Shown here: in pieces, positions 1 to 28,882 of the stretch
Layout of the letters: every line of letters begins with the position of its first letter
Position numbering within the stretch: position 1 is the stretch's first letter
Origin: Acidobacteriota bacterium
GTDB taxonomy: Bacteria; Acidobacteriota; UBA6911
Length of the DNA stretch: 28,882 nucleotides
Direction of reading: 5' to 3'
Assembly: GCA_037386985.1 (NCBI GenBank)
Contig: JARRLM010000001.1
Coordinates: 2,495 to 31,376 of the forward strand
Notes under the pieces: generated by a model
Database searches by the model: none
Seen by the model: the letters and a program-made list of their open reading frames with translations, nothing else
Told to the model about the DNA's origin: nothing
Program-made: the position numbers and the translations under genes

Positions 1-249
1 AAAACTGCTTTCCCCCTCAGGAGTCTGCAGCCTATTAAACCAACGAATTCATACAAAACCTGACTAAGAAATAAATCATACCTTTTTCTAAATTAGAAAT
101 CAACGCAAATTCTTAAAATGTCAATATGCTCTTATTATTTCCGGAGCAGGAAAACAATATACTCTCACAGCAATTCCAATCAGATTAAGGTATAATCCGA
201 CGACAAGAAGATTTAACAAAATTATGCGTATTCAAGGGCGGGATCAGTG

Positions 250-348
250 ATGGCAAAATCCAGAAACATCAGGAAAGACGTTAAAAAGAAACCGGCGAAA
301 TCCATCAAGGAAAAGAAGAAGGCTAAACTGGAGCGAAAGTCGAAATAG
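250..348 (+). CDS. Small Lys-rich protein, 32 aa (MAKSRNIRKDVKKKPAKSIKEKKKAKLERKSK); below the ORF-track cutoff
   Basis: Manual translation: ATG 250-252 to TAG 346-348, open, 14 Lys; no strong RBS seen. Confidence 0.5.
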   Translation: MAKSRNIRKDVKKKPAKSIKEKKKAKLERKSK

Positions 349-418
349 GTGAATATCTTTCCCAGTTCGTGATCAATACGGGTTTATGCACTGAAACACT
401 GGCACAAGGGAGAATGAA

Positions 419-532
419 ATGGGAGACAAGGGCGGCAAGAAGGACAAAGCTAAAAGCAAGAAACAGAAGAGCAAGAAACAGCAAGACGAATTAAAACAGA
501 AACAGGAGAAACAGCAACGCCAGACCCTCTAG
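419..532 (+). CDS. Small Lys/Gln-rich protein, 37 aa (MGDKGGKKDKAKSKKQKSKKQQDELKQKQEKQQRQTL); below the ORF-track cutoff
   Basis: ATG 419-421 preceded by purine-rich AAGGGAGA; ends TAG 530-532 followed by TGA. Confidence 0.65.
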   Translation: MGDKGGKKDKAKSKKQKSKKQQDELKQKQEKQQRQTL

Positions 533-553
533 TGAGAAACCGCACACGGTGCA

Positions 554-1537
554 CTATGCCTGGAATGGCGGCCCTGAAGATGCCAACCGGATATGGTATG
601 CTCTCGTACTAGATCTGCTGTGTTGCAAACAGAGATCTACCAGATCTGCGATATTAGCCTCTCCCACGCACATGACCGTATCTGCACCGCCCCAATAGAT
701 CTTCACCGTTCCATCAGGTTCTGAAACAGCGCCGCAGCTGAAAACTACATTATGGACATATCCTGTGACTTCCCATGGGTCTTCCGGCTGTAGAATCCAG
801 GAGTCACTTACTCCTATGACTTTCGCTGGATTGCAGAGATCATGTAGCGCAACGCCCAGGCGATAGATCGCTCCATCCATTGTTTGAAATACACCATGAT
901 AGATGGAAAGCCATCCCTGCTCCGTTTTGAGAGGCGGCGCTCCTGGACCGATTTTCATTTCATCCCAGTGATAGGGTTCCGGCCTCATGACAAGCTGGGA
1001 CTTACCCCAAAAGCATAGGTCCGGAGAATAGGAAATCCAGATTGACCAGGGAGTAATTTCCGAATGGGGACGGTCAAGCCGGGCATAGAGTCCTTTAAAC
1101 TTCTCGGGAAAGATCACGGCATTCCGAGAGTCAGCCTGTGTGATAAGTGAAACTGGTTCTATCTGAATAAAGTCCTTGGTCCTGGCGAGAGCGATCCGCA
1201 CACCATTTCGCGAGTAGGCGCTATATGTGATGAGATACTCGCCTTCCAAACAGGTCACGCGTGGGTCCTCGACGCCGAATTCCTCGTAGGCGGCAAAAGG
1301 GCTATCCCGTTCAGGCTGTATAAATGGTTTAGAATCGGCGATGAACCGGAAACCGTCGAAACTGCGTGCTAAACCTATGATAGACCGTCCGGTTCTCAGA
1401 TGAGAGCGGAAGAGCATGATGTACTCATCCCCATGCTTTACTACCGCTGCGTTGTGAACTGTTTCCACCGGGTAAGGAATCTCAGCTTTTGTAAGAATAG
1501 GATTTCCGGAATATCGCCTGATGATGTCTGGATTCAT
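554..1537 (-). CDS. Glycoside hydrolase family 130 protein (beta-mannoside phosphorylase-like)
   Basis: GNPIL start, VEDPR catalytic-Asp motif, SRNAVIFPEK, LDRP, KIGPGAPP, YHGV, VVFSCG; start overlaps the stop of 1534..2583. Confidence 0.92.
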   Translation of the reverse strand: MNPDIIRRYSGNPILTKAEIPYPVETVHNAAVVKHGDEYIMLFRSHLRTGRSIIGLARSFDGFRFIADSKPFIQPERDSPFAAYEEFGVEDPRVTCLEGEYLITYSAYSRNGVRIALARTKDFIQIEPVSLITQADSRNAVIFPEKFKGLYARLDRPHSEITPWSIWISYSPDLCFWGKSQLVMRPEPYHWDEMKIGPGAPPLKTEQGWLSIYHGVFQTMDGAIYRLGVALHDLCNPAKVIGVSDSWILQPEDPWEVTGYVHNVVFSCGAVSEPDGTVKIYWGGADTVMCVGEANIADLVDLCLQHSRSSTRAYHIRLASSGPPFQA

Positions 1538-2583
1538 GATCGCCTCTTCATCTCCAAATCAAAGATCTTGTGATAGACCCGCTCGTATGCAGCCACCATT
1601 GAGTCTATGGAAAAATGCTGCTGGACATGTTCGCGGCAGTTAGTACGGTCAATTTCGCCAAGCCGTTTTAATGCCTGCACCGCTTCGTTCACGGAGTAGA
1701 CCAGAAATCCGGTTTTCCCATTCTTGATTACTTCCCTGCAGGAGCCAAGATTCATCGCAATCACGGGAATGCCGGCGGCATTGGCCTCTGCCAGAACCAG
1801 TCCGAATCGCTCTGGAATAGTGTTCATGTGCAGCAATGCTCGGGCACGGGCAAATAATTCATTCTTACCTGAAACTCCCACCGGTCCGATGTAGCGGATC
1901 TGTCGACTATCAAGATGTGGTTCCACCTGCTCCCGGAAGTAAGTCTTGTCCTGAATGATGCCCGCAATTTGCAGCGGCAACCCGCTAAGGCGAGCAACTT
2001 CGATCGCAAGGTGAACGCCCTTATCCGGATGAATCCGGCCGAGGAAGATTAAATCATCACCAGGAGATCGTTGAAGCGGGTACAACGAAAGATCGATCCC
2101 GTTATATACAGTAGCCAGGTAATTTAAGCCTGGCGCTCGGTCGGAATTGCTGATGGAAACAAAGTATCCGTCACGATACTTTTGATACACCGGCTTGATT
2201 TCCGGAGAGGAAAATCCGTGGATTGTAGTCAGTACCGGAGTTTTTACCAGGCGCGTGAAAGTTAATGCCATAAAATCGTAGTGGCTATGGATCAGGTCAA
2301 ACTCGGCTGCATGTTCGAATGCCTCCGATATGTGAAGGTATTCTGCCACCTTGGGATCAGCGGTGGAATCCTCCTCATATCCCCTATCCACTACAGCGTG
2401 CAGATGAGCGCGAGTTACGGAATCCCGGCTGGCGAAAAGTGTTACATCCCAATCCCGGGCGACAAGTCCTTCGGTAATGTTGCTGGCAACAGTCTCCCAA
2501 GCTCCATATTGGCGAGGAGGTGTTCGCCAGGCAACCGGTGACAGGATGGCCACTCTTTTCTTGGGAATCGCCATGGCTTTCAA
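1534..2583 (-). CDS. Glycosyltransferase family 4 (GT-B)
   Basis: PPRQYG, FLGRIHPDKG and ERFGLVLAE (E-x7-E) motifs. Confidence 0.92.
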   Translation of the reverse strand: MKAMAIPKKRVAILSPVAWRTPPRQYGAWETVASNITEGLVARDWDVTLFASRDSVTRAHLHAVVDRGYEEDSTADPKVAEYLHISEAFEHAAEFDLIHSHYDFMALTFTRLVKTPVLTTIHGFSSPEIKPVYQKYRDGYFVSISNSDRAPGLNYLATVYNGIDLSLYPLQRSPGDDLIFLGRIHPDKGVHLAIEVARLSGLPLQIAGIIQDKTYFREQVEPHLDSRQIRYIGPVGVSGKNELFARARALLHMNTIPERFGLVLAEANAAGIPVIAMNLGSCREVIKNGKTGFLVYSVNEAVQALKRLGEIDRTNCREHVQQHFSIDSMVAAYERVYHKIFDLEMKRRS

Positions 2584-4061
2584 TTTTCCCCGGAATGCAT
2601 TGCCCTCAGGACACTGTCTACCGGTACAGTGGCGAAGCCTGTGGCGTGATCAGCCAGTCCATACGGGATTATAAGTTCTCCCCTGTGGAGTAGAGCGCCG
2701 CATGTATAGACGACGTTCGGTACGTAGCCTTCCCGTTCATCCTGATTGGGTTGAAGTAAGGGTTCGCGCAGGCGGCCGATTACCTTGCCCGGATCATCGC
2801 GATCCAACAGAAATGCGCTAATGCAGTACCTTCGAATAGGGCCGACGCCATGGCTGAGAACCAGCCAGCCTGCATCGGTTTCGATTGGGGATCCGCAGTT
2901 TCCAAGCTGGATTAACTCCCATGGGAAAGTCGGCTTAAGGAGCAATTTGCGCTCATTCCAGAAGTGGACGTTATCAGAGAACATGAGGTACATGCTCTCG
3001 TTGTCCTGACGCGAGAGCATGGCATAGAGCCCATTGATTTTCCGAGGGAAGATTGCCATGCCTTTGTTTTGGGCGGCAGGGCCGTTTAAGGTGATAAAGC
3101 GAAACCGAAGGAAGTCAGCGGTCTCCACAAGCTCCGGCACTGCCACCCTGCCATCAAAGGCTGTAAATGTCGCATAGTAAATGTTGCTGCCGTCATCGTT
3201 CTGGAAACGGACGAACCGTGCGTCCTCGATGCCGTTGCGCTGCGCTGTCGTGGCCGGAAAAATGATACGCCCGGAAAGCTGCTGTTCAGGTTGGAATTGG
3301 ACCTCGTAATTCGATTGGGCCAGCATCAAAATCCCCTCTGCGGTTCGCTGATCTTCTTGCAGGATACCCTTCGATTGGCGCTCTTTGTCCAACTCGGCGT
3401 CGATGCCGTCCCGAAGTTCCTGCATTGAGAACGAGTCGCCGAACCTACTCATAACCCGGCTCACGAATTCGCCTCTCAATCCCAGTTCAAAGAGTTTCCT
3501 CGTAAACAATCCCTTCTCATATGCCGGATTTGGGATTTGACGAGGCTCGACGGGAAAACCTGCAGTGTCCAGGACTTTGATTCGATGGTTGGAATAAATA
3601 ATGCCGGACCGGAAGGTGATGGAAGAAATGTGCCCTTCTCCAGTGGCGCGAAGGCTGAGAATGAACCGCAGAGCACCAGGAGGCAGGCCGGTTTGGTCAG
3701 GGTGGGGAACGATGGAGGGATTAAACAGCGCAGCAGATTCGAGAGAATATTCGGCGAGGAAGTATGAACCTATCAACATCCGTCTTTTTTCTGAAAGGCC
3801 CTTTTCCGGAACATGCTCCTTGTGGACTTGTCCGAAGCGTTCCAGAAACAGCTTGTCGATCTGCTGGTGCCGCTGTGAGAACTCGGCGCAGATTTCATCC
3901 AGGAGAGAACCAACCCGTTCTTCCGGAAGCAGCATGATCCGAGCGATGATCCTGTCCATACGTTGTGAATTGCCCGGACTGAAGGGCCTTAGAAGTACGC
4001 GTGACTGATCGGGCTTAATAACTTTTTTTGTGCGCTTAACGTTTATTATGTTGTTGTTCAT
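2580..4061 (-). CDS. Long-form glycoside hydrolase family 130 protein with ~200-aa N-terminal extension
   Basis: LFNPSIV, GEGHISSI, GIEDARFV, NKGMAIFPRKI, GNCGSPIET, GYVPNVVYTCG motifs. Confidence 0.9.
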   Translation of the reverse strand: MNNNIINVKRTKKVIKPDQSRVLLRPFSPGNSQRMDRIIARIMLLPEERVGSLLDEICAEFSQRHQQIDKLFLERFGQVHKEHVPEKGLSEKRRMLIGSYFLAEYSLESAALFNPSIVPHPDQTGLPPGALRFILSLRATGEGHISSITFRSGIIYSNHRIKVLDTAGFPVEPRQIPNPAYEKGLFTRKLFELGLRGEFVSRVMSRFGDSFSMQELRDGIDAELDKERQSKGILQEDQRTAEGILMLAQSNYEVQFQPEQQLSGRIIFPATTAQRNGIEDARFVRFQNDDGSNIYYATFTAFDGRVAVPELVETADFLRFRFITLNGPAAQNKGMAIFPRKINGLYAMLSRQDNESMYLMFSDNVHFWNERKLLLKPTFPWELIQLGNCGSPIETDAGWLVLSHGVGPIRRYCISAFLLDRDDPGKVIGRLREPLLQPNQDEREGYVPNVVYTCGALLHRGELIIPYGLADHATGFATVPVDSVLRAMHSGEN

Positions 4062-4068
4062 GAGAAGC

Positions 4069-6357
4069 TTACTCTCCTAGGGCAATTGGCTCCTTGAAAC
4101 TTGTAACTATGTTTTGAGCCAGGCGCATCTCCGCGAGTGATAATAGGAAAGCCAGCGTGGATTCCGCTCCCTGGTTCTCATTGACTCGATCCATGTGTAA
4201 TCCATCACTGCAGCCACCGTTCTCCGGGGAATAGAGTTCCCGGCCGAGATCGTTCCAGCCAAGGAACCAATCGAATGCACGTTGTGCCTGCTCATACCAC
4301 CAGAAGTCCTTGGTTGTACGCGCAGCCACAAGACAGCTGGAAACCATGGCTTGTGCCTCGATCGGTTGTTGATCAAAATTGGCACGAGAACCGCCACGGT
4401 TGTAAAAACCATTACTGCCAATCGGCCGAAAGTGTCCTTTTTCAGAGGTCTGCACTTTGATGAGCCAACGCAGCACCTGCAAGCCCTGTTCTAAAACTTC
4501 CTGCTGTCCGGTTGCGCGCCCGCTTAAAATCAAGGCATGTGCGAGCTTCGCGTTGTCGTAGGATAGCACCTGCTCAAACCAGTTCCAGTCTGGCGTAGCA
4601 TTCTTCTTTAAAAGATTCATTAACCTGGAAATGAGTCCCTCGCGGATTTGGTTGACAAGACTGTCGCCGCTCAGTCGTCGCAAGTACTCGTGAATGCCGA
4701 TTAGTCCGAATGCCCAGGCCCGCGGCGATGTAAATTCCGTCAATGTTGGTACCGAAAGTGCAAAAAGTTGTCCTGCCATCGTTTGGAAACCTCGGAATGG
4801 CGAACGCCCCACACCTATACCGAGAGCCCAGATTGCCCGTCCCTGACTGTCCTCCGATCCTTTGTCATCAAGCCAGCGCCGGTCAAAACTCATAAAATTG
4901 TGAAAACGTTTTGTTTTCTTATCAAAGGCATGTTGGAGAAAACCAGCGCAGGTGGTGGCCAAGGTTCTCACGATTTCTGGATCCTTTCCCAGTTCGCTGA
5001 GCAGAACCGCCAGAATATATGCACGAGCATTGTCGTCTGTACAATAGCCCTCAGAAAAATTTGGAACGCCGCCGACAGCGTGTTGAAAAACACCGGTAGA
5101 ATCGGTCATCCGAGAAAGGTGGTCCAATTTCAATTTAGGCAGTTCTCGAGGTCTCTGGTCGAGTGTCTTGGTGACAAGAATTTTGGGGGAGTGCACACCC
5201 ATGTTCAGCCGTGATAGCTCGAACGAACTCATATATTGCTGTGCGACATTATTCCAGATCATGTCGCGCCCGATCCTGTATGCGTTCTTTCGAATTGCAT
5301 GGCGCCTTGAATCATCCCTCAGTAAGCCGGTCACTTCCCGGGCGATAGACTGGGCATCGCCGAATGGCACCAACGCTCCACGATCCTCAGCCAGAAGTTC
5401 GGCTGCGTGCCAGTAAGGTGTCGAGACTACGGCTTTACCGGCGCCAAACGTATAAGCGAGTGTGCCTGACGTGATCTGCGCTTCATTGAGATAAGGTGTT
5501 ACATAAAGGTCCGCCGCGCCTATGAACGCCTTCAGTGTGTCTATTTCCACGAACTGGTTGTAGAAGATGACGTTTGTTTCTACTTTATTCTTTTTGGCCA
5601 GGATCTCCAGGCTCAGCCTATAGGTTTCCCCGTGCTCGCGGAGTTCATTTGGATGCGTGGCACCCAGAATAATGTAAACAACATCGGGAAACTCCGCCAG
5701 AATGCCCGGAAGAGCATTGAGTACATATTCGATTCCCTTGTTGGGAGAAAGTAAACCGAATGTGAGTAATACTGTCTTTCCTTCAACACCGAACTGATCT
5801 TTGAAGTAGGTTGGGTCGACGAATCCCACATCTGGAATCCCATGCGGGATCAGGTCTATCTTAGCCGGCGGTGCATTATAAACATCCTGCAGTATCCGAC
5901 AGCCTCGCTCGGCCATGACAACCAGCCTGGTTGAGAGCGAGATCAATTCTTGCATGACACGCTGTTGATCGGCTTGCGGTGTATGCAAAATAGTGTGGAG
6001 CGTCGTGACAACAGGCATTCGTAATTCGTGCAGGAATGCTAAAATGTGACTGCCGGCGGGTCCGCCGAAAATGCCGAACTCATGTTGTAGGCAAACAATA
6101 TCTACATTGCTGATGTTGAGAAAGTCCGCAGCCCGCAGGTAGGACGATACGTCCTGCTCTTCAATCTCGAAGTGAACAACTTCCGGGTAATCGTAACCGC
6201 CATTGATATCGTTGACCGAGACTGAGAAACACCGGCTCTGCGGATACGTATTTGCGACTGATGCAAGTAGGTCTGACGTGAATGTGGCGATCCCGCATTT
6301 GCGTGGCAGGTGGTTTCCGACAAATGCAATCTTTTGAACTTTTACTGTTTTACTCAT
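4069..6357 (-). CDS. GT4 glycosyltransferase fused to a C-terminal ~370-aa helical (six-hairpin glycosidase-like) domain
   Basis: N-half: PRKCGIATF, QHEFGIFGG, FGLLSPNKG, TSGTLAY; C-half: GYCTDDNARA, YDNAKL, FDQQPIEA, NQGAEST. RBS AAGGAAGG upstream of the ATG. Confidence 0.9.
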   Translation of the reverse strand: MSKTVKVQKIAFVGNHLPRKCGIATFTSDLLASVANTYPQSRCFSVSVNDINGGYDYPEVVHFEIEEQDVSSYLRAADFLNISNVDIVCLQHEFGIFGGPAGSHILAFLHELRMPVVTTLHTILHTPQADQQRVMQELISLSTRLVVMAERGCRILQDVYNAPPAKIDLIPHGIPDVGFVDPTYFKDQFGVEGKTVLLTFGLLSPNKGIEYVLNALPGILAEFPDVVYIILGATHPNELREHGETYRLSLEILAKKNKVETNVIFYNQFVEIDTLKAFIGAADLYVTPYLNEAQITSGTLAYTFGAGKAVVSTPYWHAAELLAEDRGALVPFGDAQSIAREVTGLLRDDSRRHAIRKNAYRIGRDMIWNNVAQQYMSSFELSRLNMGVHSPKILVTKTLDQRPRELPKLKLDHLSRMTDSTGVFQHAVGGVPNFSEGYCTDDNARAYILAVLLSELGKDPEIVRTLATTCAGFLQHAFDKKTKRFHNFMSFDRRWLDDKGSEDSQGRAIWALGIGVGRSPFRGFQTMAGQLFALSVPTLTEFTSPRAWAFGLIGIHEYLRRLSGDSLVNQIREGLISRLMNLLKKNATPDWNWFEQVLSYDNAKLAHALILSGRATGQQEVLEQGLQVLRWLIKVQTSEKGHFRPIGSNGFYNRGGSRANFDQQPIEAQAMVSSCLVAARTTKDFWWYEQAQRAFDWFLGWNDLGRELYSPENGGCSDGLHMDRVNENQGAESTLAFLLSLAEMRLAQNIVTSFKEPIALGE

Positions 6358-6862
6358 TATCCTTCCTTATCTCCATAGGTGTTTGATACTTCCTCGATTG
6401 ATCGGATTAGACAGGAACCTTGAAATGAAGCAGCTCCTTATGCGTTTACAGGCCCTGGAGATAGCTAGAGATGTGTAAGCTTTTTATAACTTGTTCGTAA
6501 TGTCCTTGATGAAGAACGATCCCATTAAAAAATTCATGAGGCTTAGTTGTAACGAGAAAAGATCTTGAGTATTGTCTCTACAAACTCAAATTTCTTCAGA
6601 AGTTCTACAGCATTTAGCGATAAAAAGCCCTCTCCATCCTAAATTTCTCAAGGTTCATACCTGGGGAGCGATCAGCAGATAATAGAAATGAGAACACAGC
6701 TCTGAATAGATATATTTAAAACACCAGTATCTAGGCACTAAAAAGATAGTGATCTGTATTTACAACATTGTCAAGGTTTGTAGGTCACTCACCGATTGTT
6801 CTCAAGGCGATTGTCTTGGCGTTAATAAAATTTTGCAGCCCGAACAGGCTCTTGAGAAAGGA

Positions 6863-7003
6863 TCGGTTGGTAATATCACGAATAACGAGATTCAATCCGA
6901 CAACCTCACCGTTTTATCAAGCTGACAATATTTTCAATTGCCAATGCCAATAATAGAATCGGCGTATGCCTTACAGGCAAAACGGATATTACTGATGGTT
7001 CCT
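6863..7003 (-). pseudogene. Possible degenerate PAS/PAC-domain remnant
   Basis: Three adjacent minus-strand frames give GTISNIRFACKAYADSII / IENIVSLIK / NGEVVGLNLVIRDITNR; the last resembles a PAC motif. Needs two frameshifts. Confidence 0.3.
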
Positions 7004-7076
7004 CGGGGCGGGCAACTGACGATCCCGCATTTCTCCTTCAACTCTTTGTAATTATTTCGAACTTTAAACGTATATA

Positions 7077-7658
7077 TTAAATAGTAATGGCAAAACGGGG
7101 TGCCCCAGTCAAATCGAATGCTTCCTCCTTGGTGATCGCCCATCCGTCATAAGCTTGTTCGATATCCTCCCGACTGATGCCTCGCGGCAGGGGTCCTCTG
7201 CGACCCGGTGAGAACGCGTACATCAGGAGCGAGGCGTTCTCGGTGGCCACCGCCGTGACCTCACGGCTCACCGCTCGCACCTGCTCGGGCTGGAGGCCAT
7301 GTACGACGCCAAAGTCCAGGATGAGGTGAAATCCCGAGCCGATGCCCGAGGCCGTGAGTGTTGTTATGCTCCCTTCGACGAATAGAACCTCCACACCGGC
7401 TCTGCTTGCTCGTTTGCGGGCGATGCGGACCGCCTTCGGAACGATATCGATACCGGTTACCTTCCACCTGCGTTGAGCCAGGCGAACCGACCAAAATCCG
7501 GTACCACATCCAAGATCGAGCGCGCGCCCGTAGGGTTATTCTCTACCGCGCTCCTCTCGGTCAAAAAGCGCGACGGCCTGGTCGCCTATAGGAAGTGACG
7601 GCATCCGTTCCCACGGCGTCATGCCGACCAGGTACTGGAATTTGTAGAAAAGGCTCAT
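7077..7658 (-). pseudogene. Class I SAM-dependent methyltransferase with an in-frame stop and a truncated C-terminus
   Basis: RBS CAGGAG and ATG at 7656-7658; MSLFYKFQYLVGMTPWE...RE*PYGRALDLGCGTG...VTGIDIV. TAA at 7536-7538 (codon 41); same frame as track ORF 7077..7394. Confidence 0.85.
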
Positions 7659-7851
7659 GCAATCTCCTGGTAACGCCTTGGCGGCTAACAGTGAATATAC
7701 AGTTTGTATAAACCAGAAAAACTAAATATCTTATTTCATTTATTGTATCGTTAGGGCGATCCTAACACTTTCGGCCCCTTGGCTGGCAAGCATTTCTCTC
7801 TAGCCCTTCCCGTTGGCTTCCCTTTTTTCAGAGGTCGCTATTCCGGCCATG

Positions 7852-7928
7852 CCCTCAAAATGCCCCTGCTGTGTCCCGAACTGTGTCCGCGAGAAACTGA
7901 CCGTATCCAACTCCAGCCAACTGGAACC
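7852..7928 (+). repeat. 77-bp dispersed repeat copy 1 (integrase arm-type-site-like)
   Basis: 70/77 identical to 24668-24744 and 68/77 to 26740-26816; contains CTGTGYCC twice (12-bp period) and CCAACT twice (10-bp period). Confidence 0.9.
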
Positions 7929-8081
7929 AAAATAGAAGAGAAATTCGGAGAAAGCGAAAATCAGAACTTTTCGCAGCCGTCTTTTCAGCATAGGAAAATC
8001 ACTTGTCCGGTAATGCTGTTCAGGATTTGGGAATTGCCGAAGCTCCAATTAATGATCGGGCAAATTCAGCTTTTGATCGCC

Positions 8082-8114
8082 CGGAACCCGATCCTTGAGT
8101 TCTTCAAACCAGTT
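8082..8114 (-). pseudogene. Probable C-terminal tail of a Ser/Thr kinase with beta-propeller repeats (Acidobacteria type)
   Basis: [11 protein letters not shown] is fused in frame where CoA-transferase homology stops; matches my recollection of the NWFEELKxRVP terminus of that kinase family (not searched). Confidence 0.5.
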
Positions 8115-8123
8115 GTTGACAGA

Positions 8124-8639
8124 TTCCGTCACGATAAGGCTGACCCGCCTTACTGAGGTCAAAGGGAGAGTGCAACGCTTTACGATTTTCGGCTTGCCTT
8201 TCGCTGTGTGCGACATGGTGACAATAACGCGTTTGGCTCCGGTCACCAGATCCATAGCGCCGCCCATCCCCGGCAACAGCTTACCCGGAACCATCCAGTT
8301 TGCCAACCGGCCCTTTTAATCCACTTGCAGGCCGCCGAGAATGGTCAAGTCAAGATGGCTGCCGCGGATCATGCCGAAGGAAAGGCAGCTGTCAATACTG
8401 GCGGTCCCGGGAATGGCGCCGACGAAACCTCCGCCGGCATCGATGAGCGATGGTTCCTCCATGCCTGCTCCAGGCATCGGCGCCATGCCGATGATGCCGT
8501 TTTCCGATTGGAAATAGACGTCCATGCCGGGCGGCATATACCCGGGAATCAACGTAGGCAGGCCGATACCGAGATTTACCAGGTTCCCGTCCTTTAATTC
8601 GAGTGCCGCCCTCTCCGCAATCAGAGTCTTATCGTCCAT
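8124..8639 (-). pseudogene. 3-oxoacid CoA-transferase beta subunit (AtoA/ScoB-like), nonsense mutation and C-terminal truncation
   Basis: VNLGIGLP, catalytic [16 protein letters not shown] (in-frame TAA 8316-8318), GMGGAMDLV; homology ends at SLIVTE. Confidence 0.88.
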
Positions 8640-9060
8640 TGGTTTCGGCCCTCCCTATGATGTGATGAACGCAGACAAAGGGTGTTGCCACAGAGTCTGG
8701 CGGAATGCCCCCGAGCCCGAAACCGCCGGCGCGGATACGTTCCGCCAAAGTACCCTGCGGGCAAAGCTCCGCGTCCATTTCACTGGCGATTATCTGTCTC
8801 TGGGTTTCGGGGTTCAGCCCGATATGAGAGGCGATGAGCCGGCGAATCATTTTTGGCGCAACTAATTGTCCAATCCCGAAATTCGGCGTGCCGGTATCGC
8901 CGGTATCGTTGGAGATAATCGTGAGGTCCTTCCGGCCCTAGCGAACCATTTCGGCGATTATTCGATACGGTGATCCGACTCCGATGAATCCACCGATCAT
9001 GATCGAGGCTCCATCCGGAATCCTCTCTACCGCCTCGCTGCAACTGATGAATTTGTTCAT
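8629..9060 (-). pseudogene. 3-oxoacid CoA-transferase alpha subunit (AtoD/ScoA-like), nonsense mutation and internal deletion
   Basis: ATG 9058-9060; DGASIMIGGF...[14 protein letters not shown] (TAG 8938-8940); [13 protein letters not shown] runs straight into the terminal IPPDSVATP segment, so about 100 aa appear to be missing. Confidence 0.85.
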
Positions 9061-9075
9061 TTGCCTTGCACCTCG

Positions 9076-10011
9076 TTAGAACTGGACCGCTCCCGCGCCC
9101 TTTAGACCCAGTATCTGTCGCATATCCTCCGGTGTAGCGATATCCCGGCCGAACTCGCGCGCGAGTCGCACGATCTTTTCGACAAGTTGCGCGTTTGTGC
9201 AGAGCTTCCTTCTGCCGATAAAAATATTGTCTTCCAGGCCTACCCGCACATGTCCCCCCATCATGATGGCCACAGCGGCAAGGTTAATTTCGGCGGGATA
9301 GCCAACCCCGATGACCGACCATTTATAATTCTCGCTGCCGAAAAGCCGGTCAGCGGTTTGCTTCATCACAATCAGGTCTTCAATGGTCGCAGCCAGTCCG
9401 CCCAGGACTCCCAAGACGAACTGAATCCACAAGGGAGGCTTCGCAAGGCCGTTTTTCAGCAAGAACCGCAGATTATATAGATGACCCACATCATAAGCTT
9501 CGAATTCGGGACGCACGTCGTTCTCGGCAAAAGTGCTGGAATAGATTTCCATATCGCCGAATGTGTTTCGAAAGATGAAATCTTTGGTGCCCTCGGCGTA
9601 GGCCTGTTCCCAATCATACTTGTAATCCTCGGCTTTGAATCTCCTGGCCACCGGGTGAATGGAAAAATTGATGCTGCCAAGGTTGAAAGAAGCCAACTCG
9701 GGACGATAGCGCGGAATCACGCGCAGCCTGTCCTGAGGGGACATGCCCATGCCTCCCCCTGTTGTTATACCGATAACAACGTCGCTGCCGGCCTTGATTC
9801 CCTTCAGAACCGGCTCGAAGAGATCGGGATCGGAAAGCGGGCGGCCGTTCACCGGATCGCGCGCATGGACGTGAACGGCCGTAGCGCCGGCATGGCCGCA
9901 ATCAATCGCGTCCGCAATGAGGTGTTCCGGCGTAAAAGGCAAGTGAGGCGTTTGGGTTGGAATGGTGATCGCGCCGGTAAGCGCGGATGTGATAATCAAC
10001 TTGTCGGCCAT
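9076..10011 (-). CDS. Beta-keto acid cleavage enzyme (BKACE / DUF849, 3-keto-5-aminohexanoate cleavage family)
   Basis: IITSALTGA, VHVHARDP (Zn His pair), ASFNLGS, KPPLWIQFVLG, GHVRVGLEDN. Confidence 0.93.
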   Translation of the reverse strand: MADKLIITSALTGAITIPTQTPHLPFTPEHLIADAIDCGHAGATAVHVHARDPVNGRPLSDPDLFEPVLKGIKAGSDVVIGITTGGGMGMSPQDRLRVIPRYRPELASFNLGSINFSIHPVARRFKAEDYKYDWEQAYAEGTKDFIFRNTFGDMEIYSSTFAENDVRPEFEAYDVGHLYNLRFLLKNGLAKPPLWIQFVLGVLGGLAATIEDLIVMKQTADRLFGSENYKWSVIGVGYPAEINLAAVAIMMGGHVRVGLEDNIFIGRRKLCTNAQLVEKIVRLAREFGRDIATPEDMRQILGLKGAGAVQF

Positions 10012-10083
10012 GGCTGCTCCCCTGATTCAGGCTGTTTGCCGGTTTATCGCTGTAGCTCTCTGACGGATCCTCAAGTTTTTCTA

Positions 10084-10464
10084 TTATTTCGCGCGCTTGG
10101 CGACGAAATCCTCGCTTCCATAGCTGCCGACCGTTCGGGAACCGCGAATCTCATCACCCGAAATTGTGCCCTTATACTCGCACCTGAGCTCCTGGCCCTG
10201 AACTTTCAGCGTTTCGACAAACGATATTTCATCACCTTTCACCGAGCCTTCCGTTAAAGCGGACTCGCTGGATTCGCTTTCCATGGACATCACGGCTGTT
10301 CCGGTGAGTTTCTCTCCCGCAACTTTAAAGTCGAAAGTGTAGTTCATCTCACCAATCGGGGTGTTGATGACGGCGGTCCATTTGCCGGAAATGTCGGCGG
10401 CAAAGGCCGGAACCGTGCAGAGAAGCGCAATAGACACAACCAGCAGAAATCTTAACCGTTTCAT
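10084..10464 (-). CDS. Secreted hypothetical protein (signal peptide, ADISGKW start, predicted beta-rich)
   Basis: MKRLRFLLVVSIALLCTVPAFA signal peptide; RBS AGGAG upstream. Confidence 0.8.
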   Translation of the reverse strand: MKRLRFLLVVSIALLCTVPAFAADISGKWTAVINTPIGEMNYTFDFKVAGEKLTGTAVMSMESESSESALTEGSVKGDEISFVETLKVQGQELRCEYKGTISGDEIRGSRTVGSYGSEDFVAKRAK

Positions 10465-10496
10465 TGTAGGATCTCCTTTTTTGGGTAAGCATTTTT

Positions 10497-10534
10497 AAAC
10501 CGCAATGTGGTATAAACATACCGTAATGCAATAT
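10497..10534. promoter_or_regulatory. Candidate tandem operator in the divergent promoter
   Basis: Two related imperfect palindromes, AAACCGCAATGTGGTAT (10497-10513) and ATACCGTAATGCAATAT (10518-10534), 21 bp apart; an IclR gene ends the operon. Confidence 0.3.
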
Positions 10535-10562
10535 CCATAATCAACCAAGAATGGAGGTCGGG

Positions 10563-10901
10563 ATGAAGAAGGTCACATTGCCGGAGGCGAAGCCCTATGC
10601 GCCGCCCAAACACTTCAATATGACCGCGTTGAGGCTTCAGGGAAAAGATGAGACCGGAACGCGGCAATTCTGGATGGGTCTTTCTCACTTCCTGCCGAAT
10701 GGAGGCGCGGAGATGGACGCGACCTCCATGGAAAAGCTTTATTTTGTGCTTGAGGGAGAGGTCACCGTCACTACTCAGGACAAGCAGACGTGCGTGCTGA
10801 AGGCTTGGGATTCGCTGTACGTCGGACCCAATGAGGCCAGGGCGATCGTCAACCATACCAACAGGCCCGCCAGCATGCTGGTGATCATCACATACCAATA
10901 A
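10563..10901 (+). CDS. Cupin domain protein
   Basis: EKLYFVLEGEV and GPNEARAIVN cupin motifs; GGAGG at 10553-10557 favours ATG 10563 over the track start 10551. Confidence 0.88.
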   Translation: MKKVTLPEAKPYAPPKHFNMTALRLQGKDETGTRQFWMGLSHFLPNGGAEMDATSMEKLYFVLEGEVTVTTQDKQTCVLKAWDSLYVGPNEARAIVNHTNRPASMLVIITYQ

Positions 10902-10933
10902 TCAGGAACGATCCTGCGAAAGGCGGTGAATCA

Positions 10934-11725
10934 ATGGAATCAAGCGTTGACCTGAACTACGTACAAAACATGTTTAGCATCAAAGATAAAGTGGCCGTCG
11001 TGACCGGCGGCGCCGGCGCCCTGGGGAAAGCCGTCGCGCTGGGTTTGGCGGTATATGGCGCCGACGTCGTGGTAACCGGCCGTACGATGAAGACGCTGGA
11101 ACCGGTGGTGAGAGACATTGAGGCGGTCGGCCGGAGAGCCCTGGCTCTGAGTTGCGATGTCGCAGTTGAAGAAGATGTCGCGAACATGGTGCGGGAAACT
11201 CTGAAGGGATTCGGCACTGTGGATATCCTCGTCACGGTCGCCGGAATAGCGAAACGTTTTCCCGCCGAGGAATTTCCCATCGCCGACTGGCAGCAGGTAA
11301 TGGACGTCAACGTTCGGGGAACATTCCTCTGCTGCAAGCATGTGGCGAAAATTTTCAAGGAAAAGAAAAAGGGAAAAATCGTCACTATCTCATCTGTACG
11401 CGCCTTTGCCGGTCATCCGAGCGGGTACGCCGCCTACGGAACCAGCAAAGGCGCGGTGAATCTCCTGACCAAGCAGCTGGCGACCGAATGGGCGAAGTAC
11501 AACATCAACGTCAACTCGATTGCTCCCTGTATTTTCTGGACGCCGCTGACCCAGGAGGTTTTGGAAAACGAGCAGATGTACAAAGTTTTCATGTCCAGGA
11601 TTCCCATGGGCCGAGCGGCGCTGACTCAGGATTCGGTTGGGGCTGCCGTTTATCTCTCTTCTCCCGCCTCGGATTTTGTTACCGGGCAAATCCTTTACGT
11701 GGACGGCGGCACGGTCGCCGGATAA
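10934..11725 (+). CDS. SDR family NAD(P)-dependent oxidoreductase (gluconate 5-dehydrogenase/KduD-like)
   Basis: TGGAGALG, DVNVRG, catalytic YGTSK, VTGQILYVDGG. Confidence 0.93.
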   Translation: MESSVDLNYVQNMFSIKDKVAVVTGGAGALGKAVALGLAVYGADVVVTGRTMKTLEPVVRDIEAVGRRALALSCDVAVEEDVANMVRETLKGFGTVDILVTVAGIAKRFPAEEFPIADWQQVMDVNVRGTFLCCKHVAKIFKEKKKGKIVTISSVRAFAGHPSGYAAYGTSKGAVNLLTKQLATEWAKYNINVNSIAPCIFWTPLTQEVLENEQMYKVFMSRIPMGRAALTQDSVGAAVYLSSPASDFVTGQILYVDGGTVAG

Positions 11726-11747
11726 AGAATAAATTGGAGATTCTGAA

Positions 11748-12551
11748 ATGAGCGACAATATGAAATTAGTGGACCTCAGTCACCCGTTCGGCCCCGGATG
11801 CCCTCTTTGGCCATACTTCGAGGATATCAAAGTCGAGCGAATGCACTATCATGCCAAATCAGGCGTACTTTCGCAGAAGATCACGACCGTGATGCACTGC
11901 ACGACGCATGCCGATTCTCCAGGCCACGTTGTCGAGGGCCTCAGATTTACCCATGAATTGCCGCTGGATCTTTACTATGGAACGGGCGTTGTCGTGGATA
12001 TTCCAAAGAAAAAATGGGAATTGATTACGGCCGAAGATCTGGAGAAGGCAACTCCCAGAATCGGGAAGGGTGACATAGTGATCGTACACACCGGCTGGAA
12101 CAGGTATTGGGGAGATAACAAGCAGTATTTCTGCTACTCTCCCGGTCTTGGACGCGAAGCCGGAGAGTGGTTTGTAGCAAAGGGCGTAAAAGCTGTAGGG
12201 GTGGACCAGCAGGCATTGGATCATCCTCTCCATACTGCGATCGGTCCGCATGGTCCCGGTCCCATCAATCCTTCCCTTTGTGAGGAATATAAACAGCTGA
12301 CGGGTCGCGAGGTCCTGGAGGATTTCCCCGAATGGGAACCCTGTCACAACCTGCTCCTTAGAAACGGAATTATGGGATGGGAGAACGTGGGCGGCGATAT
12401 CGCCATGGTGGTCGGAAAACGGGTCACCATAATGGGGCTTCCGCTGCGATGGTATATGGGAGACGGATCCATCGTCCGGATGGCGGCCCTGATTGATGAG
12501 AAGGACATTAACCCCGTTCCTCCGAGAGTTTATAAATACGGAGTTGTATGA
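11748..12551 (+). CDS. Cyclase family metal-dependent hydrolase (kynurenine formamidase-like)
   Basis: VDLSHP, HCTTHADSPGH (HxGTHxDxPxH-like), GDIVIVHTGW, GWENVGG. Confidence 0.9.
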   Translation: MSDNMKLVDLSHPFGPGCPLWPYFEDIKVERMHYHAKSGVLSQKITTVMHCTTHADSPGHVVEGLRFTHELPLDLYYGTGVVVDIPKKKWELITAEDLEKATPRIGKGDIVIVHTGWNRYWGDNKQYFCYSPGLGREAGEWFVAKGVKAVGVDQQALDHPLHTAIGPHGPGPINPSLCEEYKQLTGREVLEDFPEWEPCHNLLLRNGIMGWENVGGDIAMVVGKRVTIMGLPLRWYMGDGSIVRMAALIDEKDINPVPPRVYKYGVV

Positions 12552-12569
12552 ATCCTGAGGTGTCGGAAC

Positions 12570-13505
12570 ATGGAAAAAATTGCGGTGATCGGCGCCGGTC
12601 TCATGGGGCACGGCATTGCGCAGGTTTTTTCGGTGAAAGGGCATGAGATTGCGATCCACGATCCTTTCCCGAATGCGTTGGCCAGTGTTCCGGAGCGAAT
12701 ACGTGCAAACCTGCGCAGCCTTGGCCTTGACGAATCGTCTGTTGAGAGAATATCCCTGCACAATACACTCAAAGACGCGGTAGAGAATGCCGACATTGTC
12801 TTTGAGGCTGCACCCGAGAATATTGCGATGAAACAGGGGATCTTCGAGCAAATGTCAACGATGACACATGCCGGTTGCATCCTGGCCAGCAATACGTCGG
12901 TCATCCCGATCGGAGAGATCGCCGCCAGGGCCGAGAATCCGGGCCGTGTCCTCGGCACGCACTGGTGGAATCCTCCATACCTGATTCCATTGGTGGAAGT
13001 CATCCAGGCGCCCTGTACCGAATTAGTCTCGATAGAAAGATGTATCGATCTGTTGCAGCGGGTTGGGAAAGTTGCCGTCCATGTCCAACGCGATGTGCCG
13101 GGTTTTGTCGGCAACCGTTTGCAGCACGCGCTCTGGAGAGAAGCAATCTCCATTGTAGCAGCTGGAATCTGCGATGCCGAAACGGTTGATCTCGTAGTCA
13201 AAAACAGTTTCGGAATGCGGTTGCCGGTGTTGGGACCGTTGGAGAATGCGGATCTGGTGGGCCTGGACTTGACTCTCGCGATTCACAATGTAATCCTTCG
13301 ACATCTTGAAGCTTCACCCGAACCCAGTCCCTTGTTGCAACGCTACACGAAAGAACAGCGCCTCGGGATGAAAACGGGCAAAGGCTTCTACAAATGGACA
13401 CCGGGGTCGGCGCAGCATGTCCGCGATCGGATGATTAGGCATTTGAGGAATGCAACACGCGAGGGAGAGTCGTTTAGTAATGGATCGCCTAAAAACAAAA
13501 CCTAA
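12570..13505 (+). CDS. 3-hydroxyacyl-CoA dehydrogenase family protein (could act on a free acid, as gulonate or carnitine dehydrogenases do)
   Basis: VIGAGLMGHG, EAAPEN, LASNTS, GTHWWNPP, GFVGNRLQ, DLVGLD, GMKTGKGFY. Confidence 0.92.
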   Translation: MEKIAVIGAGLMGHGIAQVFSVKGHEIAIHDPFPNALASVPERIRANLRSLGLDESSVERISLHNTLKDAVENADIVFEAAPENIAMKQGIFEQMSTMTHAGCILASNTSVIPIGEIAARAENPGRVLGTHWWNPPYLIPLVEVIQAPCTELVSIERCIDLLQRVGKVAVHVQRDVPGFVGNRLQHALWREAISIVAAGICDAETVDLVVKNSFGMRLPVLGPLENADLVGLDLTLAIHNVILRHLEASPEPSPLLQRYTKEQRLGMKTGKGFYKWTPGSAQHVRDRMIRHLRNATREGESFSNGSPKNKT

Positions 13506-14280
13506 GCCCCGAGACCGAAATGGGGTTCAGGTTATTGCTCGTGCTGCCGAAATCTTGCGGGCACTTGAAGGCAGCGATGGTATGCGCCTTGGCCAGCTTG
13601 CCGAAAGGGTTGGCTTGCCCAAGTCTACAGTGCAGCGGATCATCACTGCTCTTGATTCGGAAAATTTCGTAGTTTCGGCATCTCCCGGCGGGCGCTTGCG
13701 GTTGGGCCCGGCTTTGGTCAGGATTGCCCACTCCATACGCTTCCCGATCGCGGAAACTGCCCGGCCATATCTTCGGAAGCTTTCCGAAAAAACGGGTGAA
13801 ACCGTGGACCTCGCGTTACTGGATGGGGAAAAAGCGGTCTTTGTGGATCAAATCCCGGGATCGCAGCGCCTCCGGACGGTGTCCGCCATCGGGATTTCAT
13901 TTCCACTGCATTGTACGGCTAACGGGAAAGCGATGCTCGCCGTGATGGGCGCCGGGGAATTGAACCGGCTCAAAAAAAGTATTCGCCTGGATGCTTTTAC
14001 CAAGAAATCCATTCGATCCTGGAAAAAGCTTGAAGAGGAACTTCTCAGGATTCGCGAAACTGGGATCGCATACGACCGGGAGGAACACTCGATAGGGATC
14101 TCGGCCGTCGGAGCTGCGATCGTCGGCTTTGAAGGAGAAATTACCGCAATCACGATTCCGACACCAACGGTGAGATTTGCCAAGAAGGAGCCTGAATTAG
14201 TGCAGGCGCTTCAGCTATGCCGAGAGGCAATCAACAGAATCCTAGGCGATCACCGCCGCAAGAGTAGGTCGGCTATTTGA
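13480..14280 (+). CDS. IclR family transcriptional regulator
   Basis: N-terminal HTH (LAERVGLPKSTVQRII), PLHCTANGKA, GISAVGAAI; ATG 13480 follows GAGGGAGAG (track start 13450). Confidence 0.92.
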   Translation: MDRLKTKPKPRDRNGVQVIARAAEILRALEGSDGMRLGQLAERVGLPKSTVQRIITALDSENFVVSASPGGRLRLGPALVRIAHSIRFPIAETARPYLRKLSEKTGETVDLALLDGEKAVFVDQIPGSQRLRTVSAIGISFPLHCTANGKAMLAVMGAGELNRLKKSIRLDAFTKKSIRSWKKLEEELLRIRETGIAYDREEHSIGISAVGAAIVGFEGEITAITIPTPTVRFAKKEPELVQALQLCREAINRILGDHRRKSRSAI

Positions 14281-14393
14281 TCTCCATTGTTCGGGTTGAT
14301 CGCGGGGATCACCGTCGACGCCTATGGTGTTAACGAGCGGGGCCGCAACTATCAGGGAAGGGAGAATAATTTGCCATGCGGAGGGGAAAAACC

Positions 14394-14519
14394 ATGATGA
14401 CTCTGCGGCTTTTTCCCCGAAAATTCGAATCCTTGCCGGCCGCCACAGCCTGGTATCTGGCAGATCTTGGCGAGTCGCGGGGCAAACAGGAATTGTTCAC
14501 TCGCCAATTAGTGTTCTAG
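14394..14519 (+). pseudogene. N-terminal fragment of a Fic/DOC family protein
   Basis: RBS GGAGGGG; MMTLRLFPRKFESLPAATAWYLADLGESRGKQELFTRQ then stop; matches the LGExRGKQELF N-terminus of Fic proteins; no HPFxxGNGR motif follows. Confidence 0.65.
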
Positions 14520-14611
14520 TCATGGTTGTGCTTATCCGAACCCAAAGGGATAGCCGCTATTCCATAGAACAGAAAATATCGCGCTTATCCTGCCTATCCG
14601 CCTGAAAGGGA

Positions 14612-14638
14612 ATAATGGCCCAGAGTCTTGCCGATCAT
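14612..14638 (-). pseudogene. N-terminal fragment of a Ser/Thr protein kinase (MIGKTLGHY), separated from its RBS by the RIT element
   Basis: Minus strand ATG ATC GGC AAG ACT CTG GGC CAT TAT; joining to 19152-19172 through TCATGG gives GGGAGA-5nt-MSMIGKTLGHY. Confidence 0.55.
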
Positions 14639-14640
14639 GG

Positions 14641-14691
14641 TTATGTTCTCAGTTGAATTATGTTCTTAGTTTTTCTTCTTATGCTTCAGTA
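14641..14691 (+). repeat. Left end: terminal inverted repeat plus two sub-terminal copies
   Basis: TTATGTTCTCAGTTG 14641-14655; TTATGTTCTTAGTT from 14658; TTATGCTTCAGT from 14679. Confidence 0.8.
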
Positions 14692-14839
14692 TTTTAATCT
14701 ACTTTCCTGATTTTAAATCATAGATAAATAGTTTTTTCCTTTTTATTATCCCTGCTTTTAGTTCTTCGCCCCCATCTCCTATGCTTCTACAGCTTTTGTC
14801 AATGGTCCATACCAGGTCTGCAATCAGGGGGAGATTTTT

Positions 14840-15268
14840 ATGCCGAAGCGTAGGAAGTGCCCTTTTTGTCGCCGGCTGTTCATCCCGGATCTGCGGGTCA
14901 AGGAGCGACAAAAAACTTGTGGTCGGAGAGAGTGTCGCGGCGAGCAAAAACGCCAATTGGATGCGCGTTGGCGGTTGCAAAATCCAGACTACTTTCGGAA
15001 TTTATATCCACAACAAAAGCAGGCTTACGGTACCCGGGCCGAATACCGAAAACGCTACCGCAAGGATCATCCCGATTATGTCCAGCGTAACGCCGCTTTC
15101 GTCAAGAAATACCGGAGGCGCCGCAACGAGAAAGCGGCAAAAGATGTAAGTTCCACAAGTTGTGATCTGCGTCTAACTGTTTGGAAACAAACGGGTAAGG
15201 TTAAAATTACCCATGTAAGTCACACAAGTCGCGATATTCTTGTAACTCTTTGCGAAAATGCATCTTAG
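14840..15268 (+). CDS. Hypothetical basic protein with N-terminal CxxC-x16-CxxxxC cluster (putative Zn-binding)
   Basis: RBS GGGGGAGA; CPFC...CGRREC; Arg/Lys-rich middle; two repeat units at the C-terminus. Confidence 0.75.
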   Translation: MPKRRKCPFCRRLFIPDLRVKERQKTCGRRECRGEQKRQLDARWRLQNPDYFRNLYPQQKQAYGTRAEYRKRYRKDHPDYVQRNAAFVKKYRRRRNEKAAKDVSSTSCDLRLTVWKQTGKVKITHVSHTSRDILVTLCENAS

Positions 15269-15298
15269 CGGGAAATTACCCATGTAAGTTCCACAAGT
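15144..15298 (+). repeat. Three direct repeats with an exact 69-bp period, core ATGTAAGT(TC/CA)CACAAGT
   Basis: Cores at 15144-15160, 15213-15229 and 15282-15298; copies 2 and 3 share the extra prefix AAATTACCC. Confidence 0.9.
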
Positions 15299-15338
15299 TC
15301 AGATAGCATTCCCGGCCGCCGCCAAATATTCTCGCTGC

Positions 15339-15686
15339 ATGTTGACGAAACGACCACAACCGCCGCGCCCGGATCGCATTCGATCTATCCGCGGATCTTT
15401 CAGTTGGATCGATCACCGATTTTTCCGCCAGGGATTCGACCAGGGATTAACCCGCCTGGAGAAGCTCCTCTACCTTGTGCTTATTGCCGTTTCCAATCGG
15501 GATGGTGTGAGCTTTTATTCGGACGAGCGACTGACGGAACTTCTCGAGATCCGCCACCCCCACGAACTAAGTGGGGCTCGCAATGAGCTGATTGATCGGG
15601 ATCTGATCGCATTCGAACGGGGAATCTATCAAGTTCTGGATCTGCCTCCTCAACCTCAAACACCCGGTTACCGGGAAAATGGATGA
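15339..15686 (+). CDS. Winged-helix-like DNA-binding protein (replication-initiator N-domain-like), coupled to the first recombinase
   Basis: SFSWIDHRFF, EKLLYLVLIAVSNRDGVSFYSDERLTELL, ARNELIDRDLI; its TGA overlaps the ritA ATG (ATGA 15683-15686). Confidence 0.78.
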   Translation: MLTKRPQPPRPDRIRSIRGSFSWIDHRFFRQGFDQGLTRLEKLLYLVLIAVSNRDGVSFYSDERLTELLEIRHPHELSGARNELIDRDLIAFERGIYQVLDLPPQPQTPGYRENG

Positions 15687-16939
15687 AAGGATCCGTTTTG
15701 AATCTTGCCGCCTGGATTGCCGATTACCAAACGTACCTTGAATCCACCGGTTATGCCGGCGCCACGATCCTATCTCGAATGAAGCACCTGAACTGCCTGC
15801 TCGCCTTTATCAATGCGCAGGACCTGAAAAGCTTGGAAGAGTTTCGCCCGGAACTGGCCATCGACTTTACCGATTACTGGGTGCGCCATCAACCTTATGC
15901 CAAGTCCGGTAAGGCTACCCTGAAAAAATCGAGATTCAAACCGCATCATCACAAAGGAATCCAGTATACCCTCCATTGCTTCTTCCGCTGGGCGCACTCC
16001 ACCGGACGTCTTCAACATAATGTTTTTCCCCTAATGCCTCCTGTGCGTGGCAACTACTTTTTCCAGGAGGTGGCCGGCTATATGCATTTCTGCCGACAGC
16101 ATAAGGGCTTGGCCCGAAACTCCCTGATAGAGATTGAACTCTTCGTGCGCCGCTTTGACGGATTCCTGCATTCCCGGCAGGTGAAACATTGGAATGAGAT
16201 GCGAATGCATCACATTGATCTGTTCATCCGGCAGCAGGCAGACAAGAACATTAAGCGTATTCGTCGCATTCAGAATGTGCTGCGCGGTCTGTTCCGGTAT
16301 CTGTTCAGCCTCAATCTGGTGAATCGTGACTGGGCCCTGGCTTTGCATGCTCCCCGCCAATACCACCTCGCTGATGTCCCCCGAACCATTCCCGCGGACC
16401 AGGTGATCCGATTGCTGCAGAGCATCGACCGCAATCGGCGAGGCGGCAAAAGGGATTTTGCCATGATACTGATGGCGGCCGGCCTTGGTGTGCGCGCCAA
16501 TGAGCTGGCCAATCTTTGCCTTGAAGATCTCGATTGGAAAAAAGGCGCAGTCCGTTTCAAACAGTCCAAGAATGGGAAACTGCTCTGGCTGCCGCTTTCG
16601 GGGCCTCTGATTGGAGCTCTGTCGTCTTACCTGCAGAACGAACGCCCCAACGACAGCGCCTCGAGAAACGTTTTTTTGCGGCTGGATGCTCCCTGGGAAC
16701 CGCTGACCCCGGCCGGAGTCGCCGGCGCCATACGGAAAAGAATGCGCGCGGCCCAGATCGCGGGCAGCGGTCATCAGCTGCGGCATAGTTTTGCCGGTGA
16801 ACTGCTGCGAGTTGGAGTCAATTTTTCAACCCTGCAGGAACTGCTGGGACATAGCCATATTACGTCCACTCAGATCTATACCAAAATCGATCTGAAACAG
16901 CTCCGTGAAGTGGCTGAAAGCGATGGTGAAAACTACTGA
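15683..16939 (+). CDS. ritA: Tyrosine recombinase, RIT first subunit
   Basis: RDFAMILMAAGLGVRANE; HQLRHSFA...LLGHSHITSTQIY (R, H-x-x-R, H, Y intact). Confidence 0.92.
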   Translation: MKGSVLNLAAWIADYQTYLESTGYAGATILSRMKHLNCLLAFINAQDLKSLEEFRPELAIDFTDYWVRHQPYAKSGKATLKKSRFKPHHHKGIQYTLHCFFRWAHSTGRLQHNVFPLMPPVRGNYFFQEVAGYMHFCRQHKGLARNSLIEIELFVRRFDGFLHSRQVKHWNEMRMHHIDLFIRQQADKNIKRIRRIQNVLRGLFRYLFSLNLVNRDWALALHAPRQYHLADVPRTIPADQVIRLLQSIDRNRRGGKRDFAMILMAAGLGVRANELANLCLEDLDWKKGAVRFKQSKNGKLLWLPLSGPLIGALSSYLQNERPNDSASRNVFLRLDAPWEPLTPAGVAGAIRKRMRAAQIAGSGHQLRHSFAGELLRVGVNFSTLQELLGHSHITSTQIYTKIDLKQLREVAESDGENY

Positions 16940-17975
16940 GATGAATAAGCTGCCCGAATTGAACTACGAGAGTTTCCTGGCCGCTGCAATGCGGGATTAC
17001 CTGGACTACCTCGACCACCTCGGGTTCAGCACCATGAACCATGCCTACAATCTCAAGAGTATTGATCGCTTTCTAATCGAAAACGACATCCGCCATACCG
17101 ACCAGCTTAATACCCGGCTAATGGTCGAGTTCGCAGACAAACACAAAGGGCGGATTAAAGCCAATACCCTGCGATTGCTGCGGCATACTTTTTATGGATT
17201 CTGCCGTTACATGATTCGTCTTGGCTGGATGGTGGAAAATCCAGTGGCCGGGTTTCCCGTGCTCAAATCCCAGTCTTATCTCCCGCATGTTTTTTCCCCG
17301 CAGGAGCTGAGGCTCTTCTTCGATTCCTTCAAAGCAAAGATACAACAGGAAGAGAATCCAACAGTGCGTTTCCGCGCTCTGTCCTACTACACCCTCTACC
17401 ACCTTCTGTATGCCTGCGGACTGCGTGTTTCTGAAGCCACTGCGCTCACAACATCCGTGTATTGTTCCCGTCAAGCGACTTTGTACATAGAACGTTCGAA
17501 GTTTCGCAAAGACCGTCTCATACCGATCAGTCGAAAAGTATGCTCCAATCTCGATTATCTTCTGACCGTGCGGCAGGGCCTGTTCGGGATTCCGCGCGAA
17601 GGATTCCTGTTTTTATTGGTGCCTCAATGCCGGCCGTACGCTCGAGATTGGCCCGGTCAATACTTTCGCAGAGTTCTCCAGCGCCTCGGGATTTACCATA
17701 ACAAGGAACATCATTGCGGCGTCTGCCATGGAACACCCCATCTGCACGAGCTTCGCAGAGCCTTCGCCGTCCATCGCCTCCTGAGATGGTATCGGGATAA
17801 GGCGGACGTCAACGCCAAGCTCCCTCTGTTGGCCACTTATATGGGGCACAGTTACTTCGGACACACGAAGACATACCTGACCTTGACCCGACAACTGCTT
17901 TCGGAAGCGGGAAGCCGGTTTGCCCAAAGCTTCGACCGCCTGGACTGGATGACGGATGATTCCAAGCTCGGATAA
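16923..17975 (+). CDS. ritB: Tyrosine recombinase, RIT second subunit (start uncertain: 16905, 16923 or 16941)
   Basis: LLYACGLRVSEA; HELRRAFAVHRLLRWY; LPLLATYMGH...TKTYL, typical of the middle RIT gene. Confidence 0.92.
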   Translation: MVKTTEMNKLPELNYESFLAAAMRDYLDYLDHLGFSTMNHAYNLKSIDRFLIENDIRHTDQLNTRLMVEFADKHKGRIKANTLRLLRHTFYGFCRYMIRLGWMVENPVAGFPVLKSQSYLPHVFSPQELRLFFDSFKAKIQQEENPTVRFRALSYYTLYHLLYACGLRVSEATALTTSVYCSRQATLYIERSKFRKDRLIPISRKVCSNLDYLLTVRQGLFGIPREGFLFLLVPQCRPYARDWPGQYFRRVLQRLGIYHNKEHHCGVCHGTPHLHELRRAFAVHRLLRWYRDKADVNAKLPLLATYMGHSYFGHTKTYLTLTRQLLSEAGSRFAQSFDRLDWMTDDSKLG

Positions 17976-18987
17976 ACTCTCGGTTCATCTCCATTACTTT
18001 TTTACGCGCTATCTGCCGCAACACCGGGAGGTCTCGTCCCATACGTTGTCGAGCTATAGGCAAACGTTCATTCACCTCGTTCGCTACTGGAACCGATCCT
18101 TCCCGGATTGTCCCGACCCTACAATAGATCGATTCCATGTTGGATTTTTGCTGGAGTTCCTTTCCTATCTGGAAAAAGAGCTGGGCAACGCGGCAGCGAC
18201 GCGCAACTCCCGCCTGGCTGCCCTGAAGTCCTTTTTTAAAATGGTCAGTCTGATCGAGCCCCGCTATCAAACGCAATGCCGTCAGATCCTGATGATTCCT
18301 GAGAAAAGAGTGCGGCGCTGGCCCTTTGAATACCTGGAGAAAAACGAAGTCGATTCGATTTTCGCCTGCGTCAATGTGCATACTCACGACGGCTACCGCG
18401 ATCTCTGCATTCTCCGCTCGCTGTACAACACCGGAGCGCGCGCTTCCGAGTTATGCGGCATCAACCTGCCCGACCTTGATCTTAAAAACAAACAGGTGTT
18501 GCTTTATGGCAAGGGAAAAAGGATCCGCACCGTTCCCCTGTGGGATTCCACCGCCGCATTCCTGAATAATTACCTGAAATCCGAACGGCGGGTTCCTCTG
18601 GAACCTTACGGCAACTTCCTATTCATCAATCAGCGCGGCGGCTCCCTGACTCGGTCAGGCCTTTATGCGCTTTGCAAAAAATACCTCGTTAAGGCTCGTG
18701 CCAGAGTGCCCACGCTGGCGCGTAAGCGAGTTCACCCGGTGCATGTCTGGCGCCGCACAACAGCTTCTCATCTGCTGCTTGCCGGCGTCGATCTGACTGT
18801 GATTCAGGAATGGCTGGGGCATGTCTCGATCGACACTACCTGTGGATATAAAGGCATCTCGATCGAAACCAAGCGTGAAGTGTTACAGAAGTTTTATTTG
18901 TTTGAGAAAGCCTGGCAGAAAACCAAAACGGAAGGGATTGATTGGAGTTTGCATCCGAATTTACTGTCGTTCCTGGAATCGCTTTAA
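17956..18987 (+). CDS. ritC: Tyrosine recombinase, RIT third subunit
   Basis: ATRNSRLAALKSFF; LYNTGARASE; HVWRRTTASHLL...WLGHVSIDTTCGY; overlaps ritB by 20 bp. Confidence 0.92.
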   Translation: MIPSSDKLSVHLHYFFTRYLPQHREVSSHTLSSYRQTFIHLVRYWNRSFPDCPDPTIDRFHVGFLLEFLSYLEKELGNAAATRNSRLAALKSFFKMVSLIEPRYQTQCRQILMIPEKRVRRWPFEYLEKNEVDSIFACVNVHTHDGYRDLCILRSLYNTGARASELCGINLPDLDLKNKQVLLYGKGKRIRTVPLWDSTAAFLNNYLKSERRVPLEPYGNFLFINQRGGSLTRSGLYALCKKYLVKARARVPTLARKRVHPVHVWRRTTASHLLLAGVDLTVIQEWLGHVSIDTTCGYKGISIETKREVLQKFYLFEKAWQKTKTEGIDWSLHPNLLSFLESL

Positions 18988-19073
18988 ACCATCTTCCAGG
19001 AGCCGGGATCATTGCGTCATCAGCCCGATAATTATGTTCTGTGTTTTTTTACCCGAATCGCTTACTGCTTATT

Positions 19074-19086
19074 TATCAATCACTTA
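19074..19086 (+). promoter_or_regulatory. IHF consensus site inside the RIT right end
   Basis: TATCAATCACTTA matches WATCAANNNNTTR exactly; a one-mismatch counterpart lies at 14714-14726 on the minus strand. Confidence 0.5.
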
Positions 19087-19136
19087 ACAAAAACAACCAA
19101 AATCCTGATAACTCATAGCGAATTAGGGAGATACGG

Positions 19137-19151
19137 CAACTCAGAACATAA
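19137..19151 (-). repeat. Right terminal inverted repeat of the RIT element
   Basis: CAACTCAGAACATAA (reverse complement TTATGTTCTGAGTTG); an oppositely oriented TTATGTTCTG lies at 19032-19041. Confidence 0.8.
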
Positions 19152-19421
19152 TCATGGACATAAGCATCTCCCGGCTAATCTGGCTGTCATGCTTTTTGGT
19201 GATTCGTGGCGGCAATTATCAGGGATGAGGGGAATGGGAAAAGGGAAATTGCGGGTAAGCCGCTGCAGCGAAATCAAGTCACTTTTCCGGAATGGATGTC
19301 AGGATCTAGAAACGAAAATAGCCTAACAGCATGGTCAAGTTCCCAACGTCTTGTTGATCGATCTTATTTTGTTTGTCCTTGAAGATCTATCTTTCTCGTG
19401 AAGTCTTCCCAAACCTGATCG

Positions 19422-21134
19422 CTACCCGATTCTCGGCATGAGCAGGTATGAGTCATACTTACCGCCTGCGTGAATGATATGATTCCCTCTATTCCGGGTT
19501 ACCGGACCGGGCAGATTCATACCGCCGGGACCACCCTGCCTGAAGCGGGCCATTACATTGTGCCCGGCTATCACAAGCTCAAGTTTTTCACCGCTGTGCC
19601 ATCTCATGCCGATGGGACGGATATGAATATCCAGCGGAACTATCTCGCCGGGTTTGATTAACTCCTCAACATCATGAGCATGATACGGAAACCAGGGAGT
19701 CGGCTGTGAAGTATCCAATCGACGATGTGATGCCCGTAACCGGCCGTCCGGACCGGTAAAGCCGTAGCCTCCCGGCACATGCTTTCCGGAAGAATCCAGC
19801 TTGTGCACCAACGCAAAGATATCGGCATCCTCTGCATCATCGGTCTCTATCCACAGACGCAGACTGACATAGCCGCTGAATTCTGTATCTTCCTTGAATT
19901 CGATTGCAAACCTGACATCGCTCTGGCCGTCATCCGATTGATAGCTGATAGTTGATTCATTTTTTGCAGGCTCGGCATTAAGAGCATTACTGGATGGATC
20001 CAGATACAATTTCTCATAGCGGGTTCGGCCTAACGGCCATTCTCCCTCTGAACGGTTAACCGTGTCGGTTCCTCCGGGATCCAGAACAGAGAGACGCACT
20101 TTCGGAGTTTCTTCCCAGCCGCTTTTCTCTCCTTTCAAATAGTGATCAAAAAATCGCCGAAGGTCATCTGCGTATTCGTAATAGTCCGGCCACTCGCCGG
20201 TGTTGTGGACCCGAAGCCATCTATCTTTAGAAGAAATCCTCCGGAACGCATCAATCGTTTGATGTCCATTCCAGCTTGCCACTATATAGGCGGGAACGTT
20301 TATCTTCTCAAGCTCCGGAGCTTTGTCTTTCCAGTAGCCGTTCATCAACGGATACTTTTCGGCCATCACTGTCATGTCTTCGACCCGGTTCATGCCTATT
20401 TGTGTTCCGGTATTCAGGTTGTTGAAAGCCGTATCACAAATACCGCCTCTGCGGACATCACAGCGATAGAGATCGATGTGTCCTTCCCATGGAGCGATGG
20501 CCGCCAGGTGCGGAGGATTTTGTGCTGCAGCAAACCACTGTATGATCCCCAGCCAGGAATTTCCTGACAAGGCCACTCTTCCGTTACACCATTCCTGAAC
20601 AGCTGTCCACTCGATGAAGTCGTAACAATCTTCAGCCGACTTGGTTCCCCACATGTAGATATCACCTTCGGAATAGAAGGAACCACGGGCATCCACGTTA
20701 ATCACGGCATATCCGTGGTTGCACCAGTAGGCCGGATCGGGTCCCTCGAATTTCTGGAGACCGGAAACTGCACCAGGATCAACTCCCGGAGGTGCCGGCT
20801 GGGGAAGCGTTTTGCCATAAGGACTCCAGGCTAAGATCGCAGGTACCACCTCAGTACCAACAGGAAGGAAGATATCCGCATATAGGGTTGCCCCATCCCG
20901 CATCGGAACGCCGACATCCCTGTGCCGGGTAATATCGCAAGGTAACGTAATACCGTTCTCGATGATCGTTCTTCCCTTTTTGAGAACAGAAACACCGGGT
21001 TTAAACTCTATTTCAGAAGCGGTCTGTAATTCGATGCCACGGTTTTTCGTATCAAGCGGCTGTGCCTTGCGAAACGCGACCTCTATATTCTCTGAACCAA
21101 ACTGAATTGTTTCGTATGAAATTCCATCCGTCAT
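19422..21134 (-). CDS. CocE/NonD family hydrolase (alpha/beta fold, PepX-like C-domain)
   Basis: VPMRDGATLYADIFLP, GYAVINVDARG, GNSWLG nucleophile elbow, GRLRASHR. Confidence 0.92.
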   Translation of the reverse strand: MTDGISYETIQFGSENIEVAFRKAQPLDTKNRGIELQTASEIEFKPGVSVLKKGRTIIENGITLPCDITRHRDVGVPMRDGATLYADIFLPVGTEVVPAILAWSPYGKTLPQPAPPGVDPGAVSGLQKFEGPDPAYWCNHGYAVINVDARGSFYSEGDIYMWGTKSAEDCYDFIEWTAVQEWCNGRVALSGNSWLGIIQWFAAAQNPPHLAAIAPWEGHIDLYRCDVRRGGICDTAFNNLNTGTQIGMNRVEDMTVMAEKYPLMNGYWKDKAPELEKINVPAYIVASWNGHQTIDAFRRISSKDRWLRVHNTGEWPDYYEYADDLRRFFDHYLKGEKSGWEETPKVRLSVLDPGGTDTVNRSEGEWPLGRTRYEKLYLDPSSNALNAEPAKNESTISYQSDDGQSDVRFAIEFKEDTEFSGYVSLRLWIETDDAEDADIFALVHKLDSSGKHVPGGYGFTGPDGRLRASHRRLDTSQPTPWFPYHAHDVEELIKPGEIVPLDIHIRPIGMRWHSGEKLELVIAGHNVMARFRQGGPGGMNLPGPVTRNRGNHIIHAGGKYDSYLLMPRIG

Positions 21135-22582
21135 GTCACACTCACCTTTATATATTCTAGGGCACTTCTCGCCGCAATACGGCCGGTACCCAGGGCAAAT
21201 CCCATGGCGTTACCAGGTAAGATATTGGGATAGATATCTTTATACAGATTGCATATCATGTCCCCTCCGGCAGCGTACAGTCCCGGGATCACCGAAAGAT
21301 CAGGAGTAAGAACCTCGGTCCTGTGATTCACCCTTACTCCTTCCGGGGTTCCGGTGCTGCCCATACTCCTGGAGGCATAGAATTTCGGTCGTTTTACCGG
21401 CCTGAGATACCGGGCCTTCTTGTTGAAAAGCGTATCCCGGCCCGTTTCGCAGCATCTGTTGTATTCCCCGATGGTACTTTTCAGGCCTTCTTTATCAATC
21501 CCGGTCTTTTCGGTCAGTTCATCGATAGTCTCAGCTACGAATACCATAGGAGAACCTTTTTCAAGTATCTTTGCCACCTCAGCATCAAACTCCTCCCGGT
21601 TGACTGTTGCCGTGGGTGTTCCTGCCTGCGCGATACCAAAACCCATGGGGAATTCCAGTCCATTCTCAATGAAATAATCTTTCGTATCTTCATCATAGAT
21701 ACGAAACGCGCAGCGGTCTTTTTGAAGTGACAGGGCGTTGCCCCCAAAGGGAGTAGTAACGGCAACCTCCTCGTTTACAAACCTCTCGCCAAACAGGTTT
21801 ACCATCAGGTGCGGGTGACCAAAAGATGCCATCAACGGATTCATCAGGTTTTTGGCTGAAGCTTTGTGATCACCACCGAACGGCGGCGGCATGGTACCTT
21901 CGGTTGTTTCTGCTCCAACTTCCTTGGCCATGCTGATCCCTTCTCCCACCAGGCCCGGAATACCGAAGGGAGCCCGGTGATGGCCGCCAAAACCACCGGT
22001 AGCCAGAATGACAGCTTTACACTTTACCCGAACGGATTCACCTTCCCTGGTTTCGGCTTCAACCCCGATAATACGATTATTTTCCTTTACCAGCTTCTTG
22101 GCCGCAGTTTTCAGCAGTAACTGAACTCCAAGTTCTTTCGCTTTTTCTTCGAGTTTGCGCATCATGGTAGCAGCCCCGCCCAGGCCCGGCTGGGGAGGAT
22201 CCGGTTTGACTATATGAGCCGTATAGTACCCGCCCGGACCGTGAGATGTCAGATCGGTAAACTCCACTCCCATATCCTCAAACCATTCCATGGTCTCCGT
22301 GGACATATCGATTAGTGTTTTTATAAGCCGGGCATCCACCGACCATTGCATAAAATCCATGTATGCCCGGAAAGCTTCTTCTTTAGTCAGTGGATATTGC
22401 TTAATTTTCTGGAGCTTGCTTTCGACACAGAATAACTGGTTTGCCCTGAGAGCAGTACCTCCGGTGTGAGGGGCTTTTTCAATTGCGATTACGCCGGCAC
22501 CACCTTCTGCCGCCGTCACTGCTGCCGCCAGCCCGGCAGTCCCGGCAGACAGAACTGCTATATCGGATTGATACTGTTTCAT
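21131..22582 (-). CDS. FAD-dependent oxidoreductase (FAD_binding_2; fumarate reductase/3-ketosteroid dehydrogenase flavoprotein superfamily)
   Basis: SAGTAGLAAA, EKAPHTGG, VILATGGFG, GERFVNEE, IPGLYAAG, GFALGTGRIA; 4-bp overlaps with both neighbours. Confidence 0.9.
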   Translation of the reverse strand: MKQYQSDIAVLSAGTAGLAAAVTAAEGGAGVIAIEKAPHTGGTALRANQLFCVESKLQKIKQYPLTKEEAFRAYMDFMQWSVDARLIKTLIDMSTETMEWFEDMGVEFTDLTSHGPGGYYTAHIVKPDPPQPGLGGAATMMRKLEEKAKELGVQLLLKTAAKKLVKENNRIIGVEAETREGESVRVKCKAVILATGGFGGHHRAPFGIPGLVGEGISMAKEVGAETTEGTMPPPFGGDHKASAKNLMNPLMASFGHPHLMVNLFGERFVNEEVAVTTPFGGNALSLQKDRCAFRIYDEDTKDYFIENGLEFPMGFGIAQAGTPTATVNREEFDAEVAKILEKGSPMVFVAETIDELTEKTGIDKEGLKSTIGEYNRCCETGRDTLFNKKARYLRPVKRPKFYASRSMGSTGTPEGVRVNHRTEVLTPDLSVIPGLYAAGGDMICNLYKDIYPNILPGNAMGFALGTGRIAARSALEYIKVSVT

Positions 22583-23493
22583 TTCGATTTTCCTTTTTTC
22601 TCAGGTTTCAGGTATTTGCCGTAAGCTTTGTATTTCTCGATTTTTTTCTGGGTTTCCGGCATTTCAAGTTGCGGTCCTTCTTCGTCACGATGCCTCATGA
22701 TCCAGCCCAGATGGTGGCGTTGTTTTTCAGCAGAGAACCGTGGATTCCGGATATCGTCGGCGTTCCACTCCACCCGGTATGTACCACCTTCACTGGACAC
22801 CTTTCCATGTACCTGGCAGGTTGGGCAGGCTATATCCGGCAGGCCATTTTCGAGATAGAAAATATTACAGTGGCAGACCGGGCAGGAGATGGGAGAGTCA
22901 TCTCCCACATACGCAACTTCTTCGAATGGCAGGCTCATCGCCCTTACCAGGTTTCTACCGAGCTGCCGGCTTCTGTCTATTGCCCGTTCGTTATCGGGAG
23001 TCAGGGCAGCGCCCAGATCGGCACAATGATCTATCTGCACCTGGTCAACAATCGTTGAAAAGTGCTGAATCAACAGGTGAATGGTCGGTAAGCCGAGACT
23101 GGTCCAGCCATCGTACCCTGAACCTCCGACCGATATGGCAGCGGACAACTTCTTTCGTTCATGGACAATCGGGTTGCGCATGAAAAAGTGATTGATCTTC
23201 TCACTTGCGCAGAGCAATGAACCGGGCGCCCTGAGATGGTATACCGGAGCAGCCAATATCAAAGCTGACTCTCCAAGCATGATATTTTCAAAAAGCCAGT
23301 CCGTATCATCAAACGGGCATACCGGTTTGATGAAACATGCCCCGCAACTTTTGCAGGGCAGGATCTTTATATCCATAGCCCGAATAATCTCCGATTCTCC
23401 TCCTTCCTCTTCAGCAGCCATCAAAGCTGCTTTTAAAAAGGCCTCGCAGTTTCCATCTTTTCTCCCAAAAGACAAACCGGTTATTTTGCCCAT
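22579..23493 (-). CDS. Flavodoxin-fold FMN protein (iron-sulfur flavoprotein-like) with an extra C-terminal CxxC...CxxC domain
   Basis: CKSCGACFIKPVC cluster, AAPVY, CPVCH and CPTC; RBS AAGGAG. Confidence 0.85.
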   Translation of the reverse strand: MGKITGLSFGRKDGNCEAFLKAALMAAEEEGGESEIIRAMDIKILPCKSCGACFIKPVCPFDDTDWLFENIMLGESALILAAPVYHLRAPGSLLCASEKINHFFMRNPIVHERKKLSAAISVGGSGYDGWTSLGLPTIHLLIQHFSTIVDQVQIDHCADLGAALTPDNERAIDRSRQLGRNLVRAMSLPFEEVAYVGDDSPISCPVCHCNIFYLENGLPDIACPTCQVHGKVSSEGGTYRVEWNADDIRNPRFSAEKQRHHLGWIMRHRDEEGPQLEMPETQKKIEKYKAYGKYLKPEKKGKSK

Positions 23494-23884
23494 GATTCTC
23501 CTTCTTGTCGGAACAATTGATCATCCGGAATCCTGATGGCAGCCTGAGGATAGGAAAAATTAGCGGCGGTTTTTTGTAGCGCCTATCCAACCAGATAGTC
23601 TTCAGCTTCTGATCAAAGGGATTATGTAAACTCTCTTGAATTTTCGACCGTGATTTAATCCCAGGCCCGCCTTTCCGAGTGCCTATAGTGCGAAATTGCC
23701 TGGGCAATCTCAGGCATGCTTTCCTCCAGATAGAGGTTGCCAGCACGCTACTTGTTTATATTCGGTGAATCCTGAGGCTATTATAGGCCGCTCATGTTGA
23801 TGTCGGAAGGCAAATCATGGGCTTCGTGTAACAACGATTTCTGACTGGACAGGTCACATGGAAGCAAACGCTGTATTTCGGTGT

Positions 23885-24090
23885 TCAGTCAACTACTTCT
23901 CGCTCGAAGATCAGATCGGCATAAGATGAAGCTCCATATCCACGGACAGCAGGCGCAGATGCCTAATCGAATCGCCAGCCATCTATAGCGAGAGTATTGA
24001 TTTGATCCTGGTGGATTCGTTGAAATTACCTGTGAATCCTCCACCCTTCAGTTTTACACGGACATACTTGTATTCGTATCTTTTAGCCAT
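23885..24090 (-). pseudogene. DUF4177-like small protein with a frameshift and a nonsense codon
   Basis: GGAGG RBS; MAKRYEYKYVRVKLKGGGFTG, then a shifted frame gives HQDQINTLAIDGWRFD*ASAPAVRGYGASSYADLIFEREVVD*. Confidence 0.7.
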
Positions 24091-24107
24091 TGTTACCTCC
24101 CATTTAA

Positions 24108-24398
24108 TGCGATTCTCGGATTCACTACAGGCACGAGGAATCGTACGAACCCGATTTTGTCGTTGAGACGAAGACAGAGAAGTTTCTCTGCGAACCCAAA
24201 CGGGCCACGGAAATGACAGATGAGGTTGTGTTAGCCAAAGCCGATGCGGCAGCGATCTGGTGCAAACACGCCACAGCGCATGCAAAAGAAAATGGTGCTA
24301 AGCCATGGAGATACCTGCTAATTCCACACGACCATATACAAGAACAAATGACGCTCGGTGGGTTGGCGGCTCGATACGAAGTGAATGCTGCGAACTGA
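24108..24398 (+). pseudogene. C-terminal fragment of a type III restriction (Res) endonuclease
   Basis: Frame open from 24108 with no start codon: YEPDFVVETKTEKFLCEPK (PD-(D/E)xK-like)...AKADAAAIWCKHA...KPWRYLLIPHD. Confidence 0.75.
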
Positions 24399-24427
24399 GC
24401 CGATGCTATCCGTCTGACCTGTTTTGA

Positions 24428-24488
24428 GCTGTGTCCCGTGCTGTGTCCGCGAGAACCTCGATCAATCTAACTCCAACCAACTCAGTCC
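24428..24488 (+). repeat. Partial, diverged copy of the 77-bp arm repeat (left of the tRNA-Phe core)
   Basis: 46/61 identical to positions 17-77 of copy 1, same orientation. Confidence 0.8.
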
Positions 24489-24526
24489 AACTTCCTGCCC
24501 CACGTCCCTCGCGGCTTGTGCTTATT

Positions 24527-24539
24527 TATCAATGGTTTG
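24527..24539 (+). promoter_or_regulatory. IHF consensus site in the att region
   Basis: TATCAATGGTTTG matches WATCAANNNNTTR; a weaker site CGTCAAGCACTTA lies at 24619-24631. Confidence 0.5.
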
Positions 24540-24557
24540 CGGCAGTACGTTACAGGC

Positions 24558-24602
24558 CTGAAAATCCGTGTGTCGACGGTTCAATTCCGCCCCCCGGCAC
24601 CA
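24558..24602 (+). tRNA. 3' fragment of tRNA-Phe(GAA), att core; not a complete tRNA
   Basis: CTGAAAA anticodon loop, TCCGT, GTGTC, T-arm GACGG-TTCAATT-CCGCC, ends GGCACCA; the 5' anticodon-stem strand, D-arm and acceptor strand are absent. Confidence 0.85.
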
Positions 24603-24667
24603 CTCCCAAAGCCTCTTCCGTCAAGCACTTACGCAGATTCTGCCGCTTCTCAGATAGCCCCGAAATA

Positions 24668-24744
24668 CCCTCAAAATACCCCTGCTGTGCCCAAAACTGT
24701 GCCCGCGAAAAACTCACCGTATCCAACTCCAGCCAACTGGAACC
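24668..24744 (+). repeat. 77-bp dispersed repeat copy 2 (right of the tRNA-Phe core)
   Basis: 70/77 identical to 7852-7928. Confidence 0.9.
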
Positions 24745-25081
24745 AAGATGGAGGGGAAATGGAGGGGAATCAGAAGAGGAACTTTCCGTTGGCACTAAAC
24801 AACATAATCCTGACCAGTGTGCATCCTGGTCTCCACGGGCAAGGAAAGTATCTCTCGGGATATAGCAGTTGACTGATAGAAAATATTTTACGAGGATAGC
24901 AATGAAGTGTGCCGGAACCTAAGAGCAAAGAAAAGATAAACGCTTAGATTCTTCCATCGGTGCATGTCAATTCGATCGGTCAAATTGGATTTTCCTAAAA
25001 ATGAATCTTGAATGAATAAGGCTCGGGAGACATGTAAAGCGATCCTTTGTTTTTGTCATTCAACTTGCCGAGGAAATATCA

Positions 25082-26665
25082 ATGGATCCTTTGTGGATAG
25101 CTGCAGCATTTGTTTTTGGAGCTATTTCCGGCAGAGTGGGATTGCCTCCGCTCGTGGGTTTTTTAATTGCTGGGTTCGTTCTCAAAGATTTCGATATAGA
25201 AGGAGGAGATTTCCTGGCTAGGGTTTCCGATATAGGTGTGACGCTGCTTCTTTTTACCATAGGACTTAAATTGAAATTGAAGAGTCTTGCCAAACCTGAA
25301 GTATGGGCAGGAGGCCCTTTACATATGCTGATCACAATTGTCGTTTTCGGGGGCGGTATCCTTATCCTTGGGATTTGGCAAGTTCCATACTTCAATCATC
25401 TGAGGTTGCAAAACTCTCTCTTGATTGCTTTTGCGTTAAGTTTTTCAAGCACCGTTTTCGCTGTCAAAATGCTTGAACAGAAGAAAGAAACGGCATCCAA
25501 ACATGGAGCGGTTGCCATAGGGATTCTGATTATGCAGGATGTGATTGCGGTCATCTTTCTTGCATTATCATCCGGTAAGATCCCGTCGCCATGGGCTGCA
25601 GCATTAGTTCCGGCACTGCTCATCCTAAAACCACTTGCGGGGAAATTTGTTCGTCAATGCGGTCATGGTGAAATGCTTATTCTGTTCGGTATTCTTATGA
25701 CGCTGGTCGGCTACAGGAGTTTTGAACTGGTTGGATTGAAAGGCGACCTCGGCGCTCTGATATTCGGGATGCTTCTGGCGTCGAATCCAGTGGCACACGA
25801 ACTGTCAGAAAGGTTGCTAGGTTTTAAGGACCTGCTCTTGGTAGGATTTTTCCTCAATATTGGTATGTCGGGATTGCCGACTCCGGCTGGATTTGCGGTT
25901 GCGCTAGGTCTGGCCGTAGTAATGTTACTGAAACCTATAATCTACTTTTTTGTCCTTACAAGGTTCAGACTGCGTGCCAGGACCTCGATGCTGGCATCCT
26001 TCGGCCTTGCCAATTACAGTGAGTTCGGTCTTATTGTCGGGACAATCAGTGTAAGCAAAGGTTGGTTGGGGACGGATTGGTTAATTATTATCGCTATTGC
26101 ACTGTCTTTGACATTTATAATGGCCGCACCTCTCAATGCGGCTGCACACCAAATGTATACCCGGCTTGCATCTAAATTGAAACGGTTTGAAACTACTAAA
26201 CGCCTTTTGGAAGATACACCGATTGATAGCGGAAATGCCCAAATTGTAATCATCGGTATGGGGAGAGTTGGCACAAGCACTTATGATGCAATACAGGAGC
26301 AACATGGAGACGTTGTTATGGGCATCGATTTTTCTCTCGACAACGTGAACGCGCAGCAGGCCCAAGGTAGAAATGTTGTATACGGGGATGCTGAGGACAG
26401 CGACTTTTGGGATCGCGTCGATCCGTCCAGGAGCCGGGTTCATGTTGTAATGCTTGCCCTTCCAGATGTCGAAGCCTCTGTATTTGCTATTCGACAGATG
26501 TACCAGAAAGGATATACAGGGCAAATTGCCGCATCCGTGCGGTACGAGGATGAAATACCCGTATTGCAAAAAGAGGGTGTTCATGCAACCTACAGTTTGT
26601 ATGAAGAAGCGGGTGCCGGATTTGCCGCACATGTACTTGCCAACCTGGATGTTGATATGCTTTGA
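25082..26665 (+). CDS. CPA2 cation:proton antiporter with C-terminal TrkA-N/KTN domain (KefB/KefC-like)
   Basis: GLPPLVGFLIAG, LFTIGLKL, FSSTVFAVK, GILIMQD, IGMGRVG Rossmann motif, YGDAED. Confidence 0.92.
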   Translation: MDPLWIAAAFVFGAISGRVGLPPLVGFLIAGFVLKDFDIEGGDFLARVSDIGVTLLLFTIGLKLKLKSLAKPEVWAGGPLHMLITIVVFGGGILILGIWQVPYFNHLRLQNSLLIAFALSFSSTVFAVKMLEQKKETASKHGAVAIGILIMQDVIAVIFLALSSGKIPSPWAAALVPALLILKPLAGKFVRQCGHGEMLILFGILMTLVGYRSFELVGLKGDLGALIFGMLLASNPVAHELSERLLGFKDLLLVGFFLNIGMSGLPTPAGFAVALGLAVVMLLKPIIYFFVLTRFRLRARTSMLASFGLANYSEFGLIVGTISVSKGWLGTDWLIIIAIALSLTFIMAAPLNAAAHQMYTRLASKLKRFETTKRLLEDTPIDSGNAQIVIIGMGRVGTSTYDAIQEQHGDVVMGIDFSLDNVNAQQAQGRNVVYGDAEDSDFWDRVDPSRSRVHVVMLALPDVEASVFAIRQMYQKGYTGQIAASVRYEDEIPVLQKEGVHATYSLYEEAGAGFAAHVLANLDVDML

Positions 26666-26739
26666 CTTTCTTTCCAGTTTGAGAAAAGATCAACAAGGAT
26701 TTGCGGGCATCTCACCACCTTCCCCGACAACCGTAAACT

Positions 26740-26816
26740 CCCTCAAAATGCCCCTGCTGTGCCCAAAATTGTGTCCGCGAGAATCCAAGCGTATCCAACT
26801 CCAGCCAACTGGAGCC
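26740..26816 (+). repeat. 77-bp dispersed repeat copy 3
   Basis: 68/77 identical to 7852-7928; no tRNA core recognisable upstream. Confidence 0.9.
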
Positions 26817-26897
26817 TGCACAAAGAAGTTTAATGTGTGAAGAGTAAAACAAACAACTATCAGGCAAACCCGGAGTGGTTCAATTGTTGTTGTACTC

Positions 26898-27734
26898 TTA
26901 ATTCCCTCCTCGTCGGTTCATTGGATATCCCCCTGGATTACGGATAAACGGCCAGGCGAACAGCCACAGCAGAGTGAGTTGCCCCGAGTCGCGGAACTTG
27001 TTTAGACCAATCGTCATGTCTTCGTGCCCCCCGGTTGGTTGAGCGCGGTAGGTGCCGAGCAACCGATCCCACCAGGGCAGGTTGAATCCAAAGTTCGAGT
27101 TCGTCTCCTTTGGGTTCACCGAGTGATGCACCCGATGCATGTCTGGAGTGACGACAATCAGACGCAGCAACCGCTCAACACCGGAATGAATCAGAACATT
27201 GCCATGATTGAACATAGAGGTGCCATTTAACAGCACCTCGAAGATAAGCACCGCCAGCATAGGGGGGCCTAGCACCGCAACCGCCCCCAACTTTATACCT
27301 AGGGATAAAATGATTTCTATTGGGTGAAAGCGCAGGCCGGTCGTCACATCAAGGTCCAGGTCCACATGATGCATGCTGTGTAGACGCCACAGCGCTGGAA
27401 CTGAGTGAAACAGTACGTGTTGGAAATAGATGATGAAATCGAGCGCGACCACTCCAAGAACGACGGCCAACCATTCAGGGAGCGCCCAATTATTTAATAA
27501 TCCCCAACCGCGCTCTTGAGCAAGCAGTGCCATGCCTATTGGAGCCGTCGAGGCGCCGATCAAGGATATCAGGCTCACCATGACGGTGTTGAGAAAGATG
27601 ATCCAAAGGTTGCTGAACCACCGAATCTTCTTGGAAGTTGTCAAAGAACGGCGTGGTGCGGATATTTCCCAGACAGCCATGACGGCTAAGATACCGAAGA
27701 AGAATCCCATCCGAATGCCAACTTCATGTGTCAT
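26898..27734 (-). CDS. Sterol desaturase / fatty acid hydroxylase family membrane di-iron protein
   Basis: His boxes HVLFH, HSMHH, FNHGN, HRVHH; LRFHPIE; NSNFG. Confidence 0.9.
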   Translation of the reverse strand: MTHEVGIRMGFFFGILAVMAVWEISAPRRSLTTSKKIRWFSNLWIIFLNTVMVSLISLIGASTAPIGMALLAQERGWGLLNNWALPEWLAVVLGVVALDFIIYFQHVLFHSVPALWRLHSMHHVDLDLDVTTGLRFHPIEIILSLGIKLGAVAVLGPPMLAVLIFEVLLNGTSMFNHGNVLIHSGVERLLRLIVVTPDMHRVHHSVNPKETNSNFGFNLPWWDRLLGTYRAQPTGGHEDMTIGLNKFRDSGQLTLLWLFAWPFIRNPGGYPMNRRGGN

Positions 27735-27859
27735 AGGAGGCGTTCTCTCTTATATAAGCCTAGTGGCAACAACAATCAGTAGCAACGCTTTTTCACTGCC
27801 ATCCTTAGTCCTCTTGTTAAAATCATCCTCATGGATTGCCATCCGGTTTAGAGTAACGC

Positions 27860-28090
27860 TTAAATCTCATATTCAGGTACTCTCTCTTTCACGATTCCAA
27901 AACGAATTTTTAACCACGTCCGTTCATGAGAATAATAGACTATAAGTTTAATAAGCGTGTCCGCGATCCCTGCCTTCACTCCGATTTCAGCTTGACCGGT
28001 AATGGCCCAAACGATCCCTCCCGTGATGAAGGTCGCAATAAACCGCCTACTCAATGCCTTCACAACGCTTCGACGTCTTAGTTCCATCAT
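27860..28090 (-). CDS. DUF2061 domain small membrane protein
   Basis: RRSVVKALSRRFIATFIT...IKLIVYYSHERTW. Confidence 0.8.
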   Translation of the reverse strand: MMELRRRSVVKALSRRFIATFITGGIVWAITGQAEIGVKAGIADTLIKLIVYYSHERTWLKIRFGIVKERVPEYEI

Positions 28091-28103
28091 TCACTCATTC
28101 CTT

Positions 28104-28563
28104 TCAGATACCGGCCATCAAAAAGCCGCCGCTGCGTTCTTCCACGATTTCTTGGTCTCTTTCGATCAAATCCTCAATCGTTGTTTGGTCTATAATCGCC
28201 GAAACCGAATCGCTTACCCTAAGGCAGGGGTTCAAATAAAGCGTTATGGCGACCACTTGATTTAATTTTCCGCTCCAGTTTCATTCGATTTCCCAGCGGG
28301 GCCAGCGGCCCAACGATCAAACGGATTACTGAACCAATCGCGATCTGGTTTGGTGTTAACTCTAACTGGTATCCGCCGGAACGGTCTTTGTCGATCTAAA
28401 CCATCCGTCCTCTTTTCAGTACAGTCATGATGTTCTCAAGAAATTAATACGGGATGCTCTCCCCTTGGAGATGTCCTTCAACTGCACAACGCCTCCTCTG
28501 TTACGCCTCCTCAAATGGACAAGTATTTTTAGAGCATGTTCACCCTTTGTTTGATACCTTCAA
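28104..28563 (-). pseudogene. Decayed Rrf2 family (CymR/IscR-like) transcriptional regulator
   Basis: Pieces across frames: (TTG)KVSNKG / EHALKILVHL...VVQLKDISK / ESIPY*FLENIMTVLKRG..*..GGYQL..PNQIAIGSVIRLIVGPLA / VSAIIDQTTIEDLIERD...FLMAGI*. Confidence 0.8.
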
Positions 28564-28838
28564 TTTTATTACTCCAGTATTCCTATCTAAAAACTAGGAA
28601 TTTACGCATACAGTTGCTTCTTGTCAAGAAGAATACTGGTTTTCTATTGGGAATGTGTGGGTTTAGACTGCTGCTGGCCGATAGGAAAAACAAACGCTTA
28701 TTTTTACCTGTAAATCCGGTTTGCTTTGTCCAAACTATCGAGTGGCTATCAGGAAGAGGTGCATTTGCGGAAGTCAAAAAAAGCTGCTAAAGCATTGAAT
28801 TAATATCGATAGTGTCACATGGTACCAAGGGTAGGTTC

Positions 28839-28882
28839 GGACTTAAAATCCTGGGACCTGTAAGGGTCGTGTGGGTTCGATT
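28839..28882 (+). tRNA. 3' fragment of tRNA-Leu(UAA), probable att core; cut by the window end
   Basis: GGA-CTTAAAA-TCC, long variable arm GACC/GGTC, T-arm start GTGGG-TTCGATT; upstream sequence forms no D-arm and only 3 bp of anticodon stem. Confidence 0.78.

Follow-up and report, generated by a model that had tools for sequence, protein, structure and literature searches.

Four similar, co-oriented sequences recur along a stretch of 28,882 nucleotides (hereafter the window, meaning the whole of the DNA analysed) in the MAG of an uncultured Acidobacteriota bacterium, which is 72% complete and distributed over 632 contigs. What are these repeats, and what brought them there? A sequence-only reading had taken them for integrase-arm-like modules marking the ends of accumulated islands, an interpretation that our analysis supported largely in some respects and partly in others. 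The repeats probably correspond to an arm module that is conserved among the attachment sites used by one family of integrative islands, and our verdict is that the copies represent seams of tandemly accreted, integrase-less (CIME-like) islands in tRNA genes.

Repeat copies in the window

Repeat and profile searches placed all four copies on the + strand, as previously described, with coordinates agreeing within 3 nt. Copy 1 (7849-7944, 96 nt) is of the P' type without a tRNA fragment, and an unrelated repeat (7687-7845) takes the place of its left side up to ~7845. Copy 2 (24428-24482, 55 nt, 80% identity) is a short P-arm copy spanning model columns 39-93, with two CTGTGTCC units and CCAACT-like units. 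Together with copy 3 (24665-24760, 96 nt, 88%), a full P'-arm module, it flanks a 45-nt tRNA-Phe 3' fragment (24558-24602). Copy 4 (26737-26832, 96 nt, 77%) is preceded by a Leu-type spacer remnant from ~26690 (26690-26832 for the ensemble) and has lost its tRNA fragment; this unit abuts the stop codon (26665) of a Na+/H+ exchanger gene. The lack of a tRNA core in copies 1 and 4, initially positioned at 7852 and 26740, was confirmed, both being left-truncated units.

Profile E-values for the window copies ranged from 7e-38 to 3e-06, which excludes chance. Motif CTGTGYCC occurred eight times in the window, with 1.3 expected; seven of these occurrences lie within the copies, and all are on the + strand. 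Each copy had been credited with two CTGTGYCC and two CCAACT motifs, which is mostly true. Copies 1, 3 and 4 contain the CCAACT pair with 10-bp spacing; this pair is degenerate in partial copy 2. Copy 4 displays a single exact CTGTGYCC, its second unit being TTGTGTCC. The genomic contexts initially proposed (truncated genes, tRNA-Phe fragment, convergent genes) proved correct by gene and tRNA comparison: copy 1 lies between a stop-interrupted methyltransferase gene and broken CoA-transferase pieces, and copy 4 between convergent Na+/H+ exchanger and fatty-acid hydroxylase genes.

The window ends with its contig inside a tRNA-Leu(UAA) 3' fragment (positions 30-73; 28839-28882, + strand), which is thereby truncated. 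A variant of the module 8-mer, GCTTTGTCCAAACT (28724-28737), stands ~115 nt upstream of this fragment. The window's contig displays tRNA-Leu fragments at both ends and a tRNA-Phe junction inside, and forms a mixed array. At the start of contig C1, the variable arm of the tRNA-Leu fragment differs from that of the resident tRNA-Leu gene, which identifies the fragment as imported DNA. The anticodon loops of tRNA-Phe and tRNA-Leu(UAA) differ by one base (CTGAAAATCC vs CTTAAAATCC).

Organization of the unit and of the attP-like junction

Comparison of the copies established a conserved unit larger than the 77-bp module first delineated. It covers ~210 bp and is composed of a tRNA 3' half starting from the anticodon loop, a ~55-nt spacer and a ~95-nt module, the latter with two 8-mers 12 nt apart and CCAACT-like units of ~10-nt period. 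In the window, the 333 bp at 24428-24760 display, in this order, a short module, an IHF-like site, the tRNA-Phe fragment, the spacer and a full module. The same junction layout was observed at six loci involving two tRNA identities (the window, C40:24528, G029:C8:244940, L082, L072 and G053:73925). At all six, the 8-mer pair and the CCAACT-like units occur on both sides of the tRNA fragment, and the pair together with the periodic CCAACT-like units persists in other families.

The IHF-consensus motif of the window junction, TATCAATGGTTTG (24527-24539, + strand), is located just upstream of the tRNA fragment inside block TATCAATRGTTTRCGG, which is conserved in five of the six P-arm junctions; the other side displays a near-consensus motif only (GTCAAGCACTTA, 24620-24631, + strand), within the P'-arm spacer (24603-24664, + strand) that is conserved between Phe- and Leu-type units. 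Matches to WATCAANNNNTTR numbered two in the whole window vs 1.2 expected. The tRNA-Phe(GAA) fragment itself (positions 32-76, + strand) is identical to the resident gene on contig C617 and is presumed to be the crossover/identity block, of the anticodon-loop class.

Short copies all begin at model column 39-43, and some stand-alone copies are the chimeras expected from junction collapse. At C233:6180, the left part matches the P-arm copy at 22 of 22 positions (16 of 22 for P') and the right part the P' copy at 35 of 39 (21 of 39 for the P-arm); L088 is built likewise. The occurrence of the 8-mers and CCAACT-like units on both arms of a conserved attP-like junction, as well as their persistence in distant families, suggests that they are putative binding sites for the arm domain of an integrase and/or for a directionality factor. 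Concerted change of the two 8-mers was weak (3.28 vs 3.59 mismatches, among copies that are related) and was counted against the main model of island attachment sites.

Several other identities were considered for the module. Rfam returned no match for the module or the tRNA fragment, whether at the gathering score or with E-values of up to 5 accepted. A structured RNA or hairpin site was rejected on an RNAalifold energy of 0 on both strands for 34 copies, and the module contains no inverted repeat. Copy 1 holds a Cys-rich 28-codon ORF; as a small protein it was discarded, no frame being open in more than 20 of the 34 copies. Coding by the module was likewise rejected, with no codon periodicity and indels that are not multiples of 3. 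The modules display no consensus sites of a sigma-70 promoter or an intrinsic terminator, and no conserved gene follows them. Transposon ends were dismissed in view of the lack of inverted copies, and a native tRNA flank was ruled out by the module-less genomes described below.

Linkage to tRNA genes and distribution in relatives

The genome under study contains ~19 module copies, 14 of which are gathered on four contigs (81 kb out of 3.7 Mb); genome-wide scatter without a tRNA link, the case held in advance to refute the island interpretation, was not seen. Its tRNA-Phe gene is on C617 and the fragments are on separate contigs (C1, C175 and C40); contig C62 carries tRNA-Leu. The predicted link to tRNA genes was recovered in relatives, where the module occurs 45-60 nt after intact tRNA-Phe (G016, G018, G019, G029 and G033) or tRNA-Leu(UAA) (G015 and G053), and also after tRNA-Arg(UCU) (G057). 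At one relative locus, it follows a tRNA-Phe fragment at 85 nt. Considering relatives together with 25 metagenome contigs harbouring the unit, the latter stands directly behind intact tRNA-Phe, tRNA-Leu(UAA) or tRNA-Arg(UCU); among the 25 contigs, seven display it directly after intact tRNA-Phe and six after a tRNA-Phe fragment. Further units follow on the same strand, distributed along arrays of variable cargo that reach 42 kb. The tRNA fragments start at positions 26-36, i.e. in the anticodon stem-loop, and intact tRNA-Phe is accompanied by co-oriented fragments in G018:C16, G016:C36 and G029:C8. A layout composed of tRNA, full copy, 1-5 kb and short copy was found in G029, L094, G057, G053 and C175.

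Within the genus, the 5' flank of tRNA-Phe is syntenic and its 3' flank unrelated. With the module recurring through variable arrays, the anticipated association with synteny breaks was thus borne out. The relatives search gave no module match in 17 of 29 same-genus genomes. In three such module-less genomes, 98-100% complete, tRNA-Phe is followed by DNA that is related to neither the spacer nor the module, which demonstrates the accessory, element-borne nature of the module. Copies from different families of the class share ~75% identity over the module, all flanking DNA being unrelated. Scanned viral contigs contained no module copy. Two observations were counted against the main model. G019 and G033 display tRNA-Phe with one module and no distal fragment, which prevents island limits from being assigned to these sites. 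In five relatives, the module follows every tRNA-Phe fragment and no junction with the native flank (P-O-B') was seen.

Cargo and recombinases

Array segments measure 1-15 kb and contain cargo only: TA systems, kinases, SIR2, PIN/VapB, ParE, metabolic genes and catabolic clusters. In G018, 4.4 kb of cargo, whose only genes are SnoaL/DUF4440, OmpA-family and DUF433, lie between ~184 nearly identical nt extending from tRNA position 28 to the CCAACT units; this nearly perfect flanking repeat indicates a recent event. Segments of G029 are similar.

The proposed check for an integrase beside matches of the repeat elsewhere gave a negative result: no tyrosine recombinase adjoins the module at any of ~60 loci, among them those in the 42-kb array of a 534-kb contig. 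This was also counted against the main model. Searches with PF00589 gave no matches on the array contigs of G029, G018, G016 and G019, nor next to modules in G015, G022, G053 and G057. No tyrosine recombinase was present on the 25 metagenome contigs, and a cognate integrase sought by adjacency in 11 genomes and these 25 contigs was not found. The window itself has no cognate integrase either, as formerly noted; its only recombinases are a RIT trio, which is an independent RIT insertion. On C617, tRNA-Phe is directly followed by an integrase whose arm bears no relation to the module; the contig stops at this point. No transposase is linked to the module except one IS21 as cargo, and a block shared by G029 and contig C40 of the studied genome turned out to be IS21. 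Contigs of four metagenomes, which miss rare forms, displayed no excision or empty-site joints at the window modules, another point against the main model. Apparent joints 7935->24697 and 24451->24720 in public runs were other module copies aligning piecewise. The runs in which the locus is present come from marsh and sediment.

Model of array formation and alternatives

We propose that the islands would insert in the anticodon loop of tRNA-Phe(GAA) and tRNA-Leu(UAA) and, in another family, of tRNA-Arg(UCU). Their attP-like site would start with a short module, followed by ~45-60 nt that include an IHF-like site. The tRNA 3' half would come next, then a ~55-nt spacer harbouring another IHF-like site and finally the full ~95-nt module. 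Integration would rebuild the tRNA and place spacer and full module right behind it; a further integration would push the earlier island outward and leave an attP-like junction between the two. Recombination of the two direct module copies of such a junction would delete the tRNA fragment and leave a single chimeric module. The window would then be a decaying array with one intact junction (24428-24760) and two degraded ones (7849 and 26737). From the original notion of island ends, the tandem seams stood, but for the stand-alone copies collapsed junctions are a better reading than independent ends. Since the segments hold nothing but cargo, the islands would depend on an integrase acting in trans to move, in a CIME-like manner, and may still be mobilisable on this basis. 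A bolder extension, possible though doubtful, is an Acidobacteriota tRNA-anchored gene-capture platform, where a recombinase encoded elsewhere in the cell would serially insert integrase-less small cargo elements at tRNA-Phe, tRNA-Leu(UAA) or tRNA-Arg(UCU), and the two-arm ~95-nt module would be the recognition platform. If true, this would be a functionally integron-like system built on lambda-type att sites.

A cassette capture that uses the module as its own recombination site (compare integron attI/attC, here without hairpins) is unlikely in our opinion; it would involve a recombinase encoded elsewhere, a crossover around the left end of the first 8-mer, and tRNA fragments as passengers. 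The common start of short copies at column 39-43 would fit, yet this shared left boundary is that of the P-arm copy, and junction collapse explains the chimeras. The small segments (1-15 kb) with cargo only and no integrases, the recurrent layout tRNA, full copy, 1-5 kb, short copy (G029, L094, G057, G053 and C175), and the identical G018 repeat stopping inside the module at ~column 93 are also in line with it. However, tRNA fragments consistently start in the anticodon stem-loop, the classical crossover place, and the secondary structure needed by attC is missing. As to the tRNA-Phe fragments inside tRNA-Leu arrays, the one-base loop difference means that one integrase using both targets can explain them. 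Spacer and module might instead be a host sequence tied to tRNA expression (trailer-derived RNA or regulatory DNA site), of which islands carry a copy to restore the locus, much as phage HP1 reportedly restores a tRNA operon on insertion. The constant tRNA orientation and fixed 45-60 nt distance, the single copy without a second att site in G019 and G033, and the conservation of all ~95 nt beyond the short motifs agree with this. It is nonetheless very unlikely: the module was not found in 17 of 29 same-genus genomes, some of them 98-100% complete and with unrelated DNA behind tRNA-Phe, the same module stands behind three tRNA species, and neither RNAalifold (energy 0 on both strands) nor Rfam gave any support. 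Moreover, restoration would not require the partial copy that precedes the tRNA fragment in six junctions.

We give little credence, if anything less than to a host sequence, to inert scars, i.e. leftovers of old insertions devoid of present function or mobility and alike by shared descent. Truncation of copies 1 and 4 among broken neighbouring genes, the lack of a linked integrase and the lack of alternative joints in metagenome contigs are what such scars would leave, but a module conserved at ~75% identity across families of the class amid unrelated flanks, a junction layout conserved at six loci and the recent event suggested by the nearly perfect 184-nt repeat around the G018 4.4-kb segment are not. 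Finally, a dispersed REP/MITE-like repeat or a transposon end (e.g. of a Tn7-like element homing to tRNA genes) is disfavoured as highly improbable. A number of ~19 copies per genome, units beginning with TGT and a module start at fixed distance downstream of the tRNA recall such elements. Against this, copies lie on one strand per contig with no inverted copies or terminal inverted repeats, and duplications are 45-nt tRNA halves instead of short target-site duplications. The IS21 cargo is the only linked transposase, and the copies are tRNA-linked and clustered (14 of ~19 on four contigs), not scattered.

Relation to known systems

The preferred reading, an arm module of island attachment sites, invites comparison with lambda-type attP, which contains arm-type integrase sites as well as IHF and Xis sites. 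Likewise, candidate IHF-like motifs are found here ~20 nt from the core, and short direct-repeat motifs at 60-120 nt on both arms. In contrast to lambda-type attP, arm similarity spans 55 nt instead of 10-nt sites, and the adjoining DNA lacks genes for a cognate integrase or Xis; arm binding here is putative. A ~95-nt conserved arm on both sides of the core had no described counterpart that we could find in the literature. Integron cassette arrays and CALINs consist of same-strand recombination-site repeats separating integrase-less cargo units, and the present arrays share this general aspect. They differ from CALINs in having no hairpin-forming attC structure, genes in either orientation and units of up to 15 kb, and in being anchored on tRNA genes, with tRNA fragments present.

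Tandem tDNA island arrays with an anticodon-centred attP class were described with Islander (PMC4383910). The resemblance includes a split tRNA restored by the island, a displaced direct-orientation 3' tRNA fragment at its far end, fragments beginning in the anticodon loop and several islands stacked at one tRNA. Judged by the Islander criteria, a tRNA with a co-oriented fragment, the crossover sublocation and variable content vs a conserved flank were all found, but an integrase per island, the rule in Islander arrays, was found in no segment. CIMEs of streptococci keep attL and attR, have lost integration and transfer genes, occur in tandem with ICEs/IMEs at a tRNA 3' end and presumably move by the integrase of a neighbour (PMC5704250). 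The G018 4.4-kb and G029 segments are similarly att-flanked without integration and transfer genes. Yet, CIMEs are decayed derivatives beside a recognisable ICE/IME, whereas integrases are missing here at all ~60 loci, spread over several families of one phylum; we found no parent element for these islands, and mobilisation is putative. E. coli GI-pheV conserves a single gene, that of the P4-type integrase beside the tRNA, and its repeats consist of 19-23 bp from the 3' end of the tRNA (PMC11537424). Both systems share a tRNA-Phe hotspot, modular and highly variable cargo and frequent decay, attR being often lost. In contrast to GI-pheV, it is a non-coding arm that is conserved here, the integrase is missing and the repeat is a 45-nt tRNA half plus ~160 nt. 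The mechanism is a familiar one, except that no examined member of the island family carries its own integrase.

Implications

Few bacteria of soils and sediments are as abundant as Acidobacteriota, whose gene exchange is poorly known. If the islands are still moved by a trans-acting recombinase, they would show how integrase-less cargo can spread, and the junction would provide a defined 333-bp site (24428-24760) for integration tools in a phylum without genetic tools; if they are only scars, this is ordinary genome archaeology. The repeat is a simple sequence marker of widespread insertion hotspots behind tRNA-Phe, tRNA-Leu(UAA) and tRNA-Arg(UCU), and with it island borders can be called in those fragmented MAGs that yield nothing to Islander and other integrase-based tools. 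These hotspots gather defence genes (SIR2, PIN/VapB, ParE), Ser/Thr kinases and catabolic clusters. Module-adjoining Ser/Thr kinases were also considered and rejected: they have no homologue in the window and are different paralogues with ~42% identity.

Module copies in the window and in its own genome

A repeat search of the window recovered the four same-orientation copies that the sequence-only reading had reported, all on the + strand: copy 1 at 7849-7944 (96 nt), copy 2 at 24428-24482 (55 nt, 80%), copy 3 at 24665-24760 (96 nt, 88%) and copy 4 at 26737-26832 (96 nt, 77%). CTGTGYCC occurred eight times in the window against 1.3 expected, and seven occurrences fell inside module copies, all on the + strand. 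In the whole genome, a 3.7-Mb MAG (72% complete, 632 contigs; window at C1:2495-31376), about 19 copies were found by profile search. They occurred on contigs C1 (five), C40 (five), C175 (two), C233 (two) and five others (one each), with a uniform strand within each contig.

The nature of the module was examined on 34 full copies, whose conservation spanned all ~95 nt, beyond the short motifs. A structured RNA found no support, as neither strand displayed a consensus structure and no Rfam family matched. Likewise, a coding role was rejected for want of a conserved open frame or codon periodicity, with indels not in threes, and the modules contained neither a sigma-70-like promoter nor an intrinsic terminator. 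These negatives, together with full-length conservation, identify the module as a conserved non-coding DNA site. Neither a constant neighbour gene nor inverted copies were found.

Association with tRNA fragments

Alignment of the copies with their flanks showed a tRNA 3' end followed, after 45-60 nt, by a full module copy. With ARAGORN, none of the module contigs of this genome gave an intact tRNA, and these tRNA-like ends are therefore fragments. Those of tRNA-Phe were located at window 24558-24602 (identical to positions 32-76 of the genome's own tRNA-Phe, encoded on C617) and C175:387-434 (positions 29-76), those of tRNA-Leu(UAA) at C1:26-82 and in the last 44 nt of the window (28839-28882). 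A short and a full copy on C40 flanked a degraded tRNA-Leu fragment. The Leu fragment at the start of C1 displayed compensating variable-arm differences from the resident tRNA-Leu gene, and was therefore imported from elsewhere. The repeating unit thus measures ~210 bp and is composed of a tRNA 3' half, a ~55-nt spacer and the ~95-nt module. Copies 4 and 1 belong to degraded units: the former retains a portion of a Leu-type spacer and the latter is joined at ~7845 to another repeat.

This second repeat (~150 nt, ~72-75% identity; window 7687-7845, C175:3819-3970 and C40:23723-23855) contains the palindrome TTAGG-N6-CCTAA and stands directly 5' of a minus-strand gene start on each of the three contigs, its window copy being the one joined to module copy 1. 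A 136-bp direct repeat (C1:1506-1641 and 1834-1969, 94% identity, 328 bp apart) was also observed left of the window, in the segment that separates it from the tRNA-Leu fragment at the start of C1.

Distribution among relatives and metagenomes

Of the 29 same-genus genomes searched, 12 had the module, as did one genome each from three other families of the class. In the better assemblies among these relatives, the unit followed an intact tRNA: tRNA-Phe in G016, G018, G019, G029 and G033, tRNA-Leu(UAA) in G015 and G053, and tRNA-Arg(UCU) in G057. More copies occurred downstream on the same strand; contig C8 of G029 bears seven across 42 kb. Genes 5' of tRNA-Phe kept their synteny among genomes and DNA 3' of the first module was unrelated between them, as island seams had led the earlier reading to anticipate. 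A pattern scan revealed 25 additional loci of like layout on metagenome contigs (intact tRNA-Phe in seven, a tRNA-Phe fragment in six, a tRNA-Leu fragment in one) and no copy on viral contigs.

tRNA-Phe as a hotspot

Three module-less genomes of the same genus (G012, G014 and G024; 98-100% complete) displayed unrelated and mutually different DNA 3' of tRNA-Phe, and spacer and module are therefore accessory DNA carried in by one element family. G012 and G024 hold tRNA-Phe fragments of other kinds, and this gene serves several element families as a hotspot. Indeed, some tRNA-Phe 3' fragments have different arms behind them, unrelated to the module (C1:4132102-4132152 of G012, 4303-4347 of locus L069 on C95 of G024, and C40:1293-1341 of the window's genome), which shows that no fewer than two or three additional island families use tRNA-Phe in this genus. 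Several unrelated arms share a TTACAGC-like word ~20 nt past the tRNA end.

The intact tRNA-Phe of the window's genome (C617:2483-3056 region) is followed, 45 nt on, by the 3' end of a minus-strand tyrosine integrase gene, within which the contig ends. Since this arm is unrelated to the module, a different, integrase-bearing element is the latest arrival at tRNA-Phe. Window 7001-27000 was also compared with contigs from four metagenomes of marsh and sediment. Their loose ends at 24551-24602, where the tRNA-Phe half of these communities continues into several alternative arms, fit such a hotspot. No convincing excision joint was found at the window modules in these contigs, apparent ones being other module copies aligning piecewise.

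Junction anatomy

Every short copy started at column 39-43 of the module profile, and two kinds were distinguished. The first (window 24428, C40:24528, G029:244940, L082, L072 and G053:73925) ended near column 93. It was followed at five of six loci by a conserved block with an IHF-consensus motif (window 24527-24539, one of only two matches in the window) and then, at all six, by a tRNA-Phe or tRNA-Leu fragment, a spacer and a full copy. Such a layout, a core with an arm on either side, is the attP arrangement; it is also expected of the hybrid junction formed once a second element enters the tRNA that a resident one has rebuilt.

Short copies of the second kind stood alone and extended from the same start column to column 102 or further in P'-like fashion. 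Two of them were chimeric. The left part of C233:6180 matched the window's P-arm copy (24428-24482) at 22/22 positions vs 16/22 for its P' copy (24665-24760), and its right part the P' copy at 35/39 vs 21/39. L088, from an unrelated metagenome, displayed the same pattern (left, P-arm 21/22 vs P' 17/22; right, P' 34/39 vs P-arm 22/39). Such chimeras are the product expected when the two direct copies of a junction recombine and the ~240 bp separating them is lost.

Putative integration mechanism

The fragment boundaries mapped to the anticodon stem-loop, as in the anticodon-centred class of tyrosine-integrase att sites (PMC4383910). Anticodon loops of tRNA-Phe and tRNA-Leu(UAA) are one base apart (CTGAAAATCC vs CTTAAAATCC), which would be a simple reason for the Phe fragments encountered inside Leu arrays of this genome and G015.

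Distant families kept two TGTGCC-type 8-mers 11-12 nt apart, then CGCG, then ~10-nt-periodic CCAACT-like units, and it is for these features that we read the module as a putative protein-binding platform. We hypothesize that it is bound by the arm domain of an integrase, by a directionality factor or by both, and that bending sites lie between platform and core. Both copies of G060 carried TGTAACC in both units; concerted change of the two 8-mers was weak over all copies.

Missing integrase and cargo

Searched with PF00589, eleven genomes yielded no tyrosine recombinase within or close to the arrays, except in G060 (~3 kb away from a short copy, with no tRNA close by) and G053 (7.5 kb off, on the 5' side of the tRNA), and the 25 metagenome contigs yielded none. 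The sequence-only proposal, in which the copies are seams between related islands that accreted at a tRNA and lack an integrase of their own, was largely supported.

The sole gene family recurring next to modules was that of Ser/Thr kinases, different paralogues with ~42% identity in the kinase domain. Large kinases with TPR or beta-propeller tails were the cargo most often encountered directly behind the module, as a rule in convergent orientation to it (L054 on C36 of G016, 16730-19411; L071, 10191-12383; L082, 4379-6625; L050 on C8 of G029, 6888-10845). No kinase remnant was detected in the window by tblastn with three of the module-adjacent kinases. Segments further carried toxin-antitoxin and defence genes (PIN, VapB, ParE, SIR2, DUF433), kinases and regulators, metabolic genes and one IS21. 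In G018, ~184 nt on each side of a 4.4-kb cargo-only segment were identical save a 1-nt indel, pointing to a recent event.

The nearest concept is the CIME (cis-mobilizable element), which retains attL and attR, has lost its integrase and is moved by that of a neighbour (PMC5704250). In E. coli GI-pheV, by contrast, repeats measure 19-23 bp and no gene is conserved except the integrase adjoining the tRNA (PMC11537424). Systems of this kind are known; what makes the present one a variant is its conserved two-arm module together with a consistently missing integrase.

Neighbouring features of the window

A cluster of beta-keto-acid-cleavage, SDR, cyclase, 3-hydroxyacyl-CoA dehydrogenase and IclR genes (8335-14337) had about zero depth in marine-sediment run X3, while 19007-23675 was present. 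Contigs of all four runs broke at 8081/8082, with different sequence to the left. From these observations, the cluster appears to be an insertion of its own. A class-I SAM methyltransferase gene (7077-7660, minus strand, LDLGCGTG motif) displayed an in-frame TAA ~40 codons after its start, which means either a pseudogene or an error in the assembly.

A RIT-like element (14634-19150) comprised three tandem tyrosine recombinases (15683-16939, 16905-17975 and 17956-18987). It was polymorphic in public metagenomes: four of four runs held a contig joining 14633 to 19151, which omits 4517 bp (7 ambiguous letters), and depth over the element was zero in run X1 and full in X2. Two more recombinase trios occurred in the same genome, on C421 and C484.

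What the first reader, a model, noticed from the sequence alone, without database searches (positions are those of the whole stretch)
14635..19157. Five-gene RIT-type element: recombinase trio preceded by a Cys-cluster gene, a repeat array and a coupled wHTH gene
Seen: between matching terminal repeats lie ORF1 (142 aa), three 69-bp-period repeats, ORF2 (115 aa) whose stop overlaps the ritA start, and three recombinases with intact catalytic residues, all on one strand and lesion-free in a pseudogene-rich region. Known: described RIT elements are about 3.5 kb and consist essentially of the three recombinases between inverted repeats. Inference: an extended RIT subfamily in which accessory proteins control directionality, targeting or copy number of a circular intermediate. 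Best candidate in the window for an undescribed system.
Basis: partly seen in the sequence, partly recalled or inferred. Interest (0 to 1): 0.85.

Follow-up and report, generated by a model that had tools for sequence, protein, structure and literature searches.

The report
Five-gene recombinase-trio transposon with helper module
This is a real 4.5-kb jumping gene of the little-understood "recombinase-in-trio" kind, recently mobile, and it carries two extra DNA-binding-type genes plus three evenly spaced DNA sites, a package that also rides in unrelated transposons.

Summary
Five co-directional intact genes lie between matching ends: ORF1 (142 aa, Cys4), ORF2 (115 aa, winged helix, ATGA overlap with ritA) and ritA, ritB, ritC with full catalytic residues. 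Three repeats sit 69 bp apart.

Public marsh-metagenome contigs hold the exact empty site. They show a 4517-bp unit flanked by a 7-bp ATCATGG repeat, so all five genes move together.

The same five-gene layout, ends and repeat array recur in at least 9 loci from MAGs labelled as five phyla. Two copies are 99.7% identical in different flanks. Most copies sit in the HxLRH-coding stretch of other tyrosine-recombinase genes.

RitA, RitB and RitC are orthologous to classical RIT proteins, but classical RITs have three genes and lack ORF1/ORF2.

The ORF1 + phased array + ORF2 module is not RIT-specific. Homologous modules sit inside an active four-gene IS21 element (Caballeronia) and inside four-gene two-recombinase elements. 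ORF2 homologs also sit next to IS110 transposase genes.

The array is constrained at the DNA level (synonymous sites frozen, p=1e-6).

Function is untested. Most likely the module is a DNA-binding control or architecture unit at the head of the transposase operon.

First-reader notes of this scan had flagged four-gene IS21 elements and RIT homing on other DNA.

The parts
14634..14640 (.). Left copy of the 7-bp direct repeat ATCATGG (target / crossover sequence)
   Evidence: Empty-site joint 14633->19151 with 7 ambiguous letters in runs X1, X4 and X9; sequence read.
14641..14671 (+). Left end: two direct copies of the terminal motif TTATGTTCTnnGTT (14641-14654 and 14658-14671), candidate recombinase-binding sites
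   Evidence: The same pair, 17-18 bp apart, is at the left end of L006, L008, L010, L012, L015 and L016.
14721..14749 (+). Conserved leader with the only sigma-70-like promoter match (TAGATA-17-TATTAT) upstream of ORF1. It lies within the motif ATAGCTTTTCCCTTTTTCTTCT, which is shared by trio-type and duo-type elements.
   Evidence: consensus match only, 1 found against 2.0 expected; the leader motif lies 87-238 nt upstream of ORF1 in 10 of 11 RIT/duo-type loci.
14840..15268 (+). ORF1, 142 aa: N-terminal CxxC-x16-CxxxxC zinc-ribbon-like cluster, basic helices and a C-terminal beta hairpin encoded by the repeat array. No Pfam or NCBIfam family.
   Evidence: 129 homologs, mostly 142 aa. Alignment A1. 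Model pLDDT 82 with no structural relative.
15144..15304 (+). Array of three direct repeats (15144-15166, 15213-15235, 15282-15304), start-to-start spacing 69 bp, core GTAAGTnnCACAAGnnnnGAT. Copies 1 and 2 lie inside the ORF1 coding region and copy 3 lies after its stop.
   Evidence: The core is invariant in 15 loci, with spacing 69/69, 69/68 or 69/79-80. Synonymous sites are frozen. No conserved RNA structure.
15339..15686 (+). ORF2, 115 aa winged-helix protein whose stop overlaps the ritA start. It is the most conserved protein of the element.
   Evidence: 926 homologs. 1073 clusters at 50% identity. Model pLDDT 88.5. Nearest solved folds are RepA_N initiator N-domains, Z 8.1-8.6, tied with generic wHTH regulators. 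Weak HTH_36 match.
15683..16939 (+). ritA, 418 aa tyrosine recombinase with R, K, HQLR, H and Y intact
   Evidence: Best reciprocal match is to the RitA of classical RITs.
16905..17975 (+). ritB, 356 aa from the GTG at 16905 (the ATG at 16923 is the likelier start), tyrosine recombinase with R, K, HELR, H and Y intact
   Evidence: Matches RitB of classical RITs. 430 plasmid records hold RitB-like genes.
17956..18987 (+). ritC, 343 aa tyrosine recombinase with R, K, HVWR, H and Y intact
   Evidence: Matches RitC of classical RITs.
19032..19151 (.). Right end: an inner copy of the terminal motif in direct orientation (19032-19045), then 92 nt, then the terminal inverted copy (19138-19151)
   Evidence: The same arrangement is found in L005, L006, L008, L012 and L016.
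19151..19157 (.). Right copy of the 7-bp direct repeat ATCATGG

Best explanation
SHOWN. Window 14641-19157 is one mobile unit of 4517 bp. It is a RIT (recombinase-in-trio) transposon whose left arm carries an extra module: a conserved leader, ORF1 (zinc-ribbon-like, basic), three DNA sites 69 bp apart, and ORF2 (winged helix) translationally coupled to ritA-ritB-ritC. Each end carries the 14-nt motif TTATGTTCTGAGTT, two direct copies on the left and one direct plus one inverted on the right.

INFERRED, movement. The three recombinases join the ends into a circle whose junction (AACTCAGAACATAA, then TCATGG, then TTATGTTCTCAGTT) is a lox/dif-like core site with a 6-7-nt overlap. They then recombine it with sites of the form GAY-CNNNG-RCAY, which is the coding sequence of the H-x-L-R-H active-site motif of other tyrosine recombinases. 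The 5-7 flanking bases are duplicated, sometimes imperfectly, as expected from strand exchange across a non-identical overlap.

INFERRED, the module. ORF2 and/or ORF1 bind the three phased sites and build a higher-order complex at the head of the operon that sets how much recombinase is made (autoregulation, or insulation from outside transcription). Because this job does not depend on recombination chemistry, the same module has been captured by IS21 elements, by two-recombinase elements and, less certainly, by IS110-type elements (adjacency only).

CONFIDENCE BY PART. About 0.9 that this is a mobile five-gene RIT variant. About 0.85 that the module is portable. About 0.4 that its job is expression control rather than a direct role in synapsis.
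For: The unit and its mobility.
- An empty-site joint skips exactly 4517 bp in three runs, including a 1793-bp contig from a run not flagged as a possible source of this assembly.
- A diverged second copy with the same five genes fills contig C484 of the same genome.
- L015 and L016 are 99.7% identical over 4635 bp, the match starting at the crossover bases, and lie in different flanks.

Synteny and ends. The five-gene order and the four terminal motifs recur in loci from MAGs labelled as five phyla.

RIT identity. A/B/C orthology to the Sphingobium and Paraburkholderia trios; catalytic residues intact.

Target. In 6 of 9 loci at least one sequenced flank reads as a tyrosine-recombinase gene at its HxLR|H motif, with 5-nt CTNCG-type sequences on both sides where both are seen.

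The array is a DNA element.
- The core is invariant in 15 loci.
- Copy 3 lies outside the ORF, and its spacing varies by 1 or by 10-11 bp.
- 11 of 14 invariant-residue codons in the array use a single codon, against 1 of 27 elsewhere in ORF1, p=1.3e-6.
- There is no RNA covariation.

Portability.
- A Caballeronia IS21-family element has at least 5 copies at 100% identity. It carries an ORF1-like gene (35% identity), three repeats at exactly 69/69 bp and an ORF2-like gene (40% identity) overlapping istA.
- 7 of 12 sampled distant ORF2 homologs precede IstA or IstA/IstB.
- A zinc-ribbon ORF lies upstream in 8 of the 9 loci with enough upstream sequence, counting the window.
- Phased triplets or pairs 60-71 bp apart lie upstream of ORF2 homologs.
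- The last site lies about 50-80 nt before the ORF2 start.
- ORF2's stop overlaps the next gene in RIT, IS21 and other recombinase contexts.
Against: - No binding, expression or transposition data exist. RIT transposition has never been reproduced in the laboratory (PMC10214605).
- No circular junction was seen; only contigs were available.
- The only promoter-like match is upstream of ORF1, none lies at the array, and it is no better than chance.
- Which protein reads the array is open. In a closed genome of the same genus, ORF2 is 80% identical but ORF1 is of another type and the GTAAGT array is absent.
- The conserved 69-bp phasing across 40%-identical relatives suggests a structural complex, which fits a direct role in synapsis as well as it fits regulation.
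- The ORF1-ORF2 complex prediction gave no verdict.
- The target in this window is not a recognisable recombinase gene.
Confidence: 0.6

Rival explanations
1. The module is a recombination cofactor rather than a regulator. ORF2/ORF1 bound to the three phased sites bend or wrap the left arm, like lambda arm sites with Xis/IHF, the Mu enhancer, or TnpC/Srap/GinD of Tn554, SE and GInt. This would assemble the synaptic complex, set directionality or choose targets.
For: - Spacing of 69 bp is kept exactly in RIT-type and IS21-type modules. Where it differs, it does so by about one helical turn (79-80).
- ORF2 is more conserved than the recombinases.
- Related multi-recombinase transposons need a small extra protein for recombination (PMC10214605).
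- RIT recombinases are 'simple' tyrosine recombinases without arm-binding domains (PMC8138268), so a separate architectural protein is plausible.
Against: - The same module serves DDE (IS21) and tyrosine-recombinase enzymes, which assemble quite different synaptic complexes.
- Classical RITs move without it: they are multi-copy three-gene elements (PMC3414803).
- A duo-type relative with 80%-identical ORF2 lacks the array.
Confidence: 0.25
2. The module is a mini-replicon or maintenance unit for the excised circle. The three repeats would act as iterons and ORF2 as a RepA_N-like initiator domain that recruits host replication proteins or pairs circles.
For: - ORF2's nearest solved folds are the iteron-binding N-domains of staphylococcal RepA_N initiators: 4pql Z 8.6, 5kbj Z 8.3, 24-25% identity over 82-85 residues.
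- Weak HTH_36 match, and WHD_DnaB-like neighbours in the Atlas.
- By established knowledge, IS110 elements use an excised circle and IS21 a joined-ends junction, and a circle is inferred for RIT. All three therefore use abutted-end forms.
Against: - ORF2 has only about 115 residues and no second domain.
- The Z scores tie with ordinary wHTH regulators.
- Iterons are normally contiguous 17-22-bp units beside an AT-rich region, not sites 69 bp apart inside a coding region.
- No helicase loader or AT-rich unwinding element was seen.
Confidence: 0.08
3. ORF1 and ORF2 are passenger genes (for example an addiction or anti-defence pair) that benefit the element or host but play no part in transposition or its control.
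For: No family annotation and no known fold for ORF1. Transposons often carry passengers.
Against: - The pair always sits between the left end and the transposase genes.
- ORF2 is translationally coupled to those genes in three element classes.
- A cis-acting site array is conserved along with the pair.
Confidence: 0.05
4. Chance nesting: a three-gene RIT merely landed next to two unrelated genes, and the outer repeats are coincidental.
For: None was found.
Against: - The empty site removes all five genes at once.
- Near-identical five-gene copies begin and end at the outer motifs.
- No repeat pair brackets 15683-18987 alone.
- The synteny recurs in at least 9 loci.
Confidence: 0.02

Closest known systems
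RIT (recombinase in trio) elements: ritA-ritB-ritC of Cupriavidus metallidurans CH34, Sphingobium herbicidovorans MH and others (Van Houdt 2009/2012, PMC3414803; Ricker 2013; PMC5737581)
   Same: Three overlapping co-directional tyrosine recombinase genes, orthologous A-B-C, all catalytically complete, with terminal inverted repeats and multiple copies per genome.
   Different: Published RITs are described as three genes plus terminal repeats (PMC10214605 Table 1), about 3.4 kb. The two annotated classical RITs inspected have nothing like ORF1/ORF2. The classical RIT nested in L006 is likewise three genes in about 3.4 kb and gave no ORF1 or ORF2 match. This element adds a roughly 1.0-kb left arm with two genes and a phased site array. 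I could not read Ricker 2013, so a mention of extra ORFs there cannot be excluded.
Small accessory proteins of multi-recombinase transposons: TnpC (Tn554), Srap (SE), GinD (GInt) (PMC10214605, PMC5385486)
   Same: A small non-catalytic protein is encoded in the same operon as several tyrosine recombinases. In SE, GInt and Tn554 it is required for, or stimulates, recombination.
   Different: Those genes lie downstream of the recombinases, come singly and have no known site array. GInt and SE have one recombinase-like protein without catalytic residues, whereas here all three are complete. Sequence relatedness to ORF1/ORF2 was not tested.
IS21 family insertion sequences (IstA transposase + IstB AAA+ helper; PMC10122671, PMC11208146)
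   Same: A subset of IS21 elements carries homologs of ORF1 and ORF2 and a three-site array at 69-bp spacing, in the same position ahead of the transposase.
   Different: The transposase chemistry (DDE) and the ends are unrelated. Canonical IS21 is described with istA and istB only. RefSeq calls the extra pair hypothetical, and no Pfam or NCBIfam model covers it.
Phage Mu early region (repressor/Ner operators O1-O3 that double as the transposition enhancer, upstream of the A and B genes). From my own knowledge, not tested here.
   Same: Small DNA-binding proteins and a set of three sites lie between the left end and the transposase operon, in an element whose transposase and ATPase are relatives of IstA/IstB. 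Regulation and transpososome assembly share the same sites.
   Different: No sequence or fold relation was shown. This is a working analogy only.
RepA_N plasmid initiators bound to iterons (PDB 4pql, 4pt7, 5kbj)
   Same: Nearest solved fold for ORF2; a winged helix that reads direct repeats.
   Different: ORF2 is the N-domain only. The score is not above that of generic wHTH regulators. The repeat spacing and context differ.

Membership tests
RIT elements | Three adjacent, co-directional tyrosine recombinase genes with short overlaps | tested here: met
   ritA/ritB overlap by 35 nt (17 nt from the ATG at 16923) and ritB/ritC by 20 nt. All three hit Phage_integrase.
RIT elements | The three proteins belong to the distinct RitA, RitB and RitC subfamilies, in that order | tested here: met
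   In the blastp bit-score matrix, each window protein matches its own subfamily in S. herbicidovorans, P. sabiae and the RIT nested in L006 better than any other recombinase in the matrix. win_A scores 131, 96 and 138 against the three RitA proteins and at most 70 against anything else. win_B scores 96 and 94 against the Sphingobium and Paraburkholderia RitB, a weaker 36 against the nested RitB, and at most 34 against anything else. win_C scores 192, 162 and 172 against RitC and at most 68 against anything else.
RIT elements | All three recombinases keep the catalytic R...HxxR...Y set | tested here: met
   Alignments to XerD and XerC-like structures.
RIT elements | RitA has two core-binding domains and RitC an extra C-terminal helix (PMC8138268) | tested here: inconclusive
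   RitA has two separate SAM-like matches, at 10-40 (weak) and 132-207. RitC continues about 40 residues past the catalytic Tyr. Neither protein was modelled.
RIT elements | Terminal inverted repeats bound the unit | tested here: met
   A 14-nt motif at 14641 and, inverted, at 19138, conserved across the family. The borders are fixed by the empty site.
RIT elements | The element consists essentially of the three recombinase genes (about 3.5 kb) | tested here: not met
   Five genes and 4517 bp, with ORF1, the array and ORF2 inside the borders. It is therefore filed as a variant, not a typical member.
GInt / SE elements | One of the recombinase-like proteins lacks the catalytic motif, a small fourth gene lies downstream, and large cargo is carried | tested here: not met
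   All three are catalytic. The extra genes lie upstream. There is no cargo.
IS21 family | IstA DDE transposase and IstB AAA+ helper | tested here: not met
   The window element has no rve or IstB domain. Only the ORF1/ORF2 module is shared.
Iteron-type replicon (RepA_N) | Two-domain initiator plus contiguous iterons and an origin | tested here: not met
   ORF2 is a single winged helix of 115 aa. The sites lie 69 bp apart inside a coding region. Replication itself is not testable here.

The most novel reading that the evidence does not exclude
ORF1 + three phased sites + ORF2 is a self-contained 'front-end' module, apparently undescribed, that unrelated transposons have captured repeatedly: RIT trios, two-recombinase elements, IS21 (DDE) and, less certainly, IS110 (DEDD, adjacency only). 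It would build a wrapped three-site nucleoprotein complex at the left arm that licenses or limits transposition whatever the chemistry. That would make it a common control principle for elements that pass through joined-end or circular forms, and a handle for reconstituting RIT transposition for the first time.
Probability: 0.45. Interest if true: 0.8.

Novelty: new variant of a known kind. Interest (0 to 1): 0.7.

Why it matters
RIT elements are widespread, but their mechanism is unknown and they have never been made to move in the laboratory (PMC10214605). This element offers:
- exact borders, a natural empty site and a predicted lox-like circle junction;
- a defined target, the active-site-coding stretch of other recombinase genes;
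- near-identical active copies, which are the ingredients for a reconstitution experiment.

The accessory module belongs to a large unannotated protein family: more than 1000 clusters at 50% identity, with no Pfam or NCBIfam model. It travels with at least three mechanistically different transposon types. Understanding it could reveal a general way in which transposons set their own activity, and it would improve IS and transposon annotation, because four-gene IS21 and five-gene RIT units are currently called 'hypothetical proteins'.

Tried and rejected
- Complex prediction of ORF1 with ORF2: no verdict (score 0.00). This is no evidence either way.
- Fold searches for ORF1 (Foldseek PDB; VIA wide, best Z 3.4): no relative found.
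- Profile search of the ORF2 alignment against PDB sequences: nothing.
- NCBIfam and Pfam for ORF1, ORF2 and their IS21-borne homologs: nothing beyond a weak HTH_36 match.
- The Atlas gave only 'hypothetical' clusters.
- RNA reading of the array: no conserved structure, 0 covarying pairs, single-sequence z = -1.7. Rejected.
- Promoter scan: one consensus match, no better than chance.
- Circle junction: not testable. All 23 listed runs are kept as contigs, and no 'goes back' joint between the ends was seen.
- The small ORF restored by excision is not conserved in 30 relatives, so the window's target is not a recognisable gene.
- Ricker 2013 is not in the library. Literature searches for IS21 elements with extra ORFs found no description.
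It was rebuilt without that row.
- Chance nesting: rejected (see rival explanations).

Full report
WHAT IS THERE

On the + strand lie five intact genes:
- ORF1, 14840-15268, 142 aa
- ORF2, 15339-15686, 115 aa
- ritA, 15683-16939, 418 aa
- ritB, 16905-17975, 356 aa from a GTG. The ATG at 16923 is more likely the start, by comparison with the second copy.
- ritC, 17956-18987, 343 aa

The three large proteins are tyrosine recombinases (Pfam Phage_integrase, E 4e-28, 7e-14 and 1e-30). Aligned to XerD/XerC-like structures, each keeps R, K, HxxR, H and Y. The ORF2 stop overlaps the ritA start (ATGA).

Three 23-nt direct repeats start at 15144, 15213 and 15282. Their core GTAAGTnnCACAAG occurs 3 times in the window against 0.05 expected.

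The terminal motif TTATGTTCTnnGTT occurs 4 times against 0.07 expected. Two direct copies are on the left (14641, 14658). One direct copy (19032) and one inverted copy (19138) are on the right.

BORDERS AND MOBILITY

I laid contigs of four public marsh and sediment metagenome runs on 13600-20200. Three runs gave a joint from 14633 to 19151 that skips 4517 bp, with 7 letters fitting either side. One of these is a 1793-bp contig in a run not flagged as a possible source of this assembly.

So the population holds an allele without the element. The element is 4517 bp, and a 7-bp ATCATGG flanks it on both sides (14634-14640 and 19151-19157). All five genes leave together.

In the same genome a diverged copy (73-75% nucleotide identity) with the same five genes fills contig C484. 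A 135-bp right-end remnant sits on C481.

THE FAMILY

ORF1 has 129 homologs, nearly all 142 aa. A scan of one genome per species found 31 loci.

At least 9 loci hold ORF1-ORF2-ritA-ritB-ritC in this order. They come from MAGs labelled Acidobacteriota, Planctomycetota (Sedimentisphaerales and Gemmataceae) and Spirochaetota. Loci from MAGs labelled Syntrophobacteraceae and Acidimicrobiia hold the ORF1-ORF2 pair.

The ends are conserved: flank | TTATGTTCTGAGTT-n3/4-TTATGTTCTGAGTT ... inner copy - about 92 nt - AACTCAGAACATAA | flank.

L016 and L015 are 99.7% identical over 4635 bp, starting at the crossover bases, with different flanks. Their MAGs are labelled as different phyla, which means either recent transfer or a binning error.

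Within the window's genus, only 2 of 19 genomes searched hold an ORF2 homolog. The distribution is patchy.

IS IT A RIT?

Yes for the recombinases. Each is the best match of the RitA, RitB or RitC of the published Sphingobium herbicidovorans ritABC, of a Paraburkholderia trio, and of a classical trio nested in L006.

The two annotated classical RITs inspected are three genes with nothing like ORF1/ORF2 upstream. The trio nested in L006 is also three genes in about 3.4 kb and gave no ORF1 or ORF2 match. This agrees with the published description of RITs as three recombinase genes plus terminal repeats (PMC10214605 Table 1; PMC3414803). The element is therefore a RIT variant with an added left arm.

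TARGET AND LIKELY CHEMISTRY (inferred)

In 6 of 9 family loci, at least one sequenced flank reads as another tyrosine recombinase gene at its H-x-L-R|H motif. Examples are ...HPHTLR | element | LRHATAMHLLQSGVDI... in L016 and | LRHSWASHMLAGGADL... at the second copy in this genome.

Five bases of the type CTNCG stand on both sides but are not always identical: CTGCG/CTTCG in L016 and CCGCG/CTGCG in L012. In this window they are identical, (A)TCATGG on both sides.

Joined ends would read AACTCAGAACATAA-TCATGG-TTATGTTCTCAGTT. That is two 14-nt inverted arms around a 6-nt spacer, the geometry of lox/dif-type core sites.

Imperfect flank duplications are what strand exchange across a non-identical overlap leaves behind. 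This is how the coupling sequences of Tn916 and the 6-bp footprints of Tn554/SE arise (PMC10214605).

In L006 a classical RIT sits in this family's own ritC, at the codons for HVWR. Earlier reports of this scan described RIT homing into recombinase genes on other DNA. My junctions agree with them.

THE ACCESSORY MODULE

ORF1 has a CxxC-x16-CxxxxC cluster, very basic helices and a short beta hairpin (model pLDDT 82). It has no Pfam or NCBIfam family and no structural relative.

ORF2 is a winged helix (pLDDT 88.5). Its nearest solved folds are the iteron-binding N-domains of RepA_N initiators: Z 8.1-8.6, 24-25% identity over 82-85 residues. Generic wHTH regulators score the same. Its family is large and unannotated: 926 close homologs and 1073 clusters at 50% identity.

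The repeat array is a DNA element, not a by-product of protein repeats:
- In 15 loci the core is invariant, although ORF1 identity falls to 53%.
- Copy 3 lies after the stop codon.
- Its distance from copy 2 is 69, 68 or 79-80 bp, so it shifts frame by 1 bp or by about one helical turn.
- Among columns with an invariant residue, 11 of 14 in the array use a single codon, against 1 of 27 in the rest of ORF1 (Fisher p=1.3e-6).
- There is no conserved RNA structure.

THE MODULE IS PORTABLE

IS21 elements.
- In Caballeronia sp. SBC1/SBC2, a 3427-bp IS21-family element is present in at least 5 copies at 100% identity.
- It holds an ORF1 homolog (35% over the zinc-ribbon half), three GCGTTACAAGA repeats spaced exactly 69 and 69 bp, and an ORF2 homolog (40%) whose end overlaps istA, followed by istB.

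What follows 12 distant ORF2 homologs:
- IstA or IstA/IstB: 7
- a tyrosine recombinase: 2
- an IS110 transposase: 1
- a ParB-HTH-like gene: 1
- unclear: 1

Other features that travel with ORF2.
- In 8 of the 9 loci with enough upstream DNA (counting the window), a zinc-ribbon ORF of the same pattern precedes ORF2.
- Pairs or triplets of a locus-specific motif, 60-71 bp apart, recur upstream of ORF2.

Two-recombinase ("duo") elements.
- A four-gene element, ORF1-ORF2 plus two tyrosine recombinases (3392 bp), is present three times at 99.85% in one Acidobacteriota MAG.
- A 3.48-kb relative is present four times in a closed genome of the window's own genus.
- Similarity between trio-type and duo-type elements covers only the leader-ORF1-array-ORF2 block. 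That is the signature of module exchange.

WHAT THE MODULE PROBABLY DOES

No experiment exists, so this is inference.

A role that suits DDE and tyrosine enzymes alike, always sits between the left end and the transposase genes, is translationally coupled to them, and places its last site 50-80 nt before ORF2 is most simply control of transposase expression. That could be autoregulation or insulation from read-through. I put this at about 0.4.

The strict 69-bp phasing is kept at 40% protein identity and changes only by about a helical turn. This points to a defined higher-order complex and fits a direct architectural role in synapsis nearly as well (0.25).

A replication or maintenance role for a circle is suggested only by the RepA_N-like fold (0.08). 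A pure passenger role is unlikely (0.05).

Which protein reads the array is open. In the same-genus duo-type element, ORF2 is 80% identical, but ORF1 is of another zinc-ribbon type and the GTAAGT array is missing. The array therefore travels with the ORF1 type.

NOVELTY

I found no description of RITs with these genes, or of IS21 elements with this pair, in the searchable literature. RefSeq calls them hypothetical.

I could not read Ricker 2013. First-reader notes of this scan had flagged four-gene IS21 elements in two other genomes, and a note on this window had guessed the portable module. I tested the idea independently here.

VERDICT

This is a new variant of a known kind (RIT). It carries an accessory module that is itself apparently undescribed and shared across transposon classes.

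Noticed in passing
L020:6820-10211 (also L021, L024): A four-gene 'duo' element (ORF1, ORF2 and two tyrosine recombinases of 348 and 379 aa; 3392 bp) occurs three times at 99.85% in one Acidobacteriota MAG. Its ends carry TTTAACCGGCCAAT / ATTGGCCAGTTAA. It sits in the 5' end of IS110-family transposase genes: the flanks read MM | IIGV... and ...LIGV | DYHPS. It therefore appears to home into another transposase's first catalytic motif.
   Followed up: partly
L062, L063, L064 (G012:C1 near 2.93 Mb, 5.03 Mb and 5.62 Mb): A closed genome of the window's genus has four copies (two pairs, 99.8% within a pair and 93% between pairs) of a 3.48-kb duo-type element. Its ORF2 is 80% identical to the window's. 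Its zinc-ribbon ORF1 is of another type, a second zinc-ribbon reading frame carries an in-frame TGA where a Cys is expected, and the GTAAGT array is absent.
   Followed up: partly
L039:5271-8697 (NZ_CP049160.1 175127-178553): An active four-gene IS21-family element in Caballeronia sp. SBC1/SBC2, with at least 5 identical copies on several replicons. It consists of a zinc-ribbon ORF, three repeats spaced 69 bp, a winged-helix ORF overlapping istA, and istB. The extra genes are annotated as hypothetical.
   Followed up: yes
L006:13985-17412: A classical three-gene RIT (412, 301 and 332 aa, opposite strand) is inserted in the ritC of a five-gene element, at the codons of its HVWR active-site motif. 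Here one RIT has disrupted another.
   Followed up: partly
L013:7001-9364 and L044:137-1922: ORF1-ORF2 (L013), or an ORF2 homolog alone (L044), is followed within 185-270 nt by a full IS110-family transposase gene, with no tyrosine recombinase between. Whether these form a mobile unit was not checked.
   Followed up: no
L005:2258-3238 (own genome, contig C484): The ritB of the second copy in this genome is about 30 aa shorter (326 against 356 aa). It lacks about 21 residues around the conserved Lys hairpin (ERSKFRKDRLIPIS... in the window copy), so that copy may be inactive. Its right flank is another recombinase gene cut at LRHSWASHML.
   Followed up: partly
window 14616-14640 joined to 19158-19326: Removing the element in silico restores a 64-aa ORF with an RBS (MAQSLADHGHKHLP...). 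It is not conserved in 30 related genomes. The closest relative, L008, sits in a similar 16-nt + 10-nt sequence, so the site seems to be recognised as DNA rather than as a gene.
   Followed up: partly
window 14721-14750, and upstream of ORF1 in L005, L008, L012, L016, L017, L018, L020 and L063: A leader motif ATAGC(T/C)TTTCCCTTTTnCTTCT is conserved 87-238 nt upstream of ORF1 in both trio-type and duo-type elements, including the one whose ORF1 type differs. It was not detected in the IS21-type modules.
   Followed up: partly
window 15204-15348: Contigs of runs X1 and X4 show internal joints at the repeat array (15235->15348, and 15251->15204 with 21-27 foreign letters). These are probably variants of related elements or rearrangements between array copies.
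   Followed up: no
window 14338-14358 and 19205-19225: A 21-nt direct repeat (86% identity) lies outside the element, 283 nt to the left of it and 48 nt to the right. It remains unexplained.
   Followed up: no

What the first reader, a model, noticed from the sequence alone, without database searches (positions are those of the whole stretch)
14840..15686. Accessory pair ORF1/ORF2 may be a portable helper module shared between unrelated mobile elements
Seen: ORF1 has CxxC-x16-CxxxxC and a basic region; ORF2 resembles a winged helix of the replication-initiator N-domain type; neither has a recombinase motif. My unverified recollection is that similar pairs occur upstream of IS21-like (IstA/IstB) and other transposases in environmental genomes. 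If so, one regulatory or DNA-loading module is plugged onto both DDE and tyrosine chemistries.
Basis: inference. Interest (0 to 1): 0.68.

Follow-up and report, generated by a model that had tools for sequence, protein, structure and literature searches.

The report
Portable DNA-binding cassette shared by unrelated transposons
Two small unannotated genes, a zinc-ribbon protein and a winged-helix protein with a short DNA repeat array between them, form one cassette that rides inside four mechanistically unrelated kinds of bacterial jumping genes, so it is probably a general helper or control unit for transposition that has not been described.

Summary
ORF1 (14840-15268; CxxC-x16-CxxxxC plus a basic region) and ORF2 (15339-15686; HTH_36-type winged helix) are real genes under purifying selection. 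They lie inside a 4517-bp recombinase-in-trio (RIT) element, and marsh metagenome contigs contain its exact empty site.

Homologues of ORF2 (over 1000 clusters at 50% identity) and ORF1 (over 1500 clusters at 90% identity) carry no annotation. In every locus with enough downstream sequence to read and classify, ORF2 stands directly upstream of a mobile-element enzyme:
- RitABC trios
- a pair of tyrosine recombinases
- IS110-family DEDD transposases
- IS21 IstA/IstB, including a 3.4-kb Caballeronia element with identical copies, terminal inverted repeats and target duplications

One Zn-ribbon ORF1 type or another precedes ORF2 in almost every locus with upstream room, and these types are freely recombined with the enzyme sets. 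Several lineages keep three direct repeats with an ACAAG core at an exact 69-bp period just upstream of ORF2. The core is read in different frames in different lineages, so the constraint is on the DNA.

Best reading: a portable, chemistry-independent DNA-binding control or assembly cassette. Its function is inferred, not shown. I found no description in the open literature searched.

The parts
14634..19150 (+). The whole mobile unit (4517 bp): five-gene RIT-type element that carries the cassette
   Evidence: Contigs in three marsh metagenome runs join 14633 to 19151 (skips 4517 bp; 7 letters fit both sides). This is the empty site. One 925-nt contig has 255 or more letters on each side. A marine-sediment run holds the element but not its flanks.
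14634..14640 (.). ATCATGG, left copy of the 7-bp direct repeat at the element borders (right copy at 19151-19157)
   Evidence: The 7 letters that fit either side of the empty-site joint; sequence read.
14636..14671 (+). Left terminal inverted repeat with TTATGTTCT sub-repeats (partner 19121-19156)
   Evidence: the repeat finder I1, 36 nt, 75% complementary. A local alignment extends the similarity to about 95 nt.
14721..15647 (+). The portable cassette as delimited by DNA homology to IS110-type loci (promoter-like region, ORF1, repeats, ORF2 core)
   Evidence: blastn of the window against IS110-type loci L008/L073/L101 matches only 14721/14725-15646/15649 at 70-72% identity. The RIT left inverted repeat is not shared.
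14721..14749 (+). Sigma-70-like promoter candidate (TAGATA-17-TATTAT) at the left edge of the cassette
   Evidence: Consensus scan. It is not above the chance count. A related ATAAATAGCTTTTCC stretch occurs in the matching upstream region of duo and IS110 loci.
14840..15268 (+). ORF1: zinc-ribbon (C7, C10, C27, C32) plus basic helical protein, 142 aa
   Evidence: ORF list. 129 homologues with the single sequence and at least 1504 with a profile, none with a name or a Pfam domain. pN/pS is 0.30 in codons 1-100. AF2 model: ribbon, then helices 30-101.
15144..15166 (+). Repeat 1 of the 69-bp-period array (core GTAAGTTCCACAAGT), inside ORF1
   Evidence: the repeat finder D1. Found at a conserved position (about -193 from the ORF2 start) in every locus with a 142-aa ORF1 that was checked.
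15213..15235 (+). Repeat 2 of the array, inside ORF1
15282..15304 (+). Repeat 3 of the array, in the ORF1-ORF2 spacer, about 55 nt before the ORF2 start
   Evidence: It lies outside ORF1 yet is as conserved as the coding copies.
15339..15686 (+). ORF2: HTH_36-type winged-helix protein, 115 aa, translationally coupled to ritA
   Evidence: 926 homologues and 1073 clusters at 50% identity. pN/pS is 0.12. AF2 pLDDT 86. Fold matches. ATGA overlap with ritA.
15683..16939 (+). ritA, tyrosine recombinase, 418 aa
   Evidence: Pfam Phage_integrase 4.4e-28.
16905..17975 (+). ritB, tyrosine recombinase, 356 aa
   Evidence: Pfam Phage_integrase 6.9e-14.
17956..18987 (+). ritC, tyrosine recombinase, 343 aa
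   Evidence: Pfam Phage_integrase 1.1e-30.
19121..19156 (-). Right terminal inverted repeat

Best explanation
ORF1, a short array of ACAAG-core direct repeats and ORF2 together form one self-contained cassette. It sits at the head of the recombinase or transposase operon, inside the ends of the mobile element.

SHOWN:
- The cassette moves with the element.
- It has been exchanged among four mechanistically unrelated element types: RIT trios, a two-tyrosine-recombinase element, IS110-family DEDD elements and IS21 DDE/AAA+ elements.
- Both genes are under purifying selection.
- ORF2 is an HTH_36-type winged helix, and ORF1 is a zinc ribbon with a basic helical body.
- The repeats are constrained at the DNA level.

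INFERRED:
- ORF2, perhaps together with ORF1, binds the repeats just upstream of its own start codon.
- That binding gates expression of ORF2 and of the enzyme genes that follow it. In the RIT, duo and IS21 types these overlap or directly abut the ORF2 stop.
- Alternatively, or in addition, the bound repeats form a nucleoprotein scaffold at the left end.
- A control or architecture role does not depend on the chemistry of strand exchange, which would explain why the cassette can be plugged onto any recombinase.
For: Inside the mobile unit:
- The empty-site joint 14633->19151 is present in three runs.
- The Caballeronia IS21-type unit L023:5271-8697 is 100% identical in three unrelated contexts, with inverted repeats and short duplications.
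- The duo unit L009:7098-10587 has four copies in one chromosome.
- A second duo unit, about L125:4380-7740, is 99.6-100% identical in different flanks.
- IS110-type units share blocks from 200-400 nt upstream of ORF1 to about 180 nt past tnp, with unrelated flanks.

Association:
- 104 ORF2 places gave RIT 64, another tyrosine recombinase 1, IS110 16, duo 8, IS21 9 (two of them ORF2 fused to an IstA C-terminal part) and 6 cut by contig ends.
- Later contexts add IS21 (L110/111, L113), IS110 (L115) and duo (L122, L125-133).

Shuffling:
- The 142/137-aa ORF1 type occurs with RIT, IS110 and duo.
- The 111-aa type occurs with RIT, IS110 and duo.
- The Caballeronia-like type occurs with IS21 and duo.
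- The ORF2 tree needs at least 5 changes of enzyme type.
- DNA homology between RIT and IS110 loci is confined to 14721-15647.

DNA-binding features:
- Fold and HTH_36 hits.
- Three repeats at a 69-nt lag in the window clade, L012 (lag 68), Caballeronia, L018 and L109. Six TTACAAGAT copies with invariant synonymous positions in L110. Only 4 of 300 random stretches reach a comparable score.
- The core is read ACA-AGT in the window but TTA-CAA-GAT in IS21 types.
- Synonymous divergence halves in the repeat zone, pS 0.31 against 0.60.

Coupling: the ORF2 stop overlaps or lies within 8 nt of the enzyme start in the window, L023, L108, L109, L110, L113 and L014.
Against: - No binding, expression or transposition data exist.
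- The repeat array is not universal. It was not found in loci with the 111-aa ORF1 type, nor in L014, L108 and L113.
- The 69-nt period is an exact multiple of three, and the repeats lie mostly inside ORF1, so a 23-residue protein repeat is not fully excluded.
- In IS110-type units ORF2 is separated from tnp by 100-230 nt, and the unit's ends were not defined by target duplications or an empty site.
- ORF2 is far more conserved than its partners (81-99% identity against 53-100% for RitA). That hints at a constraint beyond binding its own DNA, for example a conserved host partner.
- The promoter call is not above chance.
Confidence: 0.55

Rival explanations
1. Circle-maintenance module. ORF2 acts as a minimal iteron-binding initiator, with ORF1 as a co-factor. 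It recruits host replication or partition functions to the excised circular or tandem-junction intermediate that RIT, IS110 and IS21 elements are thought to form, raising the chance of reinsertion.
For: - The ORF2 fold is closest to RepA-type initiator N-domains (5kbj, 4pta) and to phage and plasmid replication-initiator HTH domains.
- Single family members hit RepA_N and RP-C weakly.
- Evenly spaced direct repeats next to the gene look like iterons.
- The very high conservation of ORF2 across phyla would fit contact with a conserved host protein.
Against: - ORF2 is only the roughly 100-aa winged helix. It has no second domain, helicase-loading region or recognisable unwinding element.
- The PDB fold scores are weak (E about 0.01), and generic winged-helix regulators score almost as well.
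- The repeats lie inside a coding region.
- The array is missing in several lineages.
Confidence: 0.15
2. Targeting or loading adaptor. The pair binds a target or the element's own DNA and hands it to whichever recombinase is encoded downstream, in the manner of TnsD/TniQ-type selectors or recombination directionality factors.
For: - Both proteins look like DNA binders.
- The gene always sits immediately upstream of the enzyme.
- The window copy sits in a precise 7-bp site (ATCATGG) at the start of a gene remnant.
- IS110-type loci share an ACCTCAGATGTCTG motif beyond their right end.
Against: - The ACAAG motif is not found in the terminal repeats of the RIT, duo or IS21 elements examined.
- IS21 already has IstB for target capture, and IS110 enzymes are reported to use a guide RNA (general knowledge).
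- Insertion sites of the different types share no obvious sequence.
Confidence: 0.15
3. Passenger cargo that serves the host or the element in some way unrelated to transposition, for example a small regulator, an addiction function or an anti-defence function, and that hitch-hikes on many elements.
For: Neither protein has an assigned function. Insertion sequences do sometimes carry passenger genes.
Against: - The position is fixed, upstream and on the same strand, in every element type.
- Stops and starts overlap.
- The pair is present in elements of only 3.4-4.5 kb.
- The family is strictly confined to places beside transposition enzymes.
Confidence: 0.1
4. The pair is not part of the elements at all. 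It is a conserved chromosomal hotspot next to which different elements insert.
For: In IS110-type loci there is a 100-230 nt gap between ORF2 and tnp.
Against: - The empty site lacks the pair together with ritABC.
- Identical multi-copy IS21-type and duo units include the pair within their inverted repeats.
- ORF2 and the enzyme genes overlap.
Confidence: 0.02

Closest known systems
Recombinase-in-trio (RIT) elements (Van Houdt et al. 2012, PMC3414803; Ricker et al. 2013, cited in PMC8138268)
   Same: Three adjacent, overlapping tyrosine recombinase genes (ritA, ritB, ritC) between inverted repeats. The genes overlap by a few bases.
   Different: Published descriptions list only the three recombinase genes. 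Here two further genes and a repeat array sit inside the ends. Mobility, called undemonstrated in PMC3414803, is supported here by an exact empty site in natural populations.
IS21 family (IstA DDE transposase plus IstB AAA+ helper)
   Same: The relatives in Caballeronia and in several metagenome contigs have IstA (rve plus Mu-transpos_C_2), IstB (IstB_IS21), TG...CA ends and short target duplications.
   Different: These copies are about 3.4 kb and carry the ORF1/ORF2 pair upstream of istA, overlapping it. The NCBI annotation calls both genes hypothetical proteins. I found no description of such four-gene IS21 members.
TnpB/IscB accessory genes of IS200/IS605 and IS607 (general knowledge)
   Same: A non-catalytic accessory gene family found with unrelated transposase chemistries (Y1 HUH and serine recombinase). 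It was long unannotated in function.
   Different: There is no sequence or fold relation. Here the unit is a pair of small DNA-binding proteins plus DNA repeats, placed upstream of the enzyme rather than downstream, and it spans tyrosine, DDE and DEDD enzymes.
HTH_36 / RepA_N-type winged-helix domains of plasmid and phage replication initiators with iterons
   Same: The ORF2 fold, and the direct repeats next to the gene.
   Different: ORF2 is the winged helix alone. No origin features were seen. Its setting is a transposon operon.
Transposon-encoded regulators and architectural factors (IS1 InsA, IS911 OrfA, Mu repressor and the operator/enhancer bound by MuA domain I-alpha, excisionases; general knowledge)
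   Same: A small DNA-binding protein encoded at the head of the transposase operon, with repeated sites nearby.
   Different: Those proteins are each tied to one element family. This cassette is one sequence family shared across four.

Membership tests
RIT element | Three adjacent tyrosine recombinase genes in the order A-B-C with short overlaps | tested here: met
   All three hit Phage_integrase. The overlaps are 15683-16939 / 16905-17975 / 17956-18987.
RIT element | Terminal inverted repeats bounding the unit | tested here: met
   Arms at 14636-14671 and 19121-19156, extended. The empty-site joint lies at these ends.
RIT element | Only the three recombinase genes between the ends (as described in PMC3414803) | tested here: not met
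   ORF1, the repeat array and ORF2 also lie inside the ends. This is therefore a five-gene variant.
Pfam HTH_36 (PF13730) | Score at or above the gathering threshold (25 bits) | tested here: inconclusive
   The window ORF2 scores 15 bits, E = 0.021. 23 of 41 family members match at E up to 0.1, best 6.6e-9. ORF2 is a distant relative rather than a scored member.
RepA_N-type replication initiator | N-terminal iteron-binding winged helix plus a C-terminal host-specific domain, next to an origin | tested here: not met
   Only the winged helix is present (115 aa). The fold match is weak (E = 0.013). No PDB sequence hit was found.
IS21 family (for the relatives that carry the pair) | IstA with rve and Mu-transpos_C_2, IstB AAA+, terminal inverted repeats, target duplication | tested here: met
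   Pfam results, annotation, ends and duplications.
IS110 family (for the relatives that carry the pair) | DEDD_Tnp_IS110 plus Transposase_20 domains | tested here: met
   L008: 1.9e-23 and 2.1e-12. L115: 6.2e-26 and 4.7e-17. Whether the pair lies inside the transposing unit is supported only by shared homology blocks.
   tyrosine (trio, duo), DDE (IS21) and DEDD (IS110). No locus whose downstream gene could be read and classified lacked one.
   pN/pS is 0.12 for ORF2 and 0.30 for ORF1 codons 1-100.
   This needs binding and transposition assays.

The most novel reading that the evidence does not exclude
The cassette is a chemistry-independent transposition helper of a kind not yet described. 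A winged-helix protein and a zinc-ribbon partner assemble on evenly phased ACAAG sites. The complex acts on the excised circular or junction intermediate that RIT, IS110 and IS21 elements are thought to form, replicating it, protecting it or coupling it to a conserved host machine. That would explain both its portability and the unusually strong conservation of ORF2 across phyla.
Probability: 0.2. Interest if true: 0.9.

Novelty: new variant of a known kind. Interest (0 to 1): 0.78.

Why it matters
- Accessory genes shared by unrelated transposases are rare. The best-known case, TnpB, turned out to have an unexpected activity.
- Two large unannotated protein families, plus a DNA repeat array, mark one cassette that has been coupled repeatedly to tyrosine, DDE and DEDD enzymes in at least five phyla. 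This gives a concrete, testable candidate for a general control or helper step in transposition.
- It improves annotation: four-gene IS21 members, five-gene RIT elements, a two-recombinase element, and IS110 units with a long left arm.
- It points to a culturable test system. Caballeronia sp. SBC1/SBC2 carry identical copies at different sites, which suggests recent activity.
- It provides population-level evidence that a RIT element inserts or excises precisely.

Tried and rejected
- Sequence searches for a known family gave nothing. This covers Pfam and NCBIfam on ORF1, PDB by profile for ORF2, Rfam on the window and three loci, and a fold search for ORF1 (best hit the YacG zinc finger, E = 4.7).
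- An RNA structure for the repeat zone is not supported (z = -1.7).
- The diverse ORF2 alignment was too divergent for the metagenome locus scan, so the single protein was used instead. This biases that sample towards close relatives.
- The plasmid collection held the family only in Caballeronia.
- A 401-genome sample of the window's phylum held it in only 5 genomes.
- I considered that the IS110 gene in L008 was a chance insertion into a RIT element. I rejected this because 15 further loci show the same arrangement, none has rit genes downstream, and a distant ORF2 (45% identity) is also followed by an IS110 enzyme.
- I considered that the repeats are only a protein repeat of ORF1. This is weakened by three results: the third copy lies outside the ORF, the core is read in a different frame in IS21 types, and synonymous change is reduced in that zone.
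I left it out.

Full report
**1. The observation**

The window holds five same-strand genes between inverted repeats:
- ORF1 at 14840-15268
- ORF2 at 15339-15686
- ritA at 15683-16939
- ritB at 16905-17975
- ritC at 17956-18987

ORF1 has the stated Cys pattern (C7-x2-C10-x16-C27-x4-C32) and is very basic. ORF2 ends in ATGA, which overlaps the ritA start. The three large genes are tyrosine recombinases. The two small ones hit no recombinase family.

Three 23-nt direct repeats with an exact 69-nt period lie at 15144, 15213 and 15282. The first two are inside the 3' part of ORF1 and the third is in the spacer before ORF2.

**2. Both ORFs are real genes**

- ORF1 has 129 homologues with the single sequence and at least 1504 with a profile.
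- ORF2 has 926 homologues, and 1073 clusters at 50% identity.
- None of these carries a name or a Pfam domain.

Across ten elements (45 pairs), pN/pS values were:

| Region | pN/pS | pS |
|---|---|---|
| ORF2 core | 0.12 | 0.52 |
| ORF1 codons 1-100 | 0.30 | 0.60 |
| ORF1 codons 101-142 (repeat zone) | 0.58 | 0.31 |

In the repeat zone non-synonymous change is unchanged (pN 0.18) while synonymous change halves. That indicates an extra constraint at the nucleotide level.

**3. Folds**

ORF2 models confidently (pLDDT 86) as a winged helix preceded by a conserved Arg-rich arm.
- The best PDB matches are RepA-type initiator N-domains (5kbj, 4pta). These are weak (E = 0.013), and generic winged-helix regulators follow closely.
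- In the viral library the best matches are HTH domains, several of them in replication-initiator-like proteins (E down to 1.8e-4).
- 23 of 41 diverse family members hit Pfam HTH_36, best 6.6e-9.

ORF1 models as an N-terminal zinc ribbon, a helical basic body (residues 30-101) and a poorly defined C-terminal part. It has no significant structural neighbour.

**4. The pair is inside the mobile unit**

Contigs from three marsh metagenome runs join 14633 directly to 19151. Seven letters (ATCATGG) fit both sides. One such contig has at least 255 letters on each side. This is the exact empty site of a 4517-bp element that includes ORF1, ORF2 and ritABC.

A marine-sediment run holds the element but not its flanks. 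The assembly also has a second, diverged copy on another contig.

**5. What stands next to the homologues**

*Genome collection.* The pair heads RIT trios in MAGs labelled Planctomycetota, Acidobacteriota and Spirochaetota, with ORF2 72-95% identical.
- One Acidobacteriota chromosome has four copies of a 3.49-kb unit: a 111-aa zinc-ribbon gene, ORF2 and two tyrosine recombinases. The unit has short inverted repeats and unrelated flanks.
- A Syntrophobacteraceae MAG has ORF1-ORF2 followed by an IS110-family transposase.

*Metagenome scan.* With the loci above, 104 ORF2 places were classified:

| Downstream enzyme | Places |
|---|---|
| RIT trio | 64 |
| Other tyrosine recombinase | 1 |
| IS110 family | 16 |
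| Tyrosine recombinase duo | 8 |
| IS21 (two of them ORF2 fused to an IstA C-terminal part) | 9 |
| Cut off by a contig end | 6 |

This sample is biased towards close relatives of the query.

*Distant ORF2 relatives.* These were 34-56% identical and were chosen without regard to context. Ten distinct contexts were IS21 IstA/IstB. One was an IS110 enzyme (L115), one a tyrosine recombinase (L106) and one a recombinase duo (L122). Two could not be classified: in L107 the contig ends just after ORF2, and in L114 only a cut 151-aa fragment without family hits follows it.

*Starting from an ORF1 homologue instead.* P0407 gave nine places. All show ORF1, ORF2 and a tyrosine recombinase directly downstream. 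Six have the second recombinase too. In the other three the second gene is missing or the contig ends.

**6. The IS21 case is clear-cut**

In Caballeronia sp. SBC1/SBC2 a 3427-bp unit is 100% identical at several sites on different replicons. It starts TGTCA and ends TGACA, with imperfect inverted repeats, and is flanked by 4-6 bp duplications. It contains, all overlapping:
- an ORF1 homologue (35% identity over the ribbon and basic part, E = 3e-8)
- an ORF2 homologue (40% identity)
- istA
- istB

NCBI annotates the two small genes as hypothetical proteins.

**7. Evidence for shuffling**

- DNA homology between the window and IS110-type loci is confined to 14721-15647, that is, the upstream region, ORF1, the repeats and the ORF2 core. 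The RIT inverted repeat is not shared.
- Zinc-ribbon ORF1 types are combined freely with enzyme sets:
  - 142/137-aa type: RIT, IS110 and duo
  - 111-aa type: RIT, IS110 and duo
  - Caballeronia-like type: IS21 and duo
  - a further Cys-rich type: RIT, IS110 and one locus with an unclassified downstream gene
- All ORF1 types share the N-terminal ribbon and a following basic stretch.
- On the ORF2 tree the IS21-linked sequences are long basal branches. A tight clade holds duo, IS110 and RIT forms, and one IS110 group is nested within RIT forms. At least five changes of enzyme type are needed. The root is not known.
- ORF2 is much better conserved than its neighbours, at 81-99% identity against 53-100% for RitA in the same loci.

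**8. The repeats**

- All 142-aa-ORF1 loci checked, whether RIT or IS110, have three cores at about -193, -124 and -55 from the ORF2 start. The 137-aa ORF1 duo locus L125 has them at -198, -129 and -61.
- The copies tend to change together within an element.
- A triple repeat with the same 69-nt lag recurs in the divergent L012 (lag 68), in the Caballeronia element (GCGTTACAAGA), in L018 and in L109.
- L110 has six TTACAAGAT copies in which Leu, Gln and Asp always use the same codon.
- Only 4 of 300 random stretches reach a comparable score.
- The common core ACAAG is read as Thr-Ser in the window clade and as Leu-Gln-Asp in the IS21 types. In the window clade the third copy is non-coding.

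Together with the drop in synonymous change, this points to a DNA-level signal, most simply binding sites. The array is not universal. It was not found with the 111-aa ORF1 type, nor in L014, L108 and L113.

**9. Mechanism**

*Shown:* a cassette of two DNA-binder-like genes plus repeats, carried within the ends of four unrelated element types, on the same strand, immediately upstream of the enzyme, and with stops and starts overlapping or abutting it in all but the IS110 type.

*Inferred:* ORF2, with or without ORF1, binds the repeats and so controls expression of the enzyme operon or builds a nucleoprotein scaffold. Either job is indifferent to the chemistry of strand transfer.

*Alternatives:*
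- A helper of the circular intermediate, in the manner of an initiator with iterons.
- A targeting or loading adaptor.
- Unrelated cargo.

The idea that the pair is merely a hotspot beside which elements land is contradicted by the empty site and by the identical multi-copy units.

**10. Known or new**

Published accounts of RIT elements list three recombinase genes and treat their mobility as undemonstrated (PMC3414803; PMC8138268 cites Ricker et al. 2013, which I could not read). Full-text searches for RIT, IS21 or IS110 accessory genes and for HTH_36 with transposases turned up no description of this pair. ISfinder could not be consulted.

I therefore rate it as an undescribed variant of a known kind, the transposon accessory or regulatory gene. 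What is unusual is that one sequence family is shared across four element families.

The scan had already noted the five-gene element, the TCATGG borders and the repeat on this same window. It had not noted them on other DNA.

Noticed in passing
L008:3619-3791 and 5075-5243; L074:3647-3823 and 5105-5280: In the IS110-type units the transposase gene is flanked by two direct copies (72-77% identical) of a segment of about 170 nt, one just upstream and one just downstream of tnp. In L103 the tnp 3' end plus this segment is duplicated once more. It might hold the element's non-coding RNA or its end sequences.
   Followed up: partly
L074, L058, L008, L073, L100, L088: about 100-170 nt beyond the right edge of the IS110-type unit: A conserved ACCTCAGATGTCTG motif lies in otherwise unrelated flanking DNA. 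It is a possible preferred target or part of a larger host element.
   Followed up: no
L048:1-5406: An ordinary IS21-like element (IstA/IstB at 1837-4078) is inserted into ORF1 of a RIT-type element and splits it (ORF1 parts at 3-149 and 5203-5406). This is a nested insertion, distinct from the IS21 elements that carry the pair.
   Followed up: no
L079, L083, L084 (for example L079:3906-6291) and L070:1-1575: A second, distant RIT trio (about 30% identity), or the end of another RIT copy, lies directly upstream of the cassette-bearing RIT element. This suggests tandem or clustered insertion of RIT elements. L011 likewise holds two duo units 845 nt apart.
   Followed up: no
window 14612-14640 and 19151-19172, minus strand: Joining the empty site gives a short minus-strand frame, MSMIGKTLGHYSLSGG-stop. 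The element therefore sits in the start region of a gene remnant, not of an intact long gene.
   Followed up: partly
P0289, P0276, P0290 (protein clusters): These are deletion or fusion derivatives. In P0289 the ORF2 N-terminus is joined to the RitC C-terminus. In P0276 ORF2 runs into RitA. In P0290 ORF2 is fused to the C-terminal part of an IstA. They indicate decay products of the elements.
   Followed up: no
L126-L128, upstream of the duo unit: A 917-960-aa protein with RNase_H_2 and DDE_Tnp_IS66 domains lies directly upstream of the duo element in three contigs.
   Followed up: no
Alignment A1, columns about 240-270: Many IS21-linked ORF2 relatives have a C-terminal extension ending in a short conserved motif (S-[IL]-G-x-[IL]-L-like) that the RIT, IS110 and duo forms lack. 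It could be a contact for IstA or IstB.
   Followed up: no

What the first reader, a model, noticed from the sequence alone, without database searches (positions are those of the whole stretch)
14840..15686. Accessory pair ORF1/ORF2 may be a portable helper module shared between unrelated mobile elements
Seen: ORF1 has CxxC-x16-CxxxxC and a basic region; ORF2 resembles a winged helix of the replication-initiator N-domain type; neither has a recombinase motif. My unverified recollection is that similar pairs occur upstream of IS21-like (IstA/IstB) and other transposases in environmental genomes. If so, one regulatory or DNA-loading module is plugged onto both DDE and tyrosine chemistries.
Basis: inference. 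Interest (0 to 1): 0.68.

Follow-up and report, generated by a model that had tools for sequence, protein, structure and literature searches.

The report
Portable accessory cassette of mobile elements
Two small unnamed genes, plus three evenly spaced DNA repeats between them, form a leader cassette inside this tyrosine-recombinase transposon, and nearly the same cassette sits in front of at least four unrelated kinds of transposition enzymes in other bacteria, so it serves mobile DNA whatever enzyme moves it.

Summary
ORF1 (14840-15268) and ORF2 (15339-15686) are real, conserved genes. They lie inside a 4.52-kb recombinase-in-trio (RIT) element bounded by inverted repeats at 14636 and 19156.

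Close relatives of ORF2 (66-94% identity; 80 metagenome loci) are followed by:
- RIT trios (19);
- pairs of tyrosine recombinases (21);
- IS110-family DEDD transposases (13);
- IS21 IstA/IstB (1).

An ORF2 tree needs at least 7 switches of enzyme type. More distant ORF1/ORF2 pairs sit inside multicopy IS21 elements, including a 3.44-kb IS in cultured Caballeronia. The wider ORF1 family (1,749 clusters) lies mostly upstream of IstA/IstB.

New here: the last 40 codons of ORF1 overlap three 21-nt direct repeats, 68-69 nt apart (78-81 in other lineages). They are constrained as nucleotides: no synonymous variation, variable frames, and one copy after the stop. The repeats travel with ORF1, not with ORF2 or the enzyme.

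ORF2 is a winged helix of the replication-initiator N-domain type (PHROG E = 1.2e-6). ORF1 is a zinc ribbon plus three basic helices with no known relative.

Function is inferred: most likely a DNA-binding control cassette that gates recombinase expression.

The parts
14636..14671 (.). Left terminal inverted repeat of the element, holding two direct TTATGTTCTNAGTT sub-repeats (14641, 14658).
   Evidence: Inverted-repeat pair I1. Homology with independent copies L041 and L042 starts at 14635/14640.
14692..14839 (+). AT-rich leader upstream of ORF1, conserved with the cassette even in IS110-type loci. It holds one promoter-like site at 14721-14749.
   Evidence: blastn homology to L005 starts at 14692 and to L009 at 14721. 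The promoter scan found 1 site, which is not above chance.
14840..15145 (+). ORF1 N-domain (codons 1-102): a 4-Cys zinc ribbon plus three long basic helices. This is the conserved protein part.
   Evidence: AF2 pLDDT is 88-98 over residues 1-100. Third-codon-position entropy is twice that of positions 1 and 2. A profile finds 1,749 representative clusters. There is no Pfam, NCBIfam, PHROG or PDB relative.
15146..15268 (+). ORF1 tail (codons 103-142), which reads through repeats 1 and 2. It is constrained as nucleotides.
   Evidence: Codon-position entropy is 0.43/0.37/0.52. The codons GTA AGT ..C ACA are invariant in 15 of 15 sequences. AF2 pLDDT is 53-74.
15146..15166 (+). Direct repeat 1 (GTAAGTNNCACAAGNNNNGAT).
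15215..15235 (+). Direct repeat 2, 69 nt after repeat 1.
   Evidence: In 7 of 41 related loci it lies 68 nt away, out of frame, and its TAA is the ORF1 stop.
15284..15304 (+). Direct repeat 3, 69 nt after repeat 2. It lies after the ORF1 stop and 35 nt before ORF2.
   Evidence: It is conserved in all 41 loci, in frames 0, 1 or 2 relative to ORF1, and in most of them it lies after the ORF1 stop.
15339..15686 (+). ORF2, a winged-helix protein of the replication-initiator N-domain type. Its stop overlaps the RitA start (ATGA).
15683..16939 (+). RitA-type tyrosine recombinase (418 aa).
   Evidence: Phage_integrase E = 4e-28, plus two SAM-like segments.
16905..17975 (+). RitB-type tyrosine recombinase (356 aa counted from the first GTG).
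   Evidence: Phage_integrase E = 7e-14.
17956..18987 (+). RitC-type tyrosine recombinase (343 aa).
   Evidence: Phage_integrase E = 1e-30.
19028..19045 (.). Sub-terminal copy of the end motif, in direct orientation.
   Evidence: Families D3/D6 and pair I6.
19121..19156 (.). Right terminal inverted repeat.
   Evidence: Pair I1. Homology with L041 ends at 19155.

Best explanation
SHOWN. ORF1, three phased direct repeats and ORF2 form a leader cassette. It lies inside the element, between the left end and the recombinase genes. The same cassette has been recombined repeatedly onto different transposition machineries: the RIT trio, a tyrosine-recombinase pair, the IS110 DEDD transposase and IS21 IstA/IstB. 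The repeats are a nucleic-acid-level cis element that travels with ORF1.

INFERRED. The cassette is a DNA-binding control unit that does not depend on the recombinase.
- The ORF1 N-domain (zinc ribbon plus basic helices) recognises the three lineage-specific repeats, which lie about one half-integral number of helical turns apart.
- This builds a higher-order complex across the 3' end of its own gene.
- The complex gates transcription from the left-end promoter, or from a junction promoter, into ORF2 and the recombinase genes.
- ORF2, an initiator-type winged helix, is usually translationally coupled to the recombinase. It acts as a second DNA-binding component that tunes or licenses the downstream enzyme.
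- Because control acts on expression and DNA architecture rather than on catalysis, it works with any enzyme. That would explain its portability.
For: Location inside elements:
- The window element's IRs enclose the cassette, and independent copies share the same ends.
- Identical IS21 copies include ORF1 (L026/L027 and L023/L024).
- A 3,440-bp IS in Caballeronia, 99.9% identical between two replicons, includes both genes.

Portability:
- Tally of 80 ORF2 loci.
- IS110 and IS21 identities confirmed by Pfam.
- Cassette DNA is 72% identical between the RIT and IS110 contexts.
- The ORF2 tree needs at least 7 changes of enzyme type, and well-supported clades mix types.
- A composite of ORF1, ORF2, an IstA N-fragment and RitABC occurs in at least 3 copies.

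Repeats are a cis element:
- Three copies in 41 of 41 loci, in variable frames and mostly with one copy beyond the stop.
- No synonymous variation.
- Periodic repeats in 76 of 93 distinct ORF1 loci, with spacings clustered at 68-69 and 78-81 nt.
- The motif differs between lineages but is homogeneous within an element.

Repeats go with ORF1:
- Absent from 20 loci that have the same ORF2 but a different Cys-rich protein.
- Present where ORF2 is absent (L018, L026).

Operon coupling:
- ATGA overlap of ORF2 with the next gene in 27 of 57 tyrosine-recombinase loci and 4 of 11 IstA loci.

DNA-binding character:
-.
- A ParB/KorB-like HTH protein takes ORF2's place in other IS21 lineages.
Against: - No binding, expression or transposition data exist.
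- The promoter-like site upstream of ORF1 is not above chance.
- ORF2's only named relatives are replication initiators, not repressors.
- An RNA-level role for the repeats is not excluded, although no conserved structure was found.
- ORF1's conserved N-domain must read quite different motifs in different lineages. That needs specificity residues I did not identify.
- ORF2 works with three unrelated upstream proteins, two of them without repeats, so the two halves may have separate functions.
Confidence: 0.45

Rival explanations
1. The cassette is a maintenance or replication aid for the excised form. ORF2 (initiator-type winged helix) and ORF1, bound to iteron-like repeats, recruit host replication or partition factors to the circular or tandem-junction intermediate that all four enzyme types are thought to make. 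This would raise its lifetime or copy number.
For: - ORF2 matches the N-terminal DNA-binding domain of phage replication-initiation proteins, and RepA_N structures top the fold search.
- A ParB-like protein replaces ORF2 in some IS21 elements.
- ORF1-like genes lie near TrfA initiators on plasmid-like contigs.
- The cassette has direct repeats and an AT-rich leader.
- That IS110, IS21 and tyrosine-recombinase elements form circles or junctions is established knowledge, not tested here.
Against: - ORF2 has only the 63-residue DNA-binding part of a 283-position initiator profile, with no helicase-loading region.
- The repeats follow ORF1, not ORF2.
- The 69-nt spacing is unlike the usual 20-22-bp spacing of iterons (my knowledge).
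- The plasmid-context ORF1 relatives lack the repeats.
Confidence: 0.2
2. The cassette is a target-choice or DNA-loading adaptor. The zinc-ribbon and winged-helix proteins would bind target or end DNA and hand it to the recombinase, in the manner of TniQ/TnsD.
For: - The domain make-up (zinc ribbon plus winged helix) resembles that of TniQ/TnsD-type selectors (my knowledge).
- ORF2 is translationally coupled to the enzyme.
Against: - An adaptor must contact its enzyme, yet ORF2 stays 75-94% identical while the enzyme changes class.
- Pfam finds no TniQ or TnsD signal for either ORF.
- The repeat motif is absent from the element ends.
Confidence: 0.1
3. The cassette is not a helper at all. It would be a selfish or cargo unit, or a preferred landing site, next to which different elements happen to insert.
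For: - IS110-type transposase genes lie more than 30 nt from ORF2 in 14 of 16 loci and are flanked by a direct repeat of about 165 nt, as if nested.
- ORF2 occurs alone in L008 and L093.
Against: - The cassette lies inside the terminal repeats and inside the identical multicopy segments of RIT and IS21 elements.
- Start/stop overlaps with RitA and IstA point to an operon.
- IS110-type units share both boundaries in different flanks, with no RIT or IS21 remnant downstream.
Confidence: 0.1
4. The repeats are simply a tandem peptide repeat in ORF1's C-terminal domain, and the DNA periodicity is a by-product.
For: - The peptides VSxTSxD (here) and DIQD or ALQD (other lineages) recur twice in many family members.
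- Spacings of 69 and 78 nt are multiples of three.
Against: - Spacings of 68 and 79 nt break the frame.
- Repeat 2 is untranslated in 7 of 41 loci, and repeat 3 is mostly after the stop yet equally conserved.
- There are no synonymous changes in the repeat codons.
- The shared ACAAG core is read in different frames in the window and in Caballeronia/L017.
- The tail has low model confidence.
Confidence: 0.05

Closest known systems
Recombinase-in-trio (RIT) elements (Van Houdt et al. 2012, PMC3414803; Ricker et al. 2013, cited in PMC8138268)
   Same: Three adjacent, overlapping tyrosine-recombinase genes in the order A-B-C, with terminal inverted repeats. RitA has two N-terminal SAM-like segments.
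   Different: Described RITs are about 3.5 kb and hold only ritABC. This one is 4.52 kb, with a two-gene cassette and a cis repeat upstream of ritA. The papers I could read do not mention such genes.
IS21 family (istA DDE transposase plus istB AAA+ helper)
   Same: Most relatives of ORF1 lie between the left end and istA of IS21-type elements. The ORF1 plus ORF2 pair does so in several genomes, including Caballeronia sp. SBC1.
   Different: As I recall it, the textbook IS21 has two genes. RefSeq calls the extra genes 'hypothetical protein'. The window's element has no DDE enzyme.
TnpB/IscB of IS200/IS605 and IS607
   Same: This is the one well-known precedent for an accessory gene shared by transposons with unrelated transposases (HUH versus serine). 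That is my knowledge, not tested here.
   Different: There is no sequence or domain relation. TnpB is a large RNA-guided nuclease, whereas these are two small DNA-binding-type proteins plus DNA repeats.
Early control region of phage Mu (repressor/Ner, operators O1-O3, then A and B)
   Same: Small DNA-binding regulators and a triple operator lie between the left end and a DDE transposase plus AAA+ partner related to IstA/IstB. This layout is from my knowledge.
   Different: No homology was shown. ORF1 is co-oriented with the enzyme genes. The cassette also serves tyrosine and DEDD enzymes.
N-terminal winged-helix domain of phage and plasmid replication initiators (phrog_19658, RepA_N, HTH_36)
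   Same: ORF2 residues 33-96 match this domain (E = 1.2e-6), and RepA_N structures are its best, though marginal, fold matches.
   Different: ORF2 is only 115 aa. The remaining roughly 200 positions of the initiator profile are missing. Pfam HTH_36 is below its cut-off.

Membership tests
RIT element (host element) | Three adjacent same-strand tyrosine-recombinase genes with short overlaps | tested here: met
   Genes at 15683-16939, 16905-17975 and 17956-18987. All three hit Phage_integrase.
RIT element (host element) | RitA carries two core-binding (SAM-like) domains (PMC8138268) | tested here: inconclusive
   Two weak SAM-like hits, at residues 10-40 (E = 0.005) and 132-207 (E = 2.7e-4).
RIT element (host element) | Terminal inverted repeats that bound the mobile unit | tested here: met
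   36-nt IRs at 14636 and 19156. The ends are shared with L041 and L042.
RIT element (host element) | Content limited to ritABC, about 3.5 kb (PMC3414803) | tested here: not met
   The element is 4.52 kb and has ORF1, three repeats and ORF2 upstream of ritA.
Pfam HTH_36 (PF13730), for ORF2 | Score at or above the gathering cut-off (25 bits) | tested here: not met
   15 bits, E = 0.021.
Phage replication-initiation protein (phrog_19658 / phrog_270), for ORF2 | N-terminal winged-helix DNA-binding domain | tested here: met
   E = 1.2e-6, ORF2 residues 33-96 against profile positions 13-75 of 283. The model shows a winged helix.
Phage replication-initiation protein (phrog_19658 / phrog_270), for ORF2 | Full-length initiator with the C-terminal part | tested here: not met
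   ORF2 is 115 aa. Only 8 longer relatives were found, and they are rare fusions to a recombinase or an IS110 C-terminus.
ParB/KorB | ParB_N or HTH_ParB domains | tested here: not met
   Neither ORF1 nor ORF2 has a hit. ParB-like proteins occupy ORF2's position in other lineages.
TniQ/TnsD target selectors | TniQ or TnsD profile match | tested here: not met
   No Pfam or NCBIfam hit for ORF1 or ORF2 at E <= 1.
IS1 InsA-type zinc-finger regulators | Zinc finger plus HTH that binds its own element and represses the transposase | not testable with these tools
   There is no sequence match. Binding and repression need experiments.
Known anti-phage defence proteins | PADLOC profile match | tested here: not met
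   No hits.

The most novel reading that the evidence does not exclude
The cassette is a self-contained, enzyme-agnostic chassis for mobile DNA. ORF1 on its phased repeats, together with the initiator-type ORF2, would form a nucleoprotein platform that every cassette-bearing element needs after excision, for example to keep, copy or present the circular intermediate. The recombinase would then be the exchangeable part and the cassette the constant one. This would be a new functional layer of transposition, shared by IS21, IS110, RIT and tyrosine-recombinase-pair elements.
Probability: 0.2. Interest if true: 0.9.

Novelty: new variant of a known kind. Interest (0 to 1): 0.78.

Why it matters
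Accessory genes of insertion sequences are usually tied to one transposase family. Here, one cassette of two unnamed protein families and a phased cis element has been coupled again and again to DDE, DEDD and tyrosine enzymes. That points to a step of transposon biology that does not depend on the chemistry of strand exchange, such as expression control or handling of an intermediate.

It also has practical consequences:
- It explains hundreds of 'hypothetical' genes next to transposases in environmental genomes.
- It redefines a large group of IS21 elements as three- or four-gene elements.
- It shows how RIT elements, whose mobility has never been studied experimentally, acquire parts.
- It offers a cultured host (Caballeronia sp. 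SBC1) in which the function can be tested.

Tried and rejected
- **RNA role of the repeats.** RNAalifold on 38 distinct sequences gave no consensus structure on either strand. Rfam found nothing in the window element or in four related loci.
- **ORF1-ORF2 contact.** Complex prediction with ORF1(1-102) and ORF2 gave no verdict (score 0.01). This is not evidence either way.
- **Fold of ORF1.** Foldseek against PDB gave only a YacG zinc ribbon at E = 4.4. VIA-align wide gave only generic long helices at Z < 5. A PDB profile search gave only artefactual hits to concatenated RecA.
- **ORF2 profile against PDB sequences.** Nothing.
- **ORF1 N-domain against plasmid records.** No match.
- **First genome-contig scan.** It used one narrow peptide pattern and returned only 6 loci.
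- **A redundant genome search.** A phylum search centred on the Terracidiphilus MAG returned the same genomes as the window's own phylum search. It added nothing except the inference that the window is from Acidobacteriota.
- **Are the alternative Cys-rich proteins upstream of ORF2 homologues of ORF1?** hhalign gave probabilities of 15% and 0.2%, so homology is not shown.
- **Promoter scan.** One site, not above chance.
- **Repeat motif at the element ends.** Not found.
- **Literature.** Searches for RIT, IS21 or IS110 accessory genes of this kind found nothing relevant. Subscription papers, notably Ricker et al. 2013, could not be read.

Full report
**What is in the window**

The stretch 14840-15686 holds two co-oriented ORFs: ORF1 (14840-15268, 142 aa) and ORF2 (15339-15686, 115 aa). 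Three tyrosine-recombinase genes follow directly, with overlapping ends (15683-16939, 16905-17975, 17956-18987). All three hit Pfam Phage_integrase (E = 4e-28, 7e-14 and 1e-30). This is the recombinase-in-trio (RIT) layout described in PMC3414803 and PMC8138268.

A 36-nt inverted repeat lies at 14636-14671 and 19121-19156. It is built from TTATGTTCTNAGTT sub-repeats. Independent metagenomic copies (L041, L042) begin and end their homology at 14635/14640 and 19155.

The mobile unit is therefore 4.52 kb, and ORF1 and ORF2 lie inside it. Described RITs are about 3.5 kb and hold only ritABC (PMC3414803).

**Check of the observation**

The four Cys are invariant in 65 diverse relatives.
- Neither ORF has a Pfam or NCBIfam family beyond a sub-threshold HTH_36 hit for ORF2.
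- Both have many relatives: 129 clusters for ORF1 and 926 for ORF2 in the near-length search, all unnamed.
- ORF2 is under strong purifying selection. Codon-position entropy is 0.35/0.21/1.15 over 73 distinct sequences.
- ORF1 codons 1-100 are too (0.45/0.45/1.02).
- The ORF2 model (pLDDT 80) is a winged helix.
- ORF2's best fold matches are RepA_N initiators, at marginal E-values, mixed with CRP and MarR regulators.
- PHROGs gives a significant match of ORF2 residues 33-96 to the N-terminal part of replication-initiation proteins (E = 1.2e-6).
- The ORF1 model (pLDDT 86) is a zinc ribbon (residues 1-29) followed by three long helices (30-102) and a low-confidence tail. No structural or sequence relative was found in the PDB.

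**A cis element hidden in the end of ORF1**

Three copies of GTAAGTNNCACAAGNNNNGAT lie at 15146, 15215 and 15284, 69 nt apart. The motif occurs nowhere else in the window. Two copies are inside the ORF1 tail. The third lies after its stop, 35 nt before ORF2.

In 41 related loci all three copies are present.
- In seven loci the first spacing is 68 nt. Repeat 2 is then out of frame, and its own TAA ends a 122-aa ORF1.
- Repeat 3 is read in frame 0, 1 or 2, mostly after the stop, yet it is as conserved as the others.
- Within the repeats there is no synonymous variation: GTA, AGT, ACA and GAT in 15 of 15 sequences.
- The usual third-position excess disappears over codons 101-142 (0.43/0.37/0.52).

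The element is therefore constrained as nucleic acid, not as protein. No conserved RNA structure was found, and there is no Rfam match.

The same architecture is found throughout the wider ORF1 family.
- There are about three direct repeats at the 3' end of the gene.
- The motif differs between lineages but is uniform within an element. Examples are three perfect 16-mers in L026 and GCGTTACAAGA three times in Caballeronia.
- Of 93 distinct loci, 76 show the periodicity.
- Spacings cluster at 68-69 nt (70 cases) and 78-81 nt (18 cases). A few lie at 60, 64/66 and 92 nt. Steps of about one helical turn suggest that phasing on DNA matters. This last point is inference.
- A shared ACAAG core is read in different frames in the window (ACA AGT) and in L017 and Caballeronia (TTA CAA GAT).

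**Who owns the repeats**

Twenty loci carry a near-identical ORF2 behind a different Cys-rich basic protein. There are two such types, and neither is demonstrably homologous to ORF1. None of these loci has the motif or any comparable periodicity.

Loci with ORF1 but no ORF2 do have the repeats (L018, L026).

The window and the IS110-type locus L010 share the motif although their enzymes differ.

The repeats therefore travel with ORF1.

**Portability**

*Own genome.* It holds a second RIT copy with the cassette (C484; 66% and 86% identity). It also holds an ORF1-like gene followed by a ParB-like gene and an IstA N-terminus (C351).

*Own phylum.* In a sample of 401 genomes, the ORF1 profile hit 14. 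This phylum is inferred to be Acidobacteriota, because a search centred on a Terracidiphilus MAG returned the same genomes. Every locus with readable context, other than the window's own RIT copies, is IS21-type:
- ORF1-IstA-IstB;
- ORF1-ParB-like-IstA-IstB;
- ORF1-ORF2-like-IstA-IstB, in L017, where the ORF2-like stop overlaps the istA start.

Identical copies show that ORF1 lies inside these IS elements, about 145 nt from the left end.

*Second phylum.* In the phylum of a Syntrophobacteraceae MAG, 25 of 301 genomes had hits, with up to 12 copies in one genome.
- The ORF1-ORF2-IstA-IstB form is common (L117-L119, L123, L128, L140).
- Also present are ORF1-ORF2-RIT (L122), ORF1-ORF2-recombinase pair (L133) and ORF2-IS110 (L135).
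- ORF1 also precedes an rve_3 DDE gene (L124/L125).
- ORF1-like genes lie near TrfA on plasmid-like contigs.

*Close relatives of ORF2.* A metagenome scan found at least 563 loci. In the best 80 (66-94% identity), ORF2 is followed by:
- a RIT trio in 19, plus 9 with a RitA-type gene cut by the contig end;
- a pair of tyrosine recombinases in 21, plus a few cut ones;
- an IS110-family transposase in 13;
- IstA/IstB in 1.

Pfam confirms the IS110 (DEDD_Tnp_IS110 plus Transposase_20) and IS21 identities.

Cassette DNA in the IS110-type loci L009 and L010 is 72% identical to the window's, up to 40 nt before the ORF2 stop. IS110-type units share both boundaries in different flanks.

On an ORF2 DNA tree, the enzyme type needs at least 7 changes. 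The minimum possible is 3, and the mean for shuffled labels is 24.4. One clade with 100% support mixes IS110 with recombinase pairs. One with 98% support mixes recombinase pairs, RIT and IS21.

*A likely fossil of one capture.* In genome G911, a 4.9-kb unit of ORF1, ORF2, a 238-aa IstA N-fragment and RitABC occurs in at least three copies at 99.8-99.9% identity.

*A cultured host.* In Caballeronia sp. SBC1, a 3,440-bp IS is 99.9% identical between two replicons and is present on all six replicon records of strains SBC1 and SBC2 that were hit. It holds an ORF1-like gene, three repeats at 69/69 nt, an ORF2-like gene, istA and istB. RefSeq calls both small genes 'hypothetical protein'.

**How it probably works**

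Shown:
- the cassette's position inside elements;
- its exchange between enzyme classes;
- the nucleotide-level, ORF1-linked repeat array;
- operon-like coupling of ORF2 to the next gene, with an ATGA overlap in 27 of 57 recombinase loci and 4 of 11 IstA loci.

Inferred:
- ORF1's N-domain binds the three repeats and forms a phased complex over the end of its own gene.
- This complex gates expression of ORF2 and the recombinase.
- ORF2 is a second DNA-binding component.

A control unit that acts on expression or DNA architecture would be indifferent to the enzyme's chemistry. That fits the portability better than an adaptor that must touch each enzyme. I give this 0.45.

The main rival, at 0.2, is a maintenance or replication aid for the excised form. 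It draws on ORF2's initiator kinship, on the ParB-like substitutes and on the TrfA neighbourhoods. The other rivals are target choice (0.1), a landing pad or independent unit (0.1), and a mere peptide repeat (0.05, contradicted by the frame data).

**Comparison with what is known, and novelty**

The host element is a RIT by gene content and ends, but it departs from the described three-gene, 3.5-kb form.

The cassette's proteins belong to no named family. Sharing an accessory gene across transposase chemistries has a precedent in TnpB (my knowledge). The layout recalls the early control region of phage Mu. No homology supports either comparison.

Literature searches found no description of this cassette. 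The key subscription paper on RITs could not be read.

I rate it a new variant of a known kind, with interest 0.78.

Noticed in passing
L010:7916-8076 and 9374-9548 (also in L009, L036, L043, L049, L062): In cassette-bearing IS110-type units, a sequence of about 165 nt upstream of the transposase gene recurs downstream of it in direct orientation. Rfam has no match. It might be an end or guide-RNA region of these IS110 relatives.
   Followed up: partly
L137:803-5714 (copies in L157 and L158): A composite unit of ORF1, ORF2, a 238-aa IstA N-terminal fragment and RitABC is present in at least three copies at 99.8-99.9% identity in one genome. It looks like a RIT that took over the front of an IS21 element.
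   Followed up: partly
L036:729-1091, L044:924-1319 (type B); L043:890-1438, L045:630-1139, L099:774-1181 (type C): Two other families of small Cys-rich basic proteins take ORF1's place upstream of near-identical ORF2 genes, without the triple repeat. Homology with the window then starts exactly at the ORF2 start (15337/15351).
   Followed up: partly
G000 contig C351 (L003:177-1840): The window's own genome also holds an ORF1-like gene with three repeats about 69 nt apart, followed by a ParB-like gene and the N-terminus of an IstA-like transposase, at a contig end.
   Followed up: yes
L144:2400-4473 and L145:4191-6303: Distant ORF1-family genes lie on plasmid-like contigs upstream of TrfA-type replication initiators (with a ParA-like gene in L144). 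They lack the periodic repeats.
   Followed up: partly
L012:3920-4282 and L020:3737-4099: A further small unnamed protein family (about 120 aa, shared motif around YxxTPGT) recurs near ORF1-like genes in two Acidobacteriota loci. It has no Pfam match.
   Followed up: no
L113:139-2514: One contig reads istB, then 329 nt, then ORF1 and istA. This is as expected from a tandem or circular junction of an IS21-type element, or from an assembly wrap-around.
   Followed up: no
window:15339-15420 (ORF2 residues 1-27): The most conserved part of ORF2 across distant relatives is an N-terminal arm (PDRIR..GSFSWIDHR) that the model leaves largely unstructured (pLDDT 50-60). It may be a contact motif for DNA or for a common partner.
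   Followed up: no

What the first reader, a model, noticed from the sequence alone, without database searches (positions are those of the whole stretch)
24428..24744. attP-like junction embedded in the chromosome (arm, IHF, tRNA-Phe core, IHF, arm)
Seen: the tRNA-Phe 3' fragment starts at the anticodon loop and has arm-repeat copies on both sides, with an IHF consensus on the left and a near-consensus on the right. Known: attL and attR each carry element arms on one side only; arms on both sides are the attP arrangement, which arises between tandemly integrated elements or when a circle is captured elsewhere. Inference: a tandem island array at tRNA-Phe or a captured attP that could still accept or release DNA. 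The T-stem A-C mismatch suggests a hybrid or ageing core.
Basis: partly seen in the sequence, partly recalled or inferred. Interest (0 to 1): 0.68.

Follow-up and report, generated by a model that had tools for sequence, protein, structure and literature searches.

The report
Junction between stacked tRNA-Phe islands
A leftover 3' half of a phenylalanine tRNA gene, flanked on both sides by integrase-arm-type repeats, marks the seam between two integrase-less mobile-element remnants in an uncultured marsh Acidobacteriota genome; this is a known way for gene islands to grow, here built by a widespread repeat family whose own integrase was not found.

Summary
Window 24558-24602 is a 45-nt copy of tRNA-Phe(GAA) positions 32-76, identical to the intact gene on another contig of the same MAG. 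It lies between two copies of one repeat (24428-24482 and 24639-24768). An exact IHF consensus sits 18 nt to its left.

The right-hand repeat ("R", about 130 nt, CTGTGYCC twice at a 12-bp period) has about 18 copies in this genome. It recurs across Acidobacteriota MAGs and over 120 metagenome contigs, directly after intact tRNA-Phe, tRNA-Leu(TAA) and tRNA-Leu(CAA) genes or their 3' fragments. The whole left arm-core-right arm module is conserved at 77% in another species, with unrelated DNA on both sides.

Sister elements in the genus carry the same paired-repeat layout next to a tyrosine integrase gene, so reading the repeats as arm sites is well founded. No integrase lies next to any CTGTG-type copy examined.

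The T-stem A-C mismatch is native to the intact tRNA, not decay.

Best reading: an attR/attL seam, equivalent to an attP, in an eroded tandem array of integrase-less units. This is the CIME or tycheposon-island kind. This scan has already reported similar integrase-less arrays at other tRNAs in other genomes. Present activity is untested.

The parts
24108..24398 (+). Truncated C-terminal remnant (96 codons, no start) of a restriction/helicase-like gene. It is the last coding remnant of the unit to the left. The stretch 23500-24108 has only short broken frames.
   Evidence: stop-to-stop ORFs. The family assignment is from my reading of the translation and was not tested with Pfam.
24428..24482 (+). 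Left arm (L, P-arm type): CTGTGTCC at 24429-24436 and 24441-24448 (12-bp period), then GCGAGAACC and CCAAC repeats. Read as the right end of the unit to the left.
   Evidence: Homologous L arms precede tRNA-Phe cores in G042 and in three other MAG loci (L068, L073, L080) and in 10 metagenome contigs.
24527..24539 (+). Exact IHF consensus TATCAATGGTTTG, 18 nt before the core.
   Evidence: Kept at the same position in 3 of 5 species and one mismatch away in the other 2. Binding was not tested.
24558..24602 (+). Core: tRNA-Phe(GAA) 3' fragment, positions 32-76, starting at the anticodon loop and ending in CCA.
   Evidence: Identical over 45/45 nt to C617:2514-2558.
24619..24631 (+). IHF-like near-consensus CGTCAAGCACTTA in the conserved spacer between core and right arm.
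   Evidence: GTCAAGCAYTTAC recurs in most core-R copies. It has two mismatches to the consensus, so the assignment is weak.
24639..24768 (+). Right arm module (R, P'-arm type): AAATACCC twice, CTGTGCCC at 24685-24692 and 24697-24704, GCGAAAAACTC, CCAACT twice. Read as the left end of the unit to the right.
   Evidence: It is 89% identical to the copy on C175 and 74-86% identical to copies in other genomes.
25082..26665 (+). Cargo of the right-hand unit: a Na+/H+ exchanger with a TrkA-N domain.
26712..26841 (+). Next R copy, with no tRNA core before it (truncated on its left within the spacer). This is the next seam of the mosaic.
7828..7953 (+). Upstream R copy without a core. It is the nearest possible left boundary of the unit that ends at the L arm.

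Best explanation
The site is a seam inside an eroded tandem array of integrative-element remnants that target the anticodon-loop-to-3'-end segment of tRNA-Phe. The left arm is the right end (attR side) of one unit. The tRNA fragment plus the right arm is the left end (attL side) of the next unit. Together they re-create the full arm-core-arm layout of an attP.

The inferred mechanism is as follows. A tyrosine integrase of the tRNA-adjacent family common in this genus binds the paired 8-nt arm repeats with its N-terminal domain. It binds the anticodon stem-loop as the core site, helped by a bend at the IHF-like site, and crosses over in the anticodon loop. Each integration regenerates the tRNA gene and pushes older units, with their displaced 45-nt fragments, further from it.

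The CTGTGYCC-type units have lost their integrase everywhere they were examined. They are now eroded by deletions (many R copies lack a core) and mixed with units of other arm types. Any movement today would need an integrase supplied in trans.

What is shown: the sequences, their conservation, the arrays, and the link between this layout and integrase genes in sister elements. What is inferred: binding, the crossover point and the order of events.
For: 1. The fragment equals positions 32-76 of the intact tRNA-Phe.

2. The core-spacer-R unit directly follows intact tRNA-Phe genes and their fragments in arrays in G016, G018, G007, G042 and G015 and in other Acidobacteriota MAGs.

3. The whole L-core-R module is 77% identical in G042:C8, a 534-kb contig of another species, with unrelated DNA on both sides. 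L-spacer-core aligns end to end in 5 species. At least 16 L-plus-core modules occur among 120 metagenome contigs, three of them showing the same 255-nt arm spacing as here.

4. tRNA-adjacent integrase loci of the genus have exact 8-11-nt direct-repeat pairs at an 11-12-bp period, 31-73 nt after the tRNA and before the integrase gene. Matching pairs sit before the displaced fragment at the far end (C175, G012).

5. Downstream of tRNA-Phe there is no shared gene order in the genus. Several genomes carry a different arm pair there, so the site is a hotspot used by several arm-specificity types.

6. The module is more conserved (77-89%) than neighbouring coding genes between the same genomes (70-74%).

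7. An independent metagenome contig (X2) spans 24090-24587, from the gene remnant through the L arm into the core.
Against: No integrase lies next to any CTGTG-type arm. This covers this MAG, about 35 related genomes and the 39 metagenome R copies that have at least 1.5 kb of cargo side.

Neither unit at the seam has both att sites. R at 7828 and R at 26712 both lack cores.

In G016 and G018 no CTGTG-type L arm precedes the fragments.

Every core seen, including the last one in each array, is followed by R. So a true chromosomal far flank was never identified.

Linkage of this contig to the intact tRNA-Phe contig is unknown.

No excision or circle junction could be looked for, because only assembled contigs of the runs were available.
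Confidence: 0.65

Rival explanations
1. A working cassette system mobilised in trans. L-core-R is the functional recombination site of integrase-less gene cassettes that a chromosomal or helper-element integrase inserts at tRNA-Phe/Leu and excises again. This would be an integron-like capture platform rather than debris.
For: The units are small (1-17 kb), often hold a single gene, and never carry an integrase. R is conserved above the level of coding genes across species and is abundant in metagenomes. The cores come from three tRNAs whose anticodon loops differ only at position 34, CTNAAAA. The complete module is conserved as a unit in several species.
Against: No conserved partner integrase was found. 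G016 has R arrays but only four PF00589 hits, none with CTGTG arms. Arrays mix arm types within one unit: in G018, R is CTGTG-type but L is GCCTCCC-type. Many R copies lack cores and are truncated on the left at varying points. No cargo unit was found shared at high identity between genomes.
Confidence: 0.18
2. Spread driven by homology. The core-spacer-R module of about 215 nt acts as a portable homology patch. Circles or transformed DNA carrying it integrate, and arrays rearrange, by RecA-type recombination rather than by a site-specific integrase.
For: Every core is followed by R. In G018 the two core-R copies that flank one unit look nearly identical by eye in the printed alignment (percent identity not computed). 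In G016 and G018 the fragments have no matching L arm. In some relatives, blocks on either side of the seams occur in permuted order.
Against: It does not explain the distinct, conserved L-arm subfamily with its IHF-like site at a fixed distance before the core. It does not explain the sharp left edge of the fragment at the anticodon loop, or the integrase-linked layout in sister elements.
Confidence: 0.1
3. The repeat is not a recombination site at all. It could be a regulatory or RNA element, or a REP/MITE-type repeat, or the junction could be an assembly chimera through repeats.
For: R is always on the same strand as the tRNA and directly downstream of it, so it could be co-transcribed. The MAG is fragmented (632 contigs) and contigs break at these repeats.
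Against: There is no Rfam match, no consensus RNA structure in 31 copies and no promoter-like or terminator-like site. There are no inverted terminal repeats. The same module lies on a 534-kb contig of another MAG, and an independent metagenome contig covers L arm to core.
Confidence: 0.05

Closest known systems
Tandem accretion of integrative elements and CIMEs (cis-mobilizable elements; ICESt1-related islands of Streptococcus thermophilus; reviewed in PMC5704250)
   Same: Serial site-specific integration at the 3' end of a target gene. Older units lose their integrase but keep att sites. Internal junctions carry the right end of one unit and the left end of the next.
   Different: Here neither unit at the seam keeps both att sites, so the strict CIME definition is not met. 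No helper ICE or IME was found. The units are much smaller and occur in Acidobacteriota. The same arm family is used with three different tRNA cores.
Tycheposon-built genomic islands of Prochlorococcus (bioRxiv 10.1101/2020.12.28.424599)
   Same: tRNA-anchored islands grow by repeated integration at the same tRNA, which pushes older elements inward and leaves partial tRNAs and degenerate elements scattered through the island.
   Different: Tycheposons carry their own tyrosine recombinase and often replication genes. No such hallmark genes accompany the CTGTG-type units. The lineage and habitat also differ.
Lambda-type attP with arm-type sites and IHF bends, and tRNA-gene integrases that cross over in the anticodon loop (from my own knowledge of lambda Int and of K. 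P. Williams' 2002 survey of tRNA integration sublocations; not checked here)
   Same: Direct-repeat arm sites on both sides of a core, an IHF-consensus site between arm and core, and an identity block that runs from the anticodon loop to the 3' end of the tRNA.
   Different: The site is chromosomal and composite rather than on a circular element. No protein binding was tested. The arm pairs have an 11-12-bp period in a single pair per side rather than the P1/P2/P'1-3 layout.
Tandem ssrA-specific genomic islands of Dehalococcoides (PMC3146451)
   Same: Several islands stacked at one small-RNA gene, each bounded by a direct repeat of its 3' end.
   Different: I recall those islands using serine recombinases carried by the islands themselves (from memory; I saw only the abstract), and a tmRNA gene rather than a tRNA gene.
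Integron cassette arrays
   Same: Integrase-less cargo units, often single genes, all in one orientation and separated by a conserved recombination-site-like repeat.
   Different: There is no IntI-type integrase, no attI and no attC-type imperfect inverted repeat. The separators are direct-repeat arm modules, with or without a tRNA core.

Membership tests
tRNA-gene integrative element att junction (regenerated tRNA plus displaced 3' fragment) | A displaced fragment identical to the 3' part of an intact tRNA gene of the same genome | tested here: met
   45/45 nt identical to C617:2514-2558; the intact gene was called by ARAGORN.
tRNA-gene integrative element att junction (regenerated tRNA plus displaced 3' fragment) | The fragment lies in the same array as, and in direct orientation to, the intact tRNA gene | tested here: inconclusive
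   The intact gene is on a 3-kb contig (C617) and the window is on C1, so linkage is unknown. In relatives the same core-R units do lie in direct arrays behind the intact gene.
tRNA-gene integrative element att junction (regenerated tRNA plus displaced 3' fragment) | A tyrosine (or serine) integrase gene within the bounded element | tested here: not met
   The only recombinases between the seams are a RIT-type trio at 15683-18987, which is a separate polymorphic insertion. No integrase lies beside any CTGTG-type arm.
Lambda-type attP architecture | Arm-type direct repeats on both sides of the core | tested here: met
   CTGTGYCC pairs at 24429-24448 and 24685-24704. The same layout sits next to integrase genes in sister elements.
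Lambda-type attP architecture | Bending-protein (IHF) sites between arms and core | tested here: inconclusive
   An exact consensus on the left is conserved across species, but the right site has 2 mismatches. Whether this phylum's IHF/HU binds these sites is unknown.
Lambda-type attP architecture | Integrase binds the arms and the core, and recombines the site with attB | not testable with these tools
   This needs EMSA or a recombination assay, and no cognate integrase has been identified.
CIME (cis-mobilizable element) | No integration or transfer genes | tested here: met
CIME (cis-mobilizable element) | Both attL and attR retained (definition in PMC5704250) | tested here: not met
   The left unit ends in L-core, but the nearest R on its left (7828-7953) has no core. 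The right unit starts with core-R, but it ends at an R copy (26712-26841) with no L arm or core.
Integron | An IntI integrase with attI, and cassettes ending in attC imperfect inverted repeats | tested here: not met
   There are no inverted-repeat arms in the module, no foldable consensus and no integrase at the array heads in G016, G018 or G042.
MITE/REP-type dispersed repeat | Terminal inverted repeats, or a palindromic unit | tested here: not met
   The left ends of copies are truncated at varying points, while the right ends coincide.
Structured non-coding RNA | A covariance-model match or a conserved secondary structure | tested here: not met
   There is no relevant Rfam match at E<=1. 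RNAalifold on 31 copies gives no structure, energy 0.0.

The most novel reading that the evidence does not exclude
The CTGTGYCC-arm modules are the recombination sites of a phylum-wide family of integrase-less gene cassettes. A helper or chromosomal tRNA-site integrase would insert and excise them in trans at tRNA-Phe, tRNA-Leu(TAA) and tRNA-Leu(CAA), whose anticodon loops differ only at position 34. This would amount to an integron-like gene-capture platform built from lambda-type attP sites in Acidobacteriota.
Probability: 0.17. Interest if true: 0.7.

Novelty: new member of a known kind. Interest (0 to 1): 0.38.

Why it matters
The finding explains the mosaic structure of this contig: the seams are marked by one arm family. 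It also shows that tRNA-Phe is a hypervariable insertion hotspot across a genus of uncultured marsh and sediment Acidobacteriota, used by at least five arm-specificity types.

The CTGTGYCC family is common in wetland, peat and sediment metagenomes and was never found with its own integrase. If it is still moved in trans, it would be a major and so far undescribed route of gene exchange in a phylum with few studied mobile elements. If it is not, it is a well-preserved record of serial integration and decay.

This scan has already reported comparable integrase-less att arrays at other tRNAs in Acidobacteriota, SAR11 and Flavobacteriaceae. This case therefore adds a member to that pattern rather than founding it.

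Tried and rejected
- Structured RNA or tRNA-trailer element: no Rfam match and no consensus fold in 31 copies.
- Promoter or terminator in the module: none found.
- Integron attC or MITE: no inverted repeats.
- R as the native chromosomal flank of tRNA-Phe: rejected. R follows several cores per array and also follows two tRNA-Leu genes, and no shared downstream gene order exists in the genus.
- Hybrid or ageing core: rejected, because the mismatch is in the intact gene.
- The C617 integrase as the cognate enzyme: unlikely. Its own arms are GCGTCCCA and its family is absent from several genomes that have R arrays.
- Search for an integrase beside CTGTG-type arms: nothing adjacent in related genomes, none in viral contigs (no match at all), and only unrelated or remote fragments in 120 metagenome contigs.
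- Shared recurring genes near R copies: none.
- Recent transfer of the cargo: no high-identity copies of the Na+/H+ exchanger unit in the genus.
- Excision junctions: only assembler contigs were available. The one apparent deletion joint (24451 to 24720) is cross-mapping of the paralogous copy on C233. Depth differences near the seam begin at a 243-nt repeat (23877-24119) and could not be resolved.

Full report
**What is there.**
The window is G000:C1:2495-31376 of a fragmented MAG (632 contigs, 72% complete). Close relatives are labelled Acidobacteriota. The sequence recurs in marsh and marine-sediment metagenomes.

ARAGORN and Rfam find no whole tRNA in the window. Window 24558-24602 is nevertheless identical over 45/45 nt to positions 32-76 of the only intact tRNA-Phe(GAA) in the assembly, at C617:2483-2558. 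The fragment starts exactly at the anticodon loop and ends in CCA. It is also in the genus-wide core. It is therefore native and not a sign of decay.

Two direct-repeat copies flank the fragment, at 24428-24482 and 24684-24738 (73% identical over 55 nt). Each carries CTGTGYCC twice at a 12-bp period. The left copy matches a profile of the right-arm family at E=3.6e-7 across the whole genome.

WATCAANNNNTTR matches exactly at 24527-24539. That is one of only two matches in the window, with 1.2 expected over the full 28.9 kb. A two-mismatch version lies at 24619-24631.

**The repeat is a family.**
The right copy belongs to a module of about 130 nt ("R", window 24639-24768). R has about 18 copies in this genome. 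They cluster on a few contigs and point the same way within each contig. In the window, further copies lie at 7828-7953 and 26712-26841.

Just outside the window (C1:26-82), a tRNA-Leu(TAA) 3' fragment, also starting at the anticodon loop, is followed by R. On C40 a second arm-core-arm module has a tRNA-Leu(TAA) core. Two more tRNA-Phe fragments lie on C175 and C40.

**Related genomes.**
In the genus, the core-spacer-R unit follows the intact tRNA-Phe directly and recurs after displaced fragments:
- G016: tRNA, R, one 893-aa kinase gene, fragment, R.
- G018: tRNA, R, 4.4 kb, fragment, R.
- G007: five cores within 10 kb.
- G042: tRNA, R, cargo, L, core, R, cargo, R.

G042:C8 is a 534-kb contig of another species. 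It holds the whole L-core-R module at 77% identity to window 24441-24754, and the DNA on both sides is unrelated.

L-spacer-core aligns end to end in five species. The IHF-type site is exact in three of them and one mismatch away in the other two.

A pattern for the arm pair hits 27 loci in one-genome-per-species contigs. Of these, 26 are labelled Acidobacteriota. The pattern has no hit in viral contigs and more than 120 hits in metagenome contigs.

Among the R and L copies on the 120 metagenome contigs:
- R follows a Phe core 48 times.
- R follows a Leu-like core 8 times.
- R has no recognisable core 20 times.
- An L-type arm precedes a Phe core 10 times.
- An L-type arm precedes a Leu-like core 6 times.

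R also follows intact tRNA-Leu(CAA) genes.

The module is more conserved between species (77-89%) than neighbouring coding genes are (70-74%).

**Why the arms are read as integrase sites.**
The integrase next to tRNA-Phe on C617 belongs to a family that, in the genus, mostly sits beside a tRNA gene (Phe, Arg, Val or Met; 15 of 18 loci). In about half of the tRNA-downstream regions examined, there is an exact pair of 8-11-nt direct repeats at an 11-12-bp period, 31-73 nt after the tRNA. Five of these pairs lie in loci of that integrase family, between the tRNA and the integrase match. A tRNA-Ser integrase locus in G016 has the same layout. Examples are GCGTCCCA, TGGTGGGTAA and GTGATACCA.

Matching pairs sit before the displaced fragment at the other end of such elements (C175, G012). 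Downstream of tRNA-Phe there is no shared gene order across the genus, and several genomes carry their own arm pair there. The CTGTGYCC pair starts 83 nt after the core, which fits this layout.

**What is missing.**
No tyrosine recombinase lies next to any CTGTG-type arm in any of the following:
- this MAG;
- five related genomes scanned with PF00589;
- the 27 MAG loci;
- five further genomes checked by coordinates;
- the 39 metagenome R copies with at least 1.5 kb of cargo side.

The three recombinase genes at 15683-18987 form a RIT-type trio. It is a separate insertion that is absent from part of the natural population (joint 14633 to 19151).

Many R copies lack a core and are truncated on the left at varying points, while their right ends coincide. 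Arrays also mix arm types within one unit. In G018, for example, the unit has R of the CTGTG type but L of the GCCTCCC type. Neither unit at the window's seam has both att sites.

**Interpretation.**
The best reading (about 0.65) is a seam in an eroded tandem array. It joins the right end of one integrase-less unit to the left end of the next.

This is the known process of serial site-specific integration followed by decay. The CIME and accretion model describes it (PMC5704250). So does the account of tRNA-anchored islands in Prochlorococcus (bioRxiv 10.1101/2020.12.28.424599).

Three lesser possibilities remain:
- a cassette system that is still moved in trans (about 0.18);
- spread by homologous recombination through the 215-nt core-R patch (about 0.10);
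- a non-recombinational repeat or an assembly artefact (about 0.05).

The artefact reading is weakened by the same module on a 534-kb contig of another MAG, and by an independent metagenome contig that covers 24090-24587.

**Limits.**
Only assembled contigs of the public runs were available, so circle junctions and empty sites could not be sought. Depth is lower to the right of the seam than to the left in three of four samples. The drop begins at a 243-nt repeat upstream of the L arm and remains unexplained.

Protein binding and the crossover point are inferences. This scan has reported similar integrase-less att arrays at other tRNAs in other genomes. I did not re-test those reports.

Noticed in passing
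window 14633-19151: The RIT-type element (three tyrosine recombinase genes at 15683-18987 plus two small ORFs) is polymorphic in nature. A precise empty-site joint, 14633 to 19151, is the only form in metagenome X1, where depth over the element is 0. It coexists with the occupied form in X2 and X4.
   Followed up: partly
window 8124-14280: The catabolic block (BKACE, SDR, cyclase, 3-hydroxyacyl-CoA dehydrogenase, IclR) is a discrete unit with the same sharp ends. It is 79-84% identical in at least 10 genomes of the genus, with differing flanks. In G043 and G006 the FMN-reductase gene (window 22595-23484) lies directly before it, so the window's order is a circular permutation of theirs. In G022 the block follows an L-type arm with no core.
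   Followed up: partly
window 8082-8114, 14612-14638, 19159-19172 (minus strand); L024:9766-12447: Per an earlier scan note (not re-translated here), remnants of a Ser/Thr kinase gene bracket the catabolic block. An intact 893-aa kinase with PD40 repeats occupies the same position, directly after R, in the tRNA-Phe array of G016. The kinase body may therefore have been replaced here.
   Followed up: partly
window 23877-24119 and 23548-23656: Two short dispersed repeats lie in the gene-poor stretch left of the L arm. A 243-nt segment is 96% identical to C208:1513-1756. A segment of about 108 nt is 76% identical to C405, C308 and C179. Metagenome depth changes at the first one.
   Followed up: no
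G000:C40:24528-24827 (contig outside the window): A second arm-core-arm module has a tRNA-Leu(TAA) core. A RelE/ParE-type toxin gene precedes it. The same toxin gene plus L arm recurs in G022:C123.
   Followed up: partly
L005:26-82 (G000:C1, just left of the window): A 57-nt tRNA-Leu(TAA) 3' fragment, starting at the anticodon loop, is followed by an R copy at the very start of the contig. One contig therefore carries seams derived from two different tRNA genes.
   Followed up: partly
window 7770-7830; L050, L054 and L056 downstream of tRNA-Phe: A hairpin-forming motif (CTTCGCC...GGCTGGCAAGCC) recurs right after tRNA-Phe in some genomes, between the core and R in others, and before the R copy at 7828. 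It may be a REP-like element or a tRNA terminator.
   Followed up: no
G000:C617:2483-2558: The intact tRNA-Phe of this MAG reads GAGATACGGA where relatives read GAGCAACGGA. ARAGORN marks one D-stem pair of the C617 gene as non-standard. The 5' half may therefore be slightly diverged, or this may not be the only tRNA-Phe copy.
   Followed up: no
window 8708: Relatives have about 230 extra bases between the pieces that match window 8124-8713 and 8703 onward. This suggests a deletion in this genome inside a minus-strand gene at the start of the catabolic block.
   Followed up: no
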